The notes beneath the pieces were generated by a model. The model searched no databases. It was not told where the DNA came from and saw nothing but the letters and a program-made list of their open reading frames with translations. The position numbers and the translations under genes are program-made. Positions 1 to 64,000 of a stretch of DNA of 64,000 bases are shown here, in pieces. The stretch is from an uncultured Flavobacteriales bacterium (GTDB lineage: Bacteria; Bacteroidota; Bacteroidia; Flavobacteriales_F; PHOS-HE28): the NCBI GenBank assembly GCA_963706125.1, contig CAVPLQ010000008.1, forward strand, positions 682,308 to 746,307. Direction: 5' to 3'. Numbering within the stretch: position 1 is the stretch's first letter; each line of letters starts with the position of its first letter.

Positions 1-577
1 CCATCTTCGTGGACAGCCCGCTCTCCATCAACGCCACTGGGATCTACCGCAAGCACTCTGAACTGCTGCAAGCGGACATCCGCAAAGAGTTGGAGACAGA
101 CGCCGACCTGTTCGGATTTCTGGGCGTGGAATTCATCCGTGAGGCGTGGCGCAGCAAGGAGCTGAACACGCGCAAAGGCCCGAGCATCACCATCGCGGCG
201 AGCGGCATGATGGACGCAGGCCGCATCCGGCACCACCTGCTCCACGGCCTGCCGGATCCAAGAACGCCGTGTTGATCGTGGGCTTCTGTGCACCGGGCAC
301 CTTCGGCGAGCGACTTTTACAGCGACCGGAAACGGTGAAGATGTTCGGTGAGGTCGTGCCCGTCCGTGCGGCTATCCTCACCATGGACAGCTACAGCGCC
401 CATGCCGACCGCAACGAACTGCTGCGCTGGATCGGCTGCCAGGACCCGGCCTTGGTGCAGCAGGTTTTCCTTGTGCATGGCGCGGACCATGCGTTGGAAG
501 GATTGCGCGATAGATATGCGGAGCATGGCTTCCGCAAGATCCATATCCCGGGACAGGGGCAGCGCTTCGAGATATAG
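1..577 (+). pseudogene. MBL-fold / beta-CASP RNA-metabolising metallo-hydrolase, 3' part (5' end outside window); reading frame switches near nt 255-262
   Basis: ORFs 9..275 and 146..577 together give the C-terminal region of an MBL-fold RNA-processing hydrolase (..VGFCAPGTFGERL..DSYSAHADRNELLRWI..VFLVHGADHALEGL..). The join HHLLHGLPDP|KNAVLIVGF needs a 1-nt frame change. Confidence 0.55.
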
Positions 578-587
578 CGTGCTGCTC

Positions 588-1589
588 CTAACCGGCGAAT
601 TTCACCGCTTTCTTCAAAGTCGCGGGCAATGGCGGCAGTTTCCGGCGCTCGAAGAGGAAACTGCTGAGGTCCGCGACCTCTGAGAAAACGTGGTGGCTGT
701 CCATCGCGCCCTTCAGATAGGATTGGCCGGTGCTGCCGCCGGTGCCCACGCGCAGGCCGATCATGCGGTGTACCATGCTGATGTGCCGTGCGCGCCACGA
801 GGCCATCACCGTGTCGATGTCCAACAGCGAATCCAGGAAACGGAACGCTTGCTGGAAGATCGGCTCGTCACGGTAGAGCATGATGAAGAGCGCGCTGCGG
901 GCCGCGGCGGGGGAGAAGTGCCGTTCCGGCGAACCGTTCACGAAGATCTTTTTCCACAGTTCCGCGTTGCCCTCCTCGCCCTTCACGAGGCTGCCCACGT
1001 ACAGTTTTTCCAGGCGGCCGAAAAAGTCCGGTTCGCCGTGCCAGAAGCGCTCCTCTAAAAAGGGCATGCGCTCCAGCCACTTGTTCACCAGCTCCAGCAA
1101 GGTGGGCTGTGATTCCAGCTCCTCGATCTGCGCCTTGTGGTCCGGGCGCAGTTGGCTGGTGTAATACTGTTTGCCGAAGCGGGCCTCCATGCGCAACCCG
1201 AGGCGGGCCTCCAAGATCTTGAACTGCATGCTCTGGAATCCGCTGGCGGGCCGCAGCAGGTCGCGGAAGTCCAAGAAGTCCAGCGGCGTCATGGTCTCGA
1301 TGATCTCCCACTGATGAACCAGCACATCGAGGATCGTCTTCACGCGCTGCAACCGGTGTACGGCGATGTTCAGCTCGCCGCCGTTGTCGTCCACCTCCTT
1401 GCGCTCGAAGATCTCGATCACGCTGCCCACTTCATAAAGCACCTGTTTGAACCATAGCTCATACGCCTGGTGGATGATGATGAAGAGCATCTCATCGTGG
1501 GCGTGCTTACCGGCCTTGTCGCCTTCAGGGTCCTGTGCGCCGAGGATCTTCTCCAGTTGGAGGTAATCGGGATAATAGACGTTGCTCAT
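588..1589 (-). CDS. kynA: tryptophan 2,3-dioxygenase
   Basis: 333-aa product from ATG at 1587-1589 (MSNVYYPDYLQLEKILGAQ..). Full-length similarity to TDO/KynA. The ORF-track start at 1898 is an upstream extension with no homology. Confidence 0.85.
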   Translation of the reverse strand: MSNVYYPDYLQLEKILGAQDPEGDKAGKHAHDEMLFIIIHQAYELWFKQVLYEVGSVIEIFERKEVDDNGGELNIAVHRLQRVKTILDVLVHQWEIIETMTPLDFLDFRDLLRPASGFQSMQFKILEARLGLRMEARFGKQYYTSQLRPDHKAQIEELESQPTLLELVNKWLERMPFLEERFWHGEPDFFGRLEKLYVGSLVKGEEGNAELWKKIFVNGSPERHFSPAAARSALFIMLYRDEPIFQQAFRFLDSLLDIDTVMASWRARHISMVHRMIGLRVGTGGSTGQSYLKGAMDSHHVFSEVADLSSFLFERRKLPPLPATLKKAVKFAG

Positions 1590-1861
1590 GGTGTTGGATA
1601 TGGGTTCCGCCAAATGTAAGAGGGGGAGTATTCCCGATCCTGAAGCTGGCGGGCACGTTAACTTCGGGCATGCGGAAGAACGGATGGATCTTGGCCATGT
1701 CGATGGTATCTCTTGGGAACATGGCGTTCGGGCGATCCAGCGTGGGTGCTTTGGGCGGTGCGTCCGATGCGGCACAGCGGGTGTTCGATGGGGTCTCCGG
1801 AAGGACTGATAGGGATACTGTAGCGCAGGATGTTCTTGTTGGATGCGAATACTCCAAGGGG

Positions 1862-2122
1862 ATGGAAGCCTACTTGATAGAGAATGTCCGTTTTCCACGA
1901 TCGGAATACGACGAGGGAATACATGGAAAGGTCTACGTGCAATTCATGGTGAACAAGGACGGGAGTATCCAGGATGTGAAGGTGGTCCGAGGTGTTCGTC
2001 CCGGGCTTGATGCGGAAGCCGTACGGGTTGTTGAAGGCATGCCCGCAGCAACGCCGGATAGTATGGGCGGCAAACCAGTGAGTACCCGCTATGTCGTGCC
2101 CATCAATTTCGTGACCAACTGA
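1862..2122 (+). pseudogene. TonB C-terminal-domain fragment; likely remnant of a BlaR1-type gene 3' end
   Basis: ..CEYSKGMEAYLIENVRFPRSEYDEGIHGKVYVQFMVNKDGSIQDVKVVRGVRPGLDAEAVRVV..RYVVPINF parallels the TonB_C domain at the C-terminus of the BlaR1-like protein at 2559..3758 (PEFPGGMEAVYAFMQ..GKVYVQFTVDRDGKVKDVQLKRGL..). There is no plausible N-terminus or signal peptide, and the upstream part of the ORF overlaps kynA. Confidence 0.35.
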
Positions 2123-2158
2123 ACCGGGTATCCGAATATGGTGAACTATGTTTTACGT

Positions 2159-2182
2159 TGTATAACTAAAAAAATAGTTATA
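2159..2182. promoter_or_regulatory. perfect 9-bp inverted repeat GTATAACTA-aaaaaa-TAGTTATAC just upstream of blaI; candidate BlaI/MecI-type operator
   Basis: Direct reading: GTATAACTA (2159-2167), A6 spacer, TAGTTATAC (2174-2182), the exact reverse complement. It lies 9 nt before the blaI ATG. Confidence 0.5.
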
Positions 2183-2190
2183 CTTGCACC

Positions 2191-2556
2191 ATGGAACAGT
2201 TGACCCGTGCCGAGGAGCAGGTGATGCAAGTGCTGTGGAAGCTGGGAAATGCTTTCGCCAAGGACGTACTGGCGCAGCTCCCCAAGCCTAAACCGGCGAT
2301 CACCACCGTGAGCACCATCATCCGCATCCTGGAGCAAAAGGGATTTGTGGGCCACACGGCGTTCGGCAAGAGCCACCAATATCATCCACTTGTAAAGAAG
2401 GAGGCGTACAGTGCCCGCCAGATGAACAAGGTGGTGAAGGACTATTTCGACGGTTCGCTGCACGGCCTCGTATCCTCGTTCGTGGAGAAGAATGAACTCG
2501 ACATGCAGGAACTGGACGACATCCTGAAGCTTCTCAAGACACAGAAAAAACGCTGA
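2191..2556 (+). CDS. blaI: BlaI/MecI/CopY family transcriptional repressor
   Basis: 121 aa, winged-helix penicillinase-repressor family (MEQLTRAEEQVMQVLWKLG..TVSTIIRILEQKGFV..). Stop at 2556 is 2 nt from the start of the next gene. Confidence 0.85.
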   Translation: MEQLTRAEEQVMQVLWKLGNAFAKDVLAQLPKPKPAITTVSTIIRILEQKGFVGHTAFGKSHQYHPLVKKEAYSARQMNKVVKDYFDGSLHGLVSSFVEKNELDMQELDDILKLLKTQKKR

Positions 2557-2558
2557 CC

Positions 2559-3758
2559 ATGGATCCGCTCATCTTCTTGCTTCGTGCGAACATTGCGTTC
2601 GTCATCCTCTACGGGGCCTACCGGCTCCTGCTTCGCGGCACGCCCTCGTTCGCGGCCAACCGCGCATGGCTGCTACTGACACCGGTGGTGGCGTTCGTAC
2701 TTCCCTTGATCGAACTTCCGTCCACCGTACAACCCCTCGGAGTGATCGAACTTCCGACCGTGGCTGTTGGTGGATCCGGTGAGGTCCTTGCGATCACATC
2801 GTTCCACTGGTCCATGTGGAATGTCGTGTTCGTGCTCTACGGCGCAGGTGTGCTGATCGCTTTGATCATCCTAGCGGTCCGTTACGTGCAGGCATGGCAC
2901 ATGAGCAGAACCGCGGAAGGAGAGGCGTTGTCCTTCTTCGGCCGGATCGTTCTTCCTGTCGGGCTGGAAGGGGATGAGGAACGCTCTCTGGTCGCGCATG
3001 AGCGCGTACATGTCCTGAAAGGCCACAGCTATGACGTGCTCTACTTCGAGCTTCTTGCCGCCATTTCCTGGTGGAATCCCGTCTGGCGATGGGCTTTGCG
3101 GGACTTGCGTACGGTACATGAGCTTCAGGCCGATGCCGTCGCAAGTACCCTTCATCCCGATTACGGCCTCTTGCTGCTTTCCCGTGCGCTCGGTGTTCCG
3201 AAAAGCACCCTCGTCAACAGTTTCCGTTCGTCCAACCTTAGGACACGCATAGCCATGTTGAATAAGAAAGGTTCCCGTTTCTCCGGGCTGAAGTACGCCA
3301 TCGCGATACCCGTACTGAGCGCAGCACTGCTTGCTGTTTCATGCGTTAAGCCCGAAGCTCCTCCTTTGCCGCCGCCGCCATCTGCTCCGGCTGCACCAGC
3401 ATTACCTGCGCAACCTGTAATGGACCTTTCCGAACTGGATGTTCAACCGGAATTCCCCGGTGGGATGGAGGCGGTTTATGCCTTTATGCAGAAGTCCGTC
3501 CACTATCCGGAGCAGGCGCTGAATGAGAACGTTCAGGGGAAGGTCTATGTACAGTTCACGGTGGACCGCGATGGAAAGGTGAAGGACGTACAACTCAAAA
3601 GGGGCCTGCGTGAGGATCTGAATGAGGAGGCTTTGCGCGCAGTGCGTGCCATGCCGGATTGGTCACCGGGCAGCAAGGATGGCCAAGTGGTGGCCACGAG
3701 GTTCGTCATCCCCATAGAGTTCCGCTTGGACAGCACGAATTCCACCGGAAAGGACTGA
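2559..3758 (+). CDS. blaR1: M56-family BlaR1-like signal-transducer peptidase with C-terminal TonB_C domain
   Basis: 399 aa with N-terminal TM helices, zinc-peptidase motif HERVH, proline-rich linker, then a TonB C-terminal domain (GKVYVQFTVDRDGKVKDVQLKRGL..). The blaI-blaR1 pairing is typical of Bacteroidota. Confidence 0.8.
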   Translation: MDPLIFLLRANIAFVILYGAYRLLLRGTPSFAANRAWLLLTPVVAFVLPLIELPSTVQPLGVIELPTVAVGGSGEVLAITSFHWSMWNVVFVLYGAGVLIALIILAVRYVQAWHMSRTAEGEALSFFGRIVLPVGLEGDEERSLVAHERVHVLKGHSYDVLYFELLAAISWWNPVWRWALRDLRTVHELQADAVASTLHPDYGLLLLSRALGVPKSTLVNSFRSSNLRTRIAMLNKKGSRFSGLKYAIAIPVLSAALLAVSCVKPEAPPLPPPPSAPAAPALPAQPVMDLSELDVQPEFPGGMEAVYAFMQKSVHYPEQALNENVQGKVYVQFTVDRDGKVKDVQLKRGLREDLNEEALRAVRAMPDWSPGSKDGQVVATRFVIPIEFRLDSTNSTGKD

Positions 3759-3771
3759 GCATGCTCTTTGA

Positions 3772-3810
3772 AAAACAGGACGGCCCGGGATCACCGGGCC
3801 GTCCTGTTTT
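3772..3810. terminator. bidirectional rho-independent terminator
   Basis: aaaaaCAGGACGGCCCGGgatcaCCGGGCCGTCCTGtttt: 13-bp GC-rich stem flanked by an A-tract and a T-tract, between convergent genes blaR1 (+) and 3827..4213 (-). Confidence 0.8.
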
Positions 3811-3826
3811 ATAGACCGATCAGCGG

Positions 3827-4213
3827 TCATTCCGTCGATTTTACTTCTTGTATCTCCCTGCCGTCCTCCGTGCGCTTTTCATGTCTCTTCTGCAACTCCG
3901 TCCACTTTCCGTATTGCTCCGGGGTGAGGATCGCTTTCAGGTCGGCGTCCATCAGTGCGGTCAGTTTTTCTTTCTCATGGTTCGTGTTGCCGGTGGTTTC
4001 CCCGGCCTGCCGATCGTCCAATTGTTCCGCATACTTCACGTACATCGCATTCACCTGATCCACCTGCTCAGGGTTCAGTTCGAGCTGCTTCGTCATGCGC
4101 TCAGTAGCACGCGTGGCGCGCTCGGTGGGGGTGGGGGACTGCCCTTTTGTGCTCTGCGCGAAAGCATTTCCCAGCAACAGAAAGGAAAGGGCGAGGGTCA
4201 TCAGCAGTTTCAT
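3827..4213 (-). CDS. secreted periplasmic protein, DUF4890/Spy-CpxP-like (LTxxQ-type helical repeats)
   Basis: 128 aa from ATG at 4211-4213. Signal peptide MKLLMTLALSFLLLGNAFAQ. Lys/Glu-rich helical body with ..LTPEQYGKWTELQ.. Confidence 0.55.
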   Translation of the reverse strand: MKLLMTLALSFLLLGNAFAQSTKGQSPTPTERATRATERMTKQLELNPEQVDQVNAMYVKYAEQLDDRQAGETTGNTNHEKEKLTALMDADLKAILTPEQYGKWTELQKRHEKRTEDGREIQEVKSTE

Positions 4214-4669
4214 GTGGTGGGTGTTTGATCCGACCAAGATAAGGAGCTGGGCACCAAGCCGGGGGAGCTGTGATCCCTGTTTTTCCGGATGCGGCTGATC
4301 GCGTCCCGCATAGGACGTTCCTGTGAAGGTTGCGATGTATTTCCTCAGGGACTATGACCCACGTACCCATGTGATCTCTCAATTACACTGTTGCCATTGG
4401 GACGCGTTTGCTGGCTGGCCTAGTGCCGGTGGTACTTCGGACGGTACAGCGCCGATGGCTATGAACTCCGCTCCGAGGATAACCTCGCCCCGCCGATCGA
4501 CAGCATGAAGGTCGCCGTGCCGGGATCCTCAGCAGCGGGCAGCAGCGGAAGCGGGGAGTAGTCTCCCCGTGCAGCGGGCAACATACTGCACCGTTAGTGG
4601 TCCTTTCGTGCTGAATACTGCCCACCGCGATGGTCATGGTGGCATGGCCCGTAGTTTGCCTTTCCCGCC

Positions 4670-5074
4670 GTGATGGAACGCAAGGACAGGCCAAAGGAAA
4701 CTGCCACCCTCATGTTGGTGGACAACGACAAGGACCTTCTTTGGTTGATGACACATGCGTTGCAGCGCCGTGGTTTTGTCGTAAAGGCTTTCGACCATGC
4801 CCCGACCCTGGCCCAGGTGCGTAGCGTGCGTCCCTCGGTGATCTTTCTGGATGTGGAGATCGGCGAGGAGAGCGGGGAGGAAGTGTGCGGAAAGATCAAG
4901 GGAGGGGCGGAACCATCACGGGTCCCGGTGATCCTAATTTCCAGCCATCCCATGGACAGGCTGCGGGAGACCGCCCTTCGCTGCGGCGCGGACGGCTACT
5001 TGGCCAAGCCCTTCGATGTGGAGCACATGATCCGATCGGTCCACCAGTACGCCAAGGAGCGACCGCTGGCTTGA
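4670..5074 (+). CDS. single-domain (CheY-like) response regulator, orphan
   Basis: 134 aa receiver domain (LMLVDNDKDLL..IFLDVEIGEESG..VPVILISSH..GADGYLAKPFD). No output domain, no adjacent kinase. Confidence 0.75.
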   Translation: MMERKDRPKETATLMLVDNDKDLLWLMTHALQRRGFVVKAFDHAPTLAQVRSVRPSVIFLDVEIGEESGEEVCGKIKGGAEPSRVPVILISSHPMDRLRETALRCGADGYLAKPFDVEHMIRSVHQYAKERPLA

Positions 5075-5079
5075 AGCGG

Positions 5080-5847
5080 CTATCCAAAGATCGCGTTCAG
5101 CAAGCCCGCCAAACGAACCCCTCCTTTCAGCAATTGCTGCTGCACCAAAGACCAGTTCAGGTATTGGTACTCATAACTGAGCTTGTCCCCGGCCTCAAGG
5201 TCATAGATCTTCGGCCGATGGGCCAAATTCTCCTGTGCCCAATCCGCAGCGGTGCCACGCGTCCAATCCCGCATTTGCACCTTGCTCACGTGGTCGATGC
5301 TGCAAGCGAGTTCCGTGTAGCTTAGGCCGTTCGTATCGATCATTTCGCTGTCCCACACGCGGTGCAAGTTGCTTCCCTTGCCGAACCATTGCACTTGCAC
5401 GGTGTTGCCACCCTTGTCATCGCCCTTGCCCACATGCAATGGTTGATGGAGATCGCCGACAAGATGGATCAGCACCTTCAGGCAGAACAGTTGGCGGGCG
5501 GGGGAAAGCGTATCACTCTTCAGCTTGGCCACCATGCGCTCGATCGCCTCGATGGCATCTCCGTTCGGGTTTTTCTCCGCAGCGGCGTAGGTGCTTCCGT
5601 CCGGTATGGTCACCCAGTGCCAATCGCGCATATGGTCGTACGCGTGGTCGCTGCGCACCTCGTCCATCCAGATGGCGGCGGTCGCCATGGATGCCTCGCC
5701 CAAGATCCGGTGTACCGCCTTGCGGGCCTTCCGTGAAAGGTGGTCCTCCGCGATGGCGCCCACCACGCGGTGGCCGGTGGCTCCCCATGCGAAAGCCGAC
5801 ACCGGTTGGAGCAGAAGGACAGGCAGAAGTGCTTTAAGCAATTTCAT
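5080..5847 (-). CDS. S1/P1 family zinc-dependent nuclease
   Basis: 255 aa with a signal peptide, then the hallmark AWGATGHRVVGAIA N-terminus of S1/P1 nucleases, and later His/Asp zinc ligands (..HLVGDLHQPLH..). Confidence 0.8.
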   Translation of the reverse strand: MKLLKALLPVLLLQPVSAFAWGATGHRVVGAIAEDHLSRKARKAVHRILGEASMATAAIWMDEVRSDHAYDHMRDWHWVTIPDGSTYAAAEKNPNGDAIEAIERMVAKLKSDTLSPARQLFCLKVLIHLVGDLHQPLHVGKGDDKGGNTVQVQWFGKGSNLHRVWDSEMIDTNGLSYTELACSIDHVSKVQMRDWTRGTAADWAQENLAHRPKIYDLEAGDKLSYEYQYLNWSLVQQQLLKGGVRLAGLLNAIFG

Positions 5848-6067
5848 GGTGCAAGATCACATGCAAACGTACATGGCCCGGATCTTAGGCAAGTCGGGGA
5901 GGGGCAAGCCCGCTCGATCATCGCAGGGGAAGAGGGCCGATCAAACAAGCCACCAGCTTGTTCATCTTGGCTGCGGACGAGCGCCACATGGTCCGCAGCC
6001 AAGGACTCCGCGGCTTCATGGCCCGGTCGTACCGATGGCACGGTCATAGGTCGTGTTCTGCTATGTT

Positions 6068-6376
6068 CTAGTTCTTCAGCACGCCACCATCTTGGCTTGT
6101 CACCGGTGGCTGCATGCTTTCGGGTATCCGGATGGCAAGTAGCGGGCTGTCTTTGCCAAGACGGTACTGCAGTTCGATGAAGCGGTACAGGTCATGGTCG
6201 TAAATGGCATAGTAGAAGGGGAGCAATTCCTTGCGGATGATGTTGGTGGAAGTACGTGAGTATGGGGGGCGTGATGGCACGGGAAGCGATCGTTCCAGAA
6301 AGCGATGAAGCAGCTCCTGTTCAAATTCCGGGTCCCGTCGCTTCACGGACGTACGGCCTGCGTTCTGTTTTTCCAT
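6068..6376 (-). CDS. hypothetical protein
   Basis: 102-aa ORF in an otherwise gene-poor 0.95-kb stretch. No recognisable domain. Its coding status is uncertain. Confidence 0.25.
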   Translation of the reverse strand: MEKQNAGRTSVKRRDPEFEQELLHRFLERSLPVPSRPPYSRTSTNIIRKELLPFYYAIYDHDLYRFIELQYRLGKDSPLLAIRIPESMQPPVTSQDGGVLKN

Positions 6377-6794
6377 TTTGGACGGCCCGCACTACAAGCT
6401 GTGTTGCGCCTTGCAACCGGGAATAGCGAAGTGGATGCCATGGGCAACGAAAGCCCCGTTCGTAGGATCACCCGGTAGGACGATGTGGCTCCAGAGTGAT
6501 CGGAAAGTCCCGCGCGCGCCTGCATGGGCATGGGTCGGGCCAATGTCGCATCACCGGACATGATCCGGGGATGTTCGCACTCGGTGCAGGCCCCTGTGGT
6601 TCGCCATGGCGTGCAGCTATTTCCCCATAATCAGGAAGGAATGCCCATGTTCTTCATCATCGGTCTATTGCTGATCGTGGGGGCGATCATTGCGGTGTAC
6701 GCGTACCGACACTACAATAGTCCGGAGAGCATCCAGCCCGTGCCGGAGCAGCAGGCCCTGCCGTCGACACTGTGATCCGGTACGTGTTGGAAGG

Positions 6795-8975
6795 CTAGAA
6801 CTTCACGCGGAGCTCCATCTTCAGGTCGCTCTTATTGCTTCCCGAGATCTCCTGCAGTCCGGAGCTGATCCGGTCGCGGTCCGTGAACATGGTGATGCCA
6901 TAGCGGGCCCACACGTCGATGTTGCGGGCCACGGACCAGCGCAGCATCGTGTACCAGCGCATGCCGCGCCCGTAGATCGGCGGCAGGCTGAACACGCCGG
7001 GGATGTCCGACTCGAAAGCGTAGATCCTGGAATCATAGCTGTCCGTGGAGAACAAGGCGATCCTTCCGGTGAACTCGACCCGGCCCTTCTTGGGGCGGTG
7101 GATGATGTCCTGATAGATCAGGAAGCCGTGGTCCACAGGGTTTGATCCGCGCTGATAGTCCACGCTTTCAATGCGCGTGCGCAAGGTGACGCCCGGGCTT
7201 ACGCGATAGCTGGCGTTGAAGCGGTAGTTATTCTGTTTGGTGTCCACTAATGGGAGTATTCCGCTGACGCTTTCAGAGGTATTCCGCGGCTTCACCTGGG
7301 TGCGGGCCTTCACGTAGACCTGTACGGCCTTGCTGGGCGTCCATGTCAATTGGCCCAAGGCCTCGTAGCCGCTGCTAAGGCCGTTGGTCTGGTAGCGCAA
7401 CCACGGGAAGGTGAACTGGTCGTAATAGGCATTGAAAACCCATTTCCGGCTGGGCTTCAGTTCGATGCCGGCATAGAGGCCGCGTTCGTTCCACGGGTTG
7501 GAGCTTTCCGCGAAGGCGCTGCTGTACAATCCTTGGAAATCACGTTGCAGCTCGCGGTACAGCATGGCCAAGGAGAGCCTTTTGTCCAACGCCACCAGCA
7601 CCCCGGTAACGCCCGCCATGCCCCCGTTCGAGCTGCGCGCACCCTCGCCGAACCAAGTGACGTTGCGGTAGACGGCGTTCCAGTCAAAGCCGTAGGTGGT
7701 GTTGCTGTTCCCTTGGAACTCGTATTGATTGTACGGCTGGGTGCTGCTCTTCACCAAGGTGTTGTCGAAGTTCACCTGCGCGGCCGTGGCGCCGAGGGTC
7801 CATCCTTTCCCTTTATAGTCGATGTGGCCTCCATAGATGAACTCCTCCAACGCGTTCTTTTTCCCCAATTCGGTATTGGTGCGGTGATAGCCGTCCTCAA
7901 GGAAGGAGCTGAAGGTGCTCTGTTCGTCGCTGAAGCCCGTGCTGCTGGTGTCGGTGATGGACTGCACGTTGGCATCGTACTTCTTTTTGCTGATGAACGC
8001 GGTGCCCTCGAAGTGCCTGCCGAAGCTCATCGTGGCGCCCGCGCCGCGCAGGAACTGGTTCTCGTTCACGCTGGCATAGGGGGAAAGCCCCTGCGCGTTC
8101 TTGCTGATGTTCATCGTATAGGCCGACTTCCGCGCAAAGGAGAGCCCGCTGGAGAACACGAGGCCCTGGCCGAACTGCGCTTGGTAGTCGCCGATCGCCA
8201 CCGCCTTCATCGGGCCGATGTCCCGCAGAAAGAGGTGCGCCGAATAGAAATCGAAGCCCTGTTTTTGGCTGCCTTTGAAAAATTCCTCGCCCTCGTCCTT
8301 CTCGGCGGTGATGCCGAAGTCCAGGTTGCGCCGGTACTTGAAGCGGTAGCGCGCATAGACCTTCCAGGGGCTGCCTAAGTACACCTTGTTGTTCGCACGC
8401 AGGGAATCATACACCTGCGGATCGTCCACGTCCGGCAACGGGTCGCCGTCGGGGTCCCTGTACGGACTGTTGAAGGGGTCGCCACCACCGAGAAAGCCCT
8501 TGCGCTGTTCGATGTTGATCTGCGTGCGGAACAGCACTTCGCTCTTGCCGTTGGCCAGCATCTCCTTCAGTGAGGTACGTGAGCTGCCTTCCCCGCTTAC
8601 GGTGATAAAGGGCCTCAGGATCTCCAAGGTGGCGTTGTCCAAGCCGTCCACCGTCTGCAGCTCATAGATGCTGATGAACTTGCCGAAGCGCTGGATGTGC
8701 GCGAGGATGGCGTTGATCTGGATGTCGGTGAGCAGGTGCAGGGATCCCAGCTCCTCCGCATCCGTGCGGTTGAGGTTGATCGGGTCGCTGAGGCGCTCGG
8801 TGAGCTGGTCGGCCAGCGAAGAGAGGTCCACATCGCTGTCGTCCCCGAGCTGTTCCGCGATGGTGGAGATGCGCTGTTCGATCAGGTCGCGCAGTTCCGG
8901 GGAAATGTCGTCCTGCGCACGCAGCGTCATCGCCCCGGAAAGAAGCACGATGCACAACAGCAGATACCGCATCAT
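6795..8975 (-). CDS. outer-membrane beta-barrel protein with N-terminal ComEA-like helix-hairpin-helix domain
   Basis: 726 aa with signal peptide MMRYLLLCIVLLSGAMTLRAQ. The HhH/ComEA-like segment (..INLNRTDAEELGSLHLLTDIQINAILAHIQRFGKFISIYELQTVDGLDNATLEILRPFITV) is followed by about 600 aa rich in aromatic/Gly beta-strand alternation, ending in ..MELRVKF (C-terminal Phe typical of OMPs). Confidence 0.6.
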   Translation of the reverse strand: MMRYLLLCIVLLSGAMTLRAQDDISPELRDLIEQRISTIAEQLGDDSDVDLSSLADQLTERLSDPINLNRTDAEELGSLHLLTDIQINAILAHIQRFGKFISIYELQTVDGLDNATLEILRPFITVSGEGSSRTSLKEMLANGKSEVLFRTQINIEQRKGFLGGGDPFNSPYRDPDGDPLPDVDDPQVYDSLRANNKVYLGSPWKVYARYRFKYRRNLDFGITAEKDEGEEFFKGSQKQGFDFYSAHLFLRDIGPMKAVAIGDYQAQFGQGLVFSSGLSFARKSAYTMNISKNAQGLSPYASVNENQFLRGAGATMSFGRHFEGTAFISKKKYDANVQSITDTSSTGFSDEQSTFSSFLEDGYHRTNTELGKKNALEEFIYGGHIDYKGKGWTLGATAAQVNFDNTLVKSSTQPYNQYEFQGNSNTTYGFDWNAVYRNVTWFGEGARSSNGGMAGVTGVLVALDKRLSLAMLYRELQRDFQGLYSSAFAESSNPWNERGLYAGIELKPSRKWVFNAYYDQFTFPWLRYQTNGLSSGYEALGQLTWTPSKAVQVYVKARTQVKPRNTSESVSGILPLVDTKQNNYRFNASYRVSPGVTLRTRIESVDYQRGSNPVDHGFLIYQDIIHRPKKGRVEFTGRIALFSTDSYDSRIYAFESDIPGVFSLPPIYGRGMRWYTMLRWSVARNIDVWARYGITMFTDRDRISSGLQEISGSNKSDLKMELRVKF

Positions 8976-9787
8976 TTGAAGCGGTAGTTCAGGTTCACCA
9001 TCGGGGTGAGGCCCAATTGCGATCGCATCACCGCGGCCAGGTCCAGGTCCAGTTGCCCCACGCGCACACCGACGCCAAAGTGCGCCTTTGTGGGGCCGGT
9101 GCTGATGCCGGTGCGCAGGAAGAGCGCCGAAATAGGCCGGTATTCAATGCCGGCATGGTATTCCTCCGGGCGGTCGATGTCCTTGGAAACTTCGCCCGTC
9201 AACATGACTTGTTCGCTGAAAGTGTAGCCTAAACCTGCGCGGACCACCGTGGGCACCTTTTCATTGTAGGGCCCGCCCAGCTTGGCGCGGTTGGGGTTGT
9301 ACAGGTGCGCGCCGATCCACAGGTGCTCGGTGAGCTTGGCCTGTACGCCCAGCTCGGCGGTGATGGCGCTCGTGCTTCCGTAGTCATCGCCCAGCCGGAG
9401 GTTGAGGTAGTCCAGCTGCACGCCCACGTGCAGCCCGTCGTTCAGCTTCATGGCATAGGCCAGCCCGAAGGTGCGCTGGGCATAGAGCGTGTTGCCGAAG
9501 GAATTGGCGCTGACGGCGAAGGTGCCCTTGCCCACGGGCAGCGCGAAAGCCAGCCCCTGCATGGCGAGGTCCGGGGAGAGCCAGTGCTGCTGGTAGTAGG
9601 CCCCGGCCACCGGACGCTCCAACCCCGCAAGGCCTGCCTGGTTGCTGCTCACGCTCCAGAGGTCCACCAAGGTGACCCCCGCATTGCCCATGCCGGCGAA
9701 GCGGGCGCTCGTGGGGAGATGCTCGCCGCCAGCGAGCGCGGTGGCCGGAGCAAGGGCCACGGCCAAGAGGAAGATCGTCGTGCGCAT
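8972..9787 (-). CDS. small outer-membrane beta-barrel protein, FadL/PorV-PorQ-like
   Basis: 271 aa from ATG at 9785-9787. Signal peptide MRTTIFLLAVALAPATALA. N-terminal motif SARFAGMGNAGVTL..NQAGLAGL resembles the FadL/PorV-family signature; C-terminal ..NLNYRFK. The product's last two codons share the tetranucleotide ATGA with the start of the HhH-OMP gene (operon). Confidence 0.5.
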   Translation of the reverse strand: MRTTIFLLAVALAPATALAGGEHLPTSARFAGMGNAGVTLVDLWSVSSNQAGLAGLERPVAGAYYQQHWLSPDLAMQGLAFALPVGKGTFAVSANSFGNTLYAQRTFGLAYAMKLNDGLHVGVQLDYLNLRLGDDYGSTSAITAELGVQAKLTEHLWIGAHLYNPNRAKLGGPYNEKVPTVVRAGLGYTFSEQVMLTGEVSKDIDRPEEYHAGIEYRPISALFLRTGISTGPTKAHFGVGVRVGQLDLDLAAVMRSQLGLTPMVNLNYRFK

Positions 9788-9978
9788 CGGTCCGAAAGTA
9801 GGTATCCGGAGCATTGGTAGGGAATTGAACATCCCGAAACAAGAGAATGCAGCATGCCGATAGCGCTGCGTTCGATCATGTCCGGTGCTGGAAATGGAAG
9901 CATGGATGGCTCGAATACCGTCTTCAATGGCGATCGGGGAGCGCCACCGCCCCCGATCGCTACCTTCGGCCCCTGCCC

Positions 9979-10518
9979 ATGGAAAAGGTCACCCTTCACG
10001 ACAAGCAGTTCGAGCCGTTCATCAGTGCTACGGACCTGAGCGCGGCCATGGACGCCGTGGCCAAAAAGATCGCAGCTGAATACGCGGACAAAGTGCCGCT
10101 GTTCGTGGGCGTGCTCAACGGGGGCTACTTCTTCGCCTCGGAGCTTCTGAAGCGGCTTCCCATCACCTGCGAGATCACTTTCGTGAAAGTGGCGAGCTAC
10201 CACGGCACGGTAAGCTCCGGCACGGTGAGCCAGTTGATCGGGCTTAACGAGCGCATCGCGGACCGCCACGTAGTGGTGGTGGAGGACATCGTGGACACCG
10301 GCAACACCATCGCGCACATCGTGGAGGCCCTGCGGGAGAAGAACCCGGCGAGCATCGCCATCGCCAGCCTCTTGCTGAAGCCCGATGTGTACAAGAAGGA
10401 CATTCCGATCGATTTCGTGGCCATGGAGATCCCCAATGTCTTCGTGGTGGGTTCCGGTCTGGACCACGATGGCTTAGGGAGGAATCTGCCGGGCATTTAT
10501 CGGATCGTAAACAACTGA
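9979..10518 (+). CDS. hpt: hypoxanthine phosphoribosyltransferase
   Basis: 179 aa from ATG at 9979 (MEKVTLHDKQFEPFISATDL..). PRPP-binding motif VVVVEDIVDTGNT. Confidence 0.85.
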   Translation: MEKVTLHDKQFEPFISATDLSAAMDAVAKKIAAEYADKVPLFVGVLNGGYFFASELLKRLPITCEITFVKVASYHGTVSSGTVSQLIGLNERIADRHVVVVEDIVDTGNTIAHIVEALREKNPASIAIASLLLKPDVYKKDIPIDFVAMEIPNVFVVGSGLDHDGLGRNLPGIYRIVNN

Positions 10519-10548
10519 AATTCCAGCGTCGGGCATCGGCGTTCACCA

Positions 10549-11124
10549 ATGGATAAAATGAACATTGTGCTTTTCGGCCCTCCGGGGGCCGGCAAAGGCA
10601 CGCAGAGCAAATTCCTGATGGAGCGCTATGGCCTCGACCACCTGAGCACGGGCGACCTGCTGCGCGCTGAGATCAAGGCGGAAACACCGCTTGGCTTACA
10701 GGCCCAGGAGCTGATGAGCGCCGGCGAACTGGTGCCGGACCACGTGGTGGTGGGCATGATCCGCAACCTGCTGGAGGAAAGCCCGGATTCCAAAGGCTTC
10801 ATCTTCGACGGGTTTCCGCGTACGCGTGCGCAGGCCGAAGCGCTGGATGAAACACTGGAAAAGATCGGCAGCGACATCTCCCTGATGCTGGCCTTGGAAG
10901 TGGAGGAGGAGGAATTGGTGAAGCGCTTGCTGGGCCGCGGTGCCACCAGCGGCCGCCCGGACGATAAGAGCGAGGAGGTGGTGCGCAAGCGGATCCGCGA
11001 ATACGAGAACAAGACCGCGCCCTTGAAGGAATATTACGAGGAGCAGGGCAAGCTGCGGCGCATCGACGGCATGGGCGGGATCGCTGACATCACTGCGCGG
11101 CTCACGGCTTCCATTGACATGTGA
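10549..11124 (+). CDS. adk: adenylate kinase
   Basis: P-loop GPPGAGKGTQ, ..HLSTGDLLRAEI.., LID-less short form, 191 aa. Start may instead be the ATG at 10558. Confidence 0.9.
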   Translation: MDKMNIVLFGPPGAGKGTQSKFLMERYGLDHLSTGDLLRAEIKAETPLGLQAQELMSAGELVPDHVVVGMIRNLLEESPDSKGFIFDGFPRTRAQAEALDETLEKIGSDISLMLALEVEEEELVKRLLGRGATSGRPDDKSEEVVRKRIREYENKTAPLKEYYEEQGKLRRIDGMGGIADITARLTASIDM

Positions 11125-11269
11125 CGTTTAGTTGTCCGTTGTCAGGCTACCGACGGATCCAGCAGGCAGCCCCTTTCGGGCAATGCGTCCGTGATCTGCG
11201 CCATCCCTGTTCAGGTCGGGACCCACCTGCGGAAATCCATTCCTCCCAGCCATTCACCACCTTTGCGGC

Positions 11270-12295
11270 ATGTCCTCAGCGAACTTTATCGACCAGATCA
11301 AGATCGAATGCCGCTCCGGCAAGGGTGGCGCGGGCAGCCGCCACATGCGGCGCGAGAAGTACATCCCCAGGGGCGGCCCCGATGGTGGTGACGGAGGCCG
11401 CGGGGGCCACATCATCCTGCGCGCCAACCCCCAATTGTGGACGCTGTTGCACCTGCGCTATACGAAGCACGTGATCGCCAAGGACGGCGAGAGCGGAAGC
11501 AGAAGCCAGAGCAGTGGCAAAATGGGGGAGGACCGCATCATCGAAGTGCCGTTGGGCACGGTGGCCAAGGACCCGGAGACGGGTGAGATCTTTTGCGAGA
11601 TCACCGAACCGGGTCAGGAGCTGGTCCTGCTCGAAGGCGGCCGTGGCGGACTGGGCAACCAGCATTTCCATAGCTCCACCTTCCAGACACCGCGCTTTGC
11701 ACAACCGGGTGAACCCGGGCTGGAGCAATGGTTCGTGCTGGAGCTGAAGGTGCTGGCGGACGTTGGCCTCGTGGGCTTCCCGAACGCAGGCAAAAGCACC
11801 TTGCTTTCCGTGGTGAGCGAGGCACGGCCAAAGATCGCCGACTACCCGTTCACCACCTTGGTGCCCAACCTCGGCATCGTGGCCTATCGCGATAACAAGA
11901 GCTTCGTGATGGCGGACATCCCCGGCATCATCGAGGGCGCGCACGAGGGCAAGGGCATCGGCCTGCGCTTCCTGCGCCACATCGAACGCAACAGCGTCCT
12001 GCTTTTCATGGTGGCCGCGGACAGCCCGGACATCGCGGCGGAGTACAAGGTGCTGCTGAACGAGCTGGCGCAATACTCGCCGGAGCTGTTGGACAAGGAC
12101 CGGTTGCTGGCCGTGACCAAGAGCGACCTGCTGGACGAGGAACTGATCGCCGCCTTGCGCAAGGAGCTGCCCAAGGATGTGGAGCACGTCTTCATCAGCT
12201 CCGTGGCGAACCATGGGCTGGACAGTTTGAAGGACTTGATCTGGTCGAAGATCCATACTACGGTGGAGCCGATACCTCCGCCAAGCCGCTTTTGA
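11270..12295 (+). CDS. obgE: GTPase ObgE/CgtA
   Basis: 341 aa. Obg N-terminal Gly-rich fold (..[29 protein letters not shown]..) plus GTPase domain with G motifs (GFPNAGKST.., DIPGIIEGA.., TKSD). Confidence 0.9.
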
Positions 12296-12876
12296 TGAGC
12301 TGGGCGGAAACGATACTTGCCGCCGATCGTACCGGATTTCTGGCCGTGAACGGTGCGCATAGCGCCGCGGCCGATCCGTGGATGGTGCTCATGAGCGATC
12401 CGCGCGTCTGGATACCGGTATACGTGCTTTTTCTGGTGTTGATCAAGCTGCGCTGGGGCTGGCGCGGGCTGTGGTGGTCACTGCCGGTGGCCACCCTGAT
12501 GATCTTTTGCAGCGACACCGGTTCCGTAGTGCTCTTCAAAGACACCGTGCAGCGCTTGCGCCCCTGTCATGCCCCGGACCTGCAAGGTCTGGTCCATTTG
12601 GTGAATGACCATTGCGGAGGGAAGTACGGCTTCATCTCCTCCCATGCGGCCAATCATTTCGCGCTGGCCGCGTTCATGGCGGGCATGCTGCGCCGTGATC
12701 CCTGGTGGGGCTTGCCGCTGCTGCTGCTCTGGGCCGGGGTGATCGCATACAGCCGCGTGTACCTCGGTGCGCATTATCCCGGCGACGTCATCGTAGGAGC
12801 GCTGTATGGCTCGCTTATCGGCGGCCTGGCCTACTCACTTTTCCGTGCCATTCACCAAAGGACCGGCGAACGATGA
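12292..12876 (+). CDS. PAP2-superfamily phosphatase (phosphatidic-acid/undecaprenyl-diphosphate phosphatase-like)
   Basis: 194 aa membrane protein with PAP2 motifs (KDTVQRLRP.., SSHAANHF.., [13 protein letters not shown]). Overlaps the obg stop via ATGA (12292-12295). Confidence 0.75.
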
Positions 12877-13241
12877 ACATCTGGGCAGCGGTATTCCTCG
12901 GAGGTGGCATCGGCAGCCTCATGCGCTTTGGCGTTACTCGGCTGCTGCTGGCGTTGGACCTGCGGGGCGCATTCCCTTGGGCCACGCTCATCGCGAACGT
13001 TCTGTCCGTTGTGATCCTCGCTTGGGTGCTGCTTCGCCTTCCGGCACATTTCCAGCAGCGCCCGGCTCTTTCCGCATTCATCACCATCGGGATCTGCGGC
13101 GGCTTTAGCACCTTCAGTACGTTCAGCTACGAGAATTTTCTCTTGATCCGGGAAGGACTTCCGGGCATGGCGTTGGCCAACATCGCGCTGAACGTGGTGG
13201 CCTGCTTGGCGATCTTCTTCATCATGGCACGAAGCGTATGA
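12873..13241 (+). CDS. crcB: fluoride ion channel CrcB/FluC
   Basis: 122 aa ([31 protein letters not shown]..), four TM helices with the canonical crcB motifs. Its start overlaps the PAP2 stop (cgATGAac). Confidence 0.85.
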   Translation: MNIWAAVFLGGGIGSLMRFGVTRLLLALDLRGAFPWATLIANVLSVVILAWVLLRLPAHFQQRPALSAFITIGICGGFSTFSTFSYENFLLIREGLPGMALANIALNVVACLAIFFIMARSV

Positions 13242-14854
13242 GACTTGCATTCACGGGAGCTTGCGCGCTCCTTTTCCTGGCCGCTCGATCACAAGATCCC
13301 CAATGGACGAAGCCGCCTAAACTGGTGGTGGGCATCGTGGTGGACCAGATGCGCGTGGACAACATCTATCGCTATTGGGACAACTTCGGCGATGGCGGAT
13401 TCAAGCGGTTGGTGCGTGAAGGTTCCTTCCAGCGTGATGCGCACTACGACTATGTGCCCACCTTCACGGCACCGGGCCACACGAGCATCTACACCGGCAC
13501 CACGCCCGCCCACCATGGCATCGTGTCCAACTATCCCTACGTCCGAAGCCTTCGCCATAGCTGGTATTGCGCGAAGGACACTACGGTTGACCCGGTGGGC
13601 ACGGCCGATCTCAGCGCCGAACGGTCGCCGTACCAGCTGCTGGCCAGCACCTTGGCGGATGAACTTGAGCTGCGCACGGACCGCCGGTCACGCACCGTGG
13701 GCATCGCCTTGAAGGACCGCTCCGCGATCATGCCCATTGGCAGAACTGGCGATGCCGCCTACTGGTACGTGGGCGGTGAAGAAGGGAAGTTCGTGACCAG
13801 CTCGTGGTACAGAAAAGAGCTACCGACCTGGTTGAACGCGTTCAACCGGAAAGGGCTGGCCGCCAAGCACCTGGACCGCACTTGGGAACTCTCCCTGCCG
13901 CGCGACCGCTACCATACGCCCTTGCCGGACGATAATCCTTACGAGGAAGCCTTGGGCAAGGACCTGCGTCCGACCCTGCCGGTGGACCTGGCCGCCTTGC
14001 GGAAAGCAGGGGCCGATCTACGGCTGCTCGTATACACGCCCTGGGGCAACACGCTCACCACGGACATGGCCATCGCCGCCATCGCCGGGGATTCATTGGG
14101 CATGGACGCCGTTCCCGACCTGCTGGCCCTGAGCTACAGCAGTCCGGACGAACTGGCCCATGGCATGGGACAACGGTCCATCGAGCTGGAAGATATCTAT
14201 GTGCGTTTGGACGCGGACCTCGCACGCTTGCTGAGTTACTTGGACGAGCATGTGGGAACGGGCGAATACACCGTCTTTCTCACGGGCGATCATGGCGGTG
14301 CCGACGTGCCCGCCTACCTGCGTGACCTGAAGGGCAGTGCGGGCTACACGTCGATGGCGGAGCTACAGGTCTGGATCGGTGAGCAAGGATTCGCGGGCAT
14401 GATCGACACCGTCCGGCAGGGGCAGGTCTACCTGAAAGTGAATGCCCCGAAGGAAACCGCAGAAGCGGTGGCCCATGCCCTGAGCATGCACCCGGCGGTG
14501 GCCTGTGCCGTTTCCGGAGATCGCCTGCAGTACATGGGCCAGCTTCGGGGCATCGCGCACGCCTTGGCCCGGGGCTACATGCCGCAACGTTGCGGGGATG
14601 TGCTCTTCGCCCTGCGCCCCGGCTATTTCGAGGCGGAATACAGCAATGACGGCAAAGGTACCGAGCACGGGGCGGCGTGGAATTACGACACTCAGGTGCC
14701 GGTCGTTTTCTTCGGGAAGCACGTGGTGAAAGGGGTGGTTTTGCGGCGCACCTCGATCACGGACATCGCGCCCACGGTCTCCACGATCCTGGGCATGGCA
14801 CTGCCCAATGCCGCTGATGGACGGGTGGTGCCGGAGGCCATCAGCCCACATTGA
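13238..14854 (+). CDS. alkaline-phosphatase-superfamily phosphatase (PafA / nucleotide pyrophosphatase-phosphodiesterase-like), secreted
   Basis: 538 aa with signal peptide, then GIVVDQMRVDN.. / ..TFTAPGHTSIYTGTTPAHHGIV.. / ..FLTGDHGG.. metal-site motifs of PafA-type enzymes. Overlaps the crcB stop by 4 nt. Confidence 0.7.
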   Translation: MRLAFTGACALLFLAARSQDPQWTKPPKLVVGIVVDQMRVDNIYRYWDNFGDGGFKRLVREGSFQRDAHYDYVPTFTAPGHTSIYTGTTPAHHGIVSNYPYVRSLRHSWYCAKDTTVDPVGTADLSAERSPYQLLASTLADELELRTDRRSRTVGIALKDRSAIMPIGRTGDAAYWYVGGEEGKFVTSSWYRKELPTWLNAFNRKGLAAKHLDRTWELSLPRDRYHTPLPDDNPYEEALGKDLRPTLPVDLAALRKAGADLRLLVYTPWGNTLTTDMAIAAIAGDSLGMDAVPDLLALSYSSPDELAHGMGQRSIELEDIYVRLDADLARLLSYLDEHVGTGEYTVFLTGDHGGADVPAYLRDLKGSAGYTSMAELQVWIGEQGFAGMIDTVRQGQVYLKVNAPKETAEAVAHALSMHPAVACAVSGDRLQYMGQLRGIAHALARGYMPQRCGDVLFALRPGYFEAEYSNDGKGTEHGAAWNYDTQVPVVFFGKHVVKGVVLRRTSITDIAPTVSTILGMALPNAADGRVVPEAISPH

Positions 14855-14992
14855 TCATCCTGACCGGCGAACCTAAGCTCAAGATGCTCCTTGCGAAAGG
14901 GCCTGGATCGGCAGGTGTTGGAGCGGATTGTTAGAGCTTTCATGCCGGTGGACTGGCGCCGCGTTGTGCAGTGCTTTAAGTTAGCTCCGCCA

Positions 14993-16345
14993 ATGCCACC
15001 GTACATTCCTCTTCGGGGGATCCTCTTCTTCTTTTTCCCGTGGACCTTCGGCTCCCTGTCCGCGCAATCACCGCTGTCGTTGGTCGCCCAAGGGACCGTT
15101 GATTCCATCGCCGTGGCGGGGTTCGTGGGAGATCCGATGTCCGGTGCGGCCGTGTTCCGAGCGGATTGGACCGGTGTGGACGGCCGGGCACCTGCATTCA
15201 AGTTCAGAATGCTGACCGGTCATCAGGAAGACGGTAGCACTGCCTTGGACGAGCTGATCATTTCCGGGGTTGAACAGTACTTGGACCAGCGGGTCCATTT
15301 CACCCGCGATGGTGTGCAGGTGGACATCCCCGTATCGCGCTTGGCTTCCGGTATTGATGGGATGATCGGCATGGCGGCTGCGCGCTTCGGGGCGCCGGCC
15401 ATACCCATGTCCGCTGCCACCAAGGAGCAGTTAGGCCGTGTTTCCCGGATCGATTGGAGCCAGGCGACCTTCGGCGTTGACGGGGGCGACGACCAGGAGA
15501 AGTACCTCGCGATCTACTACTACGTAAGGGCGCAACGCCAAGAGCTGGAACGCCAGCTGCACAACGACCTGATCTCGCTGTCGACGGTGGATGTGCTTCC
15601 TCCGCAGGGAGCGGCACAGCGGGATCCCGGCAAAAGCGAACCCGTGCCCACCGTCTGTAGCACCGTCTTCGATGAGGACAACTACCTCTGTGCCTTGGAC
15701 CTGAAAATGGACGGCGGCAAAGCGTCTCCGGACGTGAAGTTGACCGATGCGATGCTTTCGGATATCGCGGCGAAGGCCAAGGGAGCGGAAGAGCTGCCAC
15801 CGGCACCCAAGCTGCGCAAGCGGGACCGTTGGTTGAAGGCGGAGCTGGACGCCATCAACCGCAGGATCGACCAGAGCGATCAACGCAAGGAGCTATGGGC
15901 ATTGCGGGACCGGATGGACGACATGGAAGGACGCTTGGACGACATCGGCATGCAGGTGGACGAGCTGAAGACGGACCGGGCCTCACCGGGGGCAGCAGAG
16001 AATCCGGTGGCTTCACTGAGCGCGCTCACCGGGCGGAATCTGACGGTGCGTTTCAGCAAAGGATCATCGGAACTGGAGCGGAATGAAAGGGCATTGCTGG
16101 ATGAAGTTGCCCTCTTCATGAGGCAGGCTCCCCTCGGCCGGGTGCTGGTGACCGGCTATGCGGACAGGAGCGGTGACCTCGCCTTGAACTTGGCTCTTAG
16201 CGAAAGGCGCGCAAAGGCGGTACGGTCCTATCTGCTCGGGCAAGGCATTGAAGGCAGCCGAGTGCTGATGAACTACTACGGTGCAAGCCGGAGCACGGGT
16301 GTGGACCCGTCCGAACGAAGGGTTGAGCTGGAGTGGGTCCGCTAA
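14993..16345 (+). CDS. OmpA-family protein (coiled-coil linker plus C-terminal OmpA-like peptidoglycan-binding domain)
   Basis: Signal-like N-terminus MPPYIPLRGILFFFFPWTFGSLSAQ. C-terminus ..TGYADRSGDLALNLALSERRAKAVRSYL..RRVELEWVR is an OmpA_C domain. Confidence 0.7.
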   Translation: MPPYIPLRGILFFFFPWTFGSLSAQSPLSLVAQGTVDSIAVAGFVGDPMSGAAVFRADWTGVDGRAPAFKFRMLTGHQEDGSTALDELIISGVEQYLDQRVHFTRDGVQVDIPVSRLASGIDGMIGMAAARFGAPAIPMSAATKEQLGRVSRIDWSQATFGVDGGDDQEKYLAIYYYVRAQRQELERQLHNDLISLSTVDVLPPQGAAQRDPGKSEPVPTVCSTVFDEDNYLCALDLKMDGGKASPDVKLTDAMLSDIAAKAKGAEELPPAPKLRKRDRWLKAELDAINRRIDQSDQRKELWALRDRMDDMEGRLDDIGMQVDELKTDRASPGAAENPVASLSALTGRNLTVRFSKGSSELERNERALLDEVALFMRQAPLGRVLVTGYADRSGDLALNLALSERRAKAVRSYLLGQGIEGSRVLMNYYGASRSTGVDPSERRVELEWVR

Positions 16346-16367
16346 CGGTCCCCGATTCCTGCCTCGC

Positions 16368-18062
16368 TCATTTGGCGTACCTGTCGCTGCGGAAAGTCAC
16401 TTCCACAAAAGTGCCGCCGTCGTGGGTCACGCGCATGGTGCCGTCGAGCTGGTCGGTGAGTGCTTCCACCACTTCCAGTCCCAATTGCGTCTCTTTGACA
16501 TCCTCTGGGCTGAAGCCTTTGCCATTGTCCTTCACGCCAAGGACGAACGTGCCATCACCAGGGTCCCGCACCGTGATCTCAATATGCCCGCCTGTGGCGT
16601 AGGGGAACGCATGTTGGTGGCAGTTGGCGAGCAGTTCGCAAAAGACCATGCCTAACTGAATGGCGGTGTCCGCGTCGCAACGGACACCGGCGGCGTCCAC
16701 GTTGAAGCTTACCGAGCGGCTGTCGGGGTCGAACATGGCGGCGATGGCCTTGGCCAGGTCATCCAGGAAAACGCCGAGGTCCACGGCGGAAAGATCGGTC
16801 TGGCGGTAGAGCTTATGGTGTACCAGGGCCATGGAATCGATGCGGCGCTTGCCGCGCATGAACTCACTCTGTGCCTCGCTGCCGGGAACGCGTTGGGCCT
16901 GGAGGTTCAGCAGGCTGCTGACCACTTGCAGGTTGTTCTTCACCCGGTGATGGACCTCGCGGTCCAGCACTTCGCGCTCGTCAATGGCCTTTGCCAAATG
17001 CCGGGCTTGCAGGCTCGAGCGCCGTTCCTGGCGCCGTACACGCTTTTCCGCGCCCCGATTGTGGAGAAAGACCATCGTCAACAGCGCGGCCAAGAGCACC
17101 AGCAGCACCAACACCGACCAAAGGGCGATGCGTGCTTCCTGGTTCCATACTTCGATCTCACGCGCACCGATCATCACCCCGGTGTAGAGCTTGGCTCCGT
17201 TCAGGTTCAAGGGAACAATACGCCCGATCCACGGATCTTCTCCGATCGATCCGTGGAAGTCCGTGATCGGCCGGTCCTCGCTCCAATCCTTCAGCACCCT
17301 GTCCCACGATCGTCCGACGGAGGATGTGTCATGCGCATTTCTCAGTGACCGGCCTTTGGAATTAAGCTCGATCGTGGAGACTTCAGTGGACCATTGCGAT
17401 AACTGGGAGAACATGGCATCGGCGTCGATGTCGAAGTGGACCACCCTGTATGCCGCATCGTCCGACCCGCCCCGGACCAACAAGGAAATATGGAGGATCT
17501 CCGCTCCATTCGGACCCTTTCCCTCAGACCATGCAGGCTGGTCCCGTCCGTTCTCCAGTGCCTGGCTGAACCAAATGTCCTCCCGCGGGTCATTGTCAGC
17601 TTCAGCGGCTACGGGCATCGGTATTTTTGCGGTCCGAACGGGCCATTCCCAACGCAAAGTGCTTGCCGGAACGCTGGCACGCATGGTCGAGGTGAAACGC
17701 CACATGCTGTCCACAAGCTGGAGGATGTGCTCATCCCCCCGGTCGTTGGCGACCCCGATGGCCCGGATCGCAAACCGGCTGCGCATCACGGGCAACCAAC
17801 GTTTGATCAATTCCGTGTCGTTGACCGTATCGTTTTCCTGTAAGTACCCGGATTCCTCGTTCAGGCCCCAGGAAAAGGTGTTCGTGAGCAGTTCCATGCG
17901 CCAGCGCTGCTCGTCCAACGAGCGGTCCAGCGCCAGCTTGGTCAATTGCTCTCCGCGTTCGGTGTTGTGTGACAGACCTCGTGCCAATAGGGCCAAGGCC
18001 AACACCATCAGTATGGCGACACCGATGATCGTCCACCGTTCTGATATGCGCTTCTTGATCAA
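16368..18062 (-). CDS. sensor histidine kinase, HisKA_2/HWE-type, with periplasmic sensor domain; orphan
   Basis: 564 aa with an N-terminal TM helix, a large periplasmic region, and a second TM helix. The cytoplasmic part has a coiled-coil, then the H-box EVHHRVKNNLQVVSSLLNLQ and a HATPase_c domain (..DNGKGF..). No adjacent response regulator. Confidence 0.8.
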   Translation of the reverse strand: MIKKRISERWTIIGVAILMVLALALLARGLSHNTERGEQLTKLALDRSLDEQRWRMELLTNTFSWGLNEESGYLQENDTVNDTELIKRWLPVMRSRFAIRAIGVANDRGDEHILQLVDSMWRFTSTMRASVPASTLRWEWPVRTAKIPMPVAAEADNDPREDIWFSQALENGRDQPAWSEGKGPNGAEILHISLLVRGGSDDAAYRVVHFDIDADAMFSQLSQWSTEVSTIELNSKGRSLRNAHDTSSVGRSWDRVLKDWSEDRPITDFHGSIGEDPWIGRIVPLNLNGAKLYTGVMIGAREIEVWNQEARIALWSVLVLLVLLAALLTMVFLHNRGAEKRVRRQERRSSLQARHLAKAIDEREVLDREVHHRVKNNLQVVSSLLNLQAQRVPGSEAQSEFMRGKRRIDSMALVHHKLYRQTDLSAVDLGVFLDDLAKAIAAMFDPDSRSVSFNVDAAGVRCDADTAIQLGMVFCELLANCHQHAFPYATGGHIEITVRDPGDGTFVLGVKDNGKGFSPEDVKETQLGLEVVEALTDQLDGTMRVTHDGGTFVEVTFRSDRYAK

Positions 18063-18084
18063 AGTCGTGAGCTGATTGGGTCGA

Positions 18085-18471
18085 TCAGGGGCATGATCCG
18101 GTGCGTTCCACGTTATACTCGGTCAGCTCCACTTTGGCATCGGGGCTGGCGGTTTGTTCCGGGGTGAGTTTCTGCGGAACGAAGTAGATGCCGTTCAATT
18201 TACCGTTGAACGTCCGCCCCGCAGGAATGCAGGTATCCGTCGTGAACTGCTCCACGGTGAAAGCTTGATAGTAGAGGTCCAGCCCCAATTGCAACTGCTG
18301 CGCGGCCGGGCTTGCGTTCACGATCTTCAGCAACAGTTCGCTCGGCTTGCCGGCCCTGTGGTTCCAGCGGTAACTCACGGACACATCGTCCTTTTGCCCG
18401 GCCTGTATGAACTGGGGTGCCGCACAGCCCAGAGCGGGCATCGACAAAAGGAGGAGCAGGGCTTTTCTCAT
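18085..18471 (-). CDS. hypothetical secreted/lipoprotein
   Basis: 128 aa with signal peptide MRKALLLLLSMPALGCA. Overlaps the ltaE stop by 4 nt. Confidence 0.5.
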   Translation of the reverse strand: MRKALLLLLSMPALGCAAPQFIQAGQKDDVSVSYRWNHRAGKPSELLLKIVNASPAAQQLQLGLDLYYQAFTVEQFTTDTCIPAGRTFNGKLNGIYFVPQKLTPEQTASPDAKVELTEYNVERTGSCP

Positions 18472-19494
18472 TTCTCAATAGACCGCATCACGGTGATGGT
18501 TTGGTCGATGGCGTCATCGTCCACGTCCCGGTGTGTCACCATGCGCACCATGAACGTACCGAACTGCGACGCCAGAACGCCGTTCTCTTTCAGTTTGACG
18601 ATCAATTGCGTGGCGGGCATTATGGGTTTCAGGACGGTGACCACGATGTTGGTCTGCACGGGCAATACGTGTTCAACAAAGGAAAGACCGGCCAGGGATG
18701 CTTCCAGCCGCATGGCACGGGCATGGTCTTCCGCAAGCCGTTCCACATGATGGTCCAAGGCATGCAGGCCAGCCGCCGCCAGAATGCCCGCCTGCCGCAT
18801 CCCCCCTCCGATCCGTTTCCGCACGCGACGGGCCTGAAGAATGAAGTCCTTCCTGCCCACGAGAACACTTCCCACCGGCACACCAAGGCCCTTGCTCAGG
18901 CAGATCGATATCGAATCGAACGGCGCGCCCCACGCTGCGGGTGTCCGTCCGTCCACCGCCATCGCGTTGAAGATCCGGGCCCCGTCCAGATGGAGCTTCA
19001 GTTCATGCCGGTCACAAACCGAGCGGATGCGCTTCGCCTCGCCCAGGTCCCAGATGCTGCCCCCTCCGCGGTTGTTGGTGTTCTCGATGTTCACCAAGCG
19101 GGTCCGCGCCAGATAGGCGGCATCGCGGTCGTTCACGGCATCGGCCACGGCTTCCGCAGTGAAACGGCCCCGGTCCGCAGGTACGAACTTCACGCTGCAT
19201 CCACTGGTGGCCATCACGCCGCCACCTTCGTAGCGGTAGATGTGGGCACCTTCCTCGCAGACCACCTCGTCGCCCGGCCGCGTATGGACGTTGATCGGCG
19301 ATCTGGTTGGTCATCGTGCCGCTGGGGCAGAAGAGCCCGGCCTCGTGGCCGAAGAGCAAGGCCATCCGTTCCTCGAGCGCGTTCACCGTGGGGTCCTCGC
19401 CGAAGACGTCATCGCCCACCACCGCTGTTGCCATGGCCTCGCGCATGGCCGGTGTGGGCATGGTCACGGTGTCCGAACGCAGATCTATCGCCAT
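18468..19494 (-). pseudogene. ltaE: low-specificity L-threonine aldolase, disrupted by a +1 frameshift near nt 19296
   Basis: N-terminal ORF 19012..19494 ([29 protein letters not shown]) and C-terminal ORF 18468..19265 (..[19 protein letters not shown]..) are consecutive ltaE segments. Deleting one base in top-strand ttgatCggcg (19291-19300) restores ..[23 protein letters not shown].. Confidence 0.75.
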
Positions 19495-19540
19495 GAAGGG
19501 GCCAAGATAACAAGGTGCGAAGGGCGGATGATGCGACGGT

Positions 19541-19927
19541 TTAATGCAAGCGCCGCTTCAATTCGGCGAGCATCCGCAGTTCCTTGGCGTTCGCCCCATG
19601 GAACGCGTGGGCCACCACGTCAGCGGCCCGAAGGACAAGTTCCTTTTGCTCGGCACAGATCCGGTCCTTATGCTGGGTGAGGTACATGGCGAAGGAGTCG
19701 AACGCTTCTTCAGGAGCTTCCCCGCGGTCGGCCTGAATGTCGAATTCGAACTCGGTGATGTAGGCCTGATCCGTTCCGAAGTGGTCCGTTGAGGCCTCCT
19801 GCGGCACCAATTGCTCGGAGACGACGCGCTTCATCGTGGCGGCCTCCTTGGCATGGATACGCCCGTCCACTGCTGCGATCGCGTAAAGCAAGCGCCCGAG
19901 TTCAGCATAGAATTTCTTCTGGTCCAC
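19541..19927 (-). CDS. TerB-family (tellurite-resistance TerB-like) protein
   Basis: 128 aa, [35 protein letters not shown].. matches the TerB helical-bundle N-terminus. Confidence 0.5.
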
Positions 19928-20101
19928 GCCGAAAGGTAATGCATAAGCAAGGAGCTGTTGGCTGCGACGCGGGCTTTTCTGCGGGTCAACACATGGTCGA
20001 TCCTCCTGCCTGTGGTGTCGGCGAGCTAGAGGTTGCCGCGGAAGGGGGCAAATAAACTTTTCGACCTCCGGGACGTAACAATGCCGATCAATTCAGAACA
20101 G

Positions 20102-21344
20102 ATGAAGCGTAACTACGTGATGATCCTTGCCTGCGCATTGGCCACCGGGACGATGGCTCAATGGCAGCAAATGGGTTTGGAGGGAATGTCATCCACCAGC
20201 GGCGGCGTCCAAGTCGTGGACGGGACGGTCTACTTCCACCCGGGGGAGGACCAGGGCACCATCCACCGGTCCGATGACATGGGGGTGACCTGGCAGATCT
20301 TGCATTTTGCGGATGAAAGCCGTTCATGGAAATACCTAGGCAACAAGCACACCCAGTACATCAACTACGGGACCATGGATACCGGCCCCCACGGGCTCTA
20401 CCGCAAGATGGAGCTTCAGGATTCCTTCACGGACCTGGGCGCGACCATCACGGACTTCGATGTGTTGGACAATGGCCGCGTGGTGGCTTCCACCGGGTCG
20501 GCCGGTGAGGGTTCCATCATCGTGAGCGATCAATATGGTGAGGCGTGGGTATCGGTTTTCCCTTCCACGGGGAACGTTCAGACCCGCTTGGTCGGTCGTG
20601 ATGGGCAGGATCGTCTGCTTGTGCAAGCTTTCGTGGAGACCAGCGAGAATGATCTGGACCTGGGACTTTTCCGGTCCTCGGACTCCGGTGATTCCTGGGA
20701 TCGGATCAACGGGATCAAGAACGACCTCACCGGGGCCAGTGCCAACGTGGACCATTCCATCTACTGCTCCAATGGGCTAAGGATCTTGAAAAGCATGGAC
20801 GATGGCGAGAAATGGGCGCTGTCGTCCGTGGATTTTCCCTATGCGGGCCTCACGGGCTCCCGTGTCTTCAACATGGGCGGTGGGCACGTCTTCTTCATGT
20901 GCCACGAACCCGGCATGACCAACGGGGTGAACTTGTACCAGAGCCTGGACTTCGGTGTTAGCTGGTCCCCCGTGGAAGAGGAAGATCTCCGAGCATTTGA
21001 TCTTCAACATGGCCCGTGATGGATCGGGCCACGTCTATGCCGCCACCGATAACGGTGTATACCGGCTCGACCTTGCGACGGCCGTGGGCATCAGCGACCC
21101 CGGGCACGCGGCAAGCGTGTTCGCTTACCCCGTGCCCACTTCGGATAACCTAGTGGTGAACGCCGGCGGTGCGATGATGACCGAATTGCGCTTGTTCGAT
21201 GCGGCATCGCGCGAAGTGATGTTCAAACCGAACGTGGACAAACCTGCTGAACTGTTGCACGTGGGGCATCTGTCCCCCGGGGTCTACATCCTACGCGCGG
21301 TGACCAACAAGGGCATCGCCACCACCAGTGTGGTCGTGGAGTGA
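20102..21344 (+). pseudogene. BNR/sortilin-like repeat protein with T9SS type-A C-terminal sorting domain; frameshift near nt 20985
   Basis: Signal peptide MKRNYVMILACALATGTMAQ. Repeated S-x-D-x-G-x-T/S-W BNR motifs (SDDMGVTW, SSDSGDSW, SMDDGEKW, SLDFGVSW). ORF 20033..21019 stops right after ..SWSPVEEEDL; the -1-frame ORF 20955..21344 continues (..ISEHLIFNMARDGSGHVYAATDNGVYRLDL..) into a Por_Secre_tail (..LSPGVYILRAVTNKGIATTSVVVE). Confidence 0.65.
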
Positions 21345-21373
21345 TCCATCCTTCCTGAACGGCAACGGGCCGA

Positions 21374-21415
21374 TCGCAGTGATGCGGTCGGCCCGTTGTG
21401 TTTTTGGGAATGCTT
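21374..21415. terminator. bidirectional terminator hairpin
   Basis: ACGGGCCGATCGCagtgaGCGGTCGGCCCGT followed by tgtgttttt, between convergent genes. Confidence 0.7.
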
Positions 21416-21840
21416 CAATCCATGCGTCGGAACAGATGGCCGCAACTATCGCAGCGCATGGAGCGGTCCAGCGAGAGCGGATACACCGAGAAGAGCAATG
21501 CCAGTGCCCAATGGAAGATGCCGCTGGTTGTCCGGGGTTTTGAAACACCGTTCATCAGCTCTTCCGATCCGCACTTCGGGCAGCGGATGGGCTGCTCTTC
21601 GTCATCGAGAAAGGGGCGGTGCTCAGTTACGTTCAGGATGCGCAGTGCATCCGCTTTGGACCCCACGGGAACCTTCAACTTGATGCCGCCCAGTGCATAG
21701 CTGAACATCCGGTTGAGGCTGATGATGTGCTCATCATGCACGAAAGCCTCGATCCCTTCATTCTCCAGCAGGCAACGGGCCAAATGCGCCTCGATCGGAT
21801 CGTCATAGAACCGGATGGGTACCAGGTCGTACTCGTTCAT
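21415..21840 (-). CDS. DUF2007-domain protein with C-terminal zinc ribbon
   Basis: 141 aa. N-terminal DUF2007-like fold (MNEYDLVPIRFYDDPIEAHLARCLLENEGIEAFVHDEH..) and CPKCGS..CDSCGH Cys pairs. Confidence 0.5.
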   Translation of the reverse strand: MNEYDLVPIRFYDDPIEAHLARCLLENEGIEAFVHDEHIISLNRMFSYALGGIKLKVPVGSKADALRILNVTEHRPFLDDEEQPIRCPKCGSEELMNGVSKPRTTSGIFHWALALLFSVYPLSLDRSMRCDSCGHLFRRMD

Positions 21841-21844
21841 CCGC

Positions 21845-22489
21845 CTATTTCTTCCGGGCTACCAGCAGGCCATCGCGTAAGGGCACCATCACAGTCTCCA
21901 AGCGCGGGTCGGCATTTACGCGGCGGGCGTACTCCACCAGCGCTCGGGTCTGGTCGTCCTGTTCGCTCCGGGGCTTCAGTACATCCCCGCTCCAAAGCAC
22001 ATTGTCCGCGATGATGAGGCCGCCGGGGCCCACCTTTTCGATCACCGCCTCGAAGTAGTTCGGATAATTCGGTTTGTCGGCGTCGATGAAGACGAGGTCG
22101 AACGGCGCGGGCAGATCAGGGATGACCTCCAGCGCGGGCCAGTGGTGCATGGTGATCCGGTCCTGCATACCGGCCATCCTGATGTAGCGGTCCACCATCT
22201 CCGGCAAGTAGGGGTCGATGTCGATGGTGTGCAACATGCCGCCCTCGGCCAGTCCTTCCGCGAGGCACAACGCGCTGTAGCCGGTGTAGGTGCCGATCTC
22301 CACGATGATCTTCGGCTTCACTAAATGGCTCAGCATGGAGAGGAAGCGTCCTTGCAGATGGCCGCTGAGCATCTGCGGCATTTCGACCTTCGCCCTCGTC
22401 TCTGCGGTAAGTACCTTCAGGTAGGAAGGCTCGATGCCACTGTGTGCTTCGCAGTATGCATCAAGCGCGGGGTCAAGAAATTTCATCAA
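21845..22489 (-). CDS. class-I SAM-dependent O-methyltransferase (caffeoyl-CoA OMT family)
   Basis: 214 aa. SAM motif IVEIGTYTGYSAL and ..DLVFIDADKPNYPNY.. typical of family-3 O-methyltransferases. Confidence 0.8.
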   Translation of the reverse strand: MMKFLDPALDAYCEAHSGIEPSYLKVLTAETRAKVEMPQMLSGHLQGRFLSMLSHLVKPKIIVEIGTYTGYSALCLAEGLAEGGMLHTIDIDPYLPEMVDRYIRMAGMQDRITMHHWPALEVIPDLPAPFDLVFIDADKPNYPNYFEAVIEKVGPGGLIIADNVLWSGDVLKPRSEQDDQTRALVEYARRVNADPRLETVMVPLRDGLLVARKK

Positions 22490-23682
22490 GGAAGTTTGTT
22501 CAATATACCGCGAAGTTGCGTCGGTCCATGCAGGGCTTCCACCACATAGCGACCGGGTGCCAATCGACTAACATCGATGGGCGAGCCACTGTTCACCTGG
22601 AGGTCATGGACGGTGCGCCCCAGTGCATCCATGATCCGGATGCGGGCATCGGGCCAAGTGGTGGGCCAGGTCACCGTGATCAAGTGGGTTGCAGGATTCG
22701 GGTAGAGGCCGATCCGGGACATATCCTTATCCTCGATGCCTACGGCGAAATCCAGTCTCCACCAATCGTTGTGGCGCGTACGGGCCTGATCCAGACCGAG
22801 GCCGAAGAAGAACGAGTTGCTCCAATTGCTGGTCACCTCGATACCGGCACCCACGCCTCCACGCCGCGGTCCGCCGGGAAAAGAGGGGAGGGTGGACCAA
22901 TCACCCGTGTACCCGCCCCAAGCATCATCGTGAAAGCTGGTGTCGCTATCTGCTCCTCCCACTATCACCATCACATATTGCGATCCGCCCTTCATCTCGT
23001 ATCGCGGTGCGGGCAGGTCGGCGCGCTGATAGTATGTGCCGGTTTCAAACCAGACGGGATAGCTCCATGCATCACTGAGGGCGGTCCCCGTGGAATCAGC
23101 TCCTCCAGCGATCAACATACCGCCACCATCCTGAATGGCAACCGCACGGTGTCGGGATGGACCGGGCACCGGGTTCATTTCCTCCCACGAATCAGTGGCA
23201 GGGAAATACTTCCAAGCCTCCTTGGTAGGCACGCCGCTCGCCAGCATGCCGGTGGCCAGGATCCCATAGTTCCAAGCCTCCACGGCAGCACAGGCGTAGC
23301 GGGCCTCTGCGGGCATGGAGCTCTTTTGTGCCCACTGGTCGGTCTCCGGGTAGTAGGCCCACAGTTCGCTCACGGCACCGATCGCATCCACGCCGCCAAA
23401 GACATAGCCTGTGTCGCCTACGGTAAAGGCAGCGCAGTATTGTCGGGGAGTGGTGGGCATGGCCGCGATGGCCGCCCAGTTCCCGGTCTGCGCATTGAAG
23501 CACCACCAATCGTTCGTCAGTCCCCAGCCCACCTCCATGCCGGTGCCCACGTATGTCTTGTCCCCGATGCTGAAGGATGCCGCATCATCACGCGCCGTAC
23601 CGGGGAAGTCGGGGAGTTGCTGCCAGGTCTGGGCGGATACCAATAAAGGGATAAAAAGCAGCAGGGGAATGAGGTGGCGCAT
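22486..23682 (-). CDS. Kelch-repeat beta-propeller protein with T9SS type-A C-terminal sorting domain
   Basis: 398 aa with signal peptide MRHLIPLLLFIPLLVSAQ. Repeated ..YVFGG / ..W..y.. Kelch blades. C-terminus ..LYPNPATHLITVTW..IMDALGRTV..LAPGRYVVEA.. is a Por_Secre_tail. Its stop overlaps the OMT start by 4 nt. Confidence 0.7.
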   Translation of the reverse strand: MRHLIPLLLFIPLLVSAQTWQQLPDFPGTARDDAASFSIGDKTYVGTGMEVGWGLTNDWWCFNAQTGNWAAIAAMPTTPRQYCAAFTVGDTGYVFGGVDAIGAVSELWAYYPETDQWAQKSSMPAEARYACAAVEAWNYGILATGMLASGVPTKEAWKYFPATDSWEEMNPVPGPSRHRAVAIQDGGGMLIAGGADSTGTALSDAWSYPVWFETGTYYQRADLPAPRYEMKGGSQYVMVIVGGADSDTSFHDDAWGGYTGDWSTLPSFPGGPRRGGVGAGIEVTSNWSNSFFFGLGLDQARTRHNDWWRLDFAVGIEDKDMSRIGLYPNPATHLITVTWPTTWPDARIRIMDALGRTVHDLQVNSGSPIDVSRLAPGRYVVEALHGPTQLRGILNKLP

Positions 23683-23906
23683 GCCCGAAGGTAGTGACCA
23701 TGGTCTGCTGCATCGTTTTCATGGCCATGCGACGAATGATGGCGGCACACGGATACATTTCAAGGATGGGCATCCCGCTGTCACGAACGAATGAGGCTAT
23801 TCCATCAGTCAACGCTTAGTAGGGGCCTCGCCATGGTTCTCCGAGACCTTCACGATCCCGATGGTGTCCTCCCAACGGATGCTTCGGTCGCGTGCGATGG
23901 CCGTCC

Positions 23907-24896
23907 TCACCGCGCCACCACCTCCACGCGGCGGTTCAGCTGTCGCCCATCGGCCGTGGTGTTGGTCGCCACCGGCACCAGCGGCCCCACGCCGTGGCCA
24001 GGTATGCGCCTTTGGTCGATGCCTTGCTCAGTGACCAATAGGCGCACCACCTCGTCGGCTCGGCGTCGGCTCAGGTCCAGGTTGTGCTCCAACGCGCCGG
24101 TCATGTCAGTGTGCCCCACGATGTACACGTTCAACTTGGGGCGGGCCTTCATCAGCTTGCCGATCTCCGCGACCATGGGCATGGACGCGGGCTGCACGGT
24201 GGCCCCGTCGGTGTCGAACAGGAGGTCGTTGAGTGCCACCTTGCCATAGTTATCGATCTGCTGCATCATCCATTCGGCATTCACGCGGATCTTGTCCGTG
24301 GCGATGCCCACTTCCTCGATCACGTCCACCAGCACCAGCTTGGTCCCGGTGGTGTATTGCGCGCCACCGATCACTACGTGTACAGGAGTCCCTTGGTCGT
24401 CCAAGGTGCCTGCCAGCATGAAGGTCCCGCCTGAGGTGGCGGACCCGTTCAACAGGAGGATGCCCGTGCTCGGCGGGAATTCATTCCGGCCGTAGTGGAC
24501 GCCCAGAAAGGAGCGGCTGCCCACATTGGGCGATGTGGACTTCATCTCAATGCCGTCGGCAAGCATCCGTGCCCCGGCCCGCTGCAATGCACCTTGGTAG
24601 TTGAGATAAATGTCCCGGATGCTCATATCGCCTTCCACCGTGTAGTAGATGCGCGTGCGCTTGCCCGTCACCTCGGTCCATTCGTCGATCTGCCGATAGC
24701 CGATGATCGGCCCGTGGGCGATGGCGTACGCAACATGGTTCTGCTCCTCGCAGTAGCCGATGAACGATCCCGGATAGCGGGTGATCACCGGATGGTCCTT
24801 GCAGCCGGACTTGTCCTGCGCTTTCGCTTGGAACGGAATGGCCAAGACCATCAGCACACAGGCCCTGACCAGCAGGCGGGAGCCATGCATGGTCAT
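23907..24896 (-). CDS. OmpA-family protein (N-terminal DUF4892-like domain plus OmpA_C)
   Basis: 329 aa with signal peptide. C-terminus ..NVYIVGHTDMTGALEHNLDLSRRRADEVVRLL..GRQLNRRVEVV is an OmpA-like domain. Confidence 0.7.
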   Translation of the reverse strand: MTMHGSRLLVRACVLMVLAIPFQAKAQDKSGCKDHPVITRYPGSFIGYCEEQNHVAYAIAHGPIIGYRQIDEWTEVTGKRTRIYYTVEGDMSIRDIYLNYQGALQRAGARMLADGIEMKSTSPNVGSRSFLGVHYGRNEFPPSTGILLLNGSATSGGTFMLAGTLDDQGTPVHVVIGGAQYTTGTKLVLVDVIEEVGIATDKIRVNAEWMMQQIDNYGKVALNDLLFDTDGATVQPASMPMVAEIGKLMKARPKLNVYIVGHTDMTGALEHNLDLSRRRADEVVRLLVTEQGIDQRRIPGHGVGPLVPVATNTTADGRQLNRRVEVVAR

Positions 24897-25912
24897 TCGA
24901 CGATAAGGCGTTGAAAGACCCGGTCCTCCGGCCTAGTGCCGACGAGTTGCAGGACATAGCTGCCCTTCGCGACCGGAAGTTCAAGTGTCGGTTCCGACGT
25001 GACTTGTTCCTCCAGGACCAAGCGGCCTTGGGCGTCAATGAGGCGTATGTGCTCGAAATACTGGTCCTTGGGAAGGTGGATCCGGACTGTTTGTCCGGCG
25101 CGCACCGGGTTGGGGAAGAGCATCTGTGCGTCGCTTAGGAGTTCCGATACGGAGGTGTTCCCGGCAGACGCCGGATCCTTGTCGTACCACACGAGGCTCT
25201 CCACGCCGAAGCCGTCGTTATTGATCTCCATCAGCAGCAGCCAAAAGCGGTGGTCTTGTGATACCCATGCCCATTGTTCCTTGGTCTGCGTGGCGATGTT
25301 ACCGAAAATGGTATTGCGCTGCACCCGGCTGATGTGGTAGCGCACCACGTTGGAATAGGTCGCGTTGGGCAGAACCAAGGTGCCGTAGCCGTCCGCTTCG
25401 AAATCCACGGTCCCATCCACCGTTCCAAAGAACGTGTTCGTGGTGAAGGTTCCGCTGAAGGTGTCGTCGAAGCTATCCCCGTAGGTGTACGGAATGGGGA
25501 TGATCCGCTCGTTGTTATCGGAATAGTTGAGCTTCATCGTATCGGCAGTCGGTCCGGAGACGATCAGTACCTGGCCTACGGTCTCCAGTGCGTCCGGCCC
25601 CACGGCATAGTAGCTGTGCGCCTGCTCCCAGGAGACACCGCAGAGCGTGGAACCGGGAAAATCCGTGGGCCATAGGGTGGTAGCGGGGTCCACGAAGTTG
25701 AATTGCTCCTCGCTGGCCTCGGTCAGTCCGCTGAAGTCCCAGTTTTGCAGGGCACCGGCACTGGTGCTCAACGCGTTCTCATCCACCATGTCGGAGCAGA
25801 TGCCGATGGTGGTGATGTCACCGAGCTGTGGGATGTTGTTCACGGTGATCGTCGGTTGCGCTTGGACGAAGGCGGCGGCACAGAGGAGTGAAAGGATGGT
25901 GGGAATACGCAT
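24893..25912 (-). CDS. secreted protein with T9SS type-A C-terminal sorting domain
   Basis: 339 aa from ATG at 25910-25912. Signal peptide MRIPTILSLLCAAAFVQAQ. C-terminus ..MLFPNPVRAGQTVRIHLPKDQ..IDAQGRLV..LPVAKGSYVLQLV.. Its stop overlaps the start of the downstream OmpA gene (ATGA). Confidence 0.65.
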   Translation of the reverse strand: MRIPTILSLLCAAAFVQAQPTITVNNIPQLGDITTIGICSDMVDENALSTSAGALQNWDFSGLTEASEEQFNFVDPATTLWPTDFPGSTLCGVSWEQAHSYYAVGPDALETVGQVLIVSGPTADTMKLNYSDNNERIIPIPYTYGDSFDDTFSGTFTTNTFFGTVDGTVDFEADGYGTLVLPNATYSNVVRYHISRVQRNTIFGNIATQTKEQWAWVSQDHRFWLLLMEINNDGFGVESLVWYDKDPASAGNTSVSELLSDAQMLFPNPVRAGQTVRIHLPKDQYFEHIRLIDAQGRLVLEEQVTSEPTLELPVAKGSYVLQLVGTRPEDRVFQRLIVE

Positions 25913-26033
25913 GGCTCTGGGGTTTATGCGCCGGTATTCGGCACAGGTGTGTAGGGTTCTTCGCATGTCGGTACTGTTCACAGGACAAAACAAGGCCTTT
26001 GCACCATGCCCCGCCATCACCCATTTGGGTGGA

Positions 26034-26681
26034 TCAGATCAGCCGGTCCTGCAAGGCTTTGCGTACGGCTTCCGCGCGCGTATGCACCTGCAGCTTTTCG
26101 TAGACGCGCTTGATGTGCGCCTTCACCGTGTTGGTGCTGATGAAGAGCGCTTCCGCAATGCTGCGGTAATTCTCCCCGTCGCAGAGCCTCGCCAACACTT
26201 CCGTCTCGCGCTCGGAGAGTGTCGCATGGTTCCGTACCGGCTGGAAGGTGCAGACCACCATGCGGGCGATCGCGGGCGACATGGCCGAGCCGCCTTCATG
26301 GACCTCGGTGATCGCCTGGAGGATCGCCTCTGGCGACGCGTGCTTCAGCAGATAGCCCGATGCCCCGGCGCTCAACGCATGGAAAACGGTCTCTTCGTCC
26401 TCGCGCACGGAGAGCATCAGGAACTCGGTCCCCGGCAGCTTTTCCTTCAAGATCCGTACGCCCTCCACGCCGTTCATTCCCGGCAGGTTGACGTCCATGA
26501 GCACCACGTCGGGCGGTTCCTCGGGCAGGAGCTGCAGGGCCTCTTCGCAGGAGGGGAAACCATGGGTGAAGTGGAAGCCGTCCTGTTCCTCAAGGATGAG
26601 CCGGAGTGCCTCGCGCACCTCGCGATCGTCCTCCACCACGGCCACGGTGATCACGCGCGGAATGTCGATTTCCCGTCCCAT
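26034..26681 (-). CDS. LuxR/NarL-family DNA-binding response regulator
   Basis: 215 aa. REC domain (VAVVEDDREVREAL..VLMDVNLPGMNG..) plus LuxR HTH (..LSERETEVLARLCDGENYRSIAEALFISTNTVKAHIKRVYEKL..). Confidence 0.85.
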   Translation of the reverse strand: MGREIDIPRVITVAVVEDDREVREALRLILEEQDGFHFTHGFPSCEEALQLLPEEPPDVVLMDVNLPGMNGVEGVRILKEKLPGTEFLMLSVREDEETVFHALSAGASGYLLKHASPEAILQAITEVHEGGSAMSPAIARMVVCTFQPVRNHATLSERETEVLARLCDGENYRSIAEALFISTNTVKAHIKRVYEKLQVHTRAEAVRKALQDRLI

Positions 26682-26684
26682 GTT

Positions 26685-29600
26685 TCAGCTGGGTTCCGGT
26701 GTGGCTTGCAGGGATCCCATGGGTACGCGCACGGTGATCTTCGTTCCTTGGCCAACGGCACTATGGATGCCCAAGGCGGCCCCGATCTCCGAGGCGCGCT
26801 GGCTCATGTTGCGTAGGCCATGGTGGTCCGCCGACCGCGTGGCCAGTGTGTCGAAGCCGCTGCCGTCATCTTCCAGGTCGATCACCAAGTGTGCCTCCTC
26901 CATCCGGGCGCTCAAGGTACAGCGCCGGGCCGCTGCGTATTTGGCACAGTTGTTCATGGCCTCCTTCATGAGCAGAGTGATCGCACGGCGCGTCTCCATG
27001 GTGACGTGCATGCGCAATGCGGGTGGCGGCGGGGCGGTCACTTTGAAGGCCGTGGGTGTGGCATCGAAGAGGGCCAGCCCGAAGGAGGTGAGCCGTTCCA
27101 AGGTGTCCCCGAGGCTGTCCCGCGTGGGGTCCATGGTCCAGATCAGGTCGCGGATGCCGGCCGAGAGTTCCCGGCTGGCGGTCTCGATCTTCAGGAGATG
27201 CGGGACCAGTTCCGGGTTTCCGGCGGCGCGTTGGCGGACCAGTCCGGTGAAGAGATTGATGCGGGTGATGCGCGCCCCGGCCTCATCGTGGAAATCGGCA
27301 GCGCTCCTCCGGCGGAAGTTTTCGAACTGCTCCGCCTTGGCCTTTTCGGCGCTCGCATGCGCCGCTGCTTCCCGGCGGACCATCCGTAAGCGCATGCTGA
27401 AGACCGCATAGAGCACTCCGGCCAGCAGGCCCGCATAAGCGAGGTAGGCGTACCAGCGCAGCCACGGCGGGGCGAGCACATGGATCGCGAGCGAGGCCCC
27501 TTCGGTATTCCAGACCCCGTCGTTATTGGTGGCCTGCACATGCAGCCGGTATGAGCCCGGCGCCAAGTTGGTGAAGGTGACATCGTTGCGCGGGCCAAGG
27601 TCCACCCACCGTTCATCGAAGCCTTCCAGCCGGTACCGGTAGCGGTTCTTCTCCGGGGCGATGAAGTTCAGCGCCGCGAAGGTGAAGGTCAGCACATGGT
27701 GGTGCCAGGCCAAGTCAAGACGTTCCAGCTGATGCGGAGGGCGGTCGAGCGCGAGGCCGTCGCCGGTCCCTGCGGGCCGGACGGGCAGGGGCTTGTTGTA
27801 CAGGGCGATGCCGGTGAAACGCACGGGAGGCGGGCGCATGTTGGTCGCGAGGTCCGCTTCCCGGAACCAGGACAATCCGTTCGCACCACCGAAGTACAGC
27901 GTGCCATCGCGGCTCCGTATGAAGGCGTTCTGGTTGAACTCGTCTCCCGGCAGGCCGTCGCCTTGATCGAGCATGCACAATACCGTCCCGCTATCGGGGT
28001 CCCATTCCACCAGTCCGTCGTTGGTGCTCAGCCAGAGATGGCCGCCCTCGTCGGGCTGGATGCCATAGATCACCTCGTTAGGTAATCCGTCCGCACGGTT
28101 GTACCGCTTGAACATCCCTTCCTCCGCGCGGCCCTCCAGTACGGTGCGGCGCAGTTTCGTGTTCAATGGTCCGCGCGTGCGACAGAGGCCGTTCACCGTT
28201 CCCGCCCAGAGCCGGCCCTTCGGGTCCTGGTACAGGCAGAGCACGAGGTCCGCGCTGAGGCTGCCCATGTCCTCCGGTTCATGCTTCACCGTCCCGAAGG
28301 TGCCATCGGGGGAACGCAATAACAGGCCACCGCCCGCCGTGCCCGTCCAGAGGAATCCGGCATCATCCACAAGCAGGGTGAAGAGGTAGGGATGCGAAGG
28401 GCCGTCGCTACCACCGGTAGGACCTTGGCAGGAAAGGGCGCCGGCGGCGCTGTCCAACCGGCAGAGCCCCGCACCGCCCGTGGCGAGCCAAACGTTCCTG
28501 GACGTGGTGGTCAGGATGTGGTGAACGATGTCCGCACGACGCGGGTCGGTCAGGCCGACGGGCCTGTGGCGCTTGACCCCGATCTTTCCTTCGCGCTCGA
28601 CCACCTCGTTCAGCCCGCCGCCCAAAGTGCCCACGAGGATCCGTCCCTGATCGTCCATGGCGAGTGACAGTACGTAGTCCGCGCCTAAGGAGCTGGGGTC
28701 GCGTGGATCATACCGCAGGTGCCGGAACGCGTCCTTCGCGCGATCCCAGATCGTCAAGCCGGACGGGGAGCCGATCCAGATCCGGCCTTGCAGATCCTCG
28801 ATCAGCGCGGTCACGCTTGTATGTAACAGGCCATTGGTGTCCCCTGATGAATGCGTCAAGGCATGGACGGTCGGCTCCAGGCGATCGATGCGGTCCAGCC
28901 CGTTGCGGGTGCCCACCCAGATCTCGCCGCCGCGCCCGGCATGGATCGAAAGGACGTGGTCGTCCGCAAGGCTCGATGGGTCGTCGGGCCGGTGCCGATG
29001 GATGTAAGTGGCACCGCTTGACCGGACCATGAGGACCAGGCCGTGCGTGGTGCCGATCAGGATGTGATCCTTCAGAAGCAGGAAACACTGGAAGCCCATC
29101 TTCGGGTCGGCCGTGGAAAGCGAGCCTGCGTCCACCAGTACGGCTTCCTCCGCAGTGCGCGGGTCGATCCGGTAAAGCCGGCGGTTCTCCAGCACATGGA
29201 CAGCCTCCGGGGTGGCGGTTAAGGCGGTCACCTCCTGTTCCGTGCCGGTCCCCGGGCCCTGCTTCAAGACCTCCACCCCGCCGGTGGACATTGTGAACCG
29301 CAGCAGTCCCGCCCGGCCTTGGAGCAGCAGGTGGTCCGCATCACCGGGCGCCATGGCACCGATCAGGTCCCCTTCGGCCATGCCGCCCTCGATATAGCGT
29401 TGGACGCTTCCGGTTTCCATGTCCAACCGGTCGAGGCCCTTGCCGGTGCGCACCCACAGCACACCGGCAGGGTGCTCCAGCAAGCCCAGGACGCGGTCGC
29501 TGCTCAGGCTCCGGGGATTCTCCCTCGGCATGCCGGAAATGGCTGAACGCGTCGGTGCCGGGGTCATAGCGGTCGAGGCCGCCCCCGTAGGTGCCGATCC

Positions 29601-29871
29601 ACAGTGCGCCGTCCTGCGCTTCCAAGGAGGCCCACACATAGTTGTTGGAGAGGCTGTTCGCCGTGCCATCATTCCGGTAGGTGATAAAGCCGTGCCCGTC
29701 ATAGCGGCACAGGCCGTCCTGTGTGCCGGACCAGAGGAAACCGTACCGGTCCTCCAGCATCGTGTTCACGGAATTCTGGGGAAGCCCGTCGGTGTTGTCC
29801 AAGTGATGGAACCGCAGCGGGCCGGGTTGCGCGCATAAGGCTATGGAGACCGCCGCATAGGCGATGAGCAT
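26685..29871 (-). pseudogene. two-component-regulator-propeller (Y_Y_Y) hybrid sensor histidine kinase; frameshift near nt 29525
   Basis: N-terminal ORF 29341..30000 carries a signal/TM segment and the first Reg_prop repeats (..LSNNYVWASLEAQDGALWIGTYGGGLDRYDPGTDAFSHFRH), then runs into nonsense. ORF 26685..29702 resumes with ..ENPRSLSSDRVLGLLE.. Further propeller repeats, a Y_Y_Y domain, a TM helix, an H-box (..FHDEAGARITRINLFTGL..) and HATPase_c follow. The start codon (29871 or 29907) is uncertain. Confidence 0.7.
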
Positions 29872-30027
29872 GGCGGTTCGACCGGGGCTATGTGGTTCAA
29901 TGCGCATGCGGGGCCAGCCTCGAACATACAGAGGATCCGCGGAAGATCCACCCAAATGGGTCATGGACGGGCTATCTGAATGGCCGAACTTCGCGCTCAA
30001 GAATCCACGACCATGTATACAAGCTCC

Positions 30028-30456
30028 ATGAAGTTGTTATTCGGCATACTCTTGCTCTCGGCCTGCGGCACCGGCACCACTGCGGAGGAGACCACAGGAA
30101 CGGAACAGGTGATCCCCGCCGTGGAGGCGGCTGAAGCGTGCGATCCACTGGTGGGCGAGTTCCGCGATCTGATGGCGGACTATGAGGGCGACCTCAAAGC
30201 GATGATCGCCGATGGCAAGGTGGATGAGGAAAGGCAGAAGGAATGGTCCGCGAATGCCAAAGACCTGGGCGAGCGGATCAACGCCAAGGGAGAACGGGAG
30301 CTGGGCCTGAAGTGCTACCAGGAGTTCAATACCATCGGGCAGGTGTACGCGCCGCGTATCGCGGAGCTCGGCATGCAACTGGCCCTTATGCAGATGAAGG
30401 ACAAGGGCATGGACCCGGCCGCCATGGAGCAGGTGAAGAAGGCCATGGGGCAATAG
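30028..30456 (+). CDS. hypothetical lipoprotein
   Basis: MKLLFGILLLSACG lipobox, then a helical Lys/Glu-rich 140-aa body. Confidence 0.5.
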   Translation: MKLLFGILLLSACGTGTTAEETTGTEQVIPAVEAAEACDPLVGEFRDLMADYEGDLKAMIADGKVDEERQKEWSANAKDLGERINAKGERELGLKCYQEFNTIGQVYAPRIAELGMQLALMQMKDKGMDPAAMEQVKKAMGQ

Positions 30457-30468
30457 CTTCTGCGCAGC

Positions 30469-31470
30469 ATGGAGGAGAAGACACGGACGTCCAAGGTGTT
30501 GCCGGGCTTGGGCCTTGCGCTAAGTGCTACGGTGCTCGGGCTTTTCGCCGGGGGGCTGGTCGGCAGGCTCACTGTACCCAAGACCGACGGGTTGGCAGGC
30601 GCGGTGGAGGTTTTGGCCTATGCGCTTCTCGGAGGGTTGCTATTTCTGATCTTGGCGGTGGTGCTGGTGAGGCGGTCTCCAAGGCGTGTCAGCATCCGCT
30701 TGTTGATCTTTTCGGGCCCGTTGGCGATCATCTTGCTCTCCTTCGCCACGTGGAGCTTTATGAAGAACAAGGCCGAAAAGGACCGACAATGGGAGGAGGA
30801 GCAAAGGCGCTATAAGGAGCTGAAGCCCACCGCACCCGCCGCACCGGTCATGTTCGCAGCATGGAGCACCGCCGGCACTGCTGCAACGGGACCACAGGAG
30901 CAGGGCCAGCAGCGCTTGGGCCTCGGCATGGCTGCACCTGTGATGGAGGCCGGTGTATTCTATTTCTACGCCGGACCTGACATGGACCGGATACCCGATC
31001 CCGCCCAAGCGTTGGACAGCTTGGTCTTTGAAAAGGGGGAGCACTACATCGGGATCACGTCGGCCCCGCCCTGGTTCGTGCCTGCCCACATGAAGCTGGA
31101 CTACGGTCTGCTCTTACTGAAGGTCATCACGCTCTCGCGCAACTGGGTCGAGGTAGAGGTGAATACAATTGATGGGACGTCGCGATGGGTGGATCGACAA
31201 GAACTGGGCATCGTACTGTGGCCGGAATTCATCAGTACCGTCGGAACCGTGGAGATCCTTGATCCGGAAACGAATCCGATCCGCATCAAGCCAATGGATC
31301 ATGCGTCCATCATGGCCGATGGAGCCAACGCTTTGCTCAAGCCATTGGCCGTGCGAGGCGATTGGTTGATGGTCGGTACCTCCGAACTCGCCGATCGCAT
31401 CGCGCCCACCGGTTGGATCCGCTGGCGGAAAGGTGAGGAGTTGCTGGTGCGGTACAACTTGTTGTGCTGA
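30469..31470 (+). CDS. hypothetical membrane protein
   Basis: 333 aa. Three predicted N-terminal TM helices, Pro/Ala-rich linker, C-terminal soluble domain. No recognisable family. Confidence 0.45.
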   Translation: MEEKTRTSKVLPGLGLALSATVLGLFAGGLVGRLTVPKTDGLAGAVEVLAYALLGGLLFLILAVVLVRRSPRRVSIRLLIFSGPLAIILLSFATWSFMKNKAEKDRQWEEEQRRYKELKPTAPAAPVMFAAWSTAGTAATGPQEQGQQRLGLGMAAPVMEAGVFYFYAGPDMDRIPDPAQALDSLVFEKGEHYIGITSAPPWFVPAHMKLDYGLLLLKVITLSRNWVEVEVNTIDGTSRWVDRQELGIVLWPEFISTVGTVEILDPETNPIRIKPMDHASIMADGANALLKPLAVRGDWLMVGTSELADRIAPTGWIRWRKGEELLVRYNLLC

Positions 31471-31486
31471 TGCTTGAGACCTTGCG

Positions 31487-31951
31487 ATGAAAAACGTTGC
31501 GCAGATCGCCAAACATTTCCGCGACGTTCACTTCGGTGGCAATTGGACCAGCGTGAACCTGCGTGACACGCTGAAGGACGTTACCTGGCAAGAGGCGACA
31601 TACAAGCGCGAAGGCTTCAACACCACTGCGGTACTCACCTTCCACATCAACTACTTCGTGGATGCTACGTTGAAGGTCCTCGAAGGTGGCCCACTCGATG
31701 CCCATGACAAGTTCAGTTTCACCCATCCACCGATCACAAGCGAAGCCGATTGGCAGCGCATGTTAGAGAAGGTTTGGAGCGATGCCGAACGTTTCGCCAC
31801 CCTTGTAGAGCAACTGCCTTAGGAGCGTTTGCACCAAAATATGGCCGACCCGAAGTATGGTACGTGGTTTCGCAACCTGCACGGCATCATCGATCACACG
31901 CACTACCACATGGGGCAGATCGTGATCTTGAAGAAGTTGATTCGGGGGTGA
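31487..31951 (+). pseudogene. DinB/YfiT-family (DinB_2) protein interrupted by an in-frame TAG at 31820-31822
   Basis: MKNVAQIAKHFRDVHFGGNWTSVNL.. through ..ATLVEQLP, then TAG. The same frame continues ERLHQNMADPKYGTWFRNLHGIIDHTHYHMGQIVILKKLIRG to TGA at 31949-31951, the conserved DinB_2 C-terminus. Confidence 0.6.
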
Positions 31952-31976
31952 TCAGGGGGGCTCGAAAAGACGCATA

Positions 31977-32084
31977 GACCATTTTCGTGGATCCACGAAA
32001 ATGGTCGAAATTCAAGAACGCCGGAGCAAACAAATCTGCCCCGGCGTTCAATTCTCTGAAGTCACTCCGGGCTTGAACCGGAGT
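31977..32084. terminator. three consecutive hairpins between convergent genes (terminator region)
   Basis: Perfect 14-bp palindrome GACCATTTTCGTGG-atc-CCACGAAAATGGTC (31977-32006); AACGCCGG..16 nt..CCGGCGTT (32017-32048); ACTCCGG-gcttga-ACCGGAGT (about 32062-32084). Confidence 0.55.
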
Positions 32085-32104
32085 CTCCAATTCAATTGGT
32101 CAGA

Positions 32105-33919
32105 TCAATAGCCGTATTTCCCCTCGGCGATCATTATCTTCGATATCGCCTTCCGCAATTCCGCCGTATTCAAGTTCGTGCTCTTGCAAAAGCGCTTCGC
32201 GCCCATCAGCATGGCACGCTGTTCGTCGCCATCGGAGAAGTTGTTCACGGCTTCTTTCGCGTACTTGTGGATCCGATCGGCCGCATCATGTACAAAGAGC
32301 TGGCACATGGCCAACTGCTCTTTCACGTTATCAGTGCCCTTCATCTCGGCCAACTTCAAGGTCCGCAGTAATGCGCTTTCGGCGAGGTAGGTGTCGATCA
32401 CCATATCGGCGATGTGCATCAAGGTCTCTTGGTGCTTCGCCAGTTCTAGACCGAGTTTCTGCGCAGCGCCACCGGCCACCATCAGCACGGCCTTCTTGAA
32501 ATTCGTCTACCATACGCTTCTCGTCGCCGAGCAGTGAATCGTCAGGCTCCGGCATTTCGGGGAGGCCCATCAGTTCAGCGGCGACGGCTTCTGTGCAGGA
32601 CCCATCAGGTCCAGCTGGCCCTTCATCGCGCGCTTCAGCAGCATGTCCACCGTGAGCATGCGGTTGATCTCGTTCGTTCCTTCGAAGATCCGGTTGATGC
32701 GACTGTCGCGGTAGGCACGCTCTACGGGGCTTTCGGCGCTGTAGCCCATGCCGCCGAAGATCTGCACGCCTTCATCGCACACGTAGTCCAGGCATTCGCT
32801 GCCGGCCACTTTCAGGATCGCCGCTTCGGCAGCATACTGCTCCACACCTTTCAGCAAGGCTTTCGCGTGGTCCGCACCAGCGGCTTCCAAGGCTTCGATC
32901 GCCTGTTCCATATCGTAACTGCAACGGTAGGTCGCGCTTTCCACCACGTAGCAGTAGGTTGCTTGGTCGGCAAGCTTTTGGCGGATCGCACCGAACGAGC
33001 TGATTGGACGGCCGAACTGCTGCCGTTCGTTGGCGTACTGCACCGAATGGTCCACCACGGCCTTCGCGCCACCGAGCGCAGCCCCCGACAATTTGATGCG
33101 ACCGATGTTCAAGATGTTCACCGCGATCTTGAAACCGTTGCCGCGCTCACTCAGCAAATTCTCCACTGGCACCTTGCAATCGTTGAAGAACACCTGCCGC
33201 GTGCTGCTGCCCTTGATCCCCATCTTCTTCTCCTCCGGGTTCAGCGTGATGCCGCCGAAACTCTTCTCCACGATGAACGCGCTCAGGTTCTCATCCGCCT
33301 CGCCGGTCTTCGGGTCCACGATCTTGGCGAACACCGTGAAGATGTCCGCGAAACCACCGTTGGTGATCCACATCTTCTGGCCATTGAGGAGGTAGTGCTT
33401 GCCGTCATCGCTCAGCACCGCCTTCGTTTTCCCGCTGTTGGCATCGCTGCCGGCTCCGGGTTCCGTGAGACAGTACGCAGCCTTCCACTCGCCGGTGGCC
33501 AACTTCGGGATGTACTTCTTCTTCTGCTCCTCGGTGCCGTAATAGAGTATCGGCAGCGTGCCAATGCCTGTATGCGCCGCGATGGCCACGCTGAAACTAT
33601 GACCCGCCCCGGTCACTTCCGTCAGGAGCATCGTGGTCACGAAGTCCTTGCCGAAGCCGCCTAACTCTTCCGGCAAGGAGATGCCCAGCAGCCCGAGTTC
33701 ACCGGCCTTGTCCAGTAGGCTCGGCATCAGGCCCTCCTCCATGCTGTCGATGCGGTCCAAGTGCGGCCAAACCTCCTGCGACAGGAAGTCCTTTGCCGTC
33801 TGCGCAATCATGCGCTGCTCCTCGTTGAATTCTTCAGGAATAAAAATGTCCTTCGGGTCGCTTTCGCGGATCAGGAATTCGCCGCCTTGAAGGGCTTTGG
33901 GTTTGGTCTCTGTTGCCAT
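32105..33919 (-). pseudogene. long-form acyl-CoA dehydrogenase (about 600 aa, with C-terminal helical extension); two frame changes in the linker at about 32497 and 32580
   Basis: ORF 32570..33919 (449 aa) is a complete ACAD core (..[12 protein letters not shown].., ..[31 protein letters not shown]..). It continues in a second frame (..[26 protein letters not shown]..), then a third (FKKAVLMVAGGAAQKLGLELAKHQE.. = ORF 32105..32488), which is the usual C-terminal extension of this ACAD class. An extra T in gaaTTTcaag (about 32497) accounts for the second shift. Confidence 0.65.
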
Positions 33920-33975
33920 TGTTCGGTTCGAATGTTCAGGCTGTTGATGTCTGCTGCCAAGTGTAACGAATTGTG

Positions 33976-34011
33976 GTATGCACTAATTCGCATAAAGGTA
34001 TGCACGCATAC
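33976..34011. promoter_or_regulatory. tandem palindromic operator-like sites upstream of the acyl-CoA dehydrogenase gene
   Basis: GTATGCACtaattcGCATAa (33976-33995) and the near-perfect palindrome GTATGC-ac-GCATAC (33998-34011), 57-92 nt upstream of the ACAD start. Same motif as 40185..40198 upstream of marR. Confidence 0.5.
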
Positions 34012-34092
34012 TATATCCTGCAAGTACCGAGTGTGGAATGCCGGAAACATCCATTGGCAGCGGGATAACATCGAAGTAGGGAGGACGTTCTC

Positions 34093-35247
34093 CTAGTTCC
34101 AAGGACCGGTCTTCGTCACATGAAAGAAGCGCTTTCCACCTGTCCTGAGCGATGCCGAAGGATCGAAGCGGAAGAGCCCATTCCAGCCACCGAACCAGAA
34201 CCGTCCTTCCCGGTCCTCCATGATGGTGAGGATCCCGTTCGTGTCGAGGCCATCGTCGGTGTAGAAATTGGTGAAGGCCTTTCCGTCGTAACGATAAACC
34301 CCGAAGTTCTCCGCAGCGAACCAGATGTTCCCCTTCTTGTCCTCGTAGAACGCACCGACCTCCACACCTTGGATCACGCCGTCCTTGGTGAAGTTCTCGA
34401 AGGTCTTGCCATTGTATCGGCTCACTCCACCGAAGCTGCTGCCGATCCACAAGTTGCCCTTGCTGTCCTCGAATAGGCCGGTCACGCTGTTGTCCGCCAG
34501 GCCGTTCTCCGTAGCGTAGTGGGTGAAGGCTGCACTCGCATCGCTTATCCGCGGATCGTATTTGTACAAACCACCGGCATCGCGACCGAACCAGATGTTC
34601 CCCTTGATGTCTTCCAGGACGCACGTGATGCGTGTTCGGGATAGCATGGCGGTGGTGTCTTGTGCCCGCACTGCCGAAATAGGTACGGTGGTGAATGCCT
34701 TGCCATCGAAGCGGCATAGCCCGTCCATCGTGCCGATCCAGATCGTGCCATCGCGCCCCATGGTCATGCTCCAGATCTCATTGTGGAGCAGCCCATCCAT
34801 TGTGGTGAACTGGCTGAAGCCATGGCGAGATGAGCCGCGCTCGGCCGGCCCCCCCTGAGCTCGTCGAAGAGTGGGGCCGTACTTGAAGAGGCCTTCACCA
34901 TCTGTTGCTAACCAAATGTTCCCTTCGTGGTCCTCCACGATCCCGTTGATCCGGCCCGACGTGATGCCGACGCTATCGGCGAGGTACTCCAGTGTATCGT
35001 TCTGGTAGCGGATCGCGCCGTAGTGATTGGTGCCGAACCAGAGCGCACCGCGTTTGTCCTGATGCATGTTGCGCACCCAGTGACAGAGTTGCCCCTCGTA
35101 TGAAAGGCGCACGGGCCACTCGCTCGGGATCGGGACGGTATCGTTCGTGATCACCACCGGTTCCTTGATGCTGCTCTGTCCGTTGCAGGAGTAGAGGAAG
35201 AGCAATGAGCCGAAGGCTTGGCAGGCGATGGTGTGCGTGGTCTTCAT
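34093..35247 (-). CDS. lipoprotein made only of two-component-regulator propeller (Reg_prop) repeats, no kinase domains
   Basis: 384 aa, signal plus lipobox (..LLFLYSCNG). At least 8 repeats of the ..GNIWFGT..GL.RYDG..F..F form. One stretch (..KYGPTLRRAQGGPAERGSSRHG..) coincides with a G7 homopolymer (about 34860-34880) and may hide a compensated frameshift. Confidence 0.6.
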   Translation of the reverse strand: MKTTHTIACQAFGSLLFLYSCNGQSSIKEPVVITNDTVPIPSEWPVRLSYEGQLCHWVRNMHQDKRGALWFGTNHYGAIRYQNDTLEYLADSVGITSGRINGIVEDHEGNIWLATDGEGLFKYGPTLRRAQGGPAERGSSRHGFSQFTTMDGLLHNEIWSMTMGRDGTIWIGTMDGLCRFDGKAFTTVPISAVRAQDTTAMLSRTRITCVLEDIKGNIWFGRDAGGLYKYDPRISDASAAFTHYATENGLADNSVTGLFEDSKGNLWIGSSFGGVSRYNGKTFENFTKDGVIQGVEVGAFYEDKKGNIWFAAENFGVYRYDGKAFTNFYTDDGLDTNGILTIMEDREGRFWFGGWNGLFRFDPSASLRTGGKRFFHVTKTGPWN

Positions 35248-36097
35248 TTCTTCCTGCCCTTTGTGATCGCCTTCTTCCCCGGTGGCAGAAAGTTACTCCC
35301 TGAAACTACAGAACGCCCTGTGCGCTCTTCCAGCTCAAGCCGAGCCTTCTTCGCGATGCCACCACCTTTCCTTGCCGCCACTTTGTTCTTGGGCATCCCC
35401 TTGGCCTGATCACTCTCCGCGATCTGCCGTGTGCTCAGTTCCGCCAGAGCCGTGAAGGTCAGCTCCGCTTCGGTCCTATGGTCGCGCAGGTTCTGGGTCT
35501 TCAGGCCCTTGATCCCTTTATGGTCTTTCACGGTCACACCACTCCACTCCTGATGAATGATGTTCGTGAGGATCGCATACTCTTCACCCTCCTTGTTGTC
35601 ATGTTCCTTCCATTTGTCCGTGAGCTGGTTGCGCGTCTCCTGGCCCATCATGCGCTGCTGGATCCACTTCTCGCTACGGCCGTGCTTCAACCAAAGTTCG
35701 CGGGCGCGGTCCACGCCGAGGCTCGGGTCGGCCAGCTCCTGCATGCGTTCGTAATCCACCTTTGCCAGCCACAGTTTGATAGGTTCCGCCTTGGGGCTTG
35801 GAACGGACTGGACAAGTCGCAGCAAGGTCTCGGCGGTGGCTACATCGGTGAGGCGCAACCTGCCATCCTCGGCGGGCAATTTCAACCGGTTACAATCTGT
35901 AACCAGTTGACTTCCCTCTTTCTCCAGTCTGTGTATCAATACCTTCCAGTATTCCGGGCAAGCTGGTAGTCTGGCTGTTGGGCCAGTGCCTGAATGATGT
36001 CGATCACAGAGAACCACCAAGTCTCCGTGGCTTCGTCGTAGAGACGTCGAATGTGGTGTTGCTCAAAGAGGGCGGAAGAGGGTAGCAGGGCGCTCAT
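35244..36097 (-). pseudogene. dinD: DNA-damage-inducible protein D (DinD)-like / Bro-N domain protein; -1 frameshift near nt 35952
   Basis: ATG at 36095-36097 opens MSALLPSSALFEQHHIRRLYDEATETWWFSVIDIIQALAQQPDYQ.. (Bro-N-like). It is out of frame with ORF 35244..36020 (..YWKVLIHRLEKEGSQLVTDCNRLKLPAEDGRLRLTDVATAETLLRLVQSVPSPKAEPIKLWLAKV..KGMPKNKVAARKGGGIAKKARLELEERTG), which matches DinD over the whole length. Inserting one T in cggaat_actgg restores continuity. Confidence 0.6.
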
Positions 36098-36171
36098 GGG
36101 TTCAGCTATTCACCGTCGGCTTTCTCGTCGATCGGTGTTTGACAACATACTGCCTTCCGAACTCTTTCCGC

Positions 36172-37347
36172 TCAATTCAACAACTCAAACACACTCGCCG
36201 CACCCTGCCCGGCGCCCACACACATGGTAACAACGCCATACTTCTGTTTGCGACGTCTCATCTCATTGAAGAGCTGCACGCTCAGCTTCGCACCTGTGCA
36301 ACCCAGCGGGTGTCCCATCGCGATCGCGCCACCGTTCACGTTCACAATGCTCGGGTCCAGCCCAAGCTCACGGATCACCGCCAACGACTGCGACGCGAAG
36401 GCCTCGTTCAGCTCGATCAGCTCGATGTCCTTCAGCTTCAGTCCGGCCATTTCGATCGCCTTTGGCACTGCTGCGATCGGACCTATACCCATGATGCGCG
36501 GCGGCACGCCGGCCACGTGGTAGGAGAGGAGGCGCGCGATCGGCTTCACGTTCAATTGCTTCAGCATGCGCTCGCTCACCACCAGCACGAAGGCCGCGCC
36601 ATCGCTGGTCTGTGAGGAATTGCCGGCGGTCACGGTACCTTTTGGATCGAACACGGGGCGAAGTTTTGCCAGCCCTTCCAAGCTGCTCGTGCGCGGACCT
36701 TCATCCGTGTCCACCACGTATTTCTCCACTTGACGCTTTTCCCTCGCATCCAAGAAGACCCGCTCCACCTCGAAGGGTACGATCTCGTCCTTAAAGCGCC
36801 CGGCGGCGATGGCGGCCAGCGCTCTTTCCTGGCTCTGCAGTGCGAAAGCATCCTGGTCCTCGCGCGTCACCTTGTACTCGCGCGCAACGGCCTCGGCGGT
36901 GAGGCCCATGCCCCAATACCAAGTGGGATGTTCCTGCGCCACCTTGGCATTCGGCACAATGCGCCAGCCGCTGAAGGGGATGGGGCTCATGAACTCCACG
37001 CCCCCCGCGATGATGCAATCCGCCATGCCGCTTTGGATCTTGGCACTGGCGATCGCGATCGTCTCGCTGCCGCTGCTGCAATAGCGGTTCACCGTCATGC
37101 CCGGCACCTTCTCGTTGTTCAGGCCCATCAGGCTGATCATGCGGCCGATGTTCAGGCCCTGCTCCGCCTCGGGCGTGGCGTTGCCCACGATCACATCGTC
37201 CACTTGGTCGGGTGCGAGGTTGGGCACGGAGGCCATCAGGTGTTTGATCACGTGCGCGGCGAGGTCGTCGGGGCGGGTGAAACGGAATTTGCCACGAGGG
37301 GCTTTTCCTACTGCGGATCGGAATCCGGCTATGATGTATGCGTCCAT
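36172..37347 (-). CDS. fadA: acetyl-CoA C-acyltransferase (3-ketoacyl-CoA thiolase)
   Basis: 391 aa from ATG at 37345-37347 (MDAYIIAGFRSAVGKAPRGKFRFTRPDDL..). Thiolase active-site regions are present (..NRYCSSGSETIA.., ..NVNGGAIAMGHPLGCTGAKL.., ..MCVGAGQGAA..). In the ORF track it appears as the C-terminal third of a 1181-aa ORF (see findings). Confidence 0.85.
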   Translation of the reverse strand: MDAYIIAGFRSAVGKAPRGKFRFTRPDDLAAHVIKHLMASVPNLAPDQVDDVIVGNATPEAEQGLNIGRMISLMGLNNEKVPGMTVNRYCSSGSETIAIASAKIQSGMADCIIAGGVEFMSPIPFSGWRIVPNAKVAQEHPTWYWGMGLTAEAVAREYKVTREDQDAFALQSQERALAAIAAGRFKDEIVPFEVERVFLDAREKRQVEKYVVDTDEGPRTSSLEGLAKLRPVFDPKGTVTAGNSSQTSDGAAFVLVVSERMLKQLNVKPIARLLSYHVAGVPPRIMGIGPIAAVPKAIEMAGLKLKDIELIELNEAFASQSLAVIRELGLDPSIVNVNGGAIAMGHPLGCTGAKLSVQLFNEMRRRKQKYGVVTMCVGAGQGAASVFELLN

Positions 37348-37355
37348 GGTATGGT

Positions 37356-39717
37356 TCAATTGCGGAGCACCTTGCCCGTAGTTATGATCGATTGAAGTCT
37401 TTCCAGCGTCTTCCGCTGCATGCACAACTCCAAGAACGTCTTCCGCTCCAGGTCCAGCAGGTATTGCTCGGAAACCTCCGTCGATCTCCGAGAGGTCGCC
37501 GCCGCACATCACGTACCCCAGCTTCTCGCTGATCAGCGCGTCGTGCTCGCTGATGTAGTTGCCGCTCTGCATGCTGTTGGCGCCGACGTAAACAATGCCG
37601 AGGCCTTCCTTGCCGAGCACCTTGATGTCGCGGCGCATGGGCGGCTTGGTGTAGCCGCGTTCCCAGAGGGCGAGCGCGCATTCCTTGGCGTAGGCGAGCT
37701 GGTGTGCGCGGCTAACGATCACTTCGTCGATGCCTTCGCGCAGGTAGCCGAGGTCGAAGGCTTCTTGCCCGCTGGTGCTCACTTTGGCTTGGCCGATGGT
37801 GAGAAAGCGCTCGCGGAGCCGGTTGATGCGGATGTCGCCTTCCTTCAGTTCATCGCTGAGGCGCAGTGCGAATTCCTTGGTGCCGCCGCCGCCGGGTATC
37901 ACGCCGACGCCGAATTCCACGAGGCCCATGTAGGTCTCTGCGTGCGCCACCACTTTGTCCGCGTGCATGCAGAGTTCGGTGCCGCCGCCCAAGCAAAGCT
38001 GGTGCGGTGCGGCCACCACGGGGATGCTGCTGTGGCGCATGCGCATCATGGTGTTCTGGAAGGTGCGGATGGCCATGTCGAGGTCCTCGTACTCCTGTTC
38101 CACGGCCATCATGAAGATCATGCCCACGTTGGCGCCAGCGCTGAAGAGCGCGCCGTCGTTGTAGACCACGAGGCCTTTGTAGCCTACCTCAGCGATGTCG
38201 ATCGCTTTGTTGAGGCCCAGGATCACCTCTGCGCCGAAGGTGTTCATCTTGCTGCTCCAGCTCACGGCAAGGATGCCGTCGCCGAGGTGGCGCACTGTGG
38301 TGTCCTTGTTCTTCCAGACGATGCTGCTTTCCGGCAGGTCGGCAAGCACGATCAGTCCTTCCTGGCCCGGCACCGGCTTGTAGCTCTTGCTCGGGATATC
38401 GTAGAACAGCCGCTTGCCACCTTCACGTTTGTAGAAACTCGTGTTGCCTGCGGCCACGAAGTCCTTCACCCAAGGCGCCACCTTGACACCCTTCGCCTCC
38501 ATCTCCTCCGTTACCTCCTTCACGCCAATGGCCTCCCATGCCTCAAAAGGTCCCAGCTCCCAGCCGAAGCCGGCGCGCATGCCGTCATCGATGCGGTAGA
38601 GCTCGTCGCTGATCTCGGGGATGCGGTTGCTCACGTAAGCGAACATCGCTTGGAAGGAACGGCGGTAGAACTCGCCAGCCTTATCCGTGCCGTGGTAAAC
38701 GAGCTTGGTGCGTTCGCGCAGGTCGTCCACCTTCTTGGCGGCGTCCAGCGTGGCGAACTTGGGCTTCACCTGAGGCTTGTATTCGAGCGTTTTCAGGTCC
38801 AAGGAAAGGATCTCGCCTTTCTTGGTACTGCGATCCTTGAAGTAGAAGCCCTTGCCGGTCTTGCTGCCGAGCATCTGCTTCTCGACCATCTTCTGGAGAT
38901 ATTCCGGAATGGCGAAGAGGTCGTTGCGTTCATCCTTCGGGCAGTTGTCATGCACGCCTTTCGCGACGTTCACGAGCGTGTCCAATCCGACCACATCGGC
39001 GGTGCGGAAGGTGGCGCTCTTGGGGTGGCCGATCACGGGTCCGGTGAGGCGGTCCACCTCTTCCACGGAAAGGCACATGTCGTTGATCAGGTGGAAGATG
39101 TCCATGATGCCGAACACGCCGATGCGGTTGGCCACGAAGGCGGGCGTGTCCTTGGCCAGCACGGTGACCTTGCCCAGCACGCGGCGGCCGTATTCCTCAA
39201 GGAAGGCGATCACCGCCGGGTCGGTCTTCGGGCTGGGGATCAGCTCCAGCAGCGGCAGGTAGCGCGGCGGGTTGAAGAAGTGCGTGCCGAGGAAGTGTTT
39301 TGCGAAATCATCGCTGCGGCCTTCGAGCAAGGCGTGAATGGGTATGCCGCTGGTGTTACTGGTGATCAACGTGCCGGGCGTGCGGTATTTCTCCACGTTG
39401 GCATACACCTGCTGCTTGATGTCGAGGCGTTCCACCACCACTTCGATCACCCAATCGCAGTCCTTGATCTTCGGGAGGTCGTCGTCGAAGTTGCCGGTGG
39501 TGACGCGCTTCGCGAAACGCTTGTCGTAGATGGGAGAGGGGTTGCTCTTGAGAGCGAACGCCAGAGCATCGTCAACGATCTTGTTCCTCGGGCCTTCCTT
39601 CGGAACGATGTCGAGGAGCAGTACCTCGCAGCCCACGTTGGCGAAGTGGCAGGCAATGCGGCTGCCCATTACGCCGGATCCGAGGACGGCTACTTTTTTT
39701 ATCTGTCTGTTTGCCAT
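37356..39717 (-). pseudogene. fadB: fused 3-hydroxyacyl-CoA dehydrogenase / enoyl-CoA hydratase (FadB/FadJ-type), +1 frameshift about 130 nt before its stop (about 37485)
   Basis: MANRQIKKVAVLGSGVMGSRIA.. (Rossmann 3HCDH) through the crotonase domain to ..GYVMCGGDLSE. The native C-terminus (..PTEVSEQYLLDLERKTFLELCMQRKTLERLQSIITTGKVLRN, stop at 37356-37358) is in the +1 frame. In the track frame it reads through 8 nt of intergenic DNA into fadA. Confidence 0.8.
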
Positions 39718-40160
39718 TATTTGAAGAGTTCGTCGTTGTCTAAAAGCGTATTGATCTTGTTCATCACGTTGTGAAAGGTCTGTAGTTGGCCTGCGGGAAT
39801 ATTGGCGCTCACGGCCTCGTTAAAACGGATCACGGTGTCCTTGCTCAGGTCGCGCATCTGTTTGCCCTTGGCCGTCAGCATCACCCGGCTCATGCGGCCA
39901 TCGGAGCTGTCCGCCACGCGCCTGATCAGGCCTTCCGCTTCCATGTTCTTCAGGGTGCGCGTGAGGCTGCGCGCCTCCATGCCCATCTTGGGTCCGAGCT
40001 TGGTGCTGGGCGTTCCCTCGGGATCGATGTTCAGCAGCACGTAACCGATGCTCATTGAGCCGCCATGCTCCGATGCCTTCTCATTGTAGCGCCGCATGAT
40101 GCGATGCCACGCCCAGCGGATCGGATGGTCTATGGTCTCCTCGGGCCTCATGGTCGTCAC
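39717..40160 (-). CDS. MarR-family transcriptional regulator
   Basis: 147 aa winged HTH (..SIGYVLLNIDPEGTPSTKLGPKMGMEARSLTRTLKNMEAEGLIRRVADSSDGRMSRVMLTAKG..). Its stop TAA overlaps the fadB start by 1 nt. Confidence 0.8.
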   Translation of the reverse strand: MTTMRPEETIDHPIRWAWHRIMRRYNEKASEHGGSMSIGYVLLNIDPEGTPSTKLGPKMGMEARSLTRTLKNMEAEGLIRRVADSSDGRMSRVMLTAKGKQMRDLSKDTVIRFNEAVSANIPAGQLQTFHNVMNKINTLLDNDELFK

Positions 40161-40184
40161 AAGGTCCGAAGGTAATCAGGAATA

Positions 40185-40198
40185 GTATGCGTGCATAC
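40185..40198. promoter_or_regulatory. 14-bp palindrome GTATGCGTGCATAC 25 nt upstream of marR start; candidate MarR operator
   Basis: Perfect inverted repeat GTATGC-gt-GCATAC; same motif found at 33998-34011. Confidence 0.5.
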
Positions 40199-40268
40199 AA
40201 AATAACAAACGTGAACAAGCTGCTTTCGCTGGATGTTTGGATCACGCCTAAATAAGGAAAGAAGTGCT

Positions 40269-42324
40269 TTAGCGCATCAAGCTCAAGTGCCCGTGGAAGC
40301 TCTCGTCGTTGATCTGCACTTCGTAGAAGTAGACCCCTTCGCTCGCGGGTCCACCGTTCTCCTGCTTCCCGTCCCAGCCATTGTTGCCGCCGTTGCTTTC
40401 ATGGACCAGTTTGCCCCAGCGATCAAAGATCCGCAACTGGAAACAAGGGTCAAGCGTTTGCGTCGACTTCAGCTTGAACCGGTCGTTCACATTGTCGTGG
40501 TTTGGCGTGAAGACATTGGGCAGCTCGAAGTGTACGAGTTCACCGTACGGGGCGACCTCGATGGTTTGTTCGGCGTAGCCGGTACAGCCCGTGTTGGTGG
40601 TGGTCTGCAGACCGATGGTGGTGGGTCCGTTGAAGGGCAGCAGGAATTCGGGACCGTTCTGCCCGACGGTCGTGGCCGATCCGTTCACGGTCCAGGTGGA
40701 GCCCACGGTGTTCGGGCTGGTATCGAGGGCCCGGGCGAGGATGCCTAAGCAGGTGGTGTCCGTGGTGACGGTGAATTCCGCCGGTGGGGTGGTGAGGATG
40801 TTGATCGGTTGCATGGTCTCCATCGTGCATCCGTTCAGGGAACGCTCCACGGTGATCTGCCCGATGCCGGGGTCTCCCCAAGCGATGGTGACACAGCTAC
40901 TGTCGGAACCGGAAAGGATCGTGCCCCCGGTCACGGTCCACGCATAGGTGGCATTCTCGATCAGTTCGGTGCAGTATTCCGCGGTGGTCTGGCCGGAACA
41001 ACCGATGCCCAGTCCGGAGATCGTGGGCGGCGCCGAACTAGGCACTACGTTGATGGTGACGGTGGCGCTGAAGGTCCCGGGCGGACATCCTTCATCATAC
41101 ACCAGTACAGAGAAGTTGTACGGATCCGTGCTCCCCTGTGCGCAGACCGTGGGCCAGCAGAATTGCGTGGTGAGCAGGCTGTCCCCGGTGGAAGGCCCGG
41201 TGATCGTCGCGGGCGGGTCGGTCTGGGCATTGAGGAAGATCGCGCCGATGGCACTGAAGTTGATCACATCACCGTCGGAGTCCGTGAAGGTCATGGGGAA
41301 GCACAGGGTGTCCCCGGCCACCACTTCGTAATTAGCGACGAACTGCCCGTCCAAGGGCTGCGGTGCGGCATTGCTTCCGCTGCATGGCACGCTTAAGAGC
41401 TGCAGGTCGCTCCGGATCAGGCCGATCAATTGACCGTTCCGGTATTCCCTCACTTCCACCACCACCACCCAGTTGCCGATCATCGGCGCGACATATTCCG
41501 TGGCGCCGGTCACCGGGTCGATACTGGCGTAACCAGAGGGTCCGAAAGGCATCCCCGTGGTGATCCCCAGGCCGTATTGCACCGGCTGCAGGGGCCAGTC
41601 CAAAAGGGTGGGCGGATTCGATCACGCCACCGATGTCGTCCTGAGAGCCATAGGGCGTATCAAAACTGAACACGAGTGAATCTCCGTCGCTATCGATGGC
41701 CGCATTGCTGAACGCTGTGGTGTCGGAGATGCAGATGTACGGCACCGGTGTCCCGGTGAACACGGGCGAAGAATTAGCGATGGAGGTGGGTGGCATGTAG
41801 GAATAGAACCCCATGCCCGCTTCGCCGGGGTCTTGCAGATTGACGATCGCACCATTACGGGCGAAGAGCTGCAGATAGAGGTGAAAGCCGGTATTGCTGG
41901 CCGAGAGCACCACCTCGCCCTCCAATCGGCTTTCCTCCACGCACTGGCCATCGCCCAGGTTGCAGCCGGCGGGTATGTTGGGCGTGATCACGCCATAGGA
42001 AGTCAGATAGACCATGGCGGTCTGGATCTGGTTCTTGTCGGCGCCGGGCGCGGTGGGGTCGTCGGCATAGACCCCGATGGGCACGCCAGTCGATGCGTTG
42101 CCGAGCAGGTCGATGATCGAAGGAAAGCTTGAACCGGAGCCGCAGTTGATAAAGAGCCTTACGATCACTTTATACCTGTATTCCCCGGTCCCCGGAGCGG
42201 TCTCACCGAGATATTGATAGCCCAGATCACCACCGACGATATGGGTGGCGCGTGCGCTGAATGATGTGGCGAAGCAGGCCAATAAGAACAAGATCCGCAC
42301 AGGCCGAATAATGAATTGTATCAT
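40269..42324 (-). pseudogene. large secreted protein with T9SS type-B (gliding-motility-associated) C-terminal domain; frameshift near nt 41610
   Basis: ATG at 42322-42324 gives signal peptide MIQFIIRPVRILFLLACFATSFSA and ..THIVGGDLGYQYLG.. Frame breaks at ..QDDIGGVIESA|PTLLDWPLQPVQYG (ccc/tttt run at about 41605-41620). Continuation is ORF 40269..41603, with Cys-rich Ig-like repeats and the type-B CTD (..LPNVFTPNHDNVNDRFKL..IFDRWGKLV..WDGK..GVYFYEVQIND..). Confidence 0.65.
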
Positions 42325-42450
42325 CTGGCGTTTTTTTTGATAGGGTCCCCAAAGTAGGGAGATGGATCGATCTCGTGGGTTTTTTCGCCGAAAAAGCGGA
42401 TGTTGGTGCTTCCCGGTCCATATTTGACGACCGACCTGACGAAAATGTAG

Positions 42451-43353
42451 ATGAACACAAGCCCCATCCTTCCGCTGCTCGCCGTTGCCGTTCTTTTTGC
42501 CTGCCAGAAGGAACGACCGGACCCGGTCCCATCGGTTCCTGCGGCAACAGCTCCCCGCTTGATCATGAAGTTCAAGTTCGACAGCACCCAGGTACGCTTG
42601 GGCAGCTTCGGGGAACCGGTGTCGGTACCGGCAGGGCATGGGGCGCAAAGCCCGCGCTTCAACGTGATGAGCGCGCACTATGTGGAATTCACCCCCACGG
42701 CATCGACGGCGCTGGGCAATGGTTCGGTGGTGTACCAAAGCCCGTCCACCACATCAGGTGGTGCCACGGCGATCGATTTTTCGCATGAGGTGATCGTGGG
42801 GGATGGCGGCACCTTCCTCAATATCCCGCTTTCCTCCTTGGCAGCTGGCACCTATGAATGGCTTCGGGTCTCCTTGGCGTACCAGAACTACGACGTCGAT
42901 TTCCGCTACACGGACCCGCAATTTGGCCAGTTCAACCTCACCGGCACCTTGGCCTCCTTTATCGGGTACAACACCTACATCGGGAGCTATCAGATCGGCC
43001 AGCAAACGGTCACGGTTAATGGCAACAGGCTCCAAGGCTACTGGGGCTTTGAGGTGAACGATCCACCGATCCCGATGGCGCCCATCACCGGGCAGGCCCC
43101 CGGTACCACGGTGGTCAATCCTTTATTCGGCACTTCGGCCATTCCGGCCGGATCCTGCGTGGTCACCGGAGGTTTTGCACAACTGCTCACCATCACAGGC
43201 AACGAGACGCAGGATATCACGATTACCGTTTCGCTCAGCACGAACAAGAGCTTCGAGTGGAGCGATGCCGCTGGCGACAATATCTATGAGCCGCTCGCCG
43301 GGGATACGGTGGTGGACATGGGCATCCGCGGCCTGGTGCCGATCGTGGAGTGA
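42451..43353 (+). CDS. hypothetical lipoprotein
   Basis: 300 aa. MNTSPILPLLAVAVLFAC lipobox, beta-rich, no recognisable domain. Confidence 0.5.
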   Translation: MNTSPILPLLAVAVLFACQKERPDPVPSVPAATAPRLIMKFKFDSTQVRLGSFGEPVSVPAGHGAQSPRFNVMSAHYVEFTPTASTALGNGSVVYQSPSTTSGGATAIDFSHEVIVGDGGTFLNIPLSSLAAGTYEWLRVSLAYQNYDVDFRYTDPQFGQFNLTGTLASFIGYNTYIGSYQIGQQTVTVNGNRLQGYWGFEVNDPPIPMAPITGQAPGTTVVNPLFGTSAIPAGSCVVTGGFAQLLTITGNETQDITITVSLSTNKSFEWSDAAGDNIYEPLAGDTVVDMGIRGLVPIVE

Positions 43354-44103
43354 TCAAGCCGGGTCCCTCGGAAGGCGGGGCATCCCGTCCACCACAAGGA
43401 TCATCCGGTCGCCATCGTACCGGTATTTGACCCGGCTTGCGGGGAACATCACTTCCGTTCCGCCTTGGAGGTCATCATATAGTTGGAGGCTGTCCCCGGT
43501 GAAGGAGAACTCGAAGTGGCCGTCCGCGCCATGCACCATGGTGAGCGGTGCGATGTTGCTGCGCCTTTGCTGAAGGCTGTCAAAGCGTGTCTTCCATCCG
43601 CGGTCGGCCACGTCCAACCAACCGAGGTCGATGAAACGGTGACCTTTCAGCCAGAACGCGTTCTGTCCCCAGCTCTCCAACCCGCCATAGTTGGCCAGGA
43701 TGATGGTGCCGTCGGCGGTGTCGCCGGTGGAGAAGTAGGTGGGGAGCATCACTTCACTGTCGTAGGCCGGTTTGGAAACGGCGAGCACCTCGGCGCTGCT
43801 ATCCGGTCTTGGCCTGTATAGAATGAGCCGAAGTCCTTCCCGCATTTCGTCCACGTTCTTGGCGGCCATTACGAAGTCCCCATTTCCCAGATCGTGGGTA
43901 GTGTAGACCAGCAAGGTGTCGTTGCGCACGTTCTCGTCCAAGTTCGGTAGGTCCTTCAGGCTGAAGGTCTTGGCATCCGCCAAGGGAGCCAGCGCACCGG
44001 TCTGTGCGGTGGTGTCGGAGGATGTTGTGCCGACGGGGGCTTCTTCCGGTGAAGAGCAAGAGGCCAGCGCCAAGGCTGAGAACAGGATCGGAGAGTATTT
44101 CAT
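43354..44103 (-). CDS. hypothetical lipoprotein
   Basis: 249 aa with MKYSPILFSALALASC lipobox. Its start overlaps the stop of the upstream DUF2807 gene (44100..44807) by 4 nt. Confidence 0.5.
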   Translation of the reverse strand: MKYSPILFSALALASCSSPEEAPVGTTSSDTTAQTGALAPLADAKTFSLKDLPNLDENVRNDTLLVYTTHDLGNGDFVMAAKNVDEMREGLRLILYRPRPDSSAEVLAVSKPAYDSEVMLPTYFSTGDTADGTIILANYGGLESWGQNAFWLKGHRFIDLGWLDVADRGWKTRFDSLQQRRSNIAPLTMVHGADGHFEFSFTGDSLQLYDDLQGGTEVMFPASRVKYRYDGDRMILVVDGMPRLPRDPA

Positions 44104-44807
44104 TCCAATGGGGATACGGAACCGCTTCCGGAGACGGAGGATCTTACATCAGGTTTACCTGCGTACTTGACCTCGCCGCTCCCGGAGACTTTCGCGTTGA
44201 GCGTACTGATGGCCGTGATGGTGGCACTGCCGCTGCCGGATACCTTCAGGTCCACCTCGTTGGCCGTGAGTTCCTTCCCATACAGGTCACCGCTGCCGGA
44301 AAGCGAGGCATCCAATTCGCTGCATGTGCCGCTTACGGTGATGGTGCCGCTGCCGGATATTGCCAGTTCCAATTCCTTTTCGTTGATCCCGGAGACCGTG
44401 ATGCTGCCGCTGCCTGCGGTGCTCAGTTCGGTTTGGCCGGTGCCGAAGACGTCGTCGGTGGTGACGTCCGAGCTTCCATGCACCTCGATGTCGTTGAGCA
44501 GGGAAGGGGTGACGATGTGTATGGTGAATTCCGCATCGGATATCCAGCACTGGGAGGTCCGGATGTTCCAAACATCCCCTTTCACCTCCGTGTTTAGCAG
44601 GTCGATCAGCTCCGGCTGCGCGGTCACGGTGATCTTCTGTTCCGCTCCTTTTTCGATCGTGACCCGCATGGAGCCGCCCACCTCGATACCGGTGAACGAG
44701 GCCACCACAAGGGTCCGTTCTTCCACGGGGCCGCTACCTTTTATGCAGTTGATGTTGCAGCCGGTGGCAAGCAAGGCAAGGGCTGCTGCGAAAGCAAGGG
44801 TCTTCAT
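44100..44807 (-). CDS. DUF2807 / head-GIN-domain lipoprotein (putative adhesin-like beta-helix)
   Basis: 235 aa with lipobox ..LLATGCN. Repeated ..GSGSITVSG.. / ..ISGSGTITVSG.. / ..VSGSGSATI.. blocks characteristic of DUF2807. Confidence 0.6.
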   Translation of the reverse strand: MKTLAFAAALALLATGCNINCIKGSGPVEERTLVVASFTGIEVGGSMRVTIEKGAEQKITVTAQPELIDLLNTEVKGDVWNIRTSQCWISDAEFTIHIVTPSLLNDIEVHGSSDVTTDDVFGTGQTELSTAGSGSITVSGINEKELELAISGSGTITVSGTCSELDASLSGSGDLYGKELTANEVDLKVSGSGSATITAISTLNAKVSGSGEVKYAGKPDVRSSVSGSGSVSPLE

Positions 44808-44938
44808 GGGCGTGATGATGTTGGAAAGGGAGGTCAGGACGTGGTCGACCGCGTAAAGGAATGAAGGATCCCGGACTTTTTGAGAACCATGCCTCGCAAA
44901 AGGACGTATGACGCAATGATAAAAGCGGTTCTGCCAAG

Positions 44939-45553
44939 TTGCCGCCGAACAGGATCATGGAGTACGCCCTTCCGCTTCCGGAAATGAGCCATCGCTGGCT
45001 GGACAAGGCGAGGTCGCGTCTACTTGTGGAGCCCTCGGACATGCTTGTCTTTGAGCATTCCGGCGCCGTGCATGCGGACCTCATTCCCGACATGCTCGAC
45101 CTTGTCGAGGCTCGAAGCCATGCCTCCGGTGATCCGGTAGTGCTGCGCAAACGGTTGATCCACGTTCTGGTGGAGTCTGTTGACAATATGCGTCGGCATG
45201 CCTTGGGCATCATGGCCGATGCTTCGTTCGCCCTGTTGGTCAGGAACAAGGATGGGTACCGGTTCACTACGGGCAATGCCGTTCCCCATGCCACGGCCTT
45301 GCTTCTTGCCAAACGGGTGGAGATCTTGAACGCGATGGCGGCGGAGGACCTGAAAGAGCACTATATGAAGTTGCTCACCAATGATTCGCGGTCCACGAAC
45401 GGCGGAGCAGGATTGGGTTTGTTGACGCTTGCACGCAAAAGCATGCGGCCGATCATCACCACCAGCGATACCCTCGGACCGTTCACCTCATACTTTTCCT
45501 TCGAGCTGCACGTGTGCGGGGATATCGACTATACCGACTCTCCGGTGGCATAA
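44939..45553 (+). CDS. SiaB-like / histidine-kinase-like ATPase-fold protein (putative anti-sigma-type serine kinase)
   Basis: 204 aa. ..NGGAGLGLLTLARKS.. G-box-like motif near the C-terminus and overall resemblance to SiaB/DUF6272 family proteins. Tentative. Confidence 0.35.
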   Translation: MPPNRIMEYALPLPEMSHRWLDKARSRLLVEPSDMLVFEHSGAVHADLIPDMLDLVEARSHASGDPVVLRKRLIHVLVESVDNMRRHALGIMADASFALLVRNKDGYRFTTGNAVPHATALLLAKRVEILNAMAAEDLKEHYMKLLTNDSRSTNGGAGLGLLTLARKSMRPIITTSDTLGPFTSYFSFELHVCGDIDYTDSPVA

Positions 45554-46743
45554 GTGGTGAGATACGCGTACTTCCCGGTCAAATGTCCACCCGTGGCGAT
45601 GGTGGCGCGCTCGATCATCCCCTCGGCATCCGCGCCCGTCAGGTTTGGCAGCACGTTGGTCATCAGGTCGCGCCCGAAAGACTTTGACGAGTCGCGCGGA
45701 AGCTCGCAAGGAAGATTGTCCACGGACATCACGGTAATGCTGCCGGGCGCGCCCACGGAGCATTCTTTTCCAGTAGCGATATCGTAGCCGAAGAACGGTT
45801 CGGCAATGGTGCTGGCCCGCAAAGTGCTGTCGATGGGGCCGTCGATATCACAACTGATGTCGGCCACCACTTTCAAGCTGATGCCTTTGTCGCGCAGGTC
45901 CTCGGCTGAGAGGATCTTGGGGCCACGAGCATCCCAGAAGTGGCAGGCGATGTAGATCTGTGCCCGCTTGGCATACGGGATGAAGTCGGCATGATGGCCA
46001 CTTGGGTCCGCGTGGAACGCATTACGGTCGAACGGTTTTCCATCGTCCCGTACATACAGGTCCTCGCTGCCGAGCAGGGTGTACACAGGCCGGTCGTAGG
46101 TCTTTCCAAGGAAGTCCGCTGGGCTTACCCTGGTCATTCCCGCGCGATCCAAGGTCTCCATGGCCCCGTGCCCCACACGGCCCGTCCCGGTGAGCACCAC
46201 CCGGAGGTCCTTCGGAACAGGGAAGCTGGCCAGGTGCAGGTCCATTTCAGCTCGGTCGTGGCAAGCATGGGCTGGTTTCAAGGTCTTTCCTCCGCCCTCT
46301 GTGGCCTGCCAAGCGCGTACAGCGTTGTAGGCACCCACCACGCCGGCCCATTTGCCGAATGCGAGCACCCGCTTTCCCGTGGTATCGGTGAGCAGTTCAT
46401 GGTCCAGCAGGGTAATGCGACGCTCCAGCACGGTGCGCAAGAGCTTGGCATTGTGCGGCTGCTGCTTGATCGTGTGCGAAAAGAAGAGGTAGGCCTTGCC
46501 TGCCATCAGCATGTCCAACGGCACTTCCTTCACGCCGATGATGAGGTCGCGGTCCGTTAGGTCCTCCGTCAGACGCACCGCCTGGGCGGTGTATTCGGCA
46601 TCGGTGTAAGCCCGCACAGGGCTGCGCTGCACGGCGATGTCGATTCCTTGGAGCATGGCCTCGTGGCATTGCTTGGGAGTGAGCGGGACGCGACGGTCAG
46701 GCGGTTGTTTGCCTTCGCGGATGATGCCGATCTTCTTGAACAT
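45529..46743 (-). CDS. NAD(P)-dependent oxidoreductase of the AlaDH/PNT (saccharopine-dehydrogenase-like) family
   Basis: 404 aa from ATG at 46741-46743 (MFKKIGIIREGKQPPDRRVPLTPKQ..). Rossmann motif VVLTGTGRVGHGA. Resembles the lysine-ketoglutarate reductase/AlaDH family. Confidence 0.5.
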   Translation of the reverse strand: MFKKIGIIREGKQPPDRRVPLTPKQCHEAMLQGIDIAVQRSPVRAYTDAEYTAQAVRLTEDLTDRDLIIGVKEVPLDMLMAGKAYLFFSHTIKQQPHNAKLLRTVLERRITLLDHELLTDTTGKRVLAFGKWAGVVGAYNAVRAWQATEGGGKTLKPAHACHDRAEMDLHLASFPVPKDLRVVLTGTGRVGHGAMETLDRAGMTRVSPADFLGKTYDRPVYTLLGSEDLYVRDDGKPFDRNAFHADPSGHHADFIPYAKRAQIYIACHFWDARGPKILSAEDLRDKGISLKVVADISCDIDGPIDSTLRASTIAEPFFGYDIATGKECSVGAPGSITVMSVDNLPCELPRDSSKSFGRDLMTNVLPNLTGADAEGMIERATIATGGHLTGKYAYLTTYATGESV

Positions 46744-46895
46744 GTGATGGTTTGCGGGCGGCGAAAGTAGAAGTTGTTCCCGAGGCGTTCCCTGTCCATC
46801 GTCAGGGGATCGTTCACCGGTGATCGCAGCCCGGGATGATCTCCCTGTGGATCGCCGTATCTTTGTGATGTTCTTTGAAAGCACACAGCAGTATT

Positions 46896-47289
46896 GGGGC
46901 CGACATGGTTTCGACAGCGGCTACGTGGTGCGTGTAAGCATGCAGAGCGGTGGGGAACGGCTCTTCAAAACGATCTCCAAGCCCTAACAGGCAACACTGA
47001 GTACGCACTTGCTGCTTAATAGCCCAAGGCTATGAAGCTTTACCCCGTGAACAACAGTAGCGGGGGCAAGTATCCTTCGGGGAGGCCCGCAACCCTCCTT
47101 CCCGGCCCAAGGATATCATCATGGGAAGCTGGTCAGCGCGGTGGTCCGTAGCGCTGATGAGACAACAGGACCTAAGCTGTCAGTAGGGTGTCCTTCCCCG
47201 GCTGACTTTCGAAAACCAACGGAGGAAGAAGCATGTGGAAAGCTCGTGTTGCGGTCGTTTGGACGAGGGTTCGAATCCCTCCGGCTCCA
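46896..47289 (+). ncRNA. ssrA: tmRNA (ssrA)
   Basis: 5' end GGGGCCGACATGGTTTCGACAGCGG matches the tmRNA consensus GGGGCUGAUUCUGGAUUCGAC. Tag reading frame ..GGC AAC ACT GAG TAC GCA CTT GCT GCT TAA TAG (46990-47022) encodes (..)GNTEYALAA**. 3' tRNA-like T-arm GGACGAGGGTTCGAATCCCTC and acceptor strand CGGCTCC pair with the 5' GGGGCCG; discriminator A; CCA not encoded. Confidence 0.85.
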
Positions 47290-47386
47290 CAGGAGATGGA
47301 GTGGTGACGCGAAAGCGGCACCGCTTCGCGAAGCGAAGTATTCGGGGTTTACCCCGGGCGTAGCCCCGGGGGATTCCTCCGGCTCC

Positions 47387-47428
47387 GCCAATGCAAAAGC
47401 CCGCCATCCGGCGGGCTTTTGCATTGGC
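47387..47428. terminator. long perfect hairpin downstream of ssrA
   Basis: GCCAATGCAAAAGCCCGCC-atcc-GGCGGGCTTTTGCATTGGC (19-bp stem). Confidence 0.65.
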
Positions 47429-47467
47429 GGCAACGTCTCCTCTGGTGGCTTGGCCAACGCATTTCAC

Positions 47468-48031
47468 CTAAAACCCGATGCCCACACCGCCGCTCAAGAT
47501 CGGTCCTTGGCCATAGTGCATGCTGTTGGGGTCCTGAAGCACCTCGAACAGTACTTGCAGATAGAATGAACTTCTGCCGCCGATCGGTTGCACATAGCCT
47601 GCCCCAAGCAATAGGTGAGGCACCCAAATGCGAACGAGCTGGTTTTCGAAGTTATAGTAGGCGGTATTCATATGTAGGAATTCCGCATGCAGGTAAGCTT
47701 GCGGGATCACCCGGTACCGAGCGAAGGTCCGGTAGCCGTATAGGCTAAGTTCAAGAGGAGGCGCAGATCGGTTGTCCCGGTAGTAAGTATAGCTGGGGCC
47801 GAGGCCTACCGACAGCTTGCGTGGCCGGTCCAAATAGATGCCCACGATCGGGTCCAACTGCACGGCGGTCACCGTGCCGAAGCTGAGGCCGATCCCGCCA
47901 CCGAACCAGATCCGGTCCTTGAACGGGACGGGCTTCTTCTGCGGCTTCTCGGAAACGTATGCCGTGCTGTCCTGTGCATAGGCTGCTTGCAGCGAAAAAG
48001 CGATCAAGATCAGGGAGAGCAAATGCCGCAT
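47468..48031 (-). CDS. small outer-membrane beta-barrel protein (hypothetical)
   Basis: 187 aa with signal peptide MRHLLSLILIAFSLQAAYAQ, alternating aromatic beta-strands, C-terminal ..GVGIGF. Confidence 0.5.
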   Translation of the reverse strand: MRHLLSLILIAFSLQAAYAQDSTAYVSEKPQKKPVPFKDRIWFGGGIGLSFGTVTAVQLDPIVGIYLDRPRKLSVGLGPSYTYYRDNRSAPPLELSLYGYRTFARYRVIPQAYLHAEFLHMNTAYYNFENQLVRIWVPHLLLGAGYVQPIGGRSSFYLQVLFEVLQDPNSMHYGQGPILSGGVGIGF

Positions 48032-48118
48032 GGTGACGAAGGTACGTGGGCTGTGCGAGGTCTGCGCGGTGGTCCTATCTTTCTTCCTCGTTCCGGAATG
48101 GGGATGAAGTTGTCATGG

Positions 48119-49582
48119 TCATCGCTCTTCGAACAAAACCCATACTGGCTTCGCGTTCTCCCATGCGTACCACCGCAAGGCCTGCACTTTCCACCAAGGT
48201 AGCGTGGTCATTTTCTGTTGCCATTCCCGCGTGCCGGCTTTTTCGCAATGCCTGAGACCCGGACCGGCAACAAGGAGTTCAACGCCCGTGCCACGAACGG
48301 TAAGCAGTGGACAGGGGTCGGTGATCATGCTGTCCGTGGTGGTTGCGGACAGGTAGAAGGAGGGGATGCGGATGTCCCAAATGTTGGTCTCATCAGCGAG
48401 GTAGTTGATACGGACTGACCTACCCCGATAGTCCCCTTCTATGCATTTGGCCAAGGTTGTCCGGCCGGCACCGGCGGGAGAAGTGGAGACAATGGCAAGG
48501 GCCAGGCAGTTCACCGCGAGGATCAGCATGACCGAGACACGCAGCACCGGTTTCAACGATGGCCGGGCAACTTCTTGTAGATCTTGCCAGGTCAATACCA
48601 ACATGAGCGGTACAAAGTCCACCAAGGGAAAGAGGAAGCGGAGTTCCTTGTGCGGGATCACCATCAACAGGAAGAGGTAGGGCCAGATGCACCAGACGAT
48701 GAAGGACCGGGGCCGCTTGATCGTGGTCCAGACCAGGGCAGTGAGTATTGCCACCCCGATCGGCCATGAGGCGTATTTGGCGGTCCAGGCGAAGTAGTAC
48801 CACCAAGGGAAAATTTCCACCACGTTCGGCAATGGCCGGATACGGAGGATGCTCTGGGTGTTCAAGTGCAGGTAATTCCAGAATGACCAAGTGAACTCTT
48901 GATAGAACCAAGAGTCGGCAGCCAAGCCGATGACGGTGGCCAGAACCAAGCCCATTGTAAACCTCGCGGCCGCAACCGTGCGTCCGCCCCGGGCAGGCAA
49001 AAAGGAGATCATTGCGAATGCGCACACCAGCAGCATCACCGGTTTGATGAAAATGCTTAGGCCGAGACAAAGGCCCGCGACGGTCCATGTCCATCGGCCC
49101 TGTGGCGAGCGCAATAACTCCGCGATGCCCAGCAGTAGCAGAAGCCCCGCCCAGGTCTCGCTGGAGAACCGGACGTGCTGATAGGGCAGGAACCAGATGA
49201 AGAAGGAAAGAAAGAGAAAAGCGGGGCGGAACGGTTCCTTCACCAAGTGCCAGGCACTGCCCACGAAGCGCTTCACGATGGCCAGCGCCACGATCGCAGT
49301 TAATGCGCGGAGCAGGAAAGCGAGCAGGAAAGGGGAGGATGCCCCGGCGGCTTTTGCGGTCGTGAACACTGCAACACAAAGCGTCGGCAGCAGCCCTGAT
49401 CGCATGCGGTCGGCATATTCCCAAGCTAATTGGTCCTTCGGGATCTCGCCCATGCGCGCTTGGGCGAACTCGATGATCTGGTAATGCTCGTCCGCCGCGT
49501 AGTAGCCCGTACTGAACCACGCCGTGATCAAGTGGACGACCACGGCCACGATAAAGATCCAACGTGTGCGTGAGAGGCGCAT
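48119..49582 (-). CDS. GT22-family (Alg9/PIG-B-like) membrane mannosyltransferase
   Basis: 487 aa from ATG at 49580-49582, polytopic membrane protein. Conserved ..VIPHKELRFLFP.. (HKExRF) motif of GT22 mannosyltransferases. Confidence 0.65.
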   Translation of the reverse strand: MRLSRTRWIFIVAVVVHLITAWFSTGYYAADEHYQIIEFAQARMGEIPKDQLAWEYADRMRSGLLPTLCVAVFTTAKAAGASSPFLLAFLLRALTAIVALAIVKRFVGSAWHLVKEPFRPAFLFLSFFIWFLPYQHVRFSSETWAGLLLLLGIAELLRSPQGRWTWTVAGLCLGLSIFIKPVMLLVCAFAMISFLPARGGRTVAAARFTMGLVLATVIGLAADSWFYQEFTWSFWNYLHLNTQSILRIRPLPNVVEIFPWWYYFAWTAKYASWPIGVAILTALVWTTIKRPRSFIVWCIWPYLFLLMVIPHKELRFLFPLVDFVPLMLVLTWQDLQEVARPSLKPVLRVSVMLILAVNCLALAIVSTSPAGAGRTTLAKCIEGDYRGRSVRINYLADETNIWDIRIPSFYLSATTTDSMITDPCPLLTVRGTGVELLVAGPGLRHCEKAGTREWQQKMTTLPWWKVQALRWYAWENAKPVWVLFEER

Positions 49583-49626
49583 GCCCCGCGAAGATGAGGC
49601 GATCCAGTCTTTGGAGCGGTTTAGGC

Positions 49627-50037
49627 TCAGGTGCGCACGCGTTCCATCATCCGGTCCGGATGCGCCAGCGCGGAGAAGCCGAGCTTCGCATAAAGCCCAT
49701 GAGCATCCCGGGTGGCGAGCCGGACCGTGGGAACGGATGCCAGGTCCGGATGGTCCAATACCTGCCGTAGGAACCATACACCGTATCCGTGTTTCCTATG
49801 TTCCTCCGCAATGAACACGTCCATCAGGTATGCAAAAGCCACACGGTCGGAAAGGACACGGGCGTAGCCGATCTGCTTTTCATGGAGAAAGAGCCCGAAG
49901 TTCAACGAATGCTCCATGGACCCACGGACCTCTTCCTCGGAACGACCTTTCGCCCAATAGCTCTGTGCAAGGAATGCATGGATGAAGGGGATGTCCATTT
50001 CCCCCGTTTCAGTGACGATGTGCATACCTTGGGTCAC
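49627..50037 (-). CDS. GNAT-family N-acetyltransferase
   Basis: 136 aa, acetyl-CoA-binding motif ..EEHRKHGYGVWFLRQVL.. Its stop overlaps the start of the GT22 gene region. Confidence 0.7.
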   Translation of the reverse strand: MTQGMHIVTETGEMDIPFIHAFLAQSYWAKGRSEEEVRGSMEHSLNFGLFLHEKQIGYARVLSDRVAFAYLMDVFIAEEHRKHGYGVWFLRQVLDHPDLASVPTVRLATRDAHGLYAKLGFSALAHPDRMMERVRT

Positions 50038-50122
50038 GGGACCTGCTCTTCAAGCACGCCGGTGGCCAACTTGCTACCCAGGTTCATCTGGAGAAATCGG
50101 GGTCGATCCGCATCCTTACTCC

Positions 50123-51346
50123 TCACTTCATCCCACGCTCCAGTCCTTCGCGCAGTGCCGCCATAAAGGCCTCGCTGGTGAGGTAATGGTCCGGTGTGGC
50201 CTTGCTGCCGTGGATGCAGACCGCGAGGTCCTTGGTCATTTTGCCGGCCTCCACGGTCTGGATGCAGACGGCTTCGAGCTTGTGGGCGAATTCCACGAGG
50301 GCTTGGTTGCCGTCCAGCTTGCCACGGAAGGCGAGGCCGCGGGTCCAGGCGAAGATGCTCGCGATGGGGTTGGTGCTGGTGGGCTTGCCCTGCTCGTGCT
50401 GGCGGAAGTGGCGCGTTACGGTGCCGTGGGCTGCCTCGGCCTCCATGGTCTTTCCGTCGGGCGTCATCAGTACACTGGTCATCAGGCCCAGCGAGCCGAA
50501 GCCCTGTGCCACGATGTCGCTTTGCACGTCGCCGTCGTAGTTCTTGCAGGCCCAGATGAATCCTCCGCTCCACTTCATCGCTGCGGCCACCATATCGTCG
50601 ATCAAGCGGTGCTCGTAGGTAATGCCCGCCTTGCCGAAGTCGGCCTTGTAGTGCTTCTGGAAGATCTCCTCGAAGATGTCCTTGAAGCGTCCGTCGTACT
50701 TCTTCAGGATGGTGTTCTTCGTGCTCAGGTACAGCGGCCACTTCTTCTCCAACGCGAGGTTGAAGCAGCTATGCGCGAAGCCCTCGATGCTCTCGTCGGT
50801 GTTGTACATGCTCATGGCCACACCATCGCCCTTGAAATCGTACACGTTCCAAGTGGTGGCCTCGCCTTCTTCCGGGGTGAAAGTCATGGTGAGCTTTCCC
50901 TTGCCTTTGATCACGGCATCGGTGGCCTTGTATTGGTCTCCGAAAGCATGGCGGCCGATCACGATGGGCTTGGTCCATCCGGGTACCAGGCGTGGGATGT
51001 TATTGATCACGATAGGTTCTCGGAACACGGTGCCGCCTAGGATGTTGCGGATGGTGCCGTTGGGGCTCTTCCACATCTGCTTCAGGCCGAACTCCTTTAC
51101 GCGTGCCTCGTCCGGGGTGATGGTGGCGCACTTGATGCCCACGTGATGCTTCTGGATCGCATGTGCGGCATCCACGGTCACTTGATCGTTGGTCTCGTCG
51201 CGATGGTTAATGCCAAGATCATAGTAGTCCAAGGGCACGTCCACGTATGGCAGGATCAGTTGGTCCTTGATCCACTTCCAGATGATGCGCGTCATCTCGT
51301 CACCATCGATCTCCACTACAGGGTTCGCCACCTTGATCTTCTGCAT
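50123..51346 (-). CDS. icd: NADP-dependent isocitrate dehydrogenase (eukaryote-like, about 407 aa subfamily)
   Basis: [46 protein letters not shown]..; full-length match to IDH1-type enzymes. Confidence 0.9.
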
Positions 51347-51479
51347 GCTTTCGCTATTGACTTGTTTTACGGGCCGCGAAGGTATCGCGCCGCGTTGAAC
51401 CCGCGAATGGTGATCAGTGAGTAGTGATCGGACGACCGGACTCCCGGCTCAGGACTCAAGACAATAGGACTCTTCGAAA

Positions 51480-53255
51480 CTACCCGAGGTCCAGATCAAG
51501 ATCCTCCCGGAGCTTCAACAAAGCGGGATTTTTCTCCGCCATGATCATGAAGCGGTCCTTCGCGGTGTAGCGGGGACGCAGGTCTTTCGCTTCCTGCTTG
51601 GTCACTTCCAGTTCCAGACCGGGGACCCCCATTTCGCGCCGCAGATGCCCGAGCAAGGCGGACTTTTCCTCCTTCATGTAGTTCTCCTGCACAGTGTTCA
51701 CGATGGTGAAGGAGATGGACTGTGGCCCGGTGATCACGGGTTTGTTGGCGATCAGCGTGGCATGCATGCTGCTTTTTCCTTGTTGCTTCAAGGCCTTGGC
51801 ATGATCGCCCCAGGTCTTTAGCAGCAAAGCCTGGTTCAGCTCCCGGGTGGGTCCGGCAGGGCTTTTCCCCATCGGTTGATCACCGGGGTGGTCTGCCAGG
51901 TCCGTTCCGGCCATGGTTTCGGCAGGGGAGTCCAGATGCTGCCGGATCGAGACCGCGCCGGCCATGCGCCTGGAGGGACGATCCGGTGCCGAAGTGACCG
52001 GCACTGCGGGAGCGGGCCTTTCGGCAGGTTCAGGCTTCGGCTCCGCAACGGTCGTAGCCGCTGGTGCCGTCGGGCGCACCGTGGCCGTGGTCTTGGTCAG
52101 GTCAGGGCTTTTTTTTTCCAGCGCCACGGCAGGCCGTTGAGCCGTCGGGGCGGTCGCTGTGCGGTCGCCATGATGGGCCAACTGGATCAGTGCCAACTCC
52201 ACCAGCAGCCGTGGTTCCTTGCTGTTCTTGTACTGCGAATCCACTTGCCCGAGACGGTCCAGCCCCTGCACCAGCAGTTCCCGTGGTACCGCTTGTGCCT
52301 GTTCGGCGTAGCGTGTGCCAAGCTCCTCGCTCACCTCCAGAAGTGGAATGGTCCGGGGATCTTGGCTCACCAGCAGATCGCGGAAGTGACGTGCAAGACC
52401 GGCTACAAAGAGATGGCCGTCGAAGCCTTGGAAAAGGATGTCGTTGAAGATCACGAGCGCATCGGCGGGATCGGCCTTCACCAAGCTATCGGTGATGTTG
52501 AAGTAGTGCTCATGGTCCAGTACGTTCAGGTTCTTCAACACGTCCGCATAGGTGAGCTGGTTCCCACCAAAACTGACGAGTTGGTCGAAGATGCTGAGCG
52601 CGTCGCGCAGCCCGCCGTCGGCTTTCTGCGCGATGGTGTGCAGGGCCTGGGCCTCGGCGGTGATGCCTTCTTTTTTGGCGATGCCGGCCAAGTGCTTGGC
52701 GATGTCCGACACGGTGATCCGCCGGAAATCGAACACCTGGCAACGGGAAAGGATCGTGGGGATGATCTTATGCTTTTCGGTGGTGGCCAATATGAAGATG
52801 GCGTAGGAGGGAGGTTCCTCCAAGGTCTTCAGGAAGGCGTTGAAGGCCTGTGGGCTGAGCATGTGTACCTCATCGATGATGTACACTTTCTTCGTTCCGA
52901 CCTGCGGGGCTATTTGCACCTGTTGGATCAGGTTGCGGATGTCGTCCACACTGTTGTTGCTGGCGGCATCCAGCTCGAAGATGTTCAGCGAGTGGCCTTC
53001 CTTGAAGGTCATGCAGGATTTGCACTCGCCACAGGTGCTGAGGTCCTCGTTGAGGTTCTCGCAGTTGATCGTGCGGGCAAGGATGCGCGCGCAGGTGGTC
53101 TTTCCCACGCCGCGCGGGCCGGTAAAGAGGAAGGCCTGGGCCACATGGTCCGTGCGGACGGCGTTCTTCAGCGTGCCGGTGACATGCTCCTGCCCCACGA
53201 CGGAATCGAAGGTGACGGGGCGGTATTTCCGGGCGCTGACTACGTATCGATCCAT
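51480..53255 (-). CDS. dnaX: DNA polymerase III subunits gamma/tau
   Basis: 591 aa from ATG at 53253-53255 (MDRYVVSARKYRPVTFDSVVGQEHV..GPRGVGKTTCARILA..). AAA+ clamp-loader core, zinc module CGECKSC, Pro/Ala-rich tau linker, C-terminal domain. Confidence 0.85.
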   Translation of the reverse strand: MDRYVVSARKYRPVTFDSVVGQEHVTGTLKNAVRTDHVAQAFLFTGPRGVGKTTCARILARTINCENLNEDLSTCGECKSCMTFKEGHSLNIFELDAASNNSVDDIRNLIQQVQIAPQVGTKKVYIIDEVHMLSPQAFNAFLKTLEEPPSYAIFILATTEKHKIIPTILSRCQVFDFRRITVSDIAKHLAGIAKKEGITAEAQALHTIAQKADGGLRDALSIFDQLVSFGGNQLTYADVLKNLNVLDHEHYFNITDSLVKADPADALVIFNDILFQGFDGHLFVAGLARHFRDLLVSQDPRTIPLLEVSEELGTRYAEQAQAVPRELLVQGLDRLGQVDSQYKNSKEPRLLVELALIQLAHHGDRTATAPTAQRPAVALEKKSPDLTKTTATVRPTAPAATTVAEPKPEPAERPAPAVPVTSAPDRPSRRMAGAVSIRQHLDSPAETMAGTDLADHPGDQPMGKSPAGPTRELNQALLLKTWGDHAKALKQQGKSSMHATLIANKPVITGPQSISFTIVNTVQENYMKEEKSALLGHLRREMGVPGLELEVTKQEAKDLRPRYTAKDRFMIMAEKNPALLKLREDLDLDLG

Positions 53256-53451
53256 GGGCGGGGCTAAGATAGGAGTCTTGAACTTCGTTGATCTCCTAGA
53301 AGCTGACAGCCACAAGCCCTAAGCTGCAAGCTTGAGGCTTATGGCTTGCGGCTGTGGCACCCGGAGCAAGGGCGATCCACCTTTTCTGGCCCAGATATGT
53401 ATCATTCCGACCAAAACCCTACATTTGCACCCCAAATTTACCAAGAGTCAC

Positions 53452-53832
53452 ATGACCAACCGGTACGAAACCGTCTTCATTTTAACTCCCGTTTTGTCTG
53501 AGGACCAGGCAAAGGAGGCGGTAACCAAATTCAAAGACCTTCTGAAAGAGGGCAATGGCAAGGTCCGCCATGAAGAGAACTGGGGGATGCGCAAGCTCGC
53601 CTATCCCATCCAGAAGAAGTCCACGGGCTTCTACCACCTGATCGAGTTCGAGAGCGACCCTTCGCTCATCGCCAAGCTCGAGACCGAATACCGCCGCGAC
53701 GAACGGGTGATCCGTTTCCTCACGGTGGCCATGGACAAGCACCACATCGCATTCGCCGAAAGCCGTCCCGCAAGGGGAGGTAAGGAGGCCAGCGAAGGTC
53801 GCGCACCCCGTAAGAAGAAAGAAAACGCCTGA
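53452..53832 (+). CDS. rpsF: 30S ribosomal protein S6
   Basis: [39 protein letters not shown].. with acidic/basic tail. A TAnnTTTG-type Bacteroidota -7 element TACATTTG lies at 53420-53427. Confidence 0.85.
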
Positions 53833-53843
53833 TCCCAACGGAA

Positions 53844-54173
53844 ATGAGCGAAGCAACGACCACTTCCGCCGCCCCGGCATCCACGCCGGCCCCCGCTAAG
53901 ACGGGTGGAGGCGCCAGCAATGAGATCCGCTACCTCACGCCGATCTCCATCGAGACCAAGAAGGACAAGTACTGCCGCTTCAAGAAGCTCGGTATCACCT
54001 ACATCGATTACAAGGACGCGGACTTCCTGCTGCGCTTGGTGAACGAGCAGGGCAAGATCCTGCCCCGCCGCCTCACCGGCACCAGCCAGAAGTATCAGAA
54101 GCGCGTGGCACAGGCCGTCAAACGCAGCCGCCACCTCGCACTGATGCCGTACGTGGCCGATATGCTCAAGTAA
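53844..54173 (+). CDS. rpsR: 30S ribosomal protein S18
   Basis: ..[76 protein letters not shown].. with an Ala/Thr/Pro-rich N-terminal extension. Confidence 0.85.
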
Positions 54174-54185
54174 GAACGCACGACC

Positions 54186-54632
54186 ATGGAAGTGATCCTC
54201 AAACAAGACGTCGAGCACCTCGGTTTCGCCAACGACCTGGTGAAAGTGAAGGACGGCTACGCACGCAATTTCCTGCTTCCCCGTAAGCTGGCCGTGGCCG
54301 CCACCCCCAGCGAACGCAAGCAGCTCACAGAGACGCTGAAGCAGCGCGCCCACAAGGAGACCAAGCTGCGCGACGAGGCTGATAAGAACGCATCCAAGCT
54401 CATCGACCAGACCATCAAGATCGGTGCGAAGGTGGGCGAGAAGGGACGCATTTTCGGCAGCGTCAACACCATCATGCTCAGCGACGCCTTCAAGCAGCTC
54501 GGTATCGATCTGGACCGCAAGTACATCAAGCTGAAAGGCGAAGCTATCAAGACCATCGGAACCTATGAGGCCGAGGTGACCTTCCACCGCGACGTGGTGA
54601 AGACCATCCCCTTCGAGGTGGTGGAGGAGTGA
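54186..54632 (+). CDS. rplI: 50S ribosomal protein L9
   Basis: MEVILKQDVEHLGFANDLVKVKDGYARNFLLPRKLA.. 148 aa. Confidence 0.9.
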   Translation: MEVILKQDVEHLGFANDLVKVKDGYARNFLLPRKLAVAATPSERKQLTETLKQRAHKETKLRDEADKNASKLIDQTIKIGAKVGEKGRIFGSVNTIMLSDAFKQLGIDLDRKYIKLKGEAIKTIGTYEAEVTFHRDVVKTIPFEVVEE

Positions 54633-54646
54633 GCCTGTAGCTAACG

Positions 54647-54690
54647 CAATGAAAAGGGCCATCTCGGAATGAGACGGCCCTTTTTCGTTG
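54647..54690. terminator. rho-independent terminator after rplI
   Basis: aaaaGGGCCATCTCggaatGAGACGGCCCtttttcg (one mismatch in a 10-bp stem, T5 tail). Confidence 0.7.
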
Positions 54691-54803
54691 AAGTCATTCC
54701 GCGTGTGCAAGGCCATGGAATTGACCATGGATGTCCTGCCGTACAGAAGGACGCTGAACTTTGTCAGTGGGTCGAGGCTGCGGTACACCGACATTCGCAG
54801 GCT

Positions 54804-57770
54804 ATGCGCTTATGCACCTTGGTATATCTGTTCAGTGCCCTTACGGCACGGACCATGGCTCAACAGGTGGAAGTGACGTGCTATGGCATTGCCGGGGGTC
54901 TGCCGCAGAGCATGGTGAACCACGTACTTCAGGATGCCGATGGATTCATTTGGTTCGGCACCGGCGATGGGCTTGCCCGCTTCGACGGGTCGCGCTTCAC
55001 CGTGTACAAGTATGATCAGGAGGACAGTACCAGTCTTTCCCACAATGAGATCTGGGGGATCGCCCAAGCGGACTCCCGCCACCTGTTCATCGGCACCCGC
55101 AGTGGTTTGGACCTATTGGAGACCCGCTCCGGTTTATTCACGCACCTGTCCGTTGGATCGCGAGGCGGGCAGAATGGATGCTGGCAACAACTGTGGGCAG
55201 GAAGGGACAGCGCGTTGTTCTACTCTCCGCTCACTCAGGAACTACTGTCCCAAAGCCCCGACGGCTTCCACCGGAAGGCCTTTGCGCATGGTGCGTCTTA
55301 TTGCATGCGGATGTCCGCGGGCGGCCGCTACTTGGACCAGTACCTGTTCCCGGACACCCTTCTTTCCTCCGACTTCCAAAAGGGTGTGGAACATGTGCGC
55401 ATCCTTCCACGCAAGGGCGAAGTCTTGGACATGATCCGGCTCGACAGCAGTTGGTTGATGTTGGGGAAGCACGGCGCTTGGCGATGGATGGATGATGGTA
55501 GCGAACGGGAACTGCCGCTGCCATTGCGCGAGCTCGTCAGCCGTGTCCCGGGGACCAAGTATGTGGAAAGGGATGCGAACGGTGTCCTTTGGATGGGGGT
55601 CAGCGGCGTTGGAGTGGTCGTTCTCCGGCCCGATCTGTCAGTGAAGCGTCTCTATCCGTTGGAGGACGACGCGCGTTCATTGAGGATCACGAGCCTGTTC
55701 TTCGATCGTCAAGGGAACATTTGGGTAGGCAGCGACGGCAAAGGTGTGTTCCGCATCGCCCCGCAACGCATCAAGTTCGGACGGGCGATGCCCGGGACGC
55801 TTGGCTGGCGACCAAACTCTTGGTTCGTGCGGGATCTTGTCCAATGGGATGCGCACCACGTGCTGGTCAGCTTCGACCAAGGAGGGCTGGCCCTGTTCGA
55901 TGAGCGAAGCCTGACACTCTCCCCGTTGAAGATGGCGACGATCAATGAGAACGGCACCTACGCCAAGTTGAAACGTGATGTGGACGGGATCATCTGGTTC
56001 TTGGACGGGAACACATTGACCGCCATCGATCCGGCGACCTCCCGCGTGGTGATGCGGGGGGATGCAGGAACGAACCGGAAGTTGTTGCTGGACCCCGACG
56101 GTCACTTGCTCGTGATCCAGCTTGATGGTGTACGGCGTTTCGAACTCCTTGCGGGTCGGCTGGTCAAAGAGGATGTCCCCATGCCGGCCTTTATAGCTTG
56201 GCTGGACAGTGCCCGGAACCTGCCGCACCATGTGCAGTTCGACCCGCTAGGTCGGCTTTGGAGTTCCCGCGCTGGGCGTTTGACGGACGTCTGGCCAAAG
56301 GGGGCGGAGCGACCGCCCATGCATCCCTTCCCGATGGACGTCCGGCTGAACCAGCTCTTTGACATCGGGGACGGCACCGGATGGGCATGCACCAACAACG
56401 GGCTGTATGAGCTCCGATGGAAGGACTTGCACGTGCTGAAACATCTGTTTCCGCCGCATGGTCCTTCCGACGCGTTCGTATACGGCATGTTGGCTGACGG
56501 TGCCGGGCATCGATGGATCAGCAGTAACAAAGGACTCGATCGGGCCACGACCACGCTCGACACGATCCGGAACTACACCATCGAAGATGGGCTTCAGAGC
56601 ATGGAGTTCAATAGCAACGCCTTCTTCCGCAGCGCCAGTGGCCGGCTGTACTTCGGCGGCATCAACGGCTTCAACCACTTCCTGCCGAACGAAGTGAACG
56701 ACGACCCGGACGGCCCGCCGGTAGTCCTCATGCGGACATGGGCCCAAGACAGTCTGATCACCTTGGCGGAACATGATCCGACCATCGTACTGCCCTATCC
56801 GTTCAACCGTTTGGAACTGGAGATCGCCGTGCTGGAGATGAGCGATCCGGAGCGGTCTGCTTTCCGCTATCGCATGGCGGGATTCCAAGGCTATTGGCGC
56901 AACGCTTCACCACAGCGCACTCTTATTTTGGAACGCATTCCAGCCGGTGCCTTCACGCTGGAGGTGCAAGGGCTGAACGCCGACGGTGTTGCCGGTCCCG
57001 TATCGCTTTTGCTCAACATCGTCGTGCCTCTTCCGTTCTGGGCCTCTATTTGGTTCAATGTGCTCGTCGGTTGTGTGCTGGCCGCTGCGGTCGCGTGGTT
57101 GTTTTTCATCTATTATCGCCGCCGTAGGAACGCTGAGCTGGAGCGCGCCGAAAGGGGGATGGACGAGCTACGCCTGCGCACCCGCCTAGCGCAGGACATC
57201 CACGATGACATCGGCAGCGGTCTGGCCCGTATCACCGCCTTGTCACGGTCTCCAAAGCGGAGCACCGATGCGGAGGCGCGGTTCGAGAAGCTGGGTGGGA
57301 TCAGCAGTGAGATGCTCCATGACCTGCGCGACGTGGTCTGGATGAACACCCCCGGGAACGGGACGTTGGGTCCGCTGTTGATCCGTATCCGCGAACATGC
57401 GACGGATCTTTTCGAGGGGACGACGACCAAGGTGACCTGCGAATTCCCCGAACCACTGCCCACACGCCGGATCGGGGGGAAGGCGCGTCGCAATGTGTTG
57501 CTGATCGCCAAGGAAGCCTTGCAGAATGCCCATAAATATAGCGGTGCAAAGAACATCGTTCTCCGTTGGACCAATGATACCAGTGGATTTTCATTAGCCA
57601 TCAGCGATGATGGATGCGGTATCACCGGCGATGTGCCTCAAGGGGGCGGTCAGGGTTCGTGGAACATGCGGCAGCGCGCGGAGGAAATGAATGCGGATTA
57701 TGATCGCTCCTGTACTGCAGCAGGGACCACGGTGCGTATTTTCGGCCCAACGGCACTACTGAATGAGTGA
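54804..57770 (+). CDS. two-component-regulator-propeller (Y_Y_Y) hybrid sensor histidine kinase
   Basis: 988 aa from ATG at 54804. Signal/TM MRLCTLVYLFSALTARTMAQ, many Reg_prop repeats (..DGFIWFGTGDGLARFDG..), Y_Y_Y beta-sandwich, TM helix (..WFNVLVGCVLAAAVAWLFFIYY), H-box ..LAQDIHDDIGSGLARI.. and HATPase_c. Paralogue of the kinase at 26685..29871 but intact. Confidence 0.8.
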   Translation: MRLCTLVYLFSALTARTMAQQVEVTCYGIAGGLPQSMVNHVLQDADGFIWFGTGDGLARFDGSRFTVYKYDQEDSTSLSHNEIWGIAQADSRHLFIGTRSGLDLLETRSGLFTHLSVGSRGGQNGCWQQLWAGRDSALFYSPLTQELLSQSPDGFHRKAFAHGASYCMRMSAGGRYLDQYLFPDTLLSSDFQKGVEHVRILPRKGEVLDMIRLDSSWLMLGKHGAWRWMDDGSERELPLPLRELVSRVPGTKYVERDANGVLWMGVSGVGVVVLRPDLSVKRLYPLEDDARSLRITSLFFDRQGNIWVGSDGKGVFRIAPQRIKFGRAMPGTLGWRPNSWFVRDLVQWDAHHVLVSFDQGGLALFDERSLTLSPLKMATINENGTYAKLKRDVDGIIWFLDGNTLTAIDPATSRVVMRGDAGTNRKLLLDPDGHLLVIQLDGVRRFELLAGRLVKEDVPMPAFIAWLDSARNLPHHVQFDPLGRLWSSRAGRLTDVWPKGAERPPMHPFPMDVRLNQLFDIGDGTGWACTNNGLYELRWKDLHVLKHLFPPHGPSDAFVYGMLADGAGHRWISSNKGLDRATTTLDTIRNYTIEDGLQSMEFNSNAFFRSASGRLYFGGINGFNHFLPNEVNDDPDGPPVVLMRTWAQDSLITLAEHDPTIVLPYPFNRLELEIAVLEMSDPERSAFRYRMAGFQGYWRNASPQRTLILERIPAGAFTLEVQGLNADGVAGPVSLLLNIVVPLPFWASIWFNVLVGCVLAAAVAWLFFIYYRRRRNAELERAERGMDELRLRTRLAQDIHDDIGSGLARITALSRSPKRSTDAEARFEKLGGISSEMLHDLRDVVWMNTPGNGTLGPLLIRIREHATDLFEGTTTKVTCEFPEPLPTRRIGGKARRNVLLIAKEALQNAHKYSGAKNIVLRWTNDTSGFSLAISDDGCGITGDVPQGGGQGSWNMRQRAEEMNADYDRSCTAAGTTVRIFGPTALLNE

Positions 57771-58401
57771 GGAGTTGATCAGTGTGGATATCGTGGAGGA
57801 TGACCCCGTCCTGCGTGAAGCCTTCGTGGAGGCCGTGGAGGCTGACCCTGCCTTGTGGTTGGCCGGGGCCTTCCCGGATGGGGAGGAATTCCTGATCGCA
57901 TTGCCGGAAAGGGCACCGCAGGTGGTGATCATGGACCTGAACCTGCCCGGCATGCAGGGGGGCGAATGCACGCGGCGTGCAAAAGCACTGTTGCCGGACC
58001 TGCTGGTCCTTGTCAGCACCGTGCAGGATGATGATGACAGCCTGTACAATGCCTTGTGCGCAGGTGCCACGGGCTATCTCTTGAAGGATGCGCGACCGGC
58101 GGACTTAGCGAACGCCGTGAAGACCCTTTTCGCTGGCGGCTCGCCGATGAGCCCCGGCATCGCGCGACGGGTCCTCGCCGGTTTTGTTCCGCCGAAAAAA
58201 CAGGCAAAGGAGATGAACCTCCTCAGTGAACGTGAACGCGAGGTGCTGGAGCAACTGGCAAAGGGATATCGCTACAAGGAGATCGCGGACGGCCTGAACC
58301 TGAGCATCGATACGGTGCGCACGCACATCCGCAACCTGTACCAGAAGCTGCATGTGAGCTCACGGACCGACGCTCTGAACAAGCTCTATCCACGCGGGTA
58401 G
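57763..58401 (+). CDS. LuxR/NarL-family DNA-binding response regulator
   Basis: 212 aa, REC plus LuxR HTH (..LSEREREVLEQLAKGYRYKEIADGLNLSIDTVRTHIRNLYQKL..). Overlaps the kinase stop by 8 nt. Confidence 0.85.
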   Translation: MSEELISVDIVEDDPVLREAFVEAVEADPALWLAGAFPDGEEFLIALPERAPQVVIMDLNLPGMQGGECTRRAKALLPDLLVLVSTVQDDDDSLYNALCAGATGYLLKDARPADLANAVKTLFAGGSPMSPGIARRVLAGFVPPKKQAKEMNLLSEREREVLEQLAKGYRYKEIADGLNLSIDTVRTHIRNLYQKLHVSSRTDALNKLYPRG

Positions 58402-58485
58402 GTCTCATTTTCACATGAAAGTGGTATTGCCGCCGCAACGGCGCTGGCGGAGCTTTGTCCCATGGGCCAAAACTCCACCATCATC

Positions 58486-60036
58486 ATGAAACACTGGATG
58501 CTCACCGCGCTGCTCCTTCCCACGATCGCCTGCGCCCAAAAGGAATTCCCGAAGATCTGGGAAGCCAAGTTCACCGTGGATGCGGACTGGAAAAGCTGCA
58601 CCGACGATCTACAGTATGTGATCGGCGGGGACATGAGCGAGGTCGAAATGCTGGACGGCAATACGGGCAAATCGCTTTGGACCTACAATTTCAAGGAAAA
58701 GAACGGGGTAAAGAAGTGTGAGAACATGAAGATGGATGATGCGTCCGGGACGTTGGAGGTGACCCTTCAGCAGAATGGAAAGGATGCCCCGCTGGAAACC
58801 TTCCATCTGGACTTCCGCACGGGCCAACCGGTGGGCGAAAGTGAATTGACCCAACGGGAGGTCAAGATAAAGACCCGGGTAAGGCGCCAAGGCTGGTGTC
58901 ATGATGAGGCCACCGATACTTGGGTGGAAACCAGCTATGACTCCAAACTCTTCATGAATGCGGGAGGTGGTACAAAACTCAATATCACGGTGGAAGCTTC
59001 CGGTGGGAATAAGTGGAAAGCCAATTTCACCGGTAAAGTAGTACGGCACTTGAACAACGACATGCTGCCCTCAAGTGAAGGTCAAGTGATCCTCAGCGTT
59101 ACCAGCGGCCAGGGTAAGGTCTTCGTGGTGTATGAGGGCATCACCTGCATTGACATCACCACCGGCAAGATCCTTTGGACCACCACCTTCGACAATGTGC
59201 AGATAAGCGGCGGCCTGAAGATCGTACAGGAGATCGGCCGCAGTGCCATGCCATTGATCGCTGCCGACGGCGTGTATGTCTGTGACTTCACCAAGGGGGA
59301 GCGCACCATCAAGAAGCTGGACCTCGCCACCGGAGCGGTGATCTGGAGCGCGGACAAGCTCAAGCAGAACGATATTGTCTCCAAGCTCATTCTCGACGGA
59401 GGGAACCTCATCGCCCGCTTCGGTGGGCTGATCCGCATCGAGGAGTACATCCCCGGAATGAACGGCAACCCCAGTGTCTACAAAGTGAAATACTCATTCG
59501 AAGGCTCCTCCGCCCTGCATGCCTTTGATGCGGCAACGGGCAGGCCGACCTGGGACACGGAGGCCATGGAGCTGGGGGACAACTTCAAGAAGAGCGAATG
59601 CACCGTCTACGGAAGCCCGGGCCGCGTTTATGCCTGCGGCGACAAGAACATCTACATTTTCGAATCTGCTACGGGCAAGGTCCTCAACCAGGCCGGGTAC
59701 GACACCAAGGCCATAGGCAAGGCGTCGGCGCTATACCCCTTCCACGAGGCGATCATGATAGAGGGCGAAAAGGGCGTAGCCCAAGTGGATGCTGAACTGG
59801 CCCCGAAATACGCCACCAATACGGGGAAATGCCTGATGACCGAGTTCGAGGGGGACGCCTTCATCGTATGGACCGGAAAGAAACCCGATGAGCGCAACGA
59901 ATTCGTCCGCCTCGATCCCGCGACGGGCACGATAATGGGCAACATGAGTGATTGCCGGTGGCCGCATTTCGATACCACCGGGGATCGCTTCGTGATGTTC
60001 GACGGAAAGAAGGCGATGATGTACCGTACCAATTGA
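58486..60036 (+). CDS. secreted PQQ-like (BamB-type) beta-propeller repeat protein
   Basis: 516 aa from ATG at 58486, signal peptide MKHWMLTALLLPTIACAQ. Repeated ..TGKSLWTY.., ..TGKILWTT.., ..TGAVIWSAD.., ..TGRPTWDT.., ..TGKVLNQ.. blades. Confidence 0.6.
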   Translation: MKHWMLTALLLPTIACAQKEFPKIWEAKFTVDADWKSCTDDLQYVIGGDMSEVEMLDGNTGKSLWTYNFKEKNGVKKCENMKMDDASGTLEVTLQQNGKDAPLETFHLDFRTGQPVGESELTQREVKIKTRVRRQGWCHDEATDTWVETSYDSKLFMNAGGGTKLNITVEASGGNKWKANFTGKVVRHLNNDMLPSSEGQVILSVTSGQGKVFVVYEGITCIDITTGKILWTTTFDNVQISGGLKIVQEIGRSAMPLIAADGVYVCDFTKGERTIKKLDLATGAVIWSADKLKQNDIVSKLILDGGNLIARFGGLIRIEEYIPGMNGNPSVYKVKYSFEGSSALHAFDAATGRPTWDTEAMELGDNFKKSECTVYGSPGRVYACGDKNIYIFESATGKVLNQAGYDTKAIGKASALYPFHEAIMIEGEKGVAQVDAELAPKYATNTGKCLMTEFEGDAFIVWTGKKPDERNEFVRLDPATGTIMGNMSDCRWPHFDTTGDRFVMFDGKKAMMYRTN

Positions 60037-60294
60037 ACGTGGCGATGTGGGCAAGTATCTCTCCGGGGTTTCAACGGCTTCTTGCGGCAGCCCGACCGCA
60101 GATTGTCACGGAATATGATGCTTCCCACTACGTCCGGGTCGATCCCCGGCTGTTACGCGGCTTCGGGGGCTGCGCCACGTTCCATAACGACCGGTATGCG
60201 CCCGGCACCTTCACGCAACACACGATCGGCCTACGGTTCGGGGCGATCTACTGAACCGATCACTTTCATCAACCCCAAACCAACACACGCGCAC

Positions 60295-61182
60295 ATGAAA
60301 CAGATCATTACCTTCTCTTCCATCCTGAGCATCGCAAGTCTTTTCGCTCAGCCCACCATACAATTCTCCGATGTGTCGACCGGGGTCACTACGCTCAGCG
60401 TCTACTCCATGACGGACCCGGGCACAGCCGATGAACCGAGCAACGGTGCCAACCAGACCTGGGACCTCAGCAGCGTCCAATTCGCCGCTACTGGCACAGC
60501 GGCGTTGGGCACGGCCAGTGGAACCCCATATGCGGCATCCTATCCAGCCGCCAATTGGGCGTGGGTCAACTCCCCGACCGTGGGTCCGGCGGACTACCTG
60601 TACATGGTCCTGAGCGCGTCCGGCATGGAAAACGTGGCCACCCATGTGCCTGCGGCTCCGAACGAGTACACCGACTATCAAAAGATCATGCAGTTCCCCT
60701 TTGCCTTCGGATCCTCGTTCACGGATACATATGCTTCTCCCGACCACACCGGCTCGGATACTTGGACGTACGAGGGCCATGGCACTCTCATCACATCCAT
60801 CGGCACCTTCACCGACCAGTTGAAATTGAAGAGCAGTGATGATGACGTGGTGATCTGGAATGCCTCGCCGCTCTATCCGCGGGTGATCGCGAGCAGTAGT
60901 GGGGTCATGCTCTTCGGACCATTGACCACGGGCGTGGCCGACGCCGGAGCTTCACCCCTTGTCGTGTTCCCGGTACCCGCCGGCACGTTCTTGACCATCC
61001 TAGGCATCTGCGGCACTGCGCAATGGAAAGTCATGGACCTTCAGGGCCGGGTGATCCTCAACGGGGGCTCCTTCACTGGGCCGCAAGCGACGGTGGACAT
61101 CGCCTCCTTGGCCCAAGGTGAATACCTCATGTCCGTGCAGGAAGTCGCTGGTCGGCGGATGGTCCGGTTCCAGAAGCAGTAG
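60295..61182 (+). CDS. secreted protein with T9SS type-A C-terminal sorting domain
   Basis: 295 aa from ATG at 60295. Signal peptide MKQIITFSSILSIASLFAQ. C-terminus ..VVFPVPAGTFLTI..MDLQGRVIL..LAQGEYLMSVQEVAGRRMVRFQKQ. Confidence 0.65.
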   Translation: MKQIITFSSILSIASLFAQPTIQFSDVSTGVTTLSVYSMTDPGTADEPSNGANQTWDLSSVQFAATGTAALGTASGTPYAASYPAANWAWVNSPTVGPADYLYMVLSASGMENVATHVPAAPNEYTDYQKIMQFPFAFGSSFTDTYASPDHTGSDTWTYEGHGTLITSIGTFTDQLKLKSSDDDVVIWNASPLYPRVIASSSGVMLFGPLTTGVADAGASPLVVFPVPAGTFLTILGICGTAQWKVMDLQGRVILNGGSFTGPQATVDIASLAQGEYLMSVQEVAGRRMVRFQKQ

Positions 61183-61200
61183 TCTCAGGTTACGGGGCCG

Positions 61201-62577
61201 GTGGAGGATCATCCACAGGTCCGGTCACCTATGCTTCCCGCGCTTTCGGGATCCCCTGTAGCTTTCGCCGCCATGGCCGAAAGCGATCCCGATCAGCGAC
61301 TCTTGCTCCAATTCCTGGCACGCTTGGGCCAGGCCGAACTGGCCGCAGGCAACGCAGTCGCCTTGATAGAGCGCGACTTAGGGCAGATCGCCAAGCGCAA
61401 CGGGCAGCCGAGCATCGTGGTGTTCGCCCTGCCCACCGTGCTGATGGTGCAAAGTGATGAGGGGGCGGAGCACCGTGTGCAGATCACTCCCGGGCCTTAC
61501 CGCGTGGGGGAGCTACGCTTCGACCAGTTGGAAGGCGTGCTGGAGATCGCCCGCGAGGCCCGTGCCGGCCGGCTTTCCCCGAAGGACGGCCTGCGCAAGC
61601 TCGACGCTATCTGGCGCATGAAGCACCGCTACGGCGACTTCGGCTTCGTGGTGGGCTACCTGATCACCACCATCGCTACTGCTTTGATCCTGCGGCCCAC
61701 CTGGAGTGGCTTAGGCTATATCGCCGTGCTCGGCCTCATCTGCGCCCTGCTTTTGGTGGCGGTGCGGCGCCAGCCCGCATGGAACGCCGTGATGCCCGTG
61801 GTGGCCGCGTTCGTCCTAGCCTCGGTGGTGGCCGTATTCTACCGCTATGGTGTGCAGGAAGCTCCCTTCCAGCTGCTGATCCCGCCGTTGATCATTTTCC
61901 TGCCGGGCAGCATGCTCACCGTGGCCGTGGTGGAATTGGCCTTCGCCAATACCGTTTCCGGAGCCTCAAGACTGGTGGCGGGTTTCGGCCAGTTGATCCT
62001 GCTGGCTTTCGGGCTGCTGGGCGGCTTCCGGCTTTTCGGGGATGGCACTCCGGAGCTCGTTGACCATACGGAACGCTTGGCACCCTGGCTGGCCTGGGCG
62101 GGCGTTGTGCTCTTTGCCATCGGGCTGCACCTGTTCAAAAGCAGCCGCAGGCGGTCCCTGCCGTGGGTCATCCTCACCATGCTCATGGCCTACCTCGGGC
62201 AGTACGTCTCCGGCCGCTTCGTCGACGGGGCCTCCACGGCGTTCTTCGGCGCGGCGGTAATGGCCATCACCGCGCTGGTGATCGAATACCGCTTCAAGGG
62301 GCCGCCCGCATTGGTGAACATCCTGCCGGCGTTCTGGCTGCTCGCCCCCGGTTCCTTCGGCCTGGTCAGCGTCACCACCATGGCCGCCGATGGCATGGGC
62401 TCAGCGGGCAACATCCTCCGCTTGCTCTTTATCCTCACAGCCATAGCTTCCGGGTCCCTCATCGGGGCCTTCTTGTACAGTGGCCTGCTGCACGTGCGCA
62501 AAGCGCGCCTGTGGCGGAAGGGGCCACCGTTGCCGGTGGATCCCATGGTGGGGAATGAAGAGGAGGGGACGTTGTGA
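61201..62577 (+). CDS. ThrE-family (threonine/serine exporter-like, DUF1212+DUF3815) membrane protein
   Basis: N-terminal cytoplasmic DUF1212-like region, then about 10 TM helices (..GYLITTIATALILRP.., ..LLAPGSFGLVSV..). The true start may be a downstream ATG (61231 or 61276). Confidence 0.6.
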   Translation: MEDHPQVRSPMLPALSGSPVAFAAMAESDPDQRLLLQFLARLGQAELAAGNAVALIERDLGQIAKRNGQPSIVVFALPTVLMVQSDEGAEHRVQITPGPYRVGELRFDQLEGVLEIAREARAGRLSPKDGLRKLDAIWRMKHRYGDFGFVVGYLITTIATALILRPTWSGLGYIAVLGLICALLLVAVRRQPAWNAVMPVVAAFVLASVVAVFYRYGVQEAPFQLLIPPLIIFLPGSMLTVAVVELAFANTVSGASRLVAGFGQLILLAFGLLGGFRLFGDGTPELVDHTERLAPWLAWAGVVLFAIGLHLFKSSRRRSLPWVILTMLMAYLGQYVSGRFVDGASTAFFGAAVMAITALVIEYRFKGPPALVNILPAFWLLAPGSFGLVSVTTMAADGMGSAGNILRLLFILTAIASGSLIGAFLYSGLLHVRKARLWRKGPPLPVDPMVGNEEEGTL

Positions 62578-62660
62578 GGACAGCGCTTTCACTGGTGCTT
62601 TCGATGAAGCCTTTCCCGCTATGTACCTTTGCGGCCTCTTAACTATCGCGCAGAACAGCC

Positions 62661-64000
62661 ATGGCCCACATCTTCGATATCGACATGATCAAGGCGGTCT
62701 ATGACCGCTATCCCGAACGCATCGCCGCTGCCCGCAAGGCATTGGGCAAGCCGCTCACCCTTACGGAGAAGATCCTGTACGCCCACCTCACTGAGGGAGC
62801 CGCGACCAAGGCACTGAAGCGGGGAGAGGATTATGTCGATTTCGCGCCGGACCGCGTGGCCATGCAGGACGCGACCGCGCAGATGGCTTTGCTGCAGTTC
62901 AAGACCACTGGCCGACCCCATGTGGCCGTGCCCAGCACCGTGCATTGCGACCACCTGATCCAAGCGCGTGTCGGCGCTGCGAAGGATCTGCAAGAGGCGC
63001 TGCTGAAGGGCAATGAGGTGTTCCAGTTCCTGGAAAGCATTTCGAACAAATACGGCATCGGATTCTGGCGTCCGGGCGCGGGCATCATCCACCAAGTGGT
63101 GCTGGAGAACTACGCCTTCCCCGGTGGCCTGATGATCGGTACCGACAGCCATACGCCCAATGCTGGCGGCTTGGGCATGCTCGCCATCGGCGTGGGCGGC
63201 GCGGATGCCTGCGATGTGATGAGCGGCTTGCCTTGGGAGCTGAAGATGCCGAAGGTCATCGGCATCAAGCTTACCGGTAAGCTCAGCGGCTGGGCATCGG
63301 CAAAGGACGTGATCCTCGTGGTGGCCGGCATCCTTACCGTGAAAGGCGGCACCGGTGCCATCGTGGAATACTTCGGCCCCGGCGCTGAAAGCCTCAGCTG
63401 CACCGGCAAAGGCACCATCGGTAACATGGGCGCGGAGATCGGCGCCACCACCAGCACATTCGGCTACGACGACAGCATGCGCCGCTACCTCAACGGTACC
63501 GGTCGCGCGGATCTCGTAAAGCTGGCCGACCAAGTGGCCGAGCACCTCACCGGCGATCCCGAGGTGTATGCCGACCCCGAGAAATACTTCGACCGCGTGA
63601 TCGAGATCGACCTCAACACGCTGGAGCCGCACATCAACGGCCCGTACACTCCAGACCTCGCGTGGCCCATCAGCAAATTCGCCGCCGCGGTGAAGGAGAA
63701 CGGCTGGCCCGAAGAATTGGAAGTAGGCCTTATCGGATCCTGCACCAACAGCAGCTATGAGGACCTCACACGCAGCGCATCCATCGCACAGCAGGCCGTG
63801 GACAAGGGATTGAAGGCCAAGAGTGAATTCACCGTGACGCCCGGCAGCGAGCAAGTGCGCTTCACGGCGGAGCGCGACGGCATCCTGCAGACCTTCGAAG
63901 AGATAGGCGGAATGGTGCTCGCCAATGCCTGCGGACCCTGCATCGGCCAATGGGCGCGGCACAACAAGCACCCCGAGAAGAAGAACTCCATCCTCACTTC
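62661..64000 (+). CDS. acnA: aconitate hydratase (AcnA/mitochondrial-type), 5' portion; continues beyond window
   Basis: ATG at 62661 ([43 protein letters not shown]..). Fe-S ligand regions are present (..[12 protein letters not shown].., ..[11 protein letters not shown].., ..[10 protein letters not shown]..). There is no stop within the window, which is why it is absent from the ORF track. Confidence 0.85.

What the first reader, a model, noticed from the sequence alone, without database searches (positions are those of the whole stretch)
19000..42400. Dense, localized cluster of gene-disrupting lesions (10 or more frameshifts plus one amber) in a 23-kb stretch, against intact genes elsewhere
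Every homolog-bearing gene checked between about 19 and 42 kb needs a frame change or stop read-through to reconstitute its family-conserved sequence:
- ltaE (about 19296)
- BNR-T9SS protein (about 20985)
- propeller sensor kinase (about 29525)
- DinB (TAG at 31820)
- acyl-CoA dehydrogenase (about 32497 and about 32580)
- possibly the propeller lipoprotein (G7 run at about 34870)
- dinD (about 35952)
- fadB (about 37485)
- type-B CTD protein (about 41610)
- plus the partial MBL gene at about 260

In contrast, about 25 genes in 2-19 kb and 42-64 kb read through cleanly, including long ones: a 726-aa OMP, a 988-aa kinase, dnaX, icd, obg. Uniform sequencing error should not be this clustered. A real burst of pseudogenisation would be biologically notable: the beta-oxidation operon, a two-component system and several T9SS cargoes would all be inactive. 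Local low coverage or a collapsed/misassembled segment are the other explanations.
Basis: partly seen in the sequence, partly recalled or inferred. Interest (0 to 1): 0.55.

Follow-up and report, generated by a model that had tools for sequence, protein, structure and literature searches.

The report
Clustered frameshifts are probably assembly errors
Nine small insertions or deletions and one stop codon really do break nine genes in this stretch, but an independent assembly of the same strain reads straight through every frameshift it covers, so they are most likely long-read consensus errors rather than a burst of gene death.

Summary
Homologue alignments and Pfam coverage confirm nine indel lesions: about 260, 19297, 20960-21014, 29518, 32508, 32589-90, about 35952, 37482 and 41618. 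They also confirm an in-frame TAG at 31820. The G7 run at 34870 is not a lesion.

I found no lesion in 2-19 kb or 42.4-64 kb. The clustering is only modestly significant (scan statistic p about 0.02-0.04).

A real pseudogenisation burst is not supported:
- Logan contigs from run ERR12037370 carry neighbouring proteins identical to the window's. They hold intact genes at all four frameshift sites they span: ltaE 341 aa, BNR ORF at least 435 aa, kinase 1073 aa, CTD protein 684 aa.
- Close relatives lack each extra base, and the flanks are otherwise conserved.
- At least seven of the nine indels are insertions.
- Four touch a GATC, in two recurring forms (GATC to GATTC, GATC to GATCG), p about 4e-4.
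- Sister long-contig MAGs have the same kinase split at other positions.

This pattern fits systematic long-read consensus error, possibly linked to methylation. The DinB amber is reproduced exactly in the independent assembly and is probably real. Low interest.

The parts
3..577 (+). 3' part of a beta-CASP/RMMBL (MBL-fold) gene, cut by the window edge. There is a frame change at about 258-262 in GGATCCAAG, either one base missing or two extra.
   Evidence: Beta-Casp 22-103/120 and RMMBL lie in different frames. Adding one A gives Beta-Casp 22-120/120 plus RMMBL in a single frame.
18468..19494 (-). ltaE-like threonine aldolase (341 aa when repaired). One extra base at 19297: + strand GATC[G]GCGATC.
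   Evidence: The gene is an intact 341 aa in Logan contig P0Jwe5gq and in L112.
20033..21344 (+). BNR/Asp-box protein with a T9SS C-terminal sorting domain. There is a +1 shift somewhere in 20960-21014. Candidate sites are the C5 run at 20967-20971 or next to the GATC at 20984.
   Evidence: The Logan contig has one continuous ORF of at least 435 aa ending at the same stop.
26685..29907 (-). Propeller/Y_Y_Y sensor histidine kinase (1073 aa when repaired). One extra T at 29518: + strand GGGGA[T]TCTCC, that is GATC read as GATTC.
   Evidence: It is an intact 1073 aa in the Logan contig. All sister-species proteins read AEGDPRSL at this site.
31487..31951 (+). DinB_2 family gene with an in-frame TAG at 31820-31822, where a relative has Glu.
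   Evidence: The exact 111-aa truncated product is also present in the Logan contig.
32105..33919 (-). Acyl-CoA dehydrogenase (603 aa when repaired). One extra T at 32508 and an extra TT at 32589-32590. The 81 bases between them are read out of register and carry two stops.
   Evidence: Both L001 and L033 lack these three bases.
35244..36097 (-). Bro-N / DinD-like gene with a frame change at about 35951-35953 (coding strand CGGAATACTGG). Either one base is missing, perhaps AAA read as AA, or two are extra.
   Evidence: The repaired protein gives Bro-N 4-92/96 across the junction. No close homologue was available to fix the exact event.
37356..39717 (-). fadB-like 3-hydroxyacyl-CoA dehydrogenase/enoyl-CoA hydratase (786 aa when repaired). 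One extra C at 37482: + strand CGT[C]GATC. The shifted frame runs into the thiolase frame.
   Evidence: The 41 residues after the shift are 100% identical to L033.
36172..37347 (-). Thiolase. It is intact in itself but read as part of an 1181-aa pseudo-fusion ORF (36172-39717) because of the fadB shift.
40269..42324 (-). PKD/CHU_C (type-B CTD) T9SS cargo protein (684 aa when repaired). One extra T at 41618: + strand GGAT[T]CGATC.
   Evidence: It is an intact 684 aa in Logan contig liF-SGdJ.

Best explanation
The nine small indels are errors in the consensus of a long-read metagenome assembly. They are not mutations carried by the organism.

The window comes from a contig of about 766 kb, from a Flavobacteriales MAG of the wastewater/activated-sludge type. 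In a stretch of about 22 kb the consensus kept eight indels, mostly single-base insertions; a ninth lies at about 260. Several sit in or directly beside GATC, which is the pattern expected if modified GATC sites disturb base calling.

Why the stretch was left uncorrected is inferred, not shown. Possible causes are locally low or strain-mixed coverage, or polishing that failed for one or two chunks.

The genes concerned (ltaE, a T9SS BNR protein, a sensor kinase, acyl-CoA dehydrogenase, dinD, fadB, a CHU_C cargo protein) are therefore most likely functional. The TAG in the DinB_2 gene is a separate matter and is probably a genuine nonsense mutation.
For: **Independent assembly**
- Logan contigs of run ERR12037370 carry proteins identical to the window's intact genes: RR 215 aa, 141 aa, 384 aa, MarR 144 aa, 128 aa, BlaI 121 aa.
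- They have intact genes at all four frameshift sites they span. The kinase is 1073 aa, exactly the length obtained by removing one base. The BNR ORF is at least 435 aa. The CTD protein is 684 aa, the repaired length. ltaE is 341 aa, the repaired length.
- Outside the cluster their gene lengths equal the window's.

**Relatives**
- Relatives at about 90% nucleotide identity lack each extra base, while the 12 bases on either side are identical or nearly so.
- Over 3.3 kb (16660-19944) the ltaE base is the only gap relative to L112.

**Indel spectrum**
- At least seven of nine events are insertions, and few are in homopolymers.
- Four of nine touch a GATC, against 4.5% expected (p about 4e-4).
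- They fall into two recurring forms: GATC to GATTC (kinase, CTD) and GATC to GATCG (ltaE, fadB).

**Sister MAGs**
- Sister long-contig MAGs of the neighbouring species have the same kinase annotated in two or three pieces, broken at other positions. The breaks include another GATC[G] insertion and a compensated double shift like the one in the acyl-CoA dehydrogenase.

**No decay**
- The 41 residues of fadB after the shift are 100% identical to L033.

**Literature**
- Frameshift-causing indels in Nanopore MAG consensus depend on coverage (PMC9262707).
- Modified motifs including GATC cause persistent, strand-specific Nanopore errors (PMC11610603).
Against: - No reads or depth could be inspected. 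The sequencing platform of the source assembly and of ERR12037370 is not known to me.
- The Logan contigs gave gene coordinates and lengths only, not DNA. "Intact" is therefore inferred from ORF lengths and geometry.
- Five indels were not covered by any independent contig of the same strain: both in the acyl-CoA dehydrogenase, dinD, fadB and MBL.
- The methylation paper reports mainly substitutions, not insertions, at modified motifs. The GATC link was noticed post hoc.
- Random consensus error does not by itself explain the clustering (p 0.02-0.04). The cause proposed for it is only an inference.
- If ERR12037370 is a different sample, a sibling strain with intact genes would give the same result.
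Confidence: 0.85

Rival explanations
1. The lesions are real. One strain recently acquired about nine frameshifts in a 22-kb segment, knocking out beta-oxidation genes, a two-component kinase and T9SS cargo. This could follow relaxed selection or a local mutational process acting at GATC sites.
For: - The lesions are truly in the deposited sequence.
- They are nominally clustered.
- One lesion, the DinB amber, is reproduced in a second assembly.
- The region shows gene-content differences from relatives: the BNR gene is absent in L112 and L010, and there is 3-5 kb extra between fadB and the thiolase in L032/L033.
Against: - All four frameshift sites that could be checked are intact in contigs whose neighbouring proteins are identical.
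- The spectrum is insertion-biased and tied to a motif. Natural bacterial pseudogenes usually show a deletion bias and homopolymer slippage (general knowledge).
- The out-of-frame tails show no decay.
- Sister long-contig MAGs show the same kind of breaks at other positions in the same gene.
Confidence: 0.07
2. There is no local phenomenon. The whole assembly carries consensus errors at roughly one per 6-7 kb, and the apparent cluster in this window is a chance arrangement.
For: - The scan-statistic p is only 0.02-0.04.
- One lesion lies outside the cluster, at about 260.
- Indels in intergenic DNA or in poorly conserved gene ends would escape my tests.
Against: - No coding lesion was found in about 40 kb outside the cluster by the frame scan, Pfam coverage or DNA alignment to close relatives.
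- Logan gene lengths match the window's in 1.9-6.0 kb and 42.4-47.3 kb.
Confidence: 0.2
3. The consensus is a chimaera of co-existing strains. Where strains differ, the assembler or polisher mixed haplotypes and created indels.
For: - Relatives at 90-93% identity co-occur in wastewater data sets.
- The Logan contigs are short and break inside the region, for example 45 nt after the DinB TAG. That is typical of graph branching.
Against: - The flanks of each indel are identical to the relatives, with no local cluster of substitutions.
- The link to GATC and the two recurring insertion forms point to base calling rather than to haplotype mixing.
Confidence: 0.15

Closest known systems
Frameshift-causing indel errors in long-read (Nanopore) genome and MAG consensus sequences, the problem measured by the IDEEL test
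   Same: - Genes are split into adjacent ORFs in different frames by 1-2 nt indels.
- They are intact in short-read or higher-coverage assemblies of the same organism.
- Sister long-contig MAGs show the same defect at other positions.
   Different: - The classical description stresses homopolymers. Here most events are insertions outside long homopolymers.
- They are concentrated in about 22 kb of the window.
Methylation-motif-associated Nanopore errors (for example at Dam GATC or Dcm CCWGG sites)
   Same: - Four of nine indels lie in or directly next to GATC, in two recurring forms.
- The same GATC[G] form can be inferred in a sister MAG.
- The literature reports persistent errors at modified GATC.
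   Different: - The published errors are mainly substitutions (C to T, G to A), not insertions.
- Methylation of GATC in this organism has not been shown.
- No methyltransferase gene was found in the window.
Genuine pseudogene accumulation in reductive genome evolution or relaxed selection
   Same: Several neighbouring genes carry frameshifts or a stop codon.
   Different: - There is no deletion bias, no decay after the lesions and no IS elements.
- The lesions are absent from an independent assembly with identical neighbouring proteins.
- Only the DinB amber behaves like a real mutation.

Membership tests
Assembly/consensus indel artefact | The lesion is absent from an independent assembly of the same strain. 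| tested here: met
   Four of four covered frameshift sites are intact in Logan ERR12037370 contigs whose neighbouring proteins are identical. This is judged from gene lengths, because no DNA was available. Five indels were not covered.
Assembly/consensus indel artefact | Reads do not support the consensus at the lesion, or depth is locally low. | not testable with these tools
   No read data or depth were accessible.
Assembly/consensus indel artefact | The error spectrum is typical of a platform: recurring context, 1-2 nt indels, no other change nearby. | tested here: met
   At least seven of nine events are insertions. Two forms recur at GATC. The flanks are identical to relatives.
Methylation-linked Nanopore error | Errors are enriched at one short motif. 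| tested here: met
   Four of nine events touch GATC, against 4.5% expected, p about 4e-4. The test was post hoc. Two of six inferred events in sister MAGs also touch GATC.
Methylation-linked Nanopore error | The motif is actually modified in this organism, and the data are Nanopore. | not testable with these tools
   No raw signal, no platform information, and no methyltransferase gene in the window.
Real pseudogene cluster | The lesions are reproducible in independent data from the same lineage. | tested here: not met
   Not met for ltaE, BNR, the kinase and the CTD protein. Met only for the DinB TAG.
Real pseudogene cluster | There are signs of relaxed constraint after the lesion: substitutions, further indels or deletions. 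| tested here: not met
   The fadB tail is 100% identical to L033 over 41 aa. The repaired proteins align full length at 86-97% identity to relatives.

The most novel reading that the evidence does not exclude
The +1 insertions at GATC are real and mark a local mutational process in this strain. One example would be error-prone repair at GATC nicks or at modified GATC sites. In that case a beta-oxidation operon, a two-component kinase and several T9SS cargo genes were inactivated almost at once.
Probability: 0.05. Interest if true: 0.6.

Novelty: not a real feature. Interest (0 to 1): 0.12.

Why it matters
As biology it matters little, because the genes are most likely intact.

As a caution it is useful:
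- Automatic annotation of this contig would report about nine pseudogenes and a false 1181-aa fadB-thiolase fusion.
- It would suggest loss of beta-oxidation and of a sensor kinase.
- Anyone using this MAG for metabolic reconstruction, pseudogene counts or protein databases should correct these sites.

The recurring GATC-linked insertions hint that this Flavobacteriales lineage modifies GATC and that the polishing used did not cope with it. The DinB_2 amber is the only lesion here that looks like a real mutation.

Tried and rejected
- **Exact look-ups of repaired proteins.** I looked up five kinase variants, ltaE, fadB, the CTD protein, the acyl-CoA dehydrogenase, five BNR variants and three dinD variants in the cluster table. 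All were absent. This is uninformative: the table lists the DinB 111-aa product without Logan as a source, although the gene index finds it in Logan.
- **Look-ups that found nothing.** The thiolase, the TerB-like 128-aa protein and the 300-aa protein are not on record. Start-codon choices or contig breaks are the likely reasons, so fadB, dinD and the acyl-CoA dehydrogenase could not be checked in the independent assembly.
- **Candidate extra lesions outside the cluster, all rejected.**
  - The 46805 indel relative to L033 lies upstream of the ATG, between a saccharopine/alanine-dehydrogenase-like gene and the tmRNA.
  - The overlapping ORFs at 12292-13241 are separate PAP2 and CrcB genes.
  - The frame wobble at 1620-1890 lies upstream of the tryptophan dioxygenase domain.
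  - The apparent second shift in the CTD gene at 42337-42392 is antisense or intergenic.
- **GATC density.** It is flat along the window, so it does not explain the clustering.
- **NCBIfam.** It gave no name for the repaired dinD or DinB proteins.
- **Literature search.** A search for the run accession found nothing.
- **The genome-collection scan.** It did not return the window's own genome. The closest genome-collection relatives were only 65-66% identical.
Full report
**What the window is**

The window is about 60% G+C, gene-dense, and Flavobacteriales-like.
- The nearest genome-collection relatives are uncultured Flavobacteriales MAGs, mostly from wastewater or activated sludge.
- Closer relatives, 88-92% identical at the DNA level, occur in JGI and ENA metagenome contigs: L033 covers window 32-49.6 kb and L112 covers 16.7-31.5 kb.
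- Exact protein look-ups place the window's products on a single NCBI/ENA contig of 765,977 bp.

**Checking the observation**

I mapped coding frames in three ways: a GC3 profile, a self-trained codon-usage scan, and Pfam scans of the candidate ORFs. I then aligned ORFs of related loci to the window and aligned DNA of the two closest relatives.

| Gene | Position | Event |
|---|---|---|
| ltaE | 19297 | one extra base, + strand GATC[G]GCGATC; the only gap in 3.3 kb of alignment to L112 |
| BNR/T9SS protein | 20960-21014 | +1 shift, exact site undetermined |
| Propeller sensor kinase | 29518 | one extra T, GGGGA[T]TCTCC |
| DinB_2 | 31820 | TAG where a 154-aa relative has Glu |
| Acyl-CoA dehydrogenase | 32508 and 32589-90 | +1 and +2; the frame is restored after 81 out-of-register bases that hold two stops |
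| Bro-N/DinD-like gene | about 35952 | frame change, -1 or +2 |
| fadB | 37482 | one extra C, CGT[C]GATC |
| PKD/CHU_C cargo protein | 41618 | one extra T, GGAT[T]CGATC |
| beta-CASP/MBL (partial) | about 260 | frame change, -1 or +2 |

Further details:
- For the kinase, removing one base gives exactly 1073 aa from the ATG at 29907.
- For DinB, reading through the TAG gives a full DinB_2 match.
- For dinD, the repaired protein gives one Bro-N match across the junction.
- For the MBL gene, repair extends Beta-Casp to the end of the profile.
- For fadB, the shifted frame is by chance the thiolase frame, which produces an 1181-aa ORF.
- The G7 run at 34870 is not a lesion. The 384-aa lipoprotein aligns to L033 in one frame, and its exact sequence is on record elsewhere.

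**Is it clustered?**

Outside 19-42 kb I found no coding lesion other than the one at about 260.
- Three suspicious spots were resolved as ordinary: 46805, 12.3-13.2 kb and 1.6-1.9 kb.
- Genes such as S1/P1 nuclease, adenylate kinase, Obg, Icd, DnaX, S6/S18/L9 and the second kinase cover their profiles end to end.
- Eight of nine indels lie within 22.3 kb of 64 kb. A scan statistic gives p = 0.019, or 0.043 if the dehydrogenase pair is one event.

The clustering is nominally significant but not overwhelming. GATC density does not explain it, because it is flat along the window.

**Are the lesions real?**

The strongest evidence comes from exact-protein look-ups. Short Logan contigs assembled from run ERR12037370 carry proteins identical to the window's intact genes. 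They therefore come from the same strain, possibly the same sample.

Every frameshift site these contigs span is intact there:

| Gene | Length in Logan contig |
|---|---|
| Kinase | 1073 aa |
| BNR protein | one continuous ORF of at least 435 aa ending at the same stop |
| CHU_C protein | 684 aa, equal to my repaired length |
| ltaE | 341 aa, equal to my repaired length |

Outside the cluster, the gene lengths in these contigs match the window's. By contrast, the truncated 111-aa DinB product is reproduced exactly. These contigs came without DNA, so the comparison rests on gene coordinates and lengths.

**The nature of the changes**

At least seven of the nine indels are insertions. The two possible deletions (MBL, dinD) may be AAA read as AA.

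Four insertions touch a GATC, and they take two recurring forms:
- GATC to GATTC (kinase, CTD protein).
- GATC to GATCG, or equivalently CGATC (ltaE, fadB).

Only 4.5% of positions touch a GATC, so four of nine has p of about 4e-4. I noticed this after the fact.

The 90%-identity cluster of the orthologous kinase is also informative:
- It holds intact 1073-aa proteins from several sources, including assemblies with much longer contigs.
- It also holds two- and three-piece versions from other long-contig MAGs, each broken at a different place.
- I projected those breaks onto L112 DNA. One is again GATC[G], and one is a compensated double shift straddling a GATC, like the dehydrogenase pair here.
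- All these proteins read AEGDPRSL at the window's kinase lesion, which confirms that GATC is the original sequence there.

Nothing suggests decay after the lesions. The 41 codons of fadB after the shift are identical in protein to L033.

**Published context**

- Nanopore MAG consensus sequences retain frameshift-causing indels below about 40-fold coverage (PMC9262707).
- Modified motifs, GATC among them, cause persistent strand-specific errors. Those reported are mostly substitutions (PMC11610603).

**Conclusion**

The lesions are in the sequence as deposited, but the frameshifts are best explained as consensus errors of a long-read assembly, partly systematic at GATC.

Why they concentrate in 19-42 kb is not shown. 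Locally low or mixed coverage, or a stretch that escaped polishing, are inferences.

The DinB_2 amber is probably a genuine nonsense mutation. It is unremarkable on its own.

A real burst of pseudogenisation cannot be excluded without reads. It would require four of four testable lesions to be private to this assembly while all neighbouring proteins stay identical, and I give it about 5-7%.

Noticed in passing
window 46896-47292 (+): A full-length tmRNA gene with tag peptide GNTEYALAA. It is nearly identical to L033 and explains the very high conservation of this non-coding stretch. A 1-nt G-run difference from L033 at 46805 lies between the tmRNA and the start of the neighbouring dehydrogenase gene.
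   Followed up: yes
window 37347-37358; L033:12364-15561, and also L032, L035, L037, L038: In the window the fadB stop and the thiolase ATG are 8 nt apart. Five close relatives carry 2.9-4.8 kb of extra DNA there; in L033 this includes a 763-aa ORF and a 214-aa ORF. This is a gene-content difference inside the beta-oxidation operon.
   Followed up: partly
window 20033-21344: The BNR/T9SS cargo gene is absent from the otherwise syntenic relatives L112 and L010. In those, the DUF2007 or methyltransferase gene is followed directly by the TerB-like gene.
   Followed up: partly
whole window: GATC occurs 571 times. The expectation is 230 from base composition and 468 from trinucleotides. CTAG occurs only 17 times and TTAA 17 times.
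   Followed up: partly
proteins P0127-P0134 (sister MAGs): In public long-contig MAGs of the neighbouring species (MBK... accessions), the orthologous 1073-aa kinase is annotated as two or three separate hypothetical proteins. These are evidently the same kind of frameshift artefact, now propagated into nr.
   Followed up: partly
window 26034-29907 and 54669-58401: There are two paralogous propeller/Y_Y_Y histidine kinase plus LuxR-type response regulator pairs. Each is followed on the same strand by genes for secreted or T9SS-tailed proteins.
   Followed up: no
window 31868 (end of Logan contig ndYiEn7p): The independent contig stops 45 nt after the DinB TAG. The stretch between it and the next contig (31.87-33.63 kb, holding the two dehydrogenase indels) was not recovered in any contig I could find. 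This may indicate low depth or strain branching just there.
   Followed up: no

Follow-up and report, generated by a model that had tools for sequence, protein, structure and literature searches.

A conserved palindrome at two beta-oxidation promoters as the probable operator of an adjacent MarR-family regulator in Flavobacteriales

Introduction

In waters, in soils and in host-associated settings, Flavobacteriales rank among the main degraders of organic matter. Flavobacterial beta-oxidation genes are inducible by lipid-rich material, with no regulator named (PMC9723704), and those fad regulators that have been characterised are GntR- or TetR-family proteins (PMC6449355). The 64-kb stretch of DNA analysed here (the window) carries a marR-type gene at the head of fadB and fadA, and the palindrome that precedes marR recurs in front of a more distal acyl-CoA dehydrogenase (ACAD) gene. 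The locus raises the question of whether this palindrome is a control site and, if so, which protein reads it and to what end. The sequence comparisons described below suggest that the MarR-family regulator most likely switches the fatty-acid-breakdown genes on and off through the palindrome.

Results

Two copies of a perfect palindrome in the window

The sites discussed are as follows.

40185–40198, no strand: O(marR), candidate operator, perfect 14-bp palindrome GTATGCGTGCATAC; ends 33 nt upstream of the marR ATG
33998–34011, no strand: O(acd), candidate operator, perfect 14-bp palindrome GTATGCACGCATAC; 78 nt upstream of the ACAD ATG
33976–33995, no strand: "second degenerate copy" of the original prediction, falling between about −7 and +13 on the predicted ACAD promoter; unsupported as an operator

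Both 14-mers, GTATGCGTGCATAC and GTATGCACGCATAC, are found at the coordinates from which the original prediction started, and no other stretch of the 64-kb window matches GTATGCNNGCATAC exactly. Base composition alone would give about 0.003 copies per window, and none of 100 dinucleotide-preserving shuffles of the window contained a match, in agreement with the earlier view that two copies are improbable by chance. There are no extra sites in the window, where one- and two-mismatch matches stay at background level, and ten large window ORFs examined beyond the cluster included no fatty-acid gene. The palindrome has the core TATGC-RY-GCATA, which takes the form GTATGC-RY-GCATAC in the window genome.

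Two details of the original prediction have to be revised. The distance of 25 nt between palindrome and marR start had been counted from a GTG codon, but the 1926 marR homologs, mostly of 144 aa, favour the ATG at 40151, which places the palindrome 33 nt away. The additional degenerate copy at 33976–33995 has the letters attributed to it, but it does not qualify as a second operator: its half-sites are spaced by 8 nt instead of 2, TTATCC replaces its left half TTATGC in the closest relatives, and the orthologous stretches (TTATCC followed by GCATAC, GCAAAC, ACATAC or CCGTAC) do not keep the dyad.

The cluster encodes the activities of beta-oxidation

The genes of the cluster all lie on the minus strand, followed by a hairpin beyond the last of them.

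39717–40151, minus strand: marR, 144-aa MarR-family winged-helix regulator with no cysteine
37356–39717, minus strand: fadB, 3-hydroxyacyl-CoA dehydrogenase/enoyl-CoA hydratase (Pfam 3HCDH_N, 3HCDH, ECH_1)
36172–37347, minus strand: fadA, acetyl-CoA C-acyltransferase, 391 aa (Thiolase_N, Thiolase_C; NCBIfam thiolase models)
35244–36020, minus strand: 258-aa ORF of unassigned function between fadA and ACAD, called "dinD" in the original prediction
34093–35247, minus strand: 384-aa protein with Reg_prop beta-propeller repeats (Pfam Reg_prop, 5e-36), between fadA and ACAD
32105–33919, minus strand: ACAD, FadE-type acyl-CoA dehydrogenase (Pfam Acyl-CoA_dh_N/M/1)
32016–32049, minus strand: terminator-like hairpin, 15-bp stem and T-rich tail, after the restored ACAD stop

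The domains of the candidate regulon genes match all of the beta-oxidation activities FadB, FadA and FadE. The ACAD scores 653 bits against the NCBIfam FadE model of Bacillus type (cut-off 600), and its relatives are 596–612 aa long. The name dinD finds no support from family or structure, the 258-aa ORF having no match in Pfam, NCBIfam or PDB. Homologs of this ORF occupy the same position in loci L001, L004, L015, L055, L057 and L077, and the Reg_prop protein has homologs in L057 and L077.

The close operon junctions of 1 and 8 nt proposed earlier hold in part. The marR stop and the fadB start do overlap by 1 nt (junction TAATG), but the fadA ATG lies 8 nt past the native fadB stop in the ancestral frame only, which is broken in the window by a 1-nt insertion near 37484 that throws the final ~47 fadB codons out of frame (alignment against L001, L005, L077 and L004). 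The insertion also brings fadB into the frame of fadA and so creates a single ORF of 1181 aa; a native FadB–FadA fusion is rejected, as the join depends on a base that is extra relative to all four relatives. The ACAD gene is interrupted in the window by a +2 insertion at ~32575 and a +1 insertion at ~32480. Frameshifting insertions in fadB as well as in ACAD may mean that the module is in decay or that the assembly is prone to errors.

The palindrome is confined to two promoters in orthologous loci

The comparative set comprised 80 orthologous Flavobacteriales loci with a total of 1,109,560 bases, in which chance would account for 0.6 occurrences of the core. The core TATGC-RY-GCATA occurs 89 times, 74 times upstream of marR, 15 times upstream of ACAD and nowhere else, so that the proposed MarR regulon stands up to the comparison with random frequency, the core being confined to two promoters in 1.11 Mb. 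One-mismatch matches outside both promoters number 11, against a rough composition-based chance estimate of ~17, which leaves no sign of hidden degenerate sites. Upstream of marR, the core is present in 74 of the 79 testable loci and, with three further loci that have one mismatch, a site is recognisable in 77; none is recognisable in L007 and L018. The ten arm positions are invariant in 91 sites and the flanks are almost without information. The centre is RY (AC, GC, AT or GT) in 90 of the 91 sites, one ACAD site having TT. The site is retained where MarR identity drops to ~41–60% and the flanking DNA can no longer be aligned, and in independent metagenome matches it tracks marR orthologs down to ~41–57% identity.

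The copy upstream of ACAD follows the position of that gene. Of the 17 loci in which 772 nt or more separate ACAD from fadA, 16 have it; of the 6 loci in which the distance is at most 75 nt, none does (Fisher p = 7e-5). In L025, ACAD is separated from fadA yet has no site. The cultured Salinimicrobium (GCA_026676115.1) has the site at marR and none at the adjacent ACAD, nor is there a site at a fadD-like AMP-binding gene 6 kb from its cluster. Among the loci compared, the cluster contains no other conserved regulator gene. On this comparative evidence, the palindrome is a genuine regulatory site that Flavobacteriales have conserved.

The palindrome overlaps the predicted promoters

In the promoter consensus of Bacteroidetes, the −7 element TAnnTTTG occupies positions −12 to −5 (PMC9723704). 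We used as the criterion for a sigma-A promoter a −33 TTG, a spacer of ~19 nt and a −7 TAnnTTTG, and both promoters predicted here fit this pattern.

40167–40174, minus strand: −7 box TACCTTCG of the predicted marR promoter, P(marR) (consensus TAnnTTTG); inferred transcription start (TSS) near 40162
33993–34023, minus strand: predicted ACAD promoter, P(acd), with −33 TTG at 34023–34021, a 20-nt spacer and −7 box TACCTTTA at 34000–33993; inferred TSS near 33988

At P(marR), which the perfect and conserved palindrome overlaps, the left arm TATG of the operator lies 19 nt upstream of the −7 box and occupies the −33 position. Alignment of 75 sites reveals that the stretch Ta.cTT.gG, 11 nt beyond the core, is conserved, and a perfect TAnnTTTG stands 11–12 nt after the core in the AT-rich relatives L043, L027 and L207. 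At P(acd), which in the window reads TTG-N20-TACCTTTA, the spacer holds most of the operator, and the TA of TACCTTTA is formed by the final two bases of the operator core. The consensus TTTG-N19/20-TAcCTTTA is found in 16 ACAD sites, the flanks of which are otherwise unconserved. Since the palindrome overlaps conserved −33/−7 elements at both promoters, occlusion of the promoter by a repressor is likely.

The regulator is a MarR-type protein without close characterised kin

The 144-aa protein scores above the cut-offs of two winged-helix models, with 31.1 bits for Pfam MarR (PF01047; gathering cut-off 24.6) and 23.1 bits for HTH_27 (cut-off 22.2). Its AlphaFold2 model (pLDDT 86.6) consists of helices and a two-strand wing, and is matched by Foldseek to the MepR–DNA and SlyA–DNA complexes with TM scores of 0.82 and 0.81, respectively, within a range of 0.73–0.82 for the DNA complexes of MepR, SlyA and MarR; the fold matches include PDB 5h3r. 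As modelled, the regulator of the window has a bona fide MarR fold, a winged helix-turn-helix with dimerisation helices at both termini. Across the family, the helix-turn-helix segment GTPSTKLGPKMGME.RSLTRTL hardly varies, in parallel with the invariant arms of the DNA site. Homologs in this family number more than 8000, and cultured Flavobacteriaceae are among the organisms that carry it.

The window protein shares only 15–22% identity with the MarR proteins that have been solved, and the similarity is generic and at the level of the family, which argues against specific kinship to FabT, OhrR, CouR or any solved MarR. The FabT model NF050133 gives 22.8 bits (cut-off 200), and the OhrR model NF052638, a name that some sources give to homologs, 29.2 bits (cut-off 200); OhrR identity is rejected in view of this score and of the lack of cysteines, which also excludes sensing by thiol oxidation. 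A FadR of GntR or TetR type is likewise rejected, as domain searches returned MarR-type domains only. Sequence, NCBIfam and fold comparisons detected no specific similarity to the known acyl-CoA- or acyl-ACP-sensing MarR proteins, and the sequence has no CoA-binding-pocket signature.

The same palindrome precedes KAS III genes in other genomes

An unbiased metagenome scan gave 120 occurrences of the 16-bp form GTTATGCNNGCATAAC, the flanking ORFs of which were classed by family. The commonest families are MarR (4), KAS III/FabH-like (3) and ACAD (2); nearly all others occur once, and two occur twice. The KAS III genes with this palindrome upstream belong to other Flavobacteriaceae, with Cellulophaga-, Maribacter- and Zobellia-type genomes, and in some of their promoters the site is placed further upstream, ~20 nt before the −7 box. 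Neither the window nor the 80 loci contain a KAS III gene. Because KAS III promoters carry the palindrome, some of them further upstream, the regulator may be neither a pure repressor nor a pure beta-oxidation regulator, and the regulon may be broader than beta-oxidation. We advance only tentatively the wider idea that this MarR family governs fatty-acid homeostasis in Flavobacteriales as a master regulator, a functional analogue of E. coli FadR on a MarR scaffold, which would act via TATGC-RY-GCATA on fadBA, fadE and two different KAS III/FabH-type genes for the initiation of synthesis.

Discussion

A model for repression and release

We put at roughly 80% the probability that the adjacent MarR uses the palindrome as its operator at P(marR) and P(acd), represses both promoters and is released by a lipid-derived ligand. 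The position of the palindrome and its co-conservation with marR point to MarR as the binder. A MarR dimer, produced from the gene at 39717–40151, would bind TATGC-RY-GCATA at the two promoters. At P(marR), which would drive marR-fadB-fadA with marR and fadB translationally coupled, the bound operator would reach from about −36 to −23, the left arm being at −33. At P(acd), it would span about −23 to −10, taking up the spacer as well as the start of the −7 box. The gene driven from P(acd) would be the FadE-type ACAD, which two unrelated inserted genes have severed from the operon. Bound MarR would block sigma-A RNA polymerase, and the lipid-derived ligand would free the operator, thereby inducing the beta-oxidation genes together with the regulator. 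By analogy, the ligand is most likely a long-chain acyl-CoA or a fatty acid, an identity suggested solely by the regulated pathway. The shared operator of the original prediction, with autoregulation of marR and control of the distal ACAD, is in keeping with a core that occurs at two promoters only, an ACAD copy that tracks the uncoupling of that gene, and the overlap with promoter elements.

Alternative readings

It is possible, if distinctly less probable, that MarR binds the palindrome without being a simple beta-oxidation repressor released by acyl-CoA, i.e., that it is a dual regulator or senses free fatty acids, acyl-ACP or another metabolite. The MarR-family protein FabT uses acyl-ACP as a co-repressor, the window protein lacks the CoA-binding-pocket signature, and the KAS III sites ~20 nt upstream of the −7 box are at a position compatible with activation. 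However, both sites in the window overlap a −33 or −7 element, which favours repression, the beta-oxidation genes of F. psychrophilum are induced by lipid-rich host material (PMC9723704), and the characterised fad regulators all respond to acyl-CoA (PMC6449355).

That the operator is real but bound by another transcription factor encoded elsewhere (e.g., a global lipid or carbon regulator), with the adjacent MarR having a different target or ligand, appears unlikely. The occurrence of the motif at KAS III genes distant from any marR is what a global regulator's site would show, and LacI- or TetR-type proteins are also able to read a 14-bp dyad. Against this, the motif is best conserved immediately ahead of marR itself (77/79 loci), a hallmark of autoregulation; the motif accompanies marR orthologs even at the lowest identities among the independent metagenome matches; the recognition segment of MarR is as nearly invariant as the DNA arms; and the cluster offers no other conserved regulator.

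Far less probable still is that the palindrome works at the RNA level, as a hairpin (attenuator, terminator or processing site), and not as a DNA-binding site. Any palindrome is able to fold, and here a 5-bp stem with a tetraloop is predicted, but its stability is no better than that of shuffled sequences (z = −0.5, −0.2, −0.9 and −1.1), the arms are invariant without compensatory changes, the centre is held to RY, and the promoter model puts the TSS of each gene downstream of the site; we therefore reject this reading. A chance coincidence, dispersed repeat or mobile element is scarcely credible and is refuted by the shuffle test and the 80-locus count, for although the 16-bp variant occurs at many unrelated metagenome places, some inside other recurrent hairpin-containing sequences, all 89 occurrences in 1.1 Mb fall at two orthologous promoters, and no flanking repeat is common to both sites of the window.

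Significance

The preferred reading, operator-based repression by the adjacent MarR, adds a candidate regulator family, an exact operator (TATGC-RY-GCATA) and two promoter architectures. The operator enables prediction of the regulon in thousands of genomes, and Salinimicrobium, Maribacter and Zobellia are cultured organisms suited to experimental work on it. Our literature search, which left out most subscription journals and RegPrecise so that an earlier description is possible, found no MarR-type fad regulator in Bacteroidota or Flavobacteria. The mechanism is conventional textbook MarR autoregulation, and for this reason the value lies in annotation and physiology and not in a new principle.

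Comparison with known systems

Ligand-released repression is the norm of the MarR family. As in E. coli MarR/marO, MepR, OhrR and SlyA, the proposed system combines a winged-helix MarR fold, a regulator gene that stands first in the controlled operon, and a palindromic operator with arms of 5–6 bp and a 2-bp centre that overlaps the promoter; E. coli MarR itself reads five-bp arms and a 2-bp centre at marO. Unlike these systems, which act on efflux or stress genes, the targets here are beta-oxidation enzymes and the promoter is of the Bacteroidetes −33/−7 type. In contrast to OhrR and SarZ, the cysteine-free MarR of the window cannot be a thiol sensor of their kind.

MarR proteins of the CouR/FerR type set a precedent for a CoA thioester as the releasing ligand, since they leave their palindromic operator in response to hydroxycinnamoyl-CoA. 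The CouR–DNA complex (6c2s) is among the fold matches of the window MarR; however, the CouR/FerR ligand is an aromatic CoA ester and the pathway phenylpropanoid catabolism, and neither by sequence nor by structure are these proteins closer to the window MarR than generic MarR proteins are. FabT of Streptococcus, Enterococcus and Lactococcus is a MarR-family fatty-acid regulator that is autoregulated in its own cluster via a palindromic operator and senses an acyl thioester. PDB 6jbx, listed under FabT, is a weak match to the window MarR. The genes repressed by FabT, however, are those of FASII biosynthesis, and acyl-ACP strengthens DNA binding by FabT, whereas the main targets here are catabolic.

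In arrangement, the proposed system resembles the TetR-type FadR/YsiA of Bacillus subtilis and the FadR proteins of Thermus and Sulfolobus, in which an autoregulated repressor lies inside the fad cluster and also acts on distal acyl-CoA dehydrogenase or fad genes through additional operators, and which are released by acyl-CoA (PMC6449355). The fold is that of TetR there and of MarR here, and the operator sequences are unrelated. E. coli FadR, of the GntR family, likewise controls beta-oxidation through a palindromic operator at several promoters (PMC6449355). The window protein differs from it in having no GntR or FCD domain and a different motif, and E. coli fadR lies outside the fadBA operon. 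E. coli FadR also links degradation to synthesis (PMC6449355), as the MarR regulator would do here if the KAS III sites are true targets.

Gene organization

The genes around the two candidate operators all lie on the minus strand:

39717-40151, minus strand: marR, MarR-type regulator (Pfam)
minus strand: fadB, 3-hydroxyacyl-CoA dehydrogenase/enoyl-CoA hydratase
minus strand: fadA, thiolase
minus strand: 258-aa ORF without family match
34093-35247, minus strand: 384-aa protein with Reg_prop propeller repeats
32105-33919, minus strand: ACAD, FadE-type acyl-CoA dehydrogenase, start at 33919

The marR start is placed at the ATG at 40151, because nearly all homologs are 144 aa long. The short junctions of the original prediction hold: marR and fadB (1 nt) share a one-base overlap (TAATG), and 8 nt separate the native fadB stop (TGA) from the fadA ATG. 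Its dinD label is not supported, the 258-aa ORF at that place having no family match. A CHU_C/T9SS protein encoded nearby, along with the names that homologs bear, points to an uncultured Flavobacteriales lineage as the source of the window.

In alignment with four relatives, fadB carries one extra base near 37484 (37470-37495; ggagatCGacgg versus ggagat-Cacgg), which puts its last ~47 codons in frame with fadA; as no stop intervenes, fadB and fadA read as an apparent FadB-FadA fusion of 1181 aa (36172-39717). The extra base is an error of assembly or else a true frameshift. The ACAD, uninterrupted and ~600 aa (596–612) in 17 relatives, is broken in the window by a +2 insertion at ~32575 (cacagAAgccg) and a +1 insertion at ~32480 (atggtAgacg), which lie ~95 nt from each other and enclose in-frame stops; once restored, the frame runs to 32105, with a strong terminator-like hairpin beyond it. 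The count of three indels in 7 kb suggests either an error-prone assembly or genes in early decay; taken with two overlapping ORFs (40269-41603 and 41332-42738), it suggests frequent indels in the assembly.

Elsewhere in the window are a tmRNA gene (46896-47292, plus strand; Rfam RF00023, 132.7 bits) and two further Reg_prop beta-propeller proteins (26685-29702 and 54669-57770). Y_Y_Y domains are additionally found in two of the three and a histidine-kinase ATPase domain in one; the small 384-aa protein lies within the split fad cluster.

A palindrome at two predicted promoters

Both palindromes, GTATGCGTGCATAC (40185-40198) and GTATGCACGCATAC (33998-34011), are found at the positions and with the sequences originally described; nothing else in the 64-kb window matches GTATGCNNGCATAC exactly, and a mismatch-tolerant scan gave background matches only. 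The first copy is indeed upstream of marR, ending 33 nt before the ATG at 40151 rather than the 25 nt first given. The segment 33976-33995, proposed as a second, degenerate copy, is not sustained as an operator: its half-sites are 8 nt apart, the closest relatives have TTATCC as the left half, and the right half varies (GCATAC, GCAAAC, ACATAC, CCGTAC). This segment lies around the predicted ACAD transcription start.

For comparison, 80 orthologous loci (1.11 Mb; MarR identity 58–95%) were collected from species-representative genomes, which keep the gene order marR-fadB-(inserts)-fadA-(inserts)-ACAD. A search of the 1.11 Mb for the 12-bp core TATGCNNGCATA gives 89 matches, against 0.6 expected from composition. 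Of these, 74 are in the 120 nt upstream of marR and 15 in the 200 nt ahead of the ACAD, with none elsewhere. Upstream sequence is available for 79 loci: the core before marR is exact in 74 of them and has one mismatch in three (L010, L022, L025), and L007 and L018 have none. One-mismatch matches outside the two promoters number 11, versus ~17 by chance on a rough composition-based estimate. The main rival reading, that some other, unlinked factor binds the palindrome, is improbable, as the most conserved site is the one at marR itself.

When the sites are aligned on the core, the flanks carry near-zero information, whereas the ten positions of the arms never vary in 91 sites; the central dinucleotide is RY (AC, GC, AT, GT) in 90 of the 91, and TT in one ACAD site. 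An RNA hairpin is effectively excluded, since the arms are invariant without compensatory change and the folding energies are no better than those of shuffled sequences (z −0.2 to −1.1), which point to a DNA site for a protein. Two copies arising by chance, which the original argument also called unlikely, or as a repeat are likewise effectively excluded, by an expectation from base composition of 0.003 in the window, no match to GTATGCNNGCATAC in 100 dinucleotide-preserving shuffles, and the location of all 89 core matches (89/89) at the two promoters.

The palindrome accompanies the detached ACAD

In 17 loci, the window among them, inserted DNA places the ACAD at least 772 nt from fadA, and in 16 of these the ACAD has its own palindrome, versus none of the six loci with the ACAD no more than 75 nt after fadA (Fisher p = 7e-5). 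A cultured Salinimicrobium (GCA_026676115.1; marR-fadB-(four-helix-bundle gene)-fadA-ACAD) obeys the same rule, with a palindrome at marR and none before the adjoining ACAD. Such a pattern would be expected of an ACAD that must keep the same control once cut off from the operon. We consider it probable (about 0.8) that the locally encoded MarR repressor would bind one operator sequence at both promoters, autoregulating marR-fadBA and co-regulating the detached ACAD. This shared control, as first proposed, is supported by the restriction of the core to the two promoters and by the contrast between split and adjacent loci (16/17 versus 0/6).

We note that within this clade the operon has been split repeatedly, in both the fadB/fadA and fadA/ACAD gaps, by inserts of 0.8–5 kb (L001-L080 and a further locus, L207). 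Four-helix-bundle '23S_rRNA_IVP' genes (L207:10909-11280) are found among them, as are homologs of the 258-aa ORF and short repeats of the type ...cataagacataagaca.... The window and a few relatives (L034, L043, L077) have retained fadB and fadA side by side. The fadB-fadA spacer of 27 of the 80 loci, the window not included, holds a structured element of ~125 nt in operon orientation, often just 5' of the fadA ATG (e.g., L066:8072-8184, L058:15952-16057). It matches Rfam Flavo-1 (RF01705), an RNA motif for which no function is known, at full length and below threshold (35.9 bits versus a gathering score of 42, E = 2e-6). Its fold (RNAalifold, 18 copies) comprises a closing stem GCGUG/CACGC, two hairpins, and a long-range stem GGGAUAG/UAGCCC covarying with GCGAUCG/GAGCGC, with compensatory changes in 10 of 24 pairs.

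Promoter architecture

Bacteroidetes promoters have a −33 TTG and a spacer of ~19 nt. The −7 box of flavobacterial sigma-A promoters is TAnnTTTG at −12 to −5 (PMC9723704). Sixteen ACAD sites have TTTG-N19/20-TAcCTTTA in common, the TA of the −7 box being the final two bases of the core; in the window, the TTG is at 34023-34021 and the −7 box TACCTTTA at 34000-33993. The marR sites have a conserved TAcCTTcG 11–12 nt after the core, which in AT-rich relatives (L043, L027, L207) is a perfect TAnnTTTG (TATCTTTG, TATATTTG, TAACTTTG); the left arm TATG is thus exactly 19 nt upstream, at the −33 position. We infer that the palindrome spans about −36 to −23 at the marR promoter and about −23 to −10 at the ACAD promoter, with predicted transcription starts near 40162 and 33988, respectively; both positions would shut out RNA polymerase. 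In the predicted marR leader, 3' of the −7 box, many orthologs (e.g., L045, L021, L057, L066) have a second short palindrome, TTCGG-N1-2-CCGAA, of which the window (40152-40170) has only the first half (TTCGGaCC).

The MarR protein

The regulator scores above the Pfam MarR threshold, and its confident model (pLDDT 86.6) is a winged-helix MarR fold that superposes on the DNA complexes of MepR, SlyA and MarR with TM 0.73–0.82 at only 15–22% identity. It is far under the equivalog cut-offs for FabT, OhrR, SlyA and HpaR, and is not a FabT or OhrR ortholog; no solved close relative was found in the PDB (best match E = 5e-8). The protein family is large: the window protein has 1926 matches, and a Salinimicrobium-type member at least 8000. 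The helix-turn-helix segment (GTPSTKLGPKMGME.RSLTRTL) hardly varies among family members, which accords with the invariance of the DNA arms. The protein has no cysteine, which excludes thiol-based sensing. Some MarR proteins sense CoA esters. By analogy with these and with GntR- and TetR-type FadR (PMC6449355), we put even odds on long-chain acyl-CoA as inducer. MarR would rather likely act as a simple repressor.

Sites in metagenomes and at KAS III genes

In an unbiased scan, public metagenome contigs were matched to the extended palindrome GTTATGCNNGCATAAC, a form common in relatives (at least 120 loci), and the ORFs starting beside each site were pooled and scanned against Pfam. Most matches are chance or unrelated hairpin-containing sequences. 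Among the matches listed, the top families are MarR (4), KAS III/FabH-like (3) and acyl-CoA dehydrogenase (2), the remainder occurring nearly all once and two twice. The MarR matches are orthologs of only 41–57% identity with fadB next, so the motif is kept across wide divergence.

Two types make up the KAS III matches: a 352-aa family (L107, L166) and a canonical 334-aa FabH (L156). In genomes of the Cellulophaga, Maribacter and Zobellia types, KAS III/FabH-type genes have the palindrome (TATGCAYGCATA) 50–70 nt upstream (sites at L107:8537, L166:1243, L156:5287, L201/L202:2940 and L203/L204:2938), in some promoters farther upstream of the −7 box. Among orthologs of the 352-aa gene, those of Maribacter arcticus and of a Zobellia-type genome have it upstream, and those of Allomuricauda (L205) and Arenibacter (L206) lack it. 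No KAS III gene is present in the window or the 80 loci. These sites hint at a regulon reaching fatty-acid synthesis in some Flavobacteriaceae, a lead rather than a result for the genome of the window.

Comparison with known systems

Full-text literature searches turned up no MarR-type regulator of beta-oxidation in Bacteroidota, though one may be described elsewhere, e.g., in regulon databases; a flavobacterial transcriptome reports induced beta-oxidation genes and names no regulator (PMC9723704). What is new is a testable annotation, i.e., the pairing of regulator and pathway, the precise operator, and the possible KAS III link. The mechanism is a conventional one. In architecture the system is a classical MarR/marO one, and, as with FadR of Bacillus, Thermus and Sulfolobus, a repressor within the fad cluster would be accompanied by additional operators at distal acyl-CoA dehydrogenase genes; unlike the GntR and TetR families of FadR, the regulator here belongs by fold to the MarR family.

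Follow-up and report, generated by a model that had tools for sequence, protein, structure and literature searches.

Does the minus-strand open reading frame (ORF) at 36172..39717 encode a trifunctional β-oxidation enzyme, or two ordinary genes that a sequence error has joined? The ORF has 1181 aa and consists of a 3-hydroxyacyl-CoA dehydrogenase/enoyl-CoA hydratase half and a thiolase half, bridged by 45 residues that are free of homology. It lies in a 64-kb stretch of DNA that was analysed whole and is called the window below. The original prediction had ascribed the fusion to a single +1 indel and left two branches, an assembly artefact or a recent frameshift. We favor the artefact: with a probability of about 85%, judged from sequence comparison, the 1181-aa ORF is not a real protein and is due to an indel introduced by mistake into the consensus of a metagenome-assembled genome (MAG) that is prone to errors and was probably built from long reads. 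The evidence is that the fused product is known from one contig, that the relatives are in frame, that the shifted tail is constrained, that at least seven further breaks occur in the window, and that one of the broken genes, encoding a CHU_C protein, is intact in an independent assembly. A genuine, very recent insertion is unlikely, and a functional fusion or a programmed ribosomal shift is far less likely still.

The frame switch at 37482

Three-frame translation gave ..GGDLSEIDGGFRAIPAGPGAEDV..QLNHT-MDAYII in the frame of the ORF and ..STEVSEQYLLDLERKTFLELCMQRKTLERLQSIITTGKVLRN* in the +1 frame, which ends in a TGA at 37358-37356, with the thiolase ATG at 37347-37345. We aligned the DNA with that of the closest relative (L001), in which the flanks are identical, and obtained GAGATCGACGGAGG in the window vs. 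GAGATC-ACGGAGG in L001. On the coding strand the extra base is a G (GAGATC[G]ACGGAGG), which corresponds to a C at 37482 on the plus strand of the window. The sequence around 37482 is GATCGACGG with the extra G and GATCACGG without it (also given as GAGATCACGGAGG); the G stands directly 3′ of GATC, and there is no homopolymer at this site. Tblastn switched frame at the same place: frame -2 accounts for aa 1-745/746 (39717..37483) and frame -3 for aa 746/747 to the end (37481..37359), the HSPs breaking at 37483/37481. As deposited, the conserved C-terminal tail (..TEVSEQYLLDLER..GKxLRN*) is out of frame. Once the base at 37482 is deleted, the frame stays open for 786 aa and meets its only stop at 37356-37358; the thiolase ATG (37345-37347) follows after 8 nt.

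The single indel, its placement within 37470-37500, and the 8-nt distance between the native stop and the thiolase start had all been proposed earlier, and each was borne out by the translation, the alignment, or direct reading of the sequence. Some details need correction. Homology had been said to be lost after GGDLSE; the divergence does lie near this motif, but homology runs through GGDLSEI. Because the Ile after GGDLSE is native, there are 45 non-homologous residues and not 46. The native C-terminal sequence, given as PTEVSEQ, is ITEVSEQ.

The +1-frame tail differs from that of L001 at 21 nt over 123 nt, yet 41/41 residues are identical; with L002, there are 26 nt differences and 40/41 residues are identical. 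By this pattern, purifying selection still acts on the tail as read in the +1 frame. Placing the same G in L002 in silico creates a stop codon within the corresponding bridge stretch, so the stop-free run of the bridge in the window is accidental. The 45-residue bridge (peptides DGGFRAIPAGPGAEDVLGVVHAAEDAGK) is a translation artefact and not a linker.

Gene order and domain architecture

The coordinates of the cluster and of the other frame breaks are given in Table 1. Pfam domains on the 1181-aa ORF are 3HCDH_N (aa 8-191), 3HCDH (194-292), and ECH_1 (490-616), followed in the thiolase half by Thiolase_N (aa 794-1049) and Thiolase_C (aa 1058-1178); no Pfam domain was found between ~aa 745 and 793.

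Table 1 Features of the marR-fadN-fadA cluster and sites of other frame breaks in the window
Feature	Position	Strand	Evidence or remark
MarR-family regulator gene, 144 aa	39717..40151	-	First gene of the marR-fadN-fadA cluster
fadN-type gene, codons 1-745: dehydrogenase (N-terminal) and hydratase/crotonase (C-terminal)	37483..39717	-	Pfam 3HCDH_N, 3HCDH, ECH_1/ECH_2
Single extra base (G coding, C on plus strand)	37482	-	DNA alignment, tblastn, repair
Native last 41 codons and TGA stop of fadN-type gene, +1 frame, TEVSEQYLLDLERKTFLELCMQRKTLERLQSIITTGKVLRN*	37356..37481	-	
45 out-of-frame codons leading into thiolase, DGGFRAIPAGPGAEDVLGVVHAAEDAGKTSIDHNYGQGAPQLNHT	37348..37482	-	No Pfam match, no homologue coverage
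Spacer of 8 nt from native fadN stop to fadA start, ACCATACC	37348..37355	-	Read off the sequence
fadA-type thiolase gene (acetyl-CoA C-acyltransferase), 391 aa, complete, own ATG	36172..37347	-	
Other frame breaks (approximate sites)	19,296; 20,985; 29,500; 32,510-32,590; 35,955; 41,617		Broken genes: threonine aldolase, FadE (two breaks), propeller histidine kinase, T9SS-tail protein, Bro-N gene, CHU_C gene

Codons 1-745 of the fadN-type gene are 93-94% identical to unfused proteins of 786-787 aa (P0001 and P0002), and the repaired product has the same layout over 786 aa, i.e., 3HCDH_N and 3HCDH followed by a crotonase fold. It matches the NCBIfam model NF052272 end to end (profile positions 2-752 of 752, E = 1.4e-173), and its C-terminus in the +1 frame agrees with that of L001 at all 41 residues, as the original prediction would have it. 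The score (579 bits) is under the cut-off of 999 of this “exception” model, so the repaired protein is a relative of the same architecture and not a member of the named family. Of the earlier label FadB, the dehydrogenase/hydratase assignment holds and the E. coli FadB domain order does not: from the order of its domains, the predicted enzyme is of the FadN or Staphylococcus-FadB kind (dehydrogenase, then hydratase). The fadA-type thiolase scores 433.9 bits against TIGR01930 (cut-off 240.55) and is 92-93% identical, over aa 1-391, to the separate 391-aa thiolases of L001 and L002. Upstream, the marR stop and the fadN-type start overlap by 1 nt; the MarR identity comes from Pfam MarR on the syntenic genes of relatives and from tblastn identity of 90-92% to the MarR of L001 and L002.

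The Bacillus-type fadN-fadA-fadE genes are yusL-yusK-yusJ in B. subtilis. With these and with S. aureus FadB (NF052272), the repaired gene shares dehydrogenase domains first, the crotonase domain second, and a separate thiolase next to it. The likeness extends to FadE: 3.4 kb downstream lies an acyl-CoA dehydrogenase that, once its frame is repaired, aligns unbroken with NF058590, a model for FadE of the Bacillus type (793.8 bits, cut-off 600). The window differs in that its host belongs to Bacteroidota, its regulator is of the MarR type, and the gene as deposited is frameshifted. E. coli FadBA and FadJI and the mitochondrial trifunctional protein (alpha, beta) carry out the same hydratase, NAD-dependent dehydrogenase, and thiolase steps, and homology to their dehydrogenase part can be recognised (1wdk, 6dv2, 4b3h). 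However, their order is hydratase-dehydrogenase and that of the window dehydrogenase-hydratase; the sequence search of solved structures returned none with the FadN domain order. In these systems thiolase is a separate chain, and likewise in the window once the base is removed.

Other frame breaks in the window and the origin of the extra base

Elsewhere in the 64-kb window, conserved genes are thrown out of frame by one base at no fewer than seven other sites. The CHU_C gene is split at ~41616-41618 and the Bro-N gene at ~35951-35963; the threonine aldolase breaks precisely at the step from Pfam profile position 63 to 64, the FadE-type dehydrogenase can be read through only with two changes of frame ~90 nt apart, and there are two additional probable splits at ~29500 and ~20985. 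Nonsense-split genes were looked for in the window and none was seen. Frame-breaking indels recur about every 8 kb, and about 13% of genes are broken. A codon-usage HMM scan of the window missed the fadN shift; the fadN tail is too short to be flagged, so this method under-counts breaks near gene ends.

We considered an insertion signature (G into C_A, or directly at GATC, as in a methylation-linked basecalling error), which was rejected as a general rule because a relative whose CHU_C gene is 94% identical (L008) keeps TCGATC and so places the extra CHU_C base as an A or T, 1-3 bases away. As a separate observation, the three best-localised insertions (fadN, CHU_C, and threonine aldolase) are all ≤3 nt from a GATC, a weak pattern given that GATC occurs every 112 nt here.

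An independent Logan assembly (ERR12037370) contains a contig with three proteins identical to those of the window (235, 249, and 144 aa, the last being the exact MarR product) and the same distances between them. On this contig the CHU_C gene is unbroken: it encodes 684 aa in 2055 nt, exactly 1 nt less than the 2056 nt of the window. The contig stops 198 nt into fadN and so bears on the CHU_C break, not directly on 37482. The strain is not identical to that of the window, as 0/6 repaired CHU_C variants matched exactly. Exact look-up in the protein collection of the repaired FadN, the stand-alone thiolase, the six CHU_C repairs, and the repaired threonine aldolase found none of them; therefore these look-ups show no in-frame copy from the same strain. 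The closest FadN fragments (in the 90% clusters of P0001, P0002, P0122, and P0123) are 95-97% identical and not of the same strain, and neither the searches nor the 90% clusters yielded a fadN 3′ end from that strain.

A consensus error in metagenome assembly, and not a mutation, is most likely the cause of the extra base. Homopolymers are the commonest context of long-read indels, and the insertion at 37482, lying outside any, differs from this class of error in that respect. Shared with the class are the many one-base indels, the lack of nonsense changes, the 766-kb contig, and the one lesion missing from an independent assembly; the size of the contig and the indel density together point to a probable long-read origin. 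In long-read (meta)genome assemblies, the errors that characteristically remain are small indels, whose frameshifts break genes apart or join them (10.1101/2021.08.23.457338; PMC9262707; PMC12007338). The organism would then carry an ordinary marR-fadN-fadA cluster that encodes a 786-aa bifunctional enzyme and a separate 391-aa thiolase, and the spurious base would have entered the consensus 41 codons upstream of the fadN stop. By chance, the shifted frame is free of stops for 45 codons and is the same frame as that of fadA, which is why an ORF finder reads through into fadA. An out-of-frame stretch of 45 codons that is free of stops is common at 60% G+C.

The principal alternative is a genuine and very recent one-base insertion, by which fadN would have lost its last 41 residues and would read into fadA, probably producing a crippled chain; the gene would be a young pseudogene, possibly within a wider decay of the genome or of its β-oxidation genes. 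We regard this as improbable, although several observations speak for it: the base stands in the deposited assembly and the fused product is recorded from its source contig, two β-oxidation genes are broken (fadN and the fadE-type dehydrogenase), the site is not in a homopolymer, and the strain of the independent assembly is near but not identical. Against it, nothing past the shift points to relaxed selection (0/41 amino acid changes vs. 21 nucleotide changes), and every one of the at least eight lesions in 64 kb is a one-base indel rather than a nonsense change, with unrelated genes affected. The two compensating fadE shifts 90 nt apart resemble local consensus noise, and the CHU_C lesion is missing from a population with identical flanking proteins. 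Moreover, coding is otherwise dense and intact, and it would be extraordinary for ~13% of the genes to be broken in such a genome of a free-living member of Flavobacteriales.

Fused chains among relatives and in other organisms

The best 120 homologues of the 1181-aa query are all unfused, 771-806 aa in length, and end at 63% of the query; among cluster members, those that reach the C-terminus all align to residue 786 of the repaired protein. The conserved C-terminal tail is in frame in every relative compared. A 47/48-nt pattern with an optional extra base was found in five JGI metagenome contigs and one GTDB genome, each time as the 47-nt form that lacks the base. For the fused product (P0451), the sole recorded source is one 765,977-bp contig. 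In the junction search (aa 600-860 of the fused ORF), the 45-residue bridge occurred in no other protein, and the sole match covering both halves was P0121, whose junction differs from that of the window ORF. Orthologues fused with this linker, which had been named, together with reads confirming the extra base, as grounds for abandoning the artefact, thus appeared neither among the best 120 matches nor in the junction search, and the fusion is seen on one contig rather than on several independent ones. In close relatives 0.7-3.3 kb of inserted genes separate fadN from fadA, so the fused state is not ancestral.

These comparisons bear on the remaining alternative, a functional natural fusion or a programmed +1 ribosomal shift that yields normal FadN. 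C. merolae CMR380C (BAM82571.1) is a polypeptide of ~1145 aa with hydratase, dehydrogenase, and thiolase domains (PMC4928187), and the P0285 cluster includes this protein. The expectation that a trifunctional chain would be unusual is to that extent weakened, since a single chain of this kind has a precedent in Cyanidioschyzon merolae (PMC4928187). In P0121, a soil read-level fragment (SRR5690606), a FadN-type C-terminus continues in the same frame into a thiolase. The likeness of the window ORF to the algal type, one chain with the domains for all three activities, is superficial. The algal proteins are eukaryotic, have the order hydratase-dehydrogenase-thiolase, and have 1145-aa cluster members on many contigs; the window ORF has the order 3HCDH - ECH - thiolase, a nonsense bridge, and a single contig, and the dehydrogenase parts are ~27% identical. 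The distance between fadN and fadA in close relatives, and a bridge that is the conserved fadN tail translated out of frame, likewise argue against a functional fusion. For a programmed shift, GAG ATC GAC offers no slippery or stop-adjacent motif, and the relatives, none of them fused or shifted in this clade, have a single frame without the extra base in place of a conserved shift site and two-frame layout. We consider a functional fusion or programmed shift highly improbable. Equally slight is the chance that the base is real and fixed and that a ~130-kDa chain keeps at least thiolase and dehydrogenase activity, a bacterial trifunctional polypeptide at its birth.

The apparent fusion ORF is almost certainly no new enzyme, and the true proteins would work as a normal β-oxidation hydratase/dehydrogenase and thiolase pair. 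With a frame-breaking indel every 8 kb or so, odd ORF lengths, fusions, and pseudogenes in this assembly are suspect. In a public protein collection the artefactual fused ORF links FadN proteins of 787-793 aa and 391-aa thiolases in one 90%-identity cluster, and chaining of two unrelated families by an entry such as P0451 illustrates how indel errors find their way into clusters and annotations. The biological importance of the locus is small, as it is a marR-fadN-fadA β-oxidation cluster of the ordinary kind; if the base is real, it would offer a snapshot of gene fusion by frameshift, in bacteria, of a single-chain trio already known in red algae.

The inserted base and the two reading frames

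The large ORF of the original prediction is present, with 1181 aa and the expected Pfam 3HCDH, ECH and Thiolase domains (table below), and the Pfam search returned no domain from about aa 745 to 793. Three-frame translation of 37330-37620 showed that the frame of the fused ORF reads ..YVMCGGDLSEIDGGFRAIPAGPGAEDV...APQLNHT and then MDAYIIAGF, and that the +1 frame reads ..STEVSEQYLLDLERKTFLELCMQRKTLERLQSIITTGKVLRN, ending at TGA 37358-37356; the thiolase ATG (37347-37345) lies 8 nt beyond this native fadN stop. Both the FadB-type terminus and the fadA start had been placed correctly. The point of divergence had been described accurately except in two details: the native residue following GGDLSE is Ile, which leaves 45 out-of-frame residues, and ITEVSEQ is the correct start of the native tail.

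The nearest homologues read ..GGDLSEITEVSEQYLLDLERKTFLELCMQRKTLERLQSIITTGKVLRN, and DNA alignment of the window (GAGATCGACGGAGG) with the locus L001 from a relative (GCA_040391235.1; GAGATC-ACGGAGG) shows identical flanks, the lesion being a single additional G (coding strand) at position 37482 of the window. When proteins of relatives were aligned by tblastn, aa 1-745/746 fell at 39717..37483 and the final 41 residues in the next frame, at 37481..37359, and once base 37482 was deleted the frame stayed open for 786 aa up to one terminal stop. The alignment, the frame switch and the repair all bear out a single +1 indel as the cause of the fusion, and the C-terminus of the +1 frame aligns with its homologues as anticipated. 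The repaired protein matches NCBIfam model NF052272 (Staphylococcus FadB, in which the dehydrogenase precedes the crotonase) over its whole length, from profile position 2 to 752 of 752, with a score below the model's own cut-off, and the thiolase is complete alone (TIGR01930: 433.9 bits, cut-off 240.55).

Within the 123 nt after the inserted base there are 21 nucleotide differences from L001, 14 of them at third codon positions of the +1 frame, and the 41 encoded residues are identical; relative to the related locus L002, 26 nucleotide differences in the fadN tail accompany one amino-acid difference. Such a pattern indicates purifying selection on the +1 frame throughout the divergence of these lineages, and, judged from these comparisons, the shift at 37482, if real at all, would have to be extremely recent. 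It is by accident that the fused frame stays free of stops, since the same insertion placed in L002 meets a stop codon.

Features of the fused ORF, frame breaks in the window, and spacer inserts in related loci
Feature	Position	Strand	Break or content	Basis
Fused ORF, 1181 aa	39717 to 36172	minus		
3HCDH_N	aa 8-191 of 1181-aa ORF			Pfam
3HCDH	aa 194-292 of 1181-aa ORF			Pfam
ECH_1/ECH_2	aa 490-616 of 1181-aa ORF			Pfam
Thiolase_N	aa 794-1049 of 1181-aa ORF			Pfam
Thiolase_C	aa 1058-1178 of 1181-aa ORF			Pfam
CHU_C/PKD (T9SS) gene	40269-42324	minus	one extra base, about 41616-41618	tblastn
Bro-N gene downstream of fadA	35244-36097	minus	one-base deletion vs L002, about 35951-35963	
Threonine aldolase (Beta_elim_lyase)	18468-19494	minus	one extra base between two GATC sites, about 19296-19299	
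FadE-type acyl-CoA dehydrogenase	32108..33982	minus	breaks 32506-32590	core ORF + C-terminal-domain ORF
Propeller (Reg_prop/Y_Y_Y) two-component histidine kinase	26685-30036	minus	probable break, about 29500	
Sortilin-like protein with Por_Secre_tail (T9SS sorting tail)	20030-21344	plus	probable break, about 20985	
fadN-fadA spacer insert, L001	8361-11667		SLFN_AlbA_2/HATPase_c_4 protein + small ORFs	
fadN-fadA spacer insert, L002/L003	8364-9070		23S_rRNA_IVP protein	
fadN-fadA spacer insert, L008	about 502-3699			

Other frame breaks in the window

At least eight one-base frame breaks occur in the 64 kb, affecting about 7 of roughly 55 genes, with no apparent nonsense change splitting a gene in the window; the count is a lower bound, because the codon HMM failed to flag the fadN shift itself. 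The CHU_C protein has 684 aa in relatives, and its aa 6-234 and 235-684 lie in different frames of the window (42309..41623 and 41621..40272), the extra base being one A or T by comparison with the 94% identical locus L008. Different frames likewise encode aa 1-49 and 46-278 of the Bro-N gene, and Beta_elim_lyase profile positions 1-63 (ORF 19015..19557) and 64-283 (ORF 18471..19310; Pfam). The FadE-type gene runs through frames 0, 2 and 0, pointing to a pair of one-base indels, about 90 nt from each other, that compensate, and its 604-aa reconstruction matches the Bacillus-type FadE model NF058590 in one stretch (aa 11-602, 793.8 bits, cut-off 600).

A 7.8-kb contig of the Logan assembly of run ERR12037370 encodes the window's 235-aa, 249-aa and 144-aa (MarR) products in identical form, with the same spacing to the nucleotide between the 249-aa gene's end and the start of CHU_C (1030 nt) and between the CHU_C stop and marR (117 nt). 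Its CHU_C gene is intact (684 aa; 2055 nt vs 2056 nt in the window), so a population whose flanking proteins are identical lacks at least one of the frame breaks seen in the window. The contig reaches 198 nt into fadN, short of 37482. GATC is over-represented in the window (571 sites vs 340 ± 14 in dinucleotide shuffles), and each of the three best-localised insertions lies no more than 3 nt from a GATC, which hints that consensus error may be linked to this motif.

Search for the fusion and for single-chain enzymes

No fused protein appeared among the best 120 matches to the 1181-aa query (5.8 billion cluster representatives searched); these were unfused, 771-806 aa long, and each covered 63% of the query, which is precisely the stretch that precedes the shift. 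Querying with the junction itself found the 45-residue bridge in no other protein. The exact 1181-aa product (P0451) is recorded from one contig only, of 765,977 bp, evidently the window's own source. A site pattern of 24 nt before and 23 nt after, with the extra base optional, had six matches: five contigs from JGI metagenomes and, from GTDB, the genome JBEBYG010000020.1, which is labelled Cryomorpha ignava MAG. Each of them shows the 47-nt version, lacking the inserted base. The repaired FadN, the lone thiolase, six CHU_C repairs and the repaired threonine aldolase had no exact match in the protein collection.

In the 90%-identity cluster of collection protein P0002 (129 members), P0451 joins 787-793-aa FadN proteins and 391-aa thiolases; an artefactual sequence has chained two unrelated families together. 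P0121 (SRC, SRR5690606_23074267), a 377-aa fragment from soil with about 60% identity to the window, passes in frame from the C-terminus of a FadN-type protein into thiolase (..KTLKKLEN, then MEAYIVAGF..) without FadN's usual final dozen or so residues; this single read-level sequence may reflect a true deletion fusion or an error in the read.

A trifunctional polypeptide, which had been expected to be unusual, has precedents. Among 1.84 billion representatives, a profile-free scan turned up single-chain proteins of 1133-1145 aa with ECH, 3HCDH and thiolase in that order, and the P0285 cluster includes 1145-aa members on many contigs as well as BAM82571.1 of Cyanidioschyzon merolae, whose annotation calls it a fusion protein. 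Proteins of this order, about 1133-1159 aa (P0271, P0282, P0285 cluster, P0276/P0450), come from red algae (Cyanidioschyzon, Timspurckia; see Mori et al.) and metagenomes, two examples being single-member Logan clusters. The window fusion differs in its domain order and nonsense bridge. In FadBA, FadJI and the mitochondrial trifunctional protein, the thiolase is a separate subunit; in a sequence search of solved structures, alpha subunits of this type aligned with the repaired protein's dehydrogenase part.

Interpretation of the fadN-fadA locus

Position 37482 is most simply read as an error of the consensus in a metagenome assembly that is error-prone and probably long-read, and the fused ORF as a feature is not real. 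Long-read (meta)genome assemblies are known to retain small indels by which genes are fragmented or fused (10.1101/2021.08.23.457338; PMC9262707; PMC12007338), and the 766-kb source contig fits such an assembly. Between the two alternatives originally offered, artefact or recent frameshift, the in-frame relatives, the conserved tail and the other breaks strongly favour the artefact; a genuine, very recent mutation at 37482 is improbable. A functional fusion or programmed frameshift is contradicted by the relatives, all in frame, the closest of which carry fadN and fadA 0.7-3.3 kb apart.

Those relatives have inserted genes in the spacer, which is only 8 nt in the window, and within the clade this spacer seems to be a preferred site of insertion. 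Caution is advised with this assembly. Even if real, the window fusion would amount to a variation on a known theme, given the existing single-chain hydratase-dehydrogenase-thiolase proteins. The true locus is an ordinary marR-fadN-fadA cluster, and with the fadE-type dehydrogenase 3.4 kb downstream it resembles the fadN-fadA-fadE arrangement of Bacillus.
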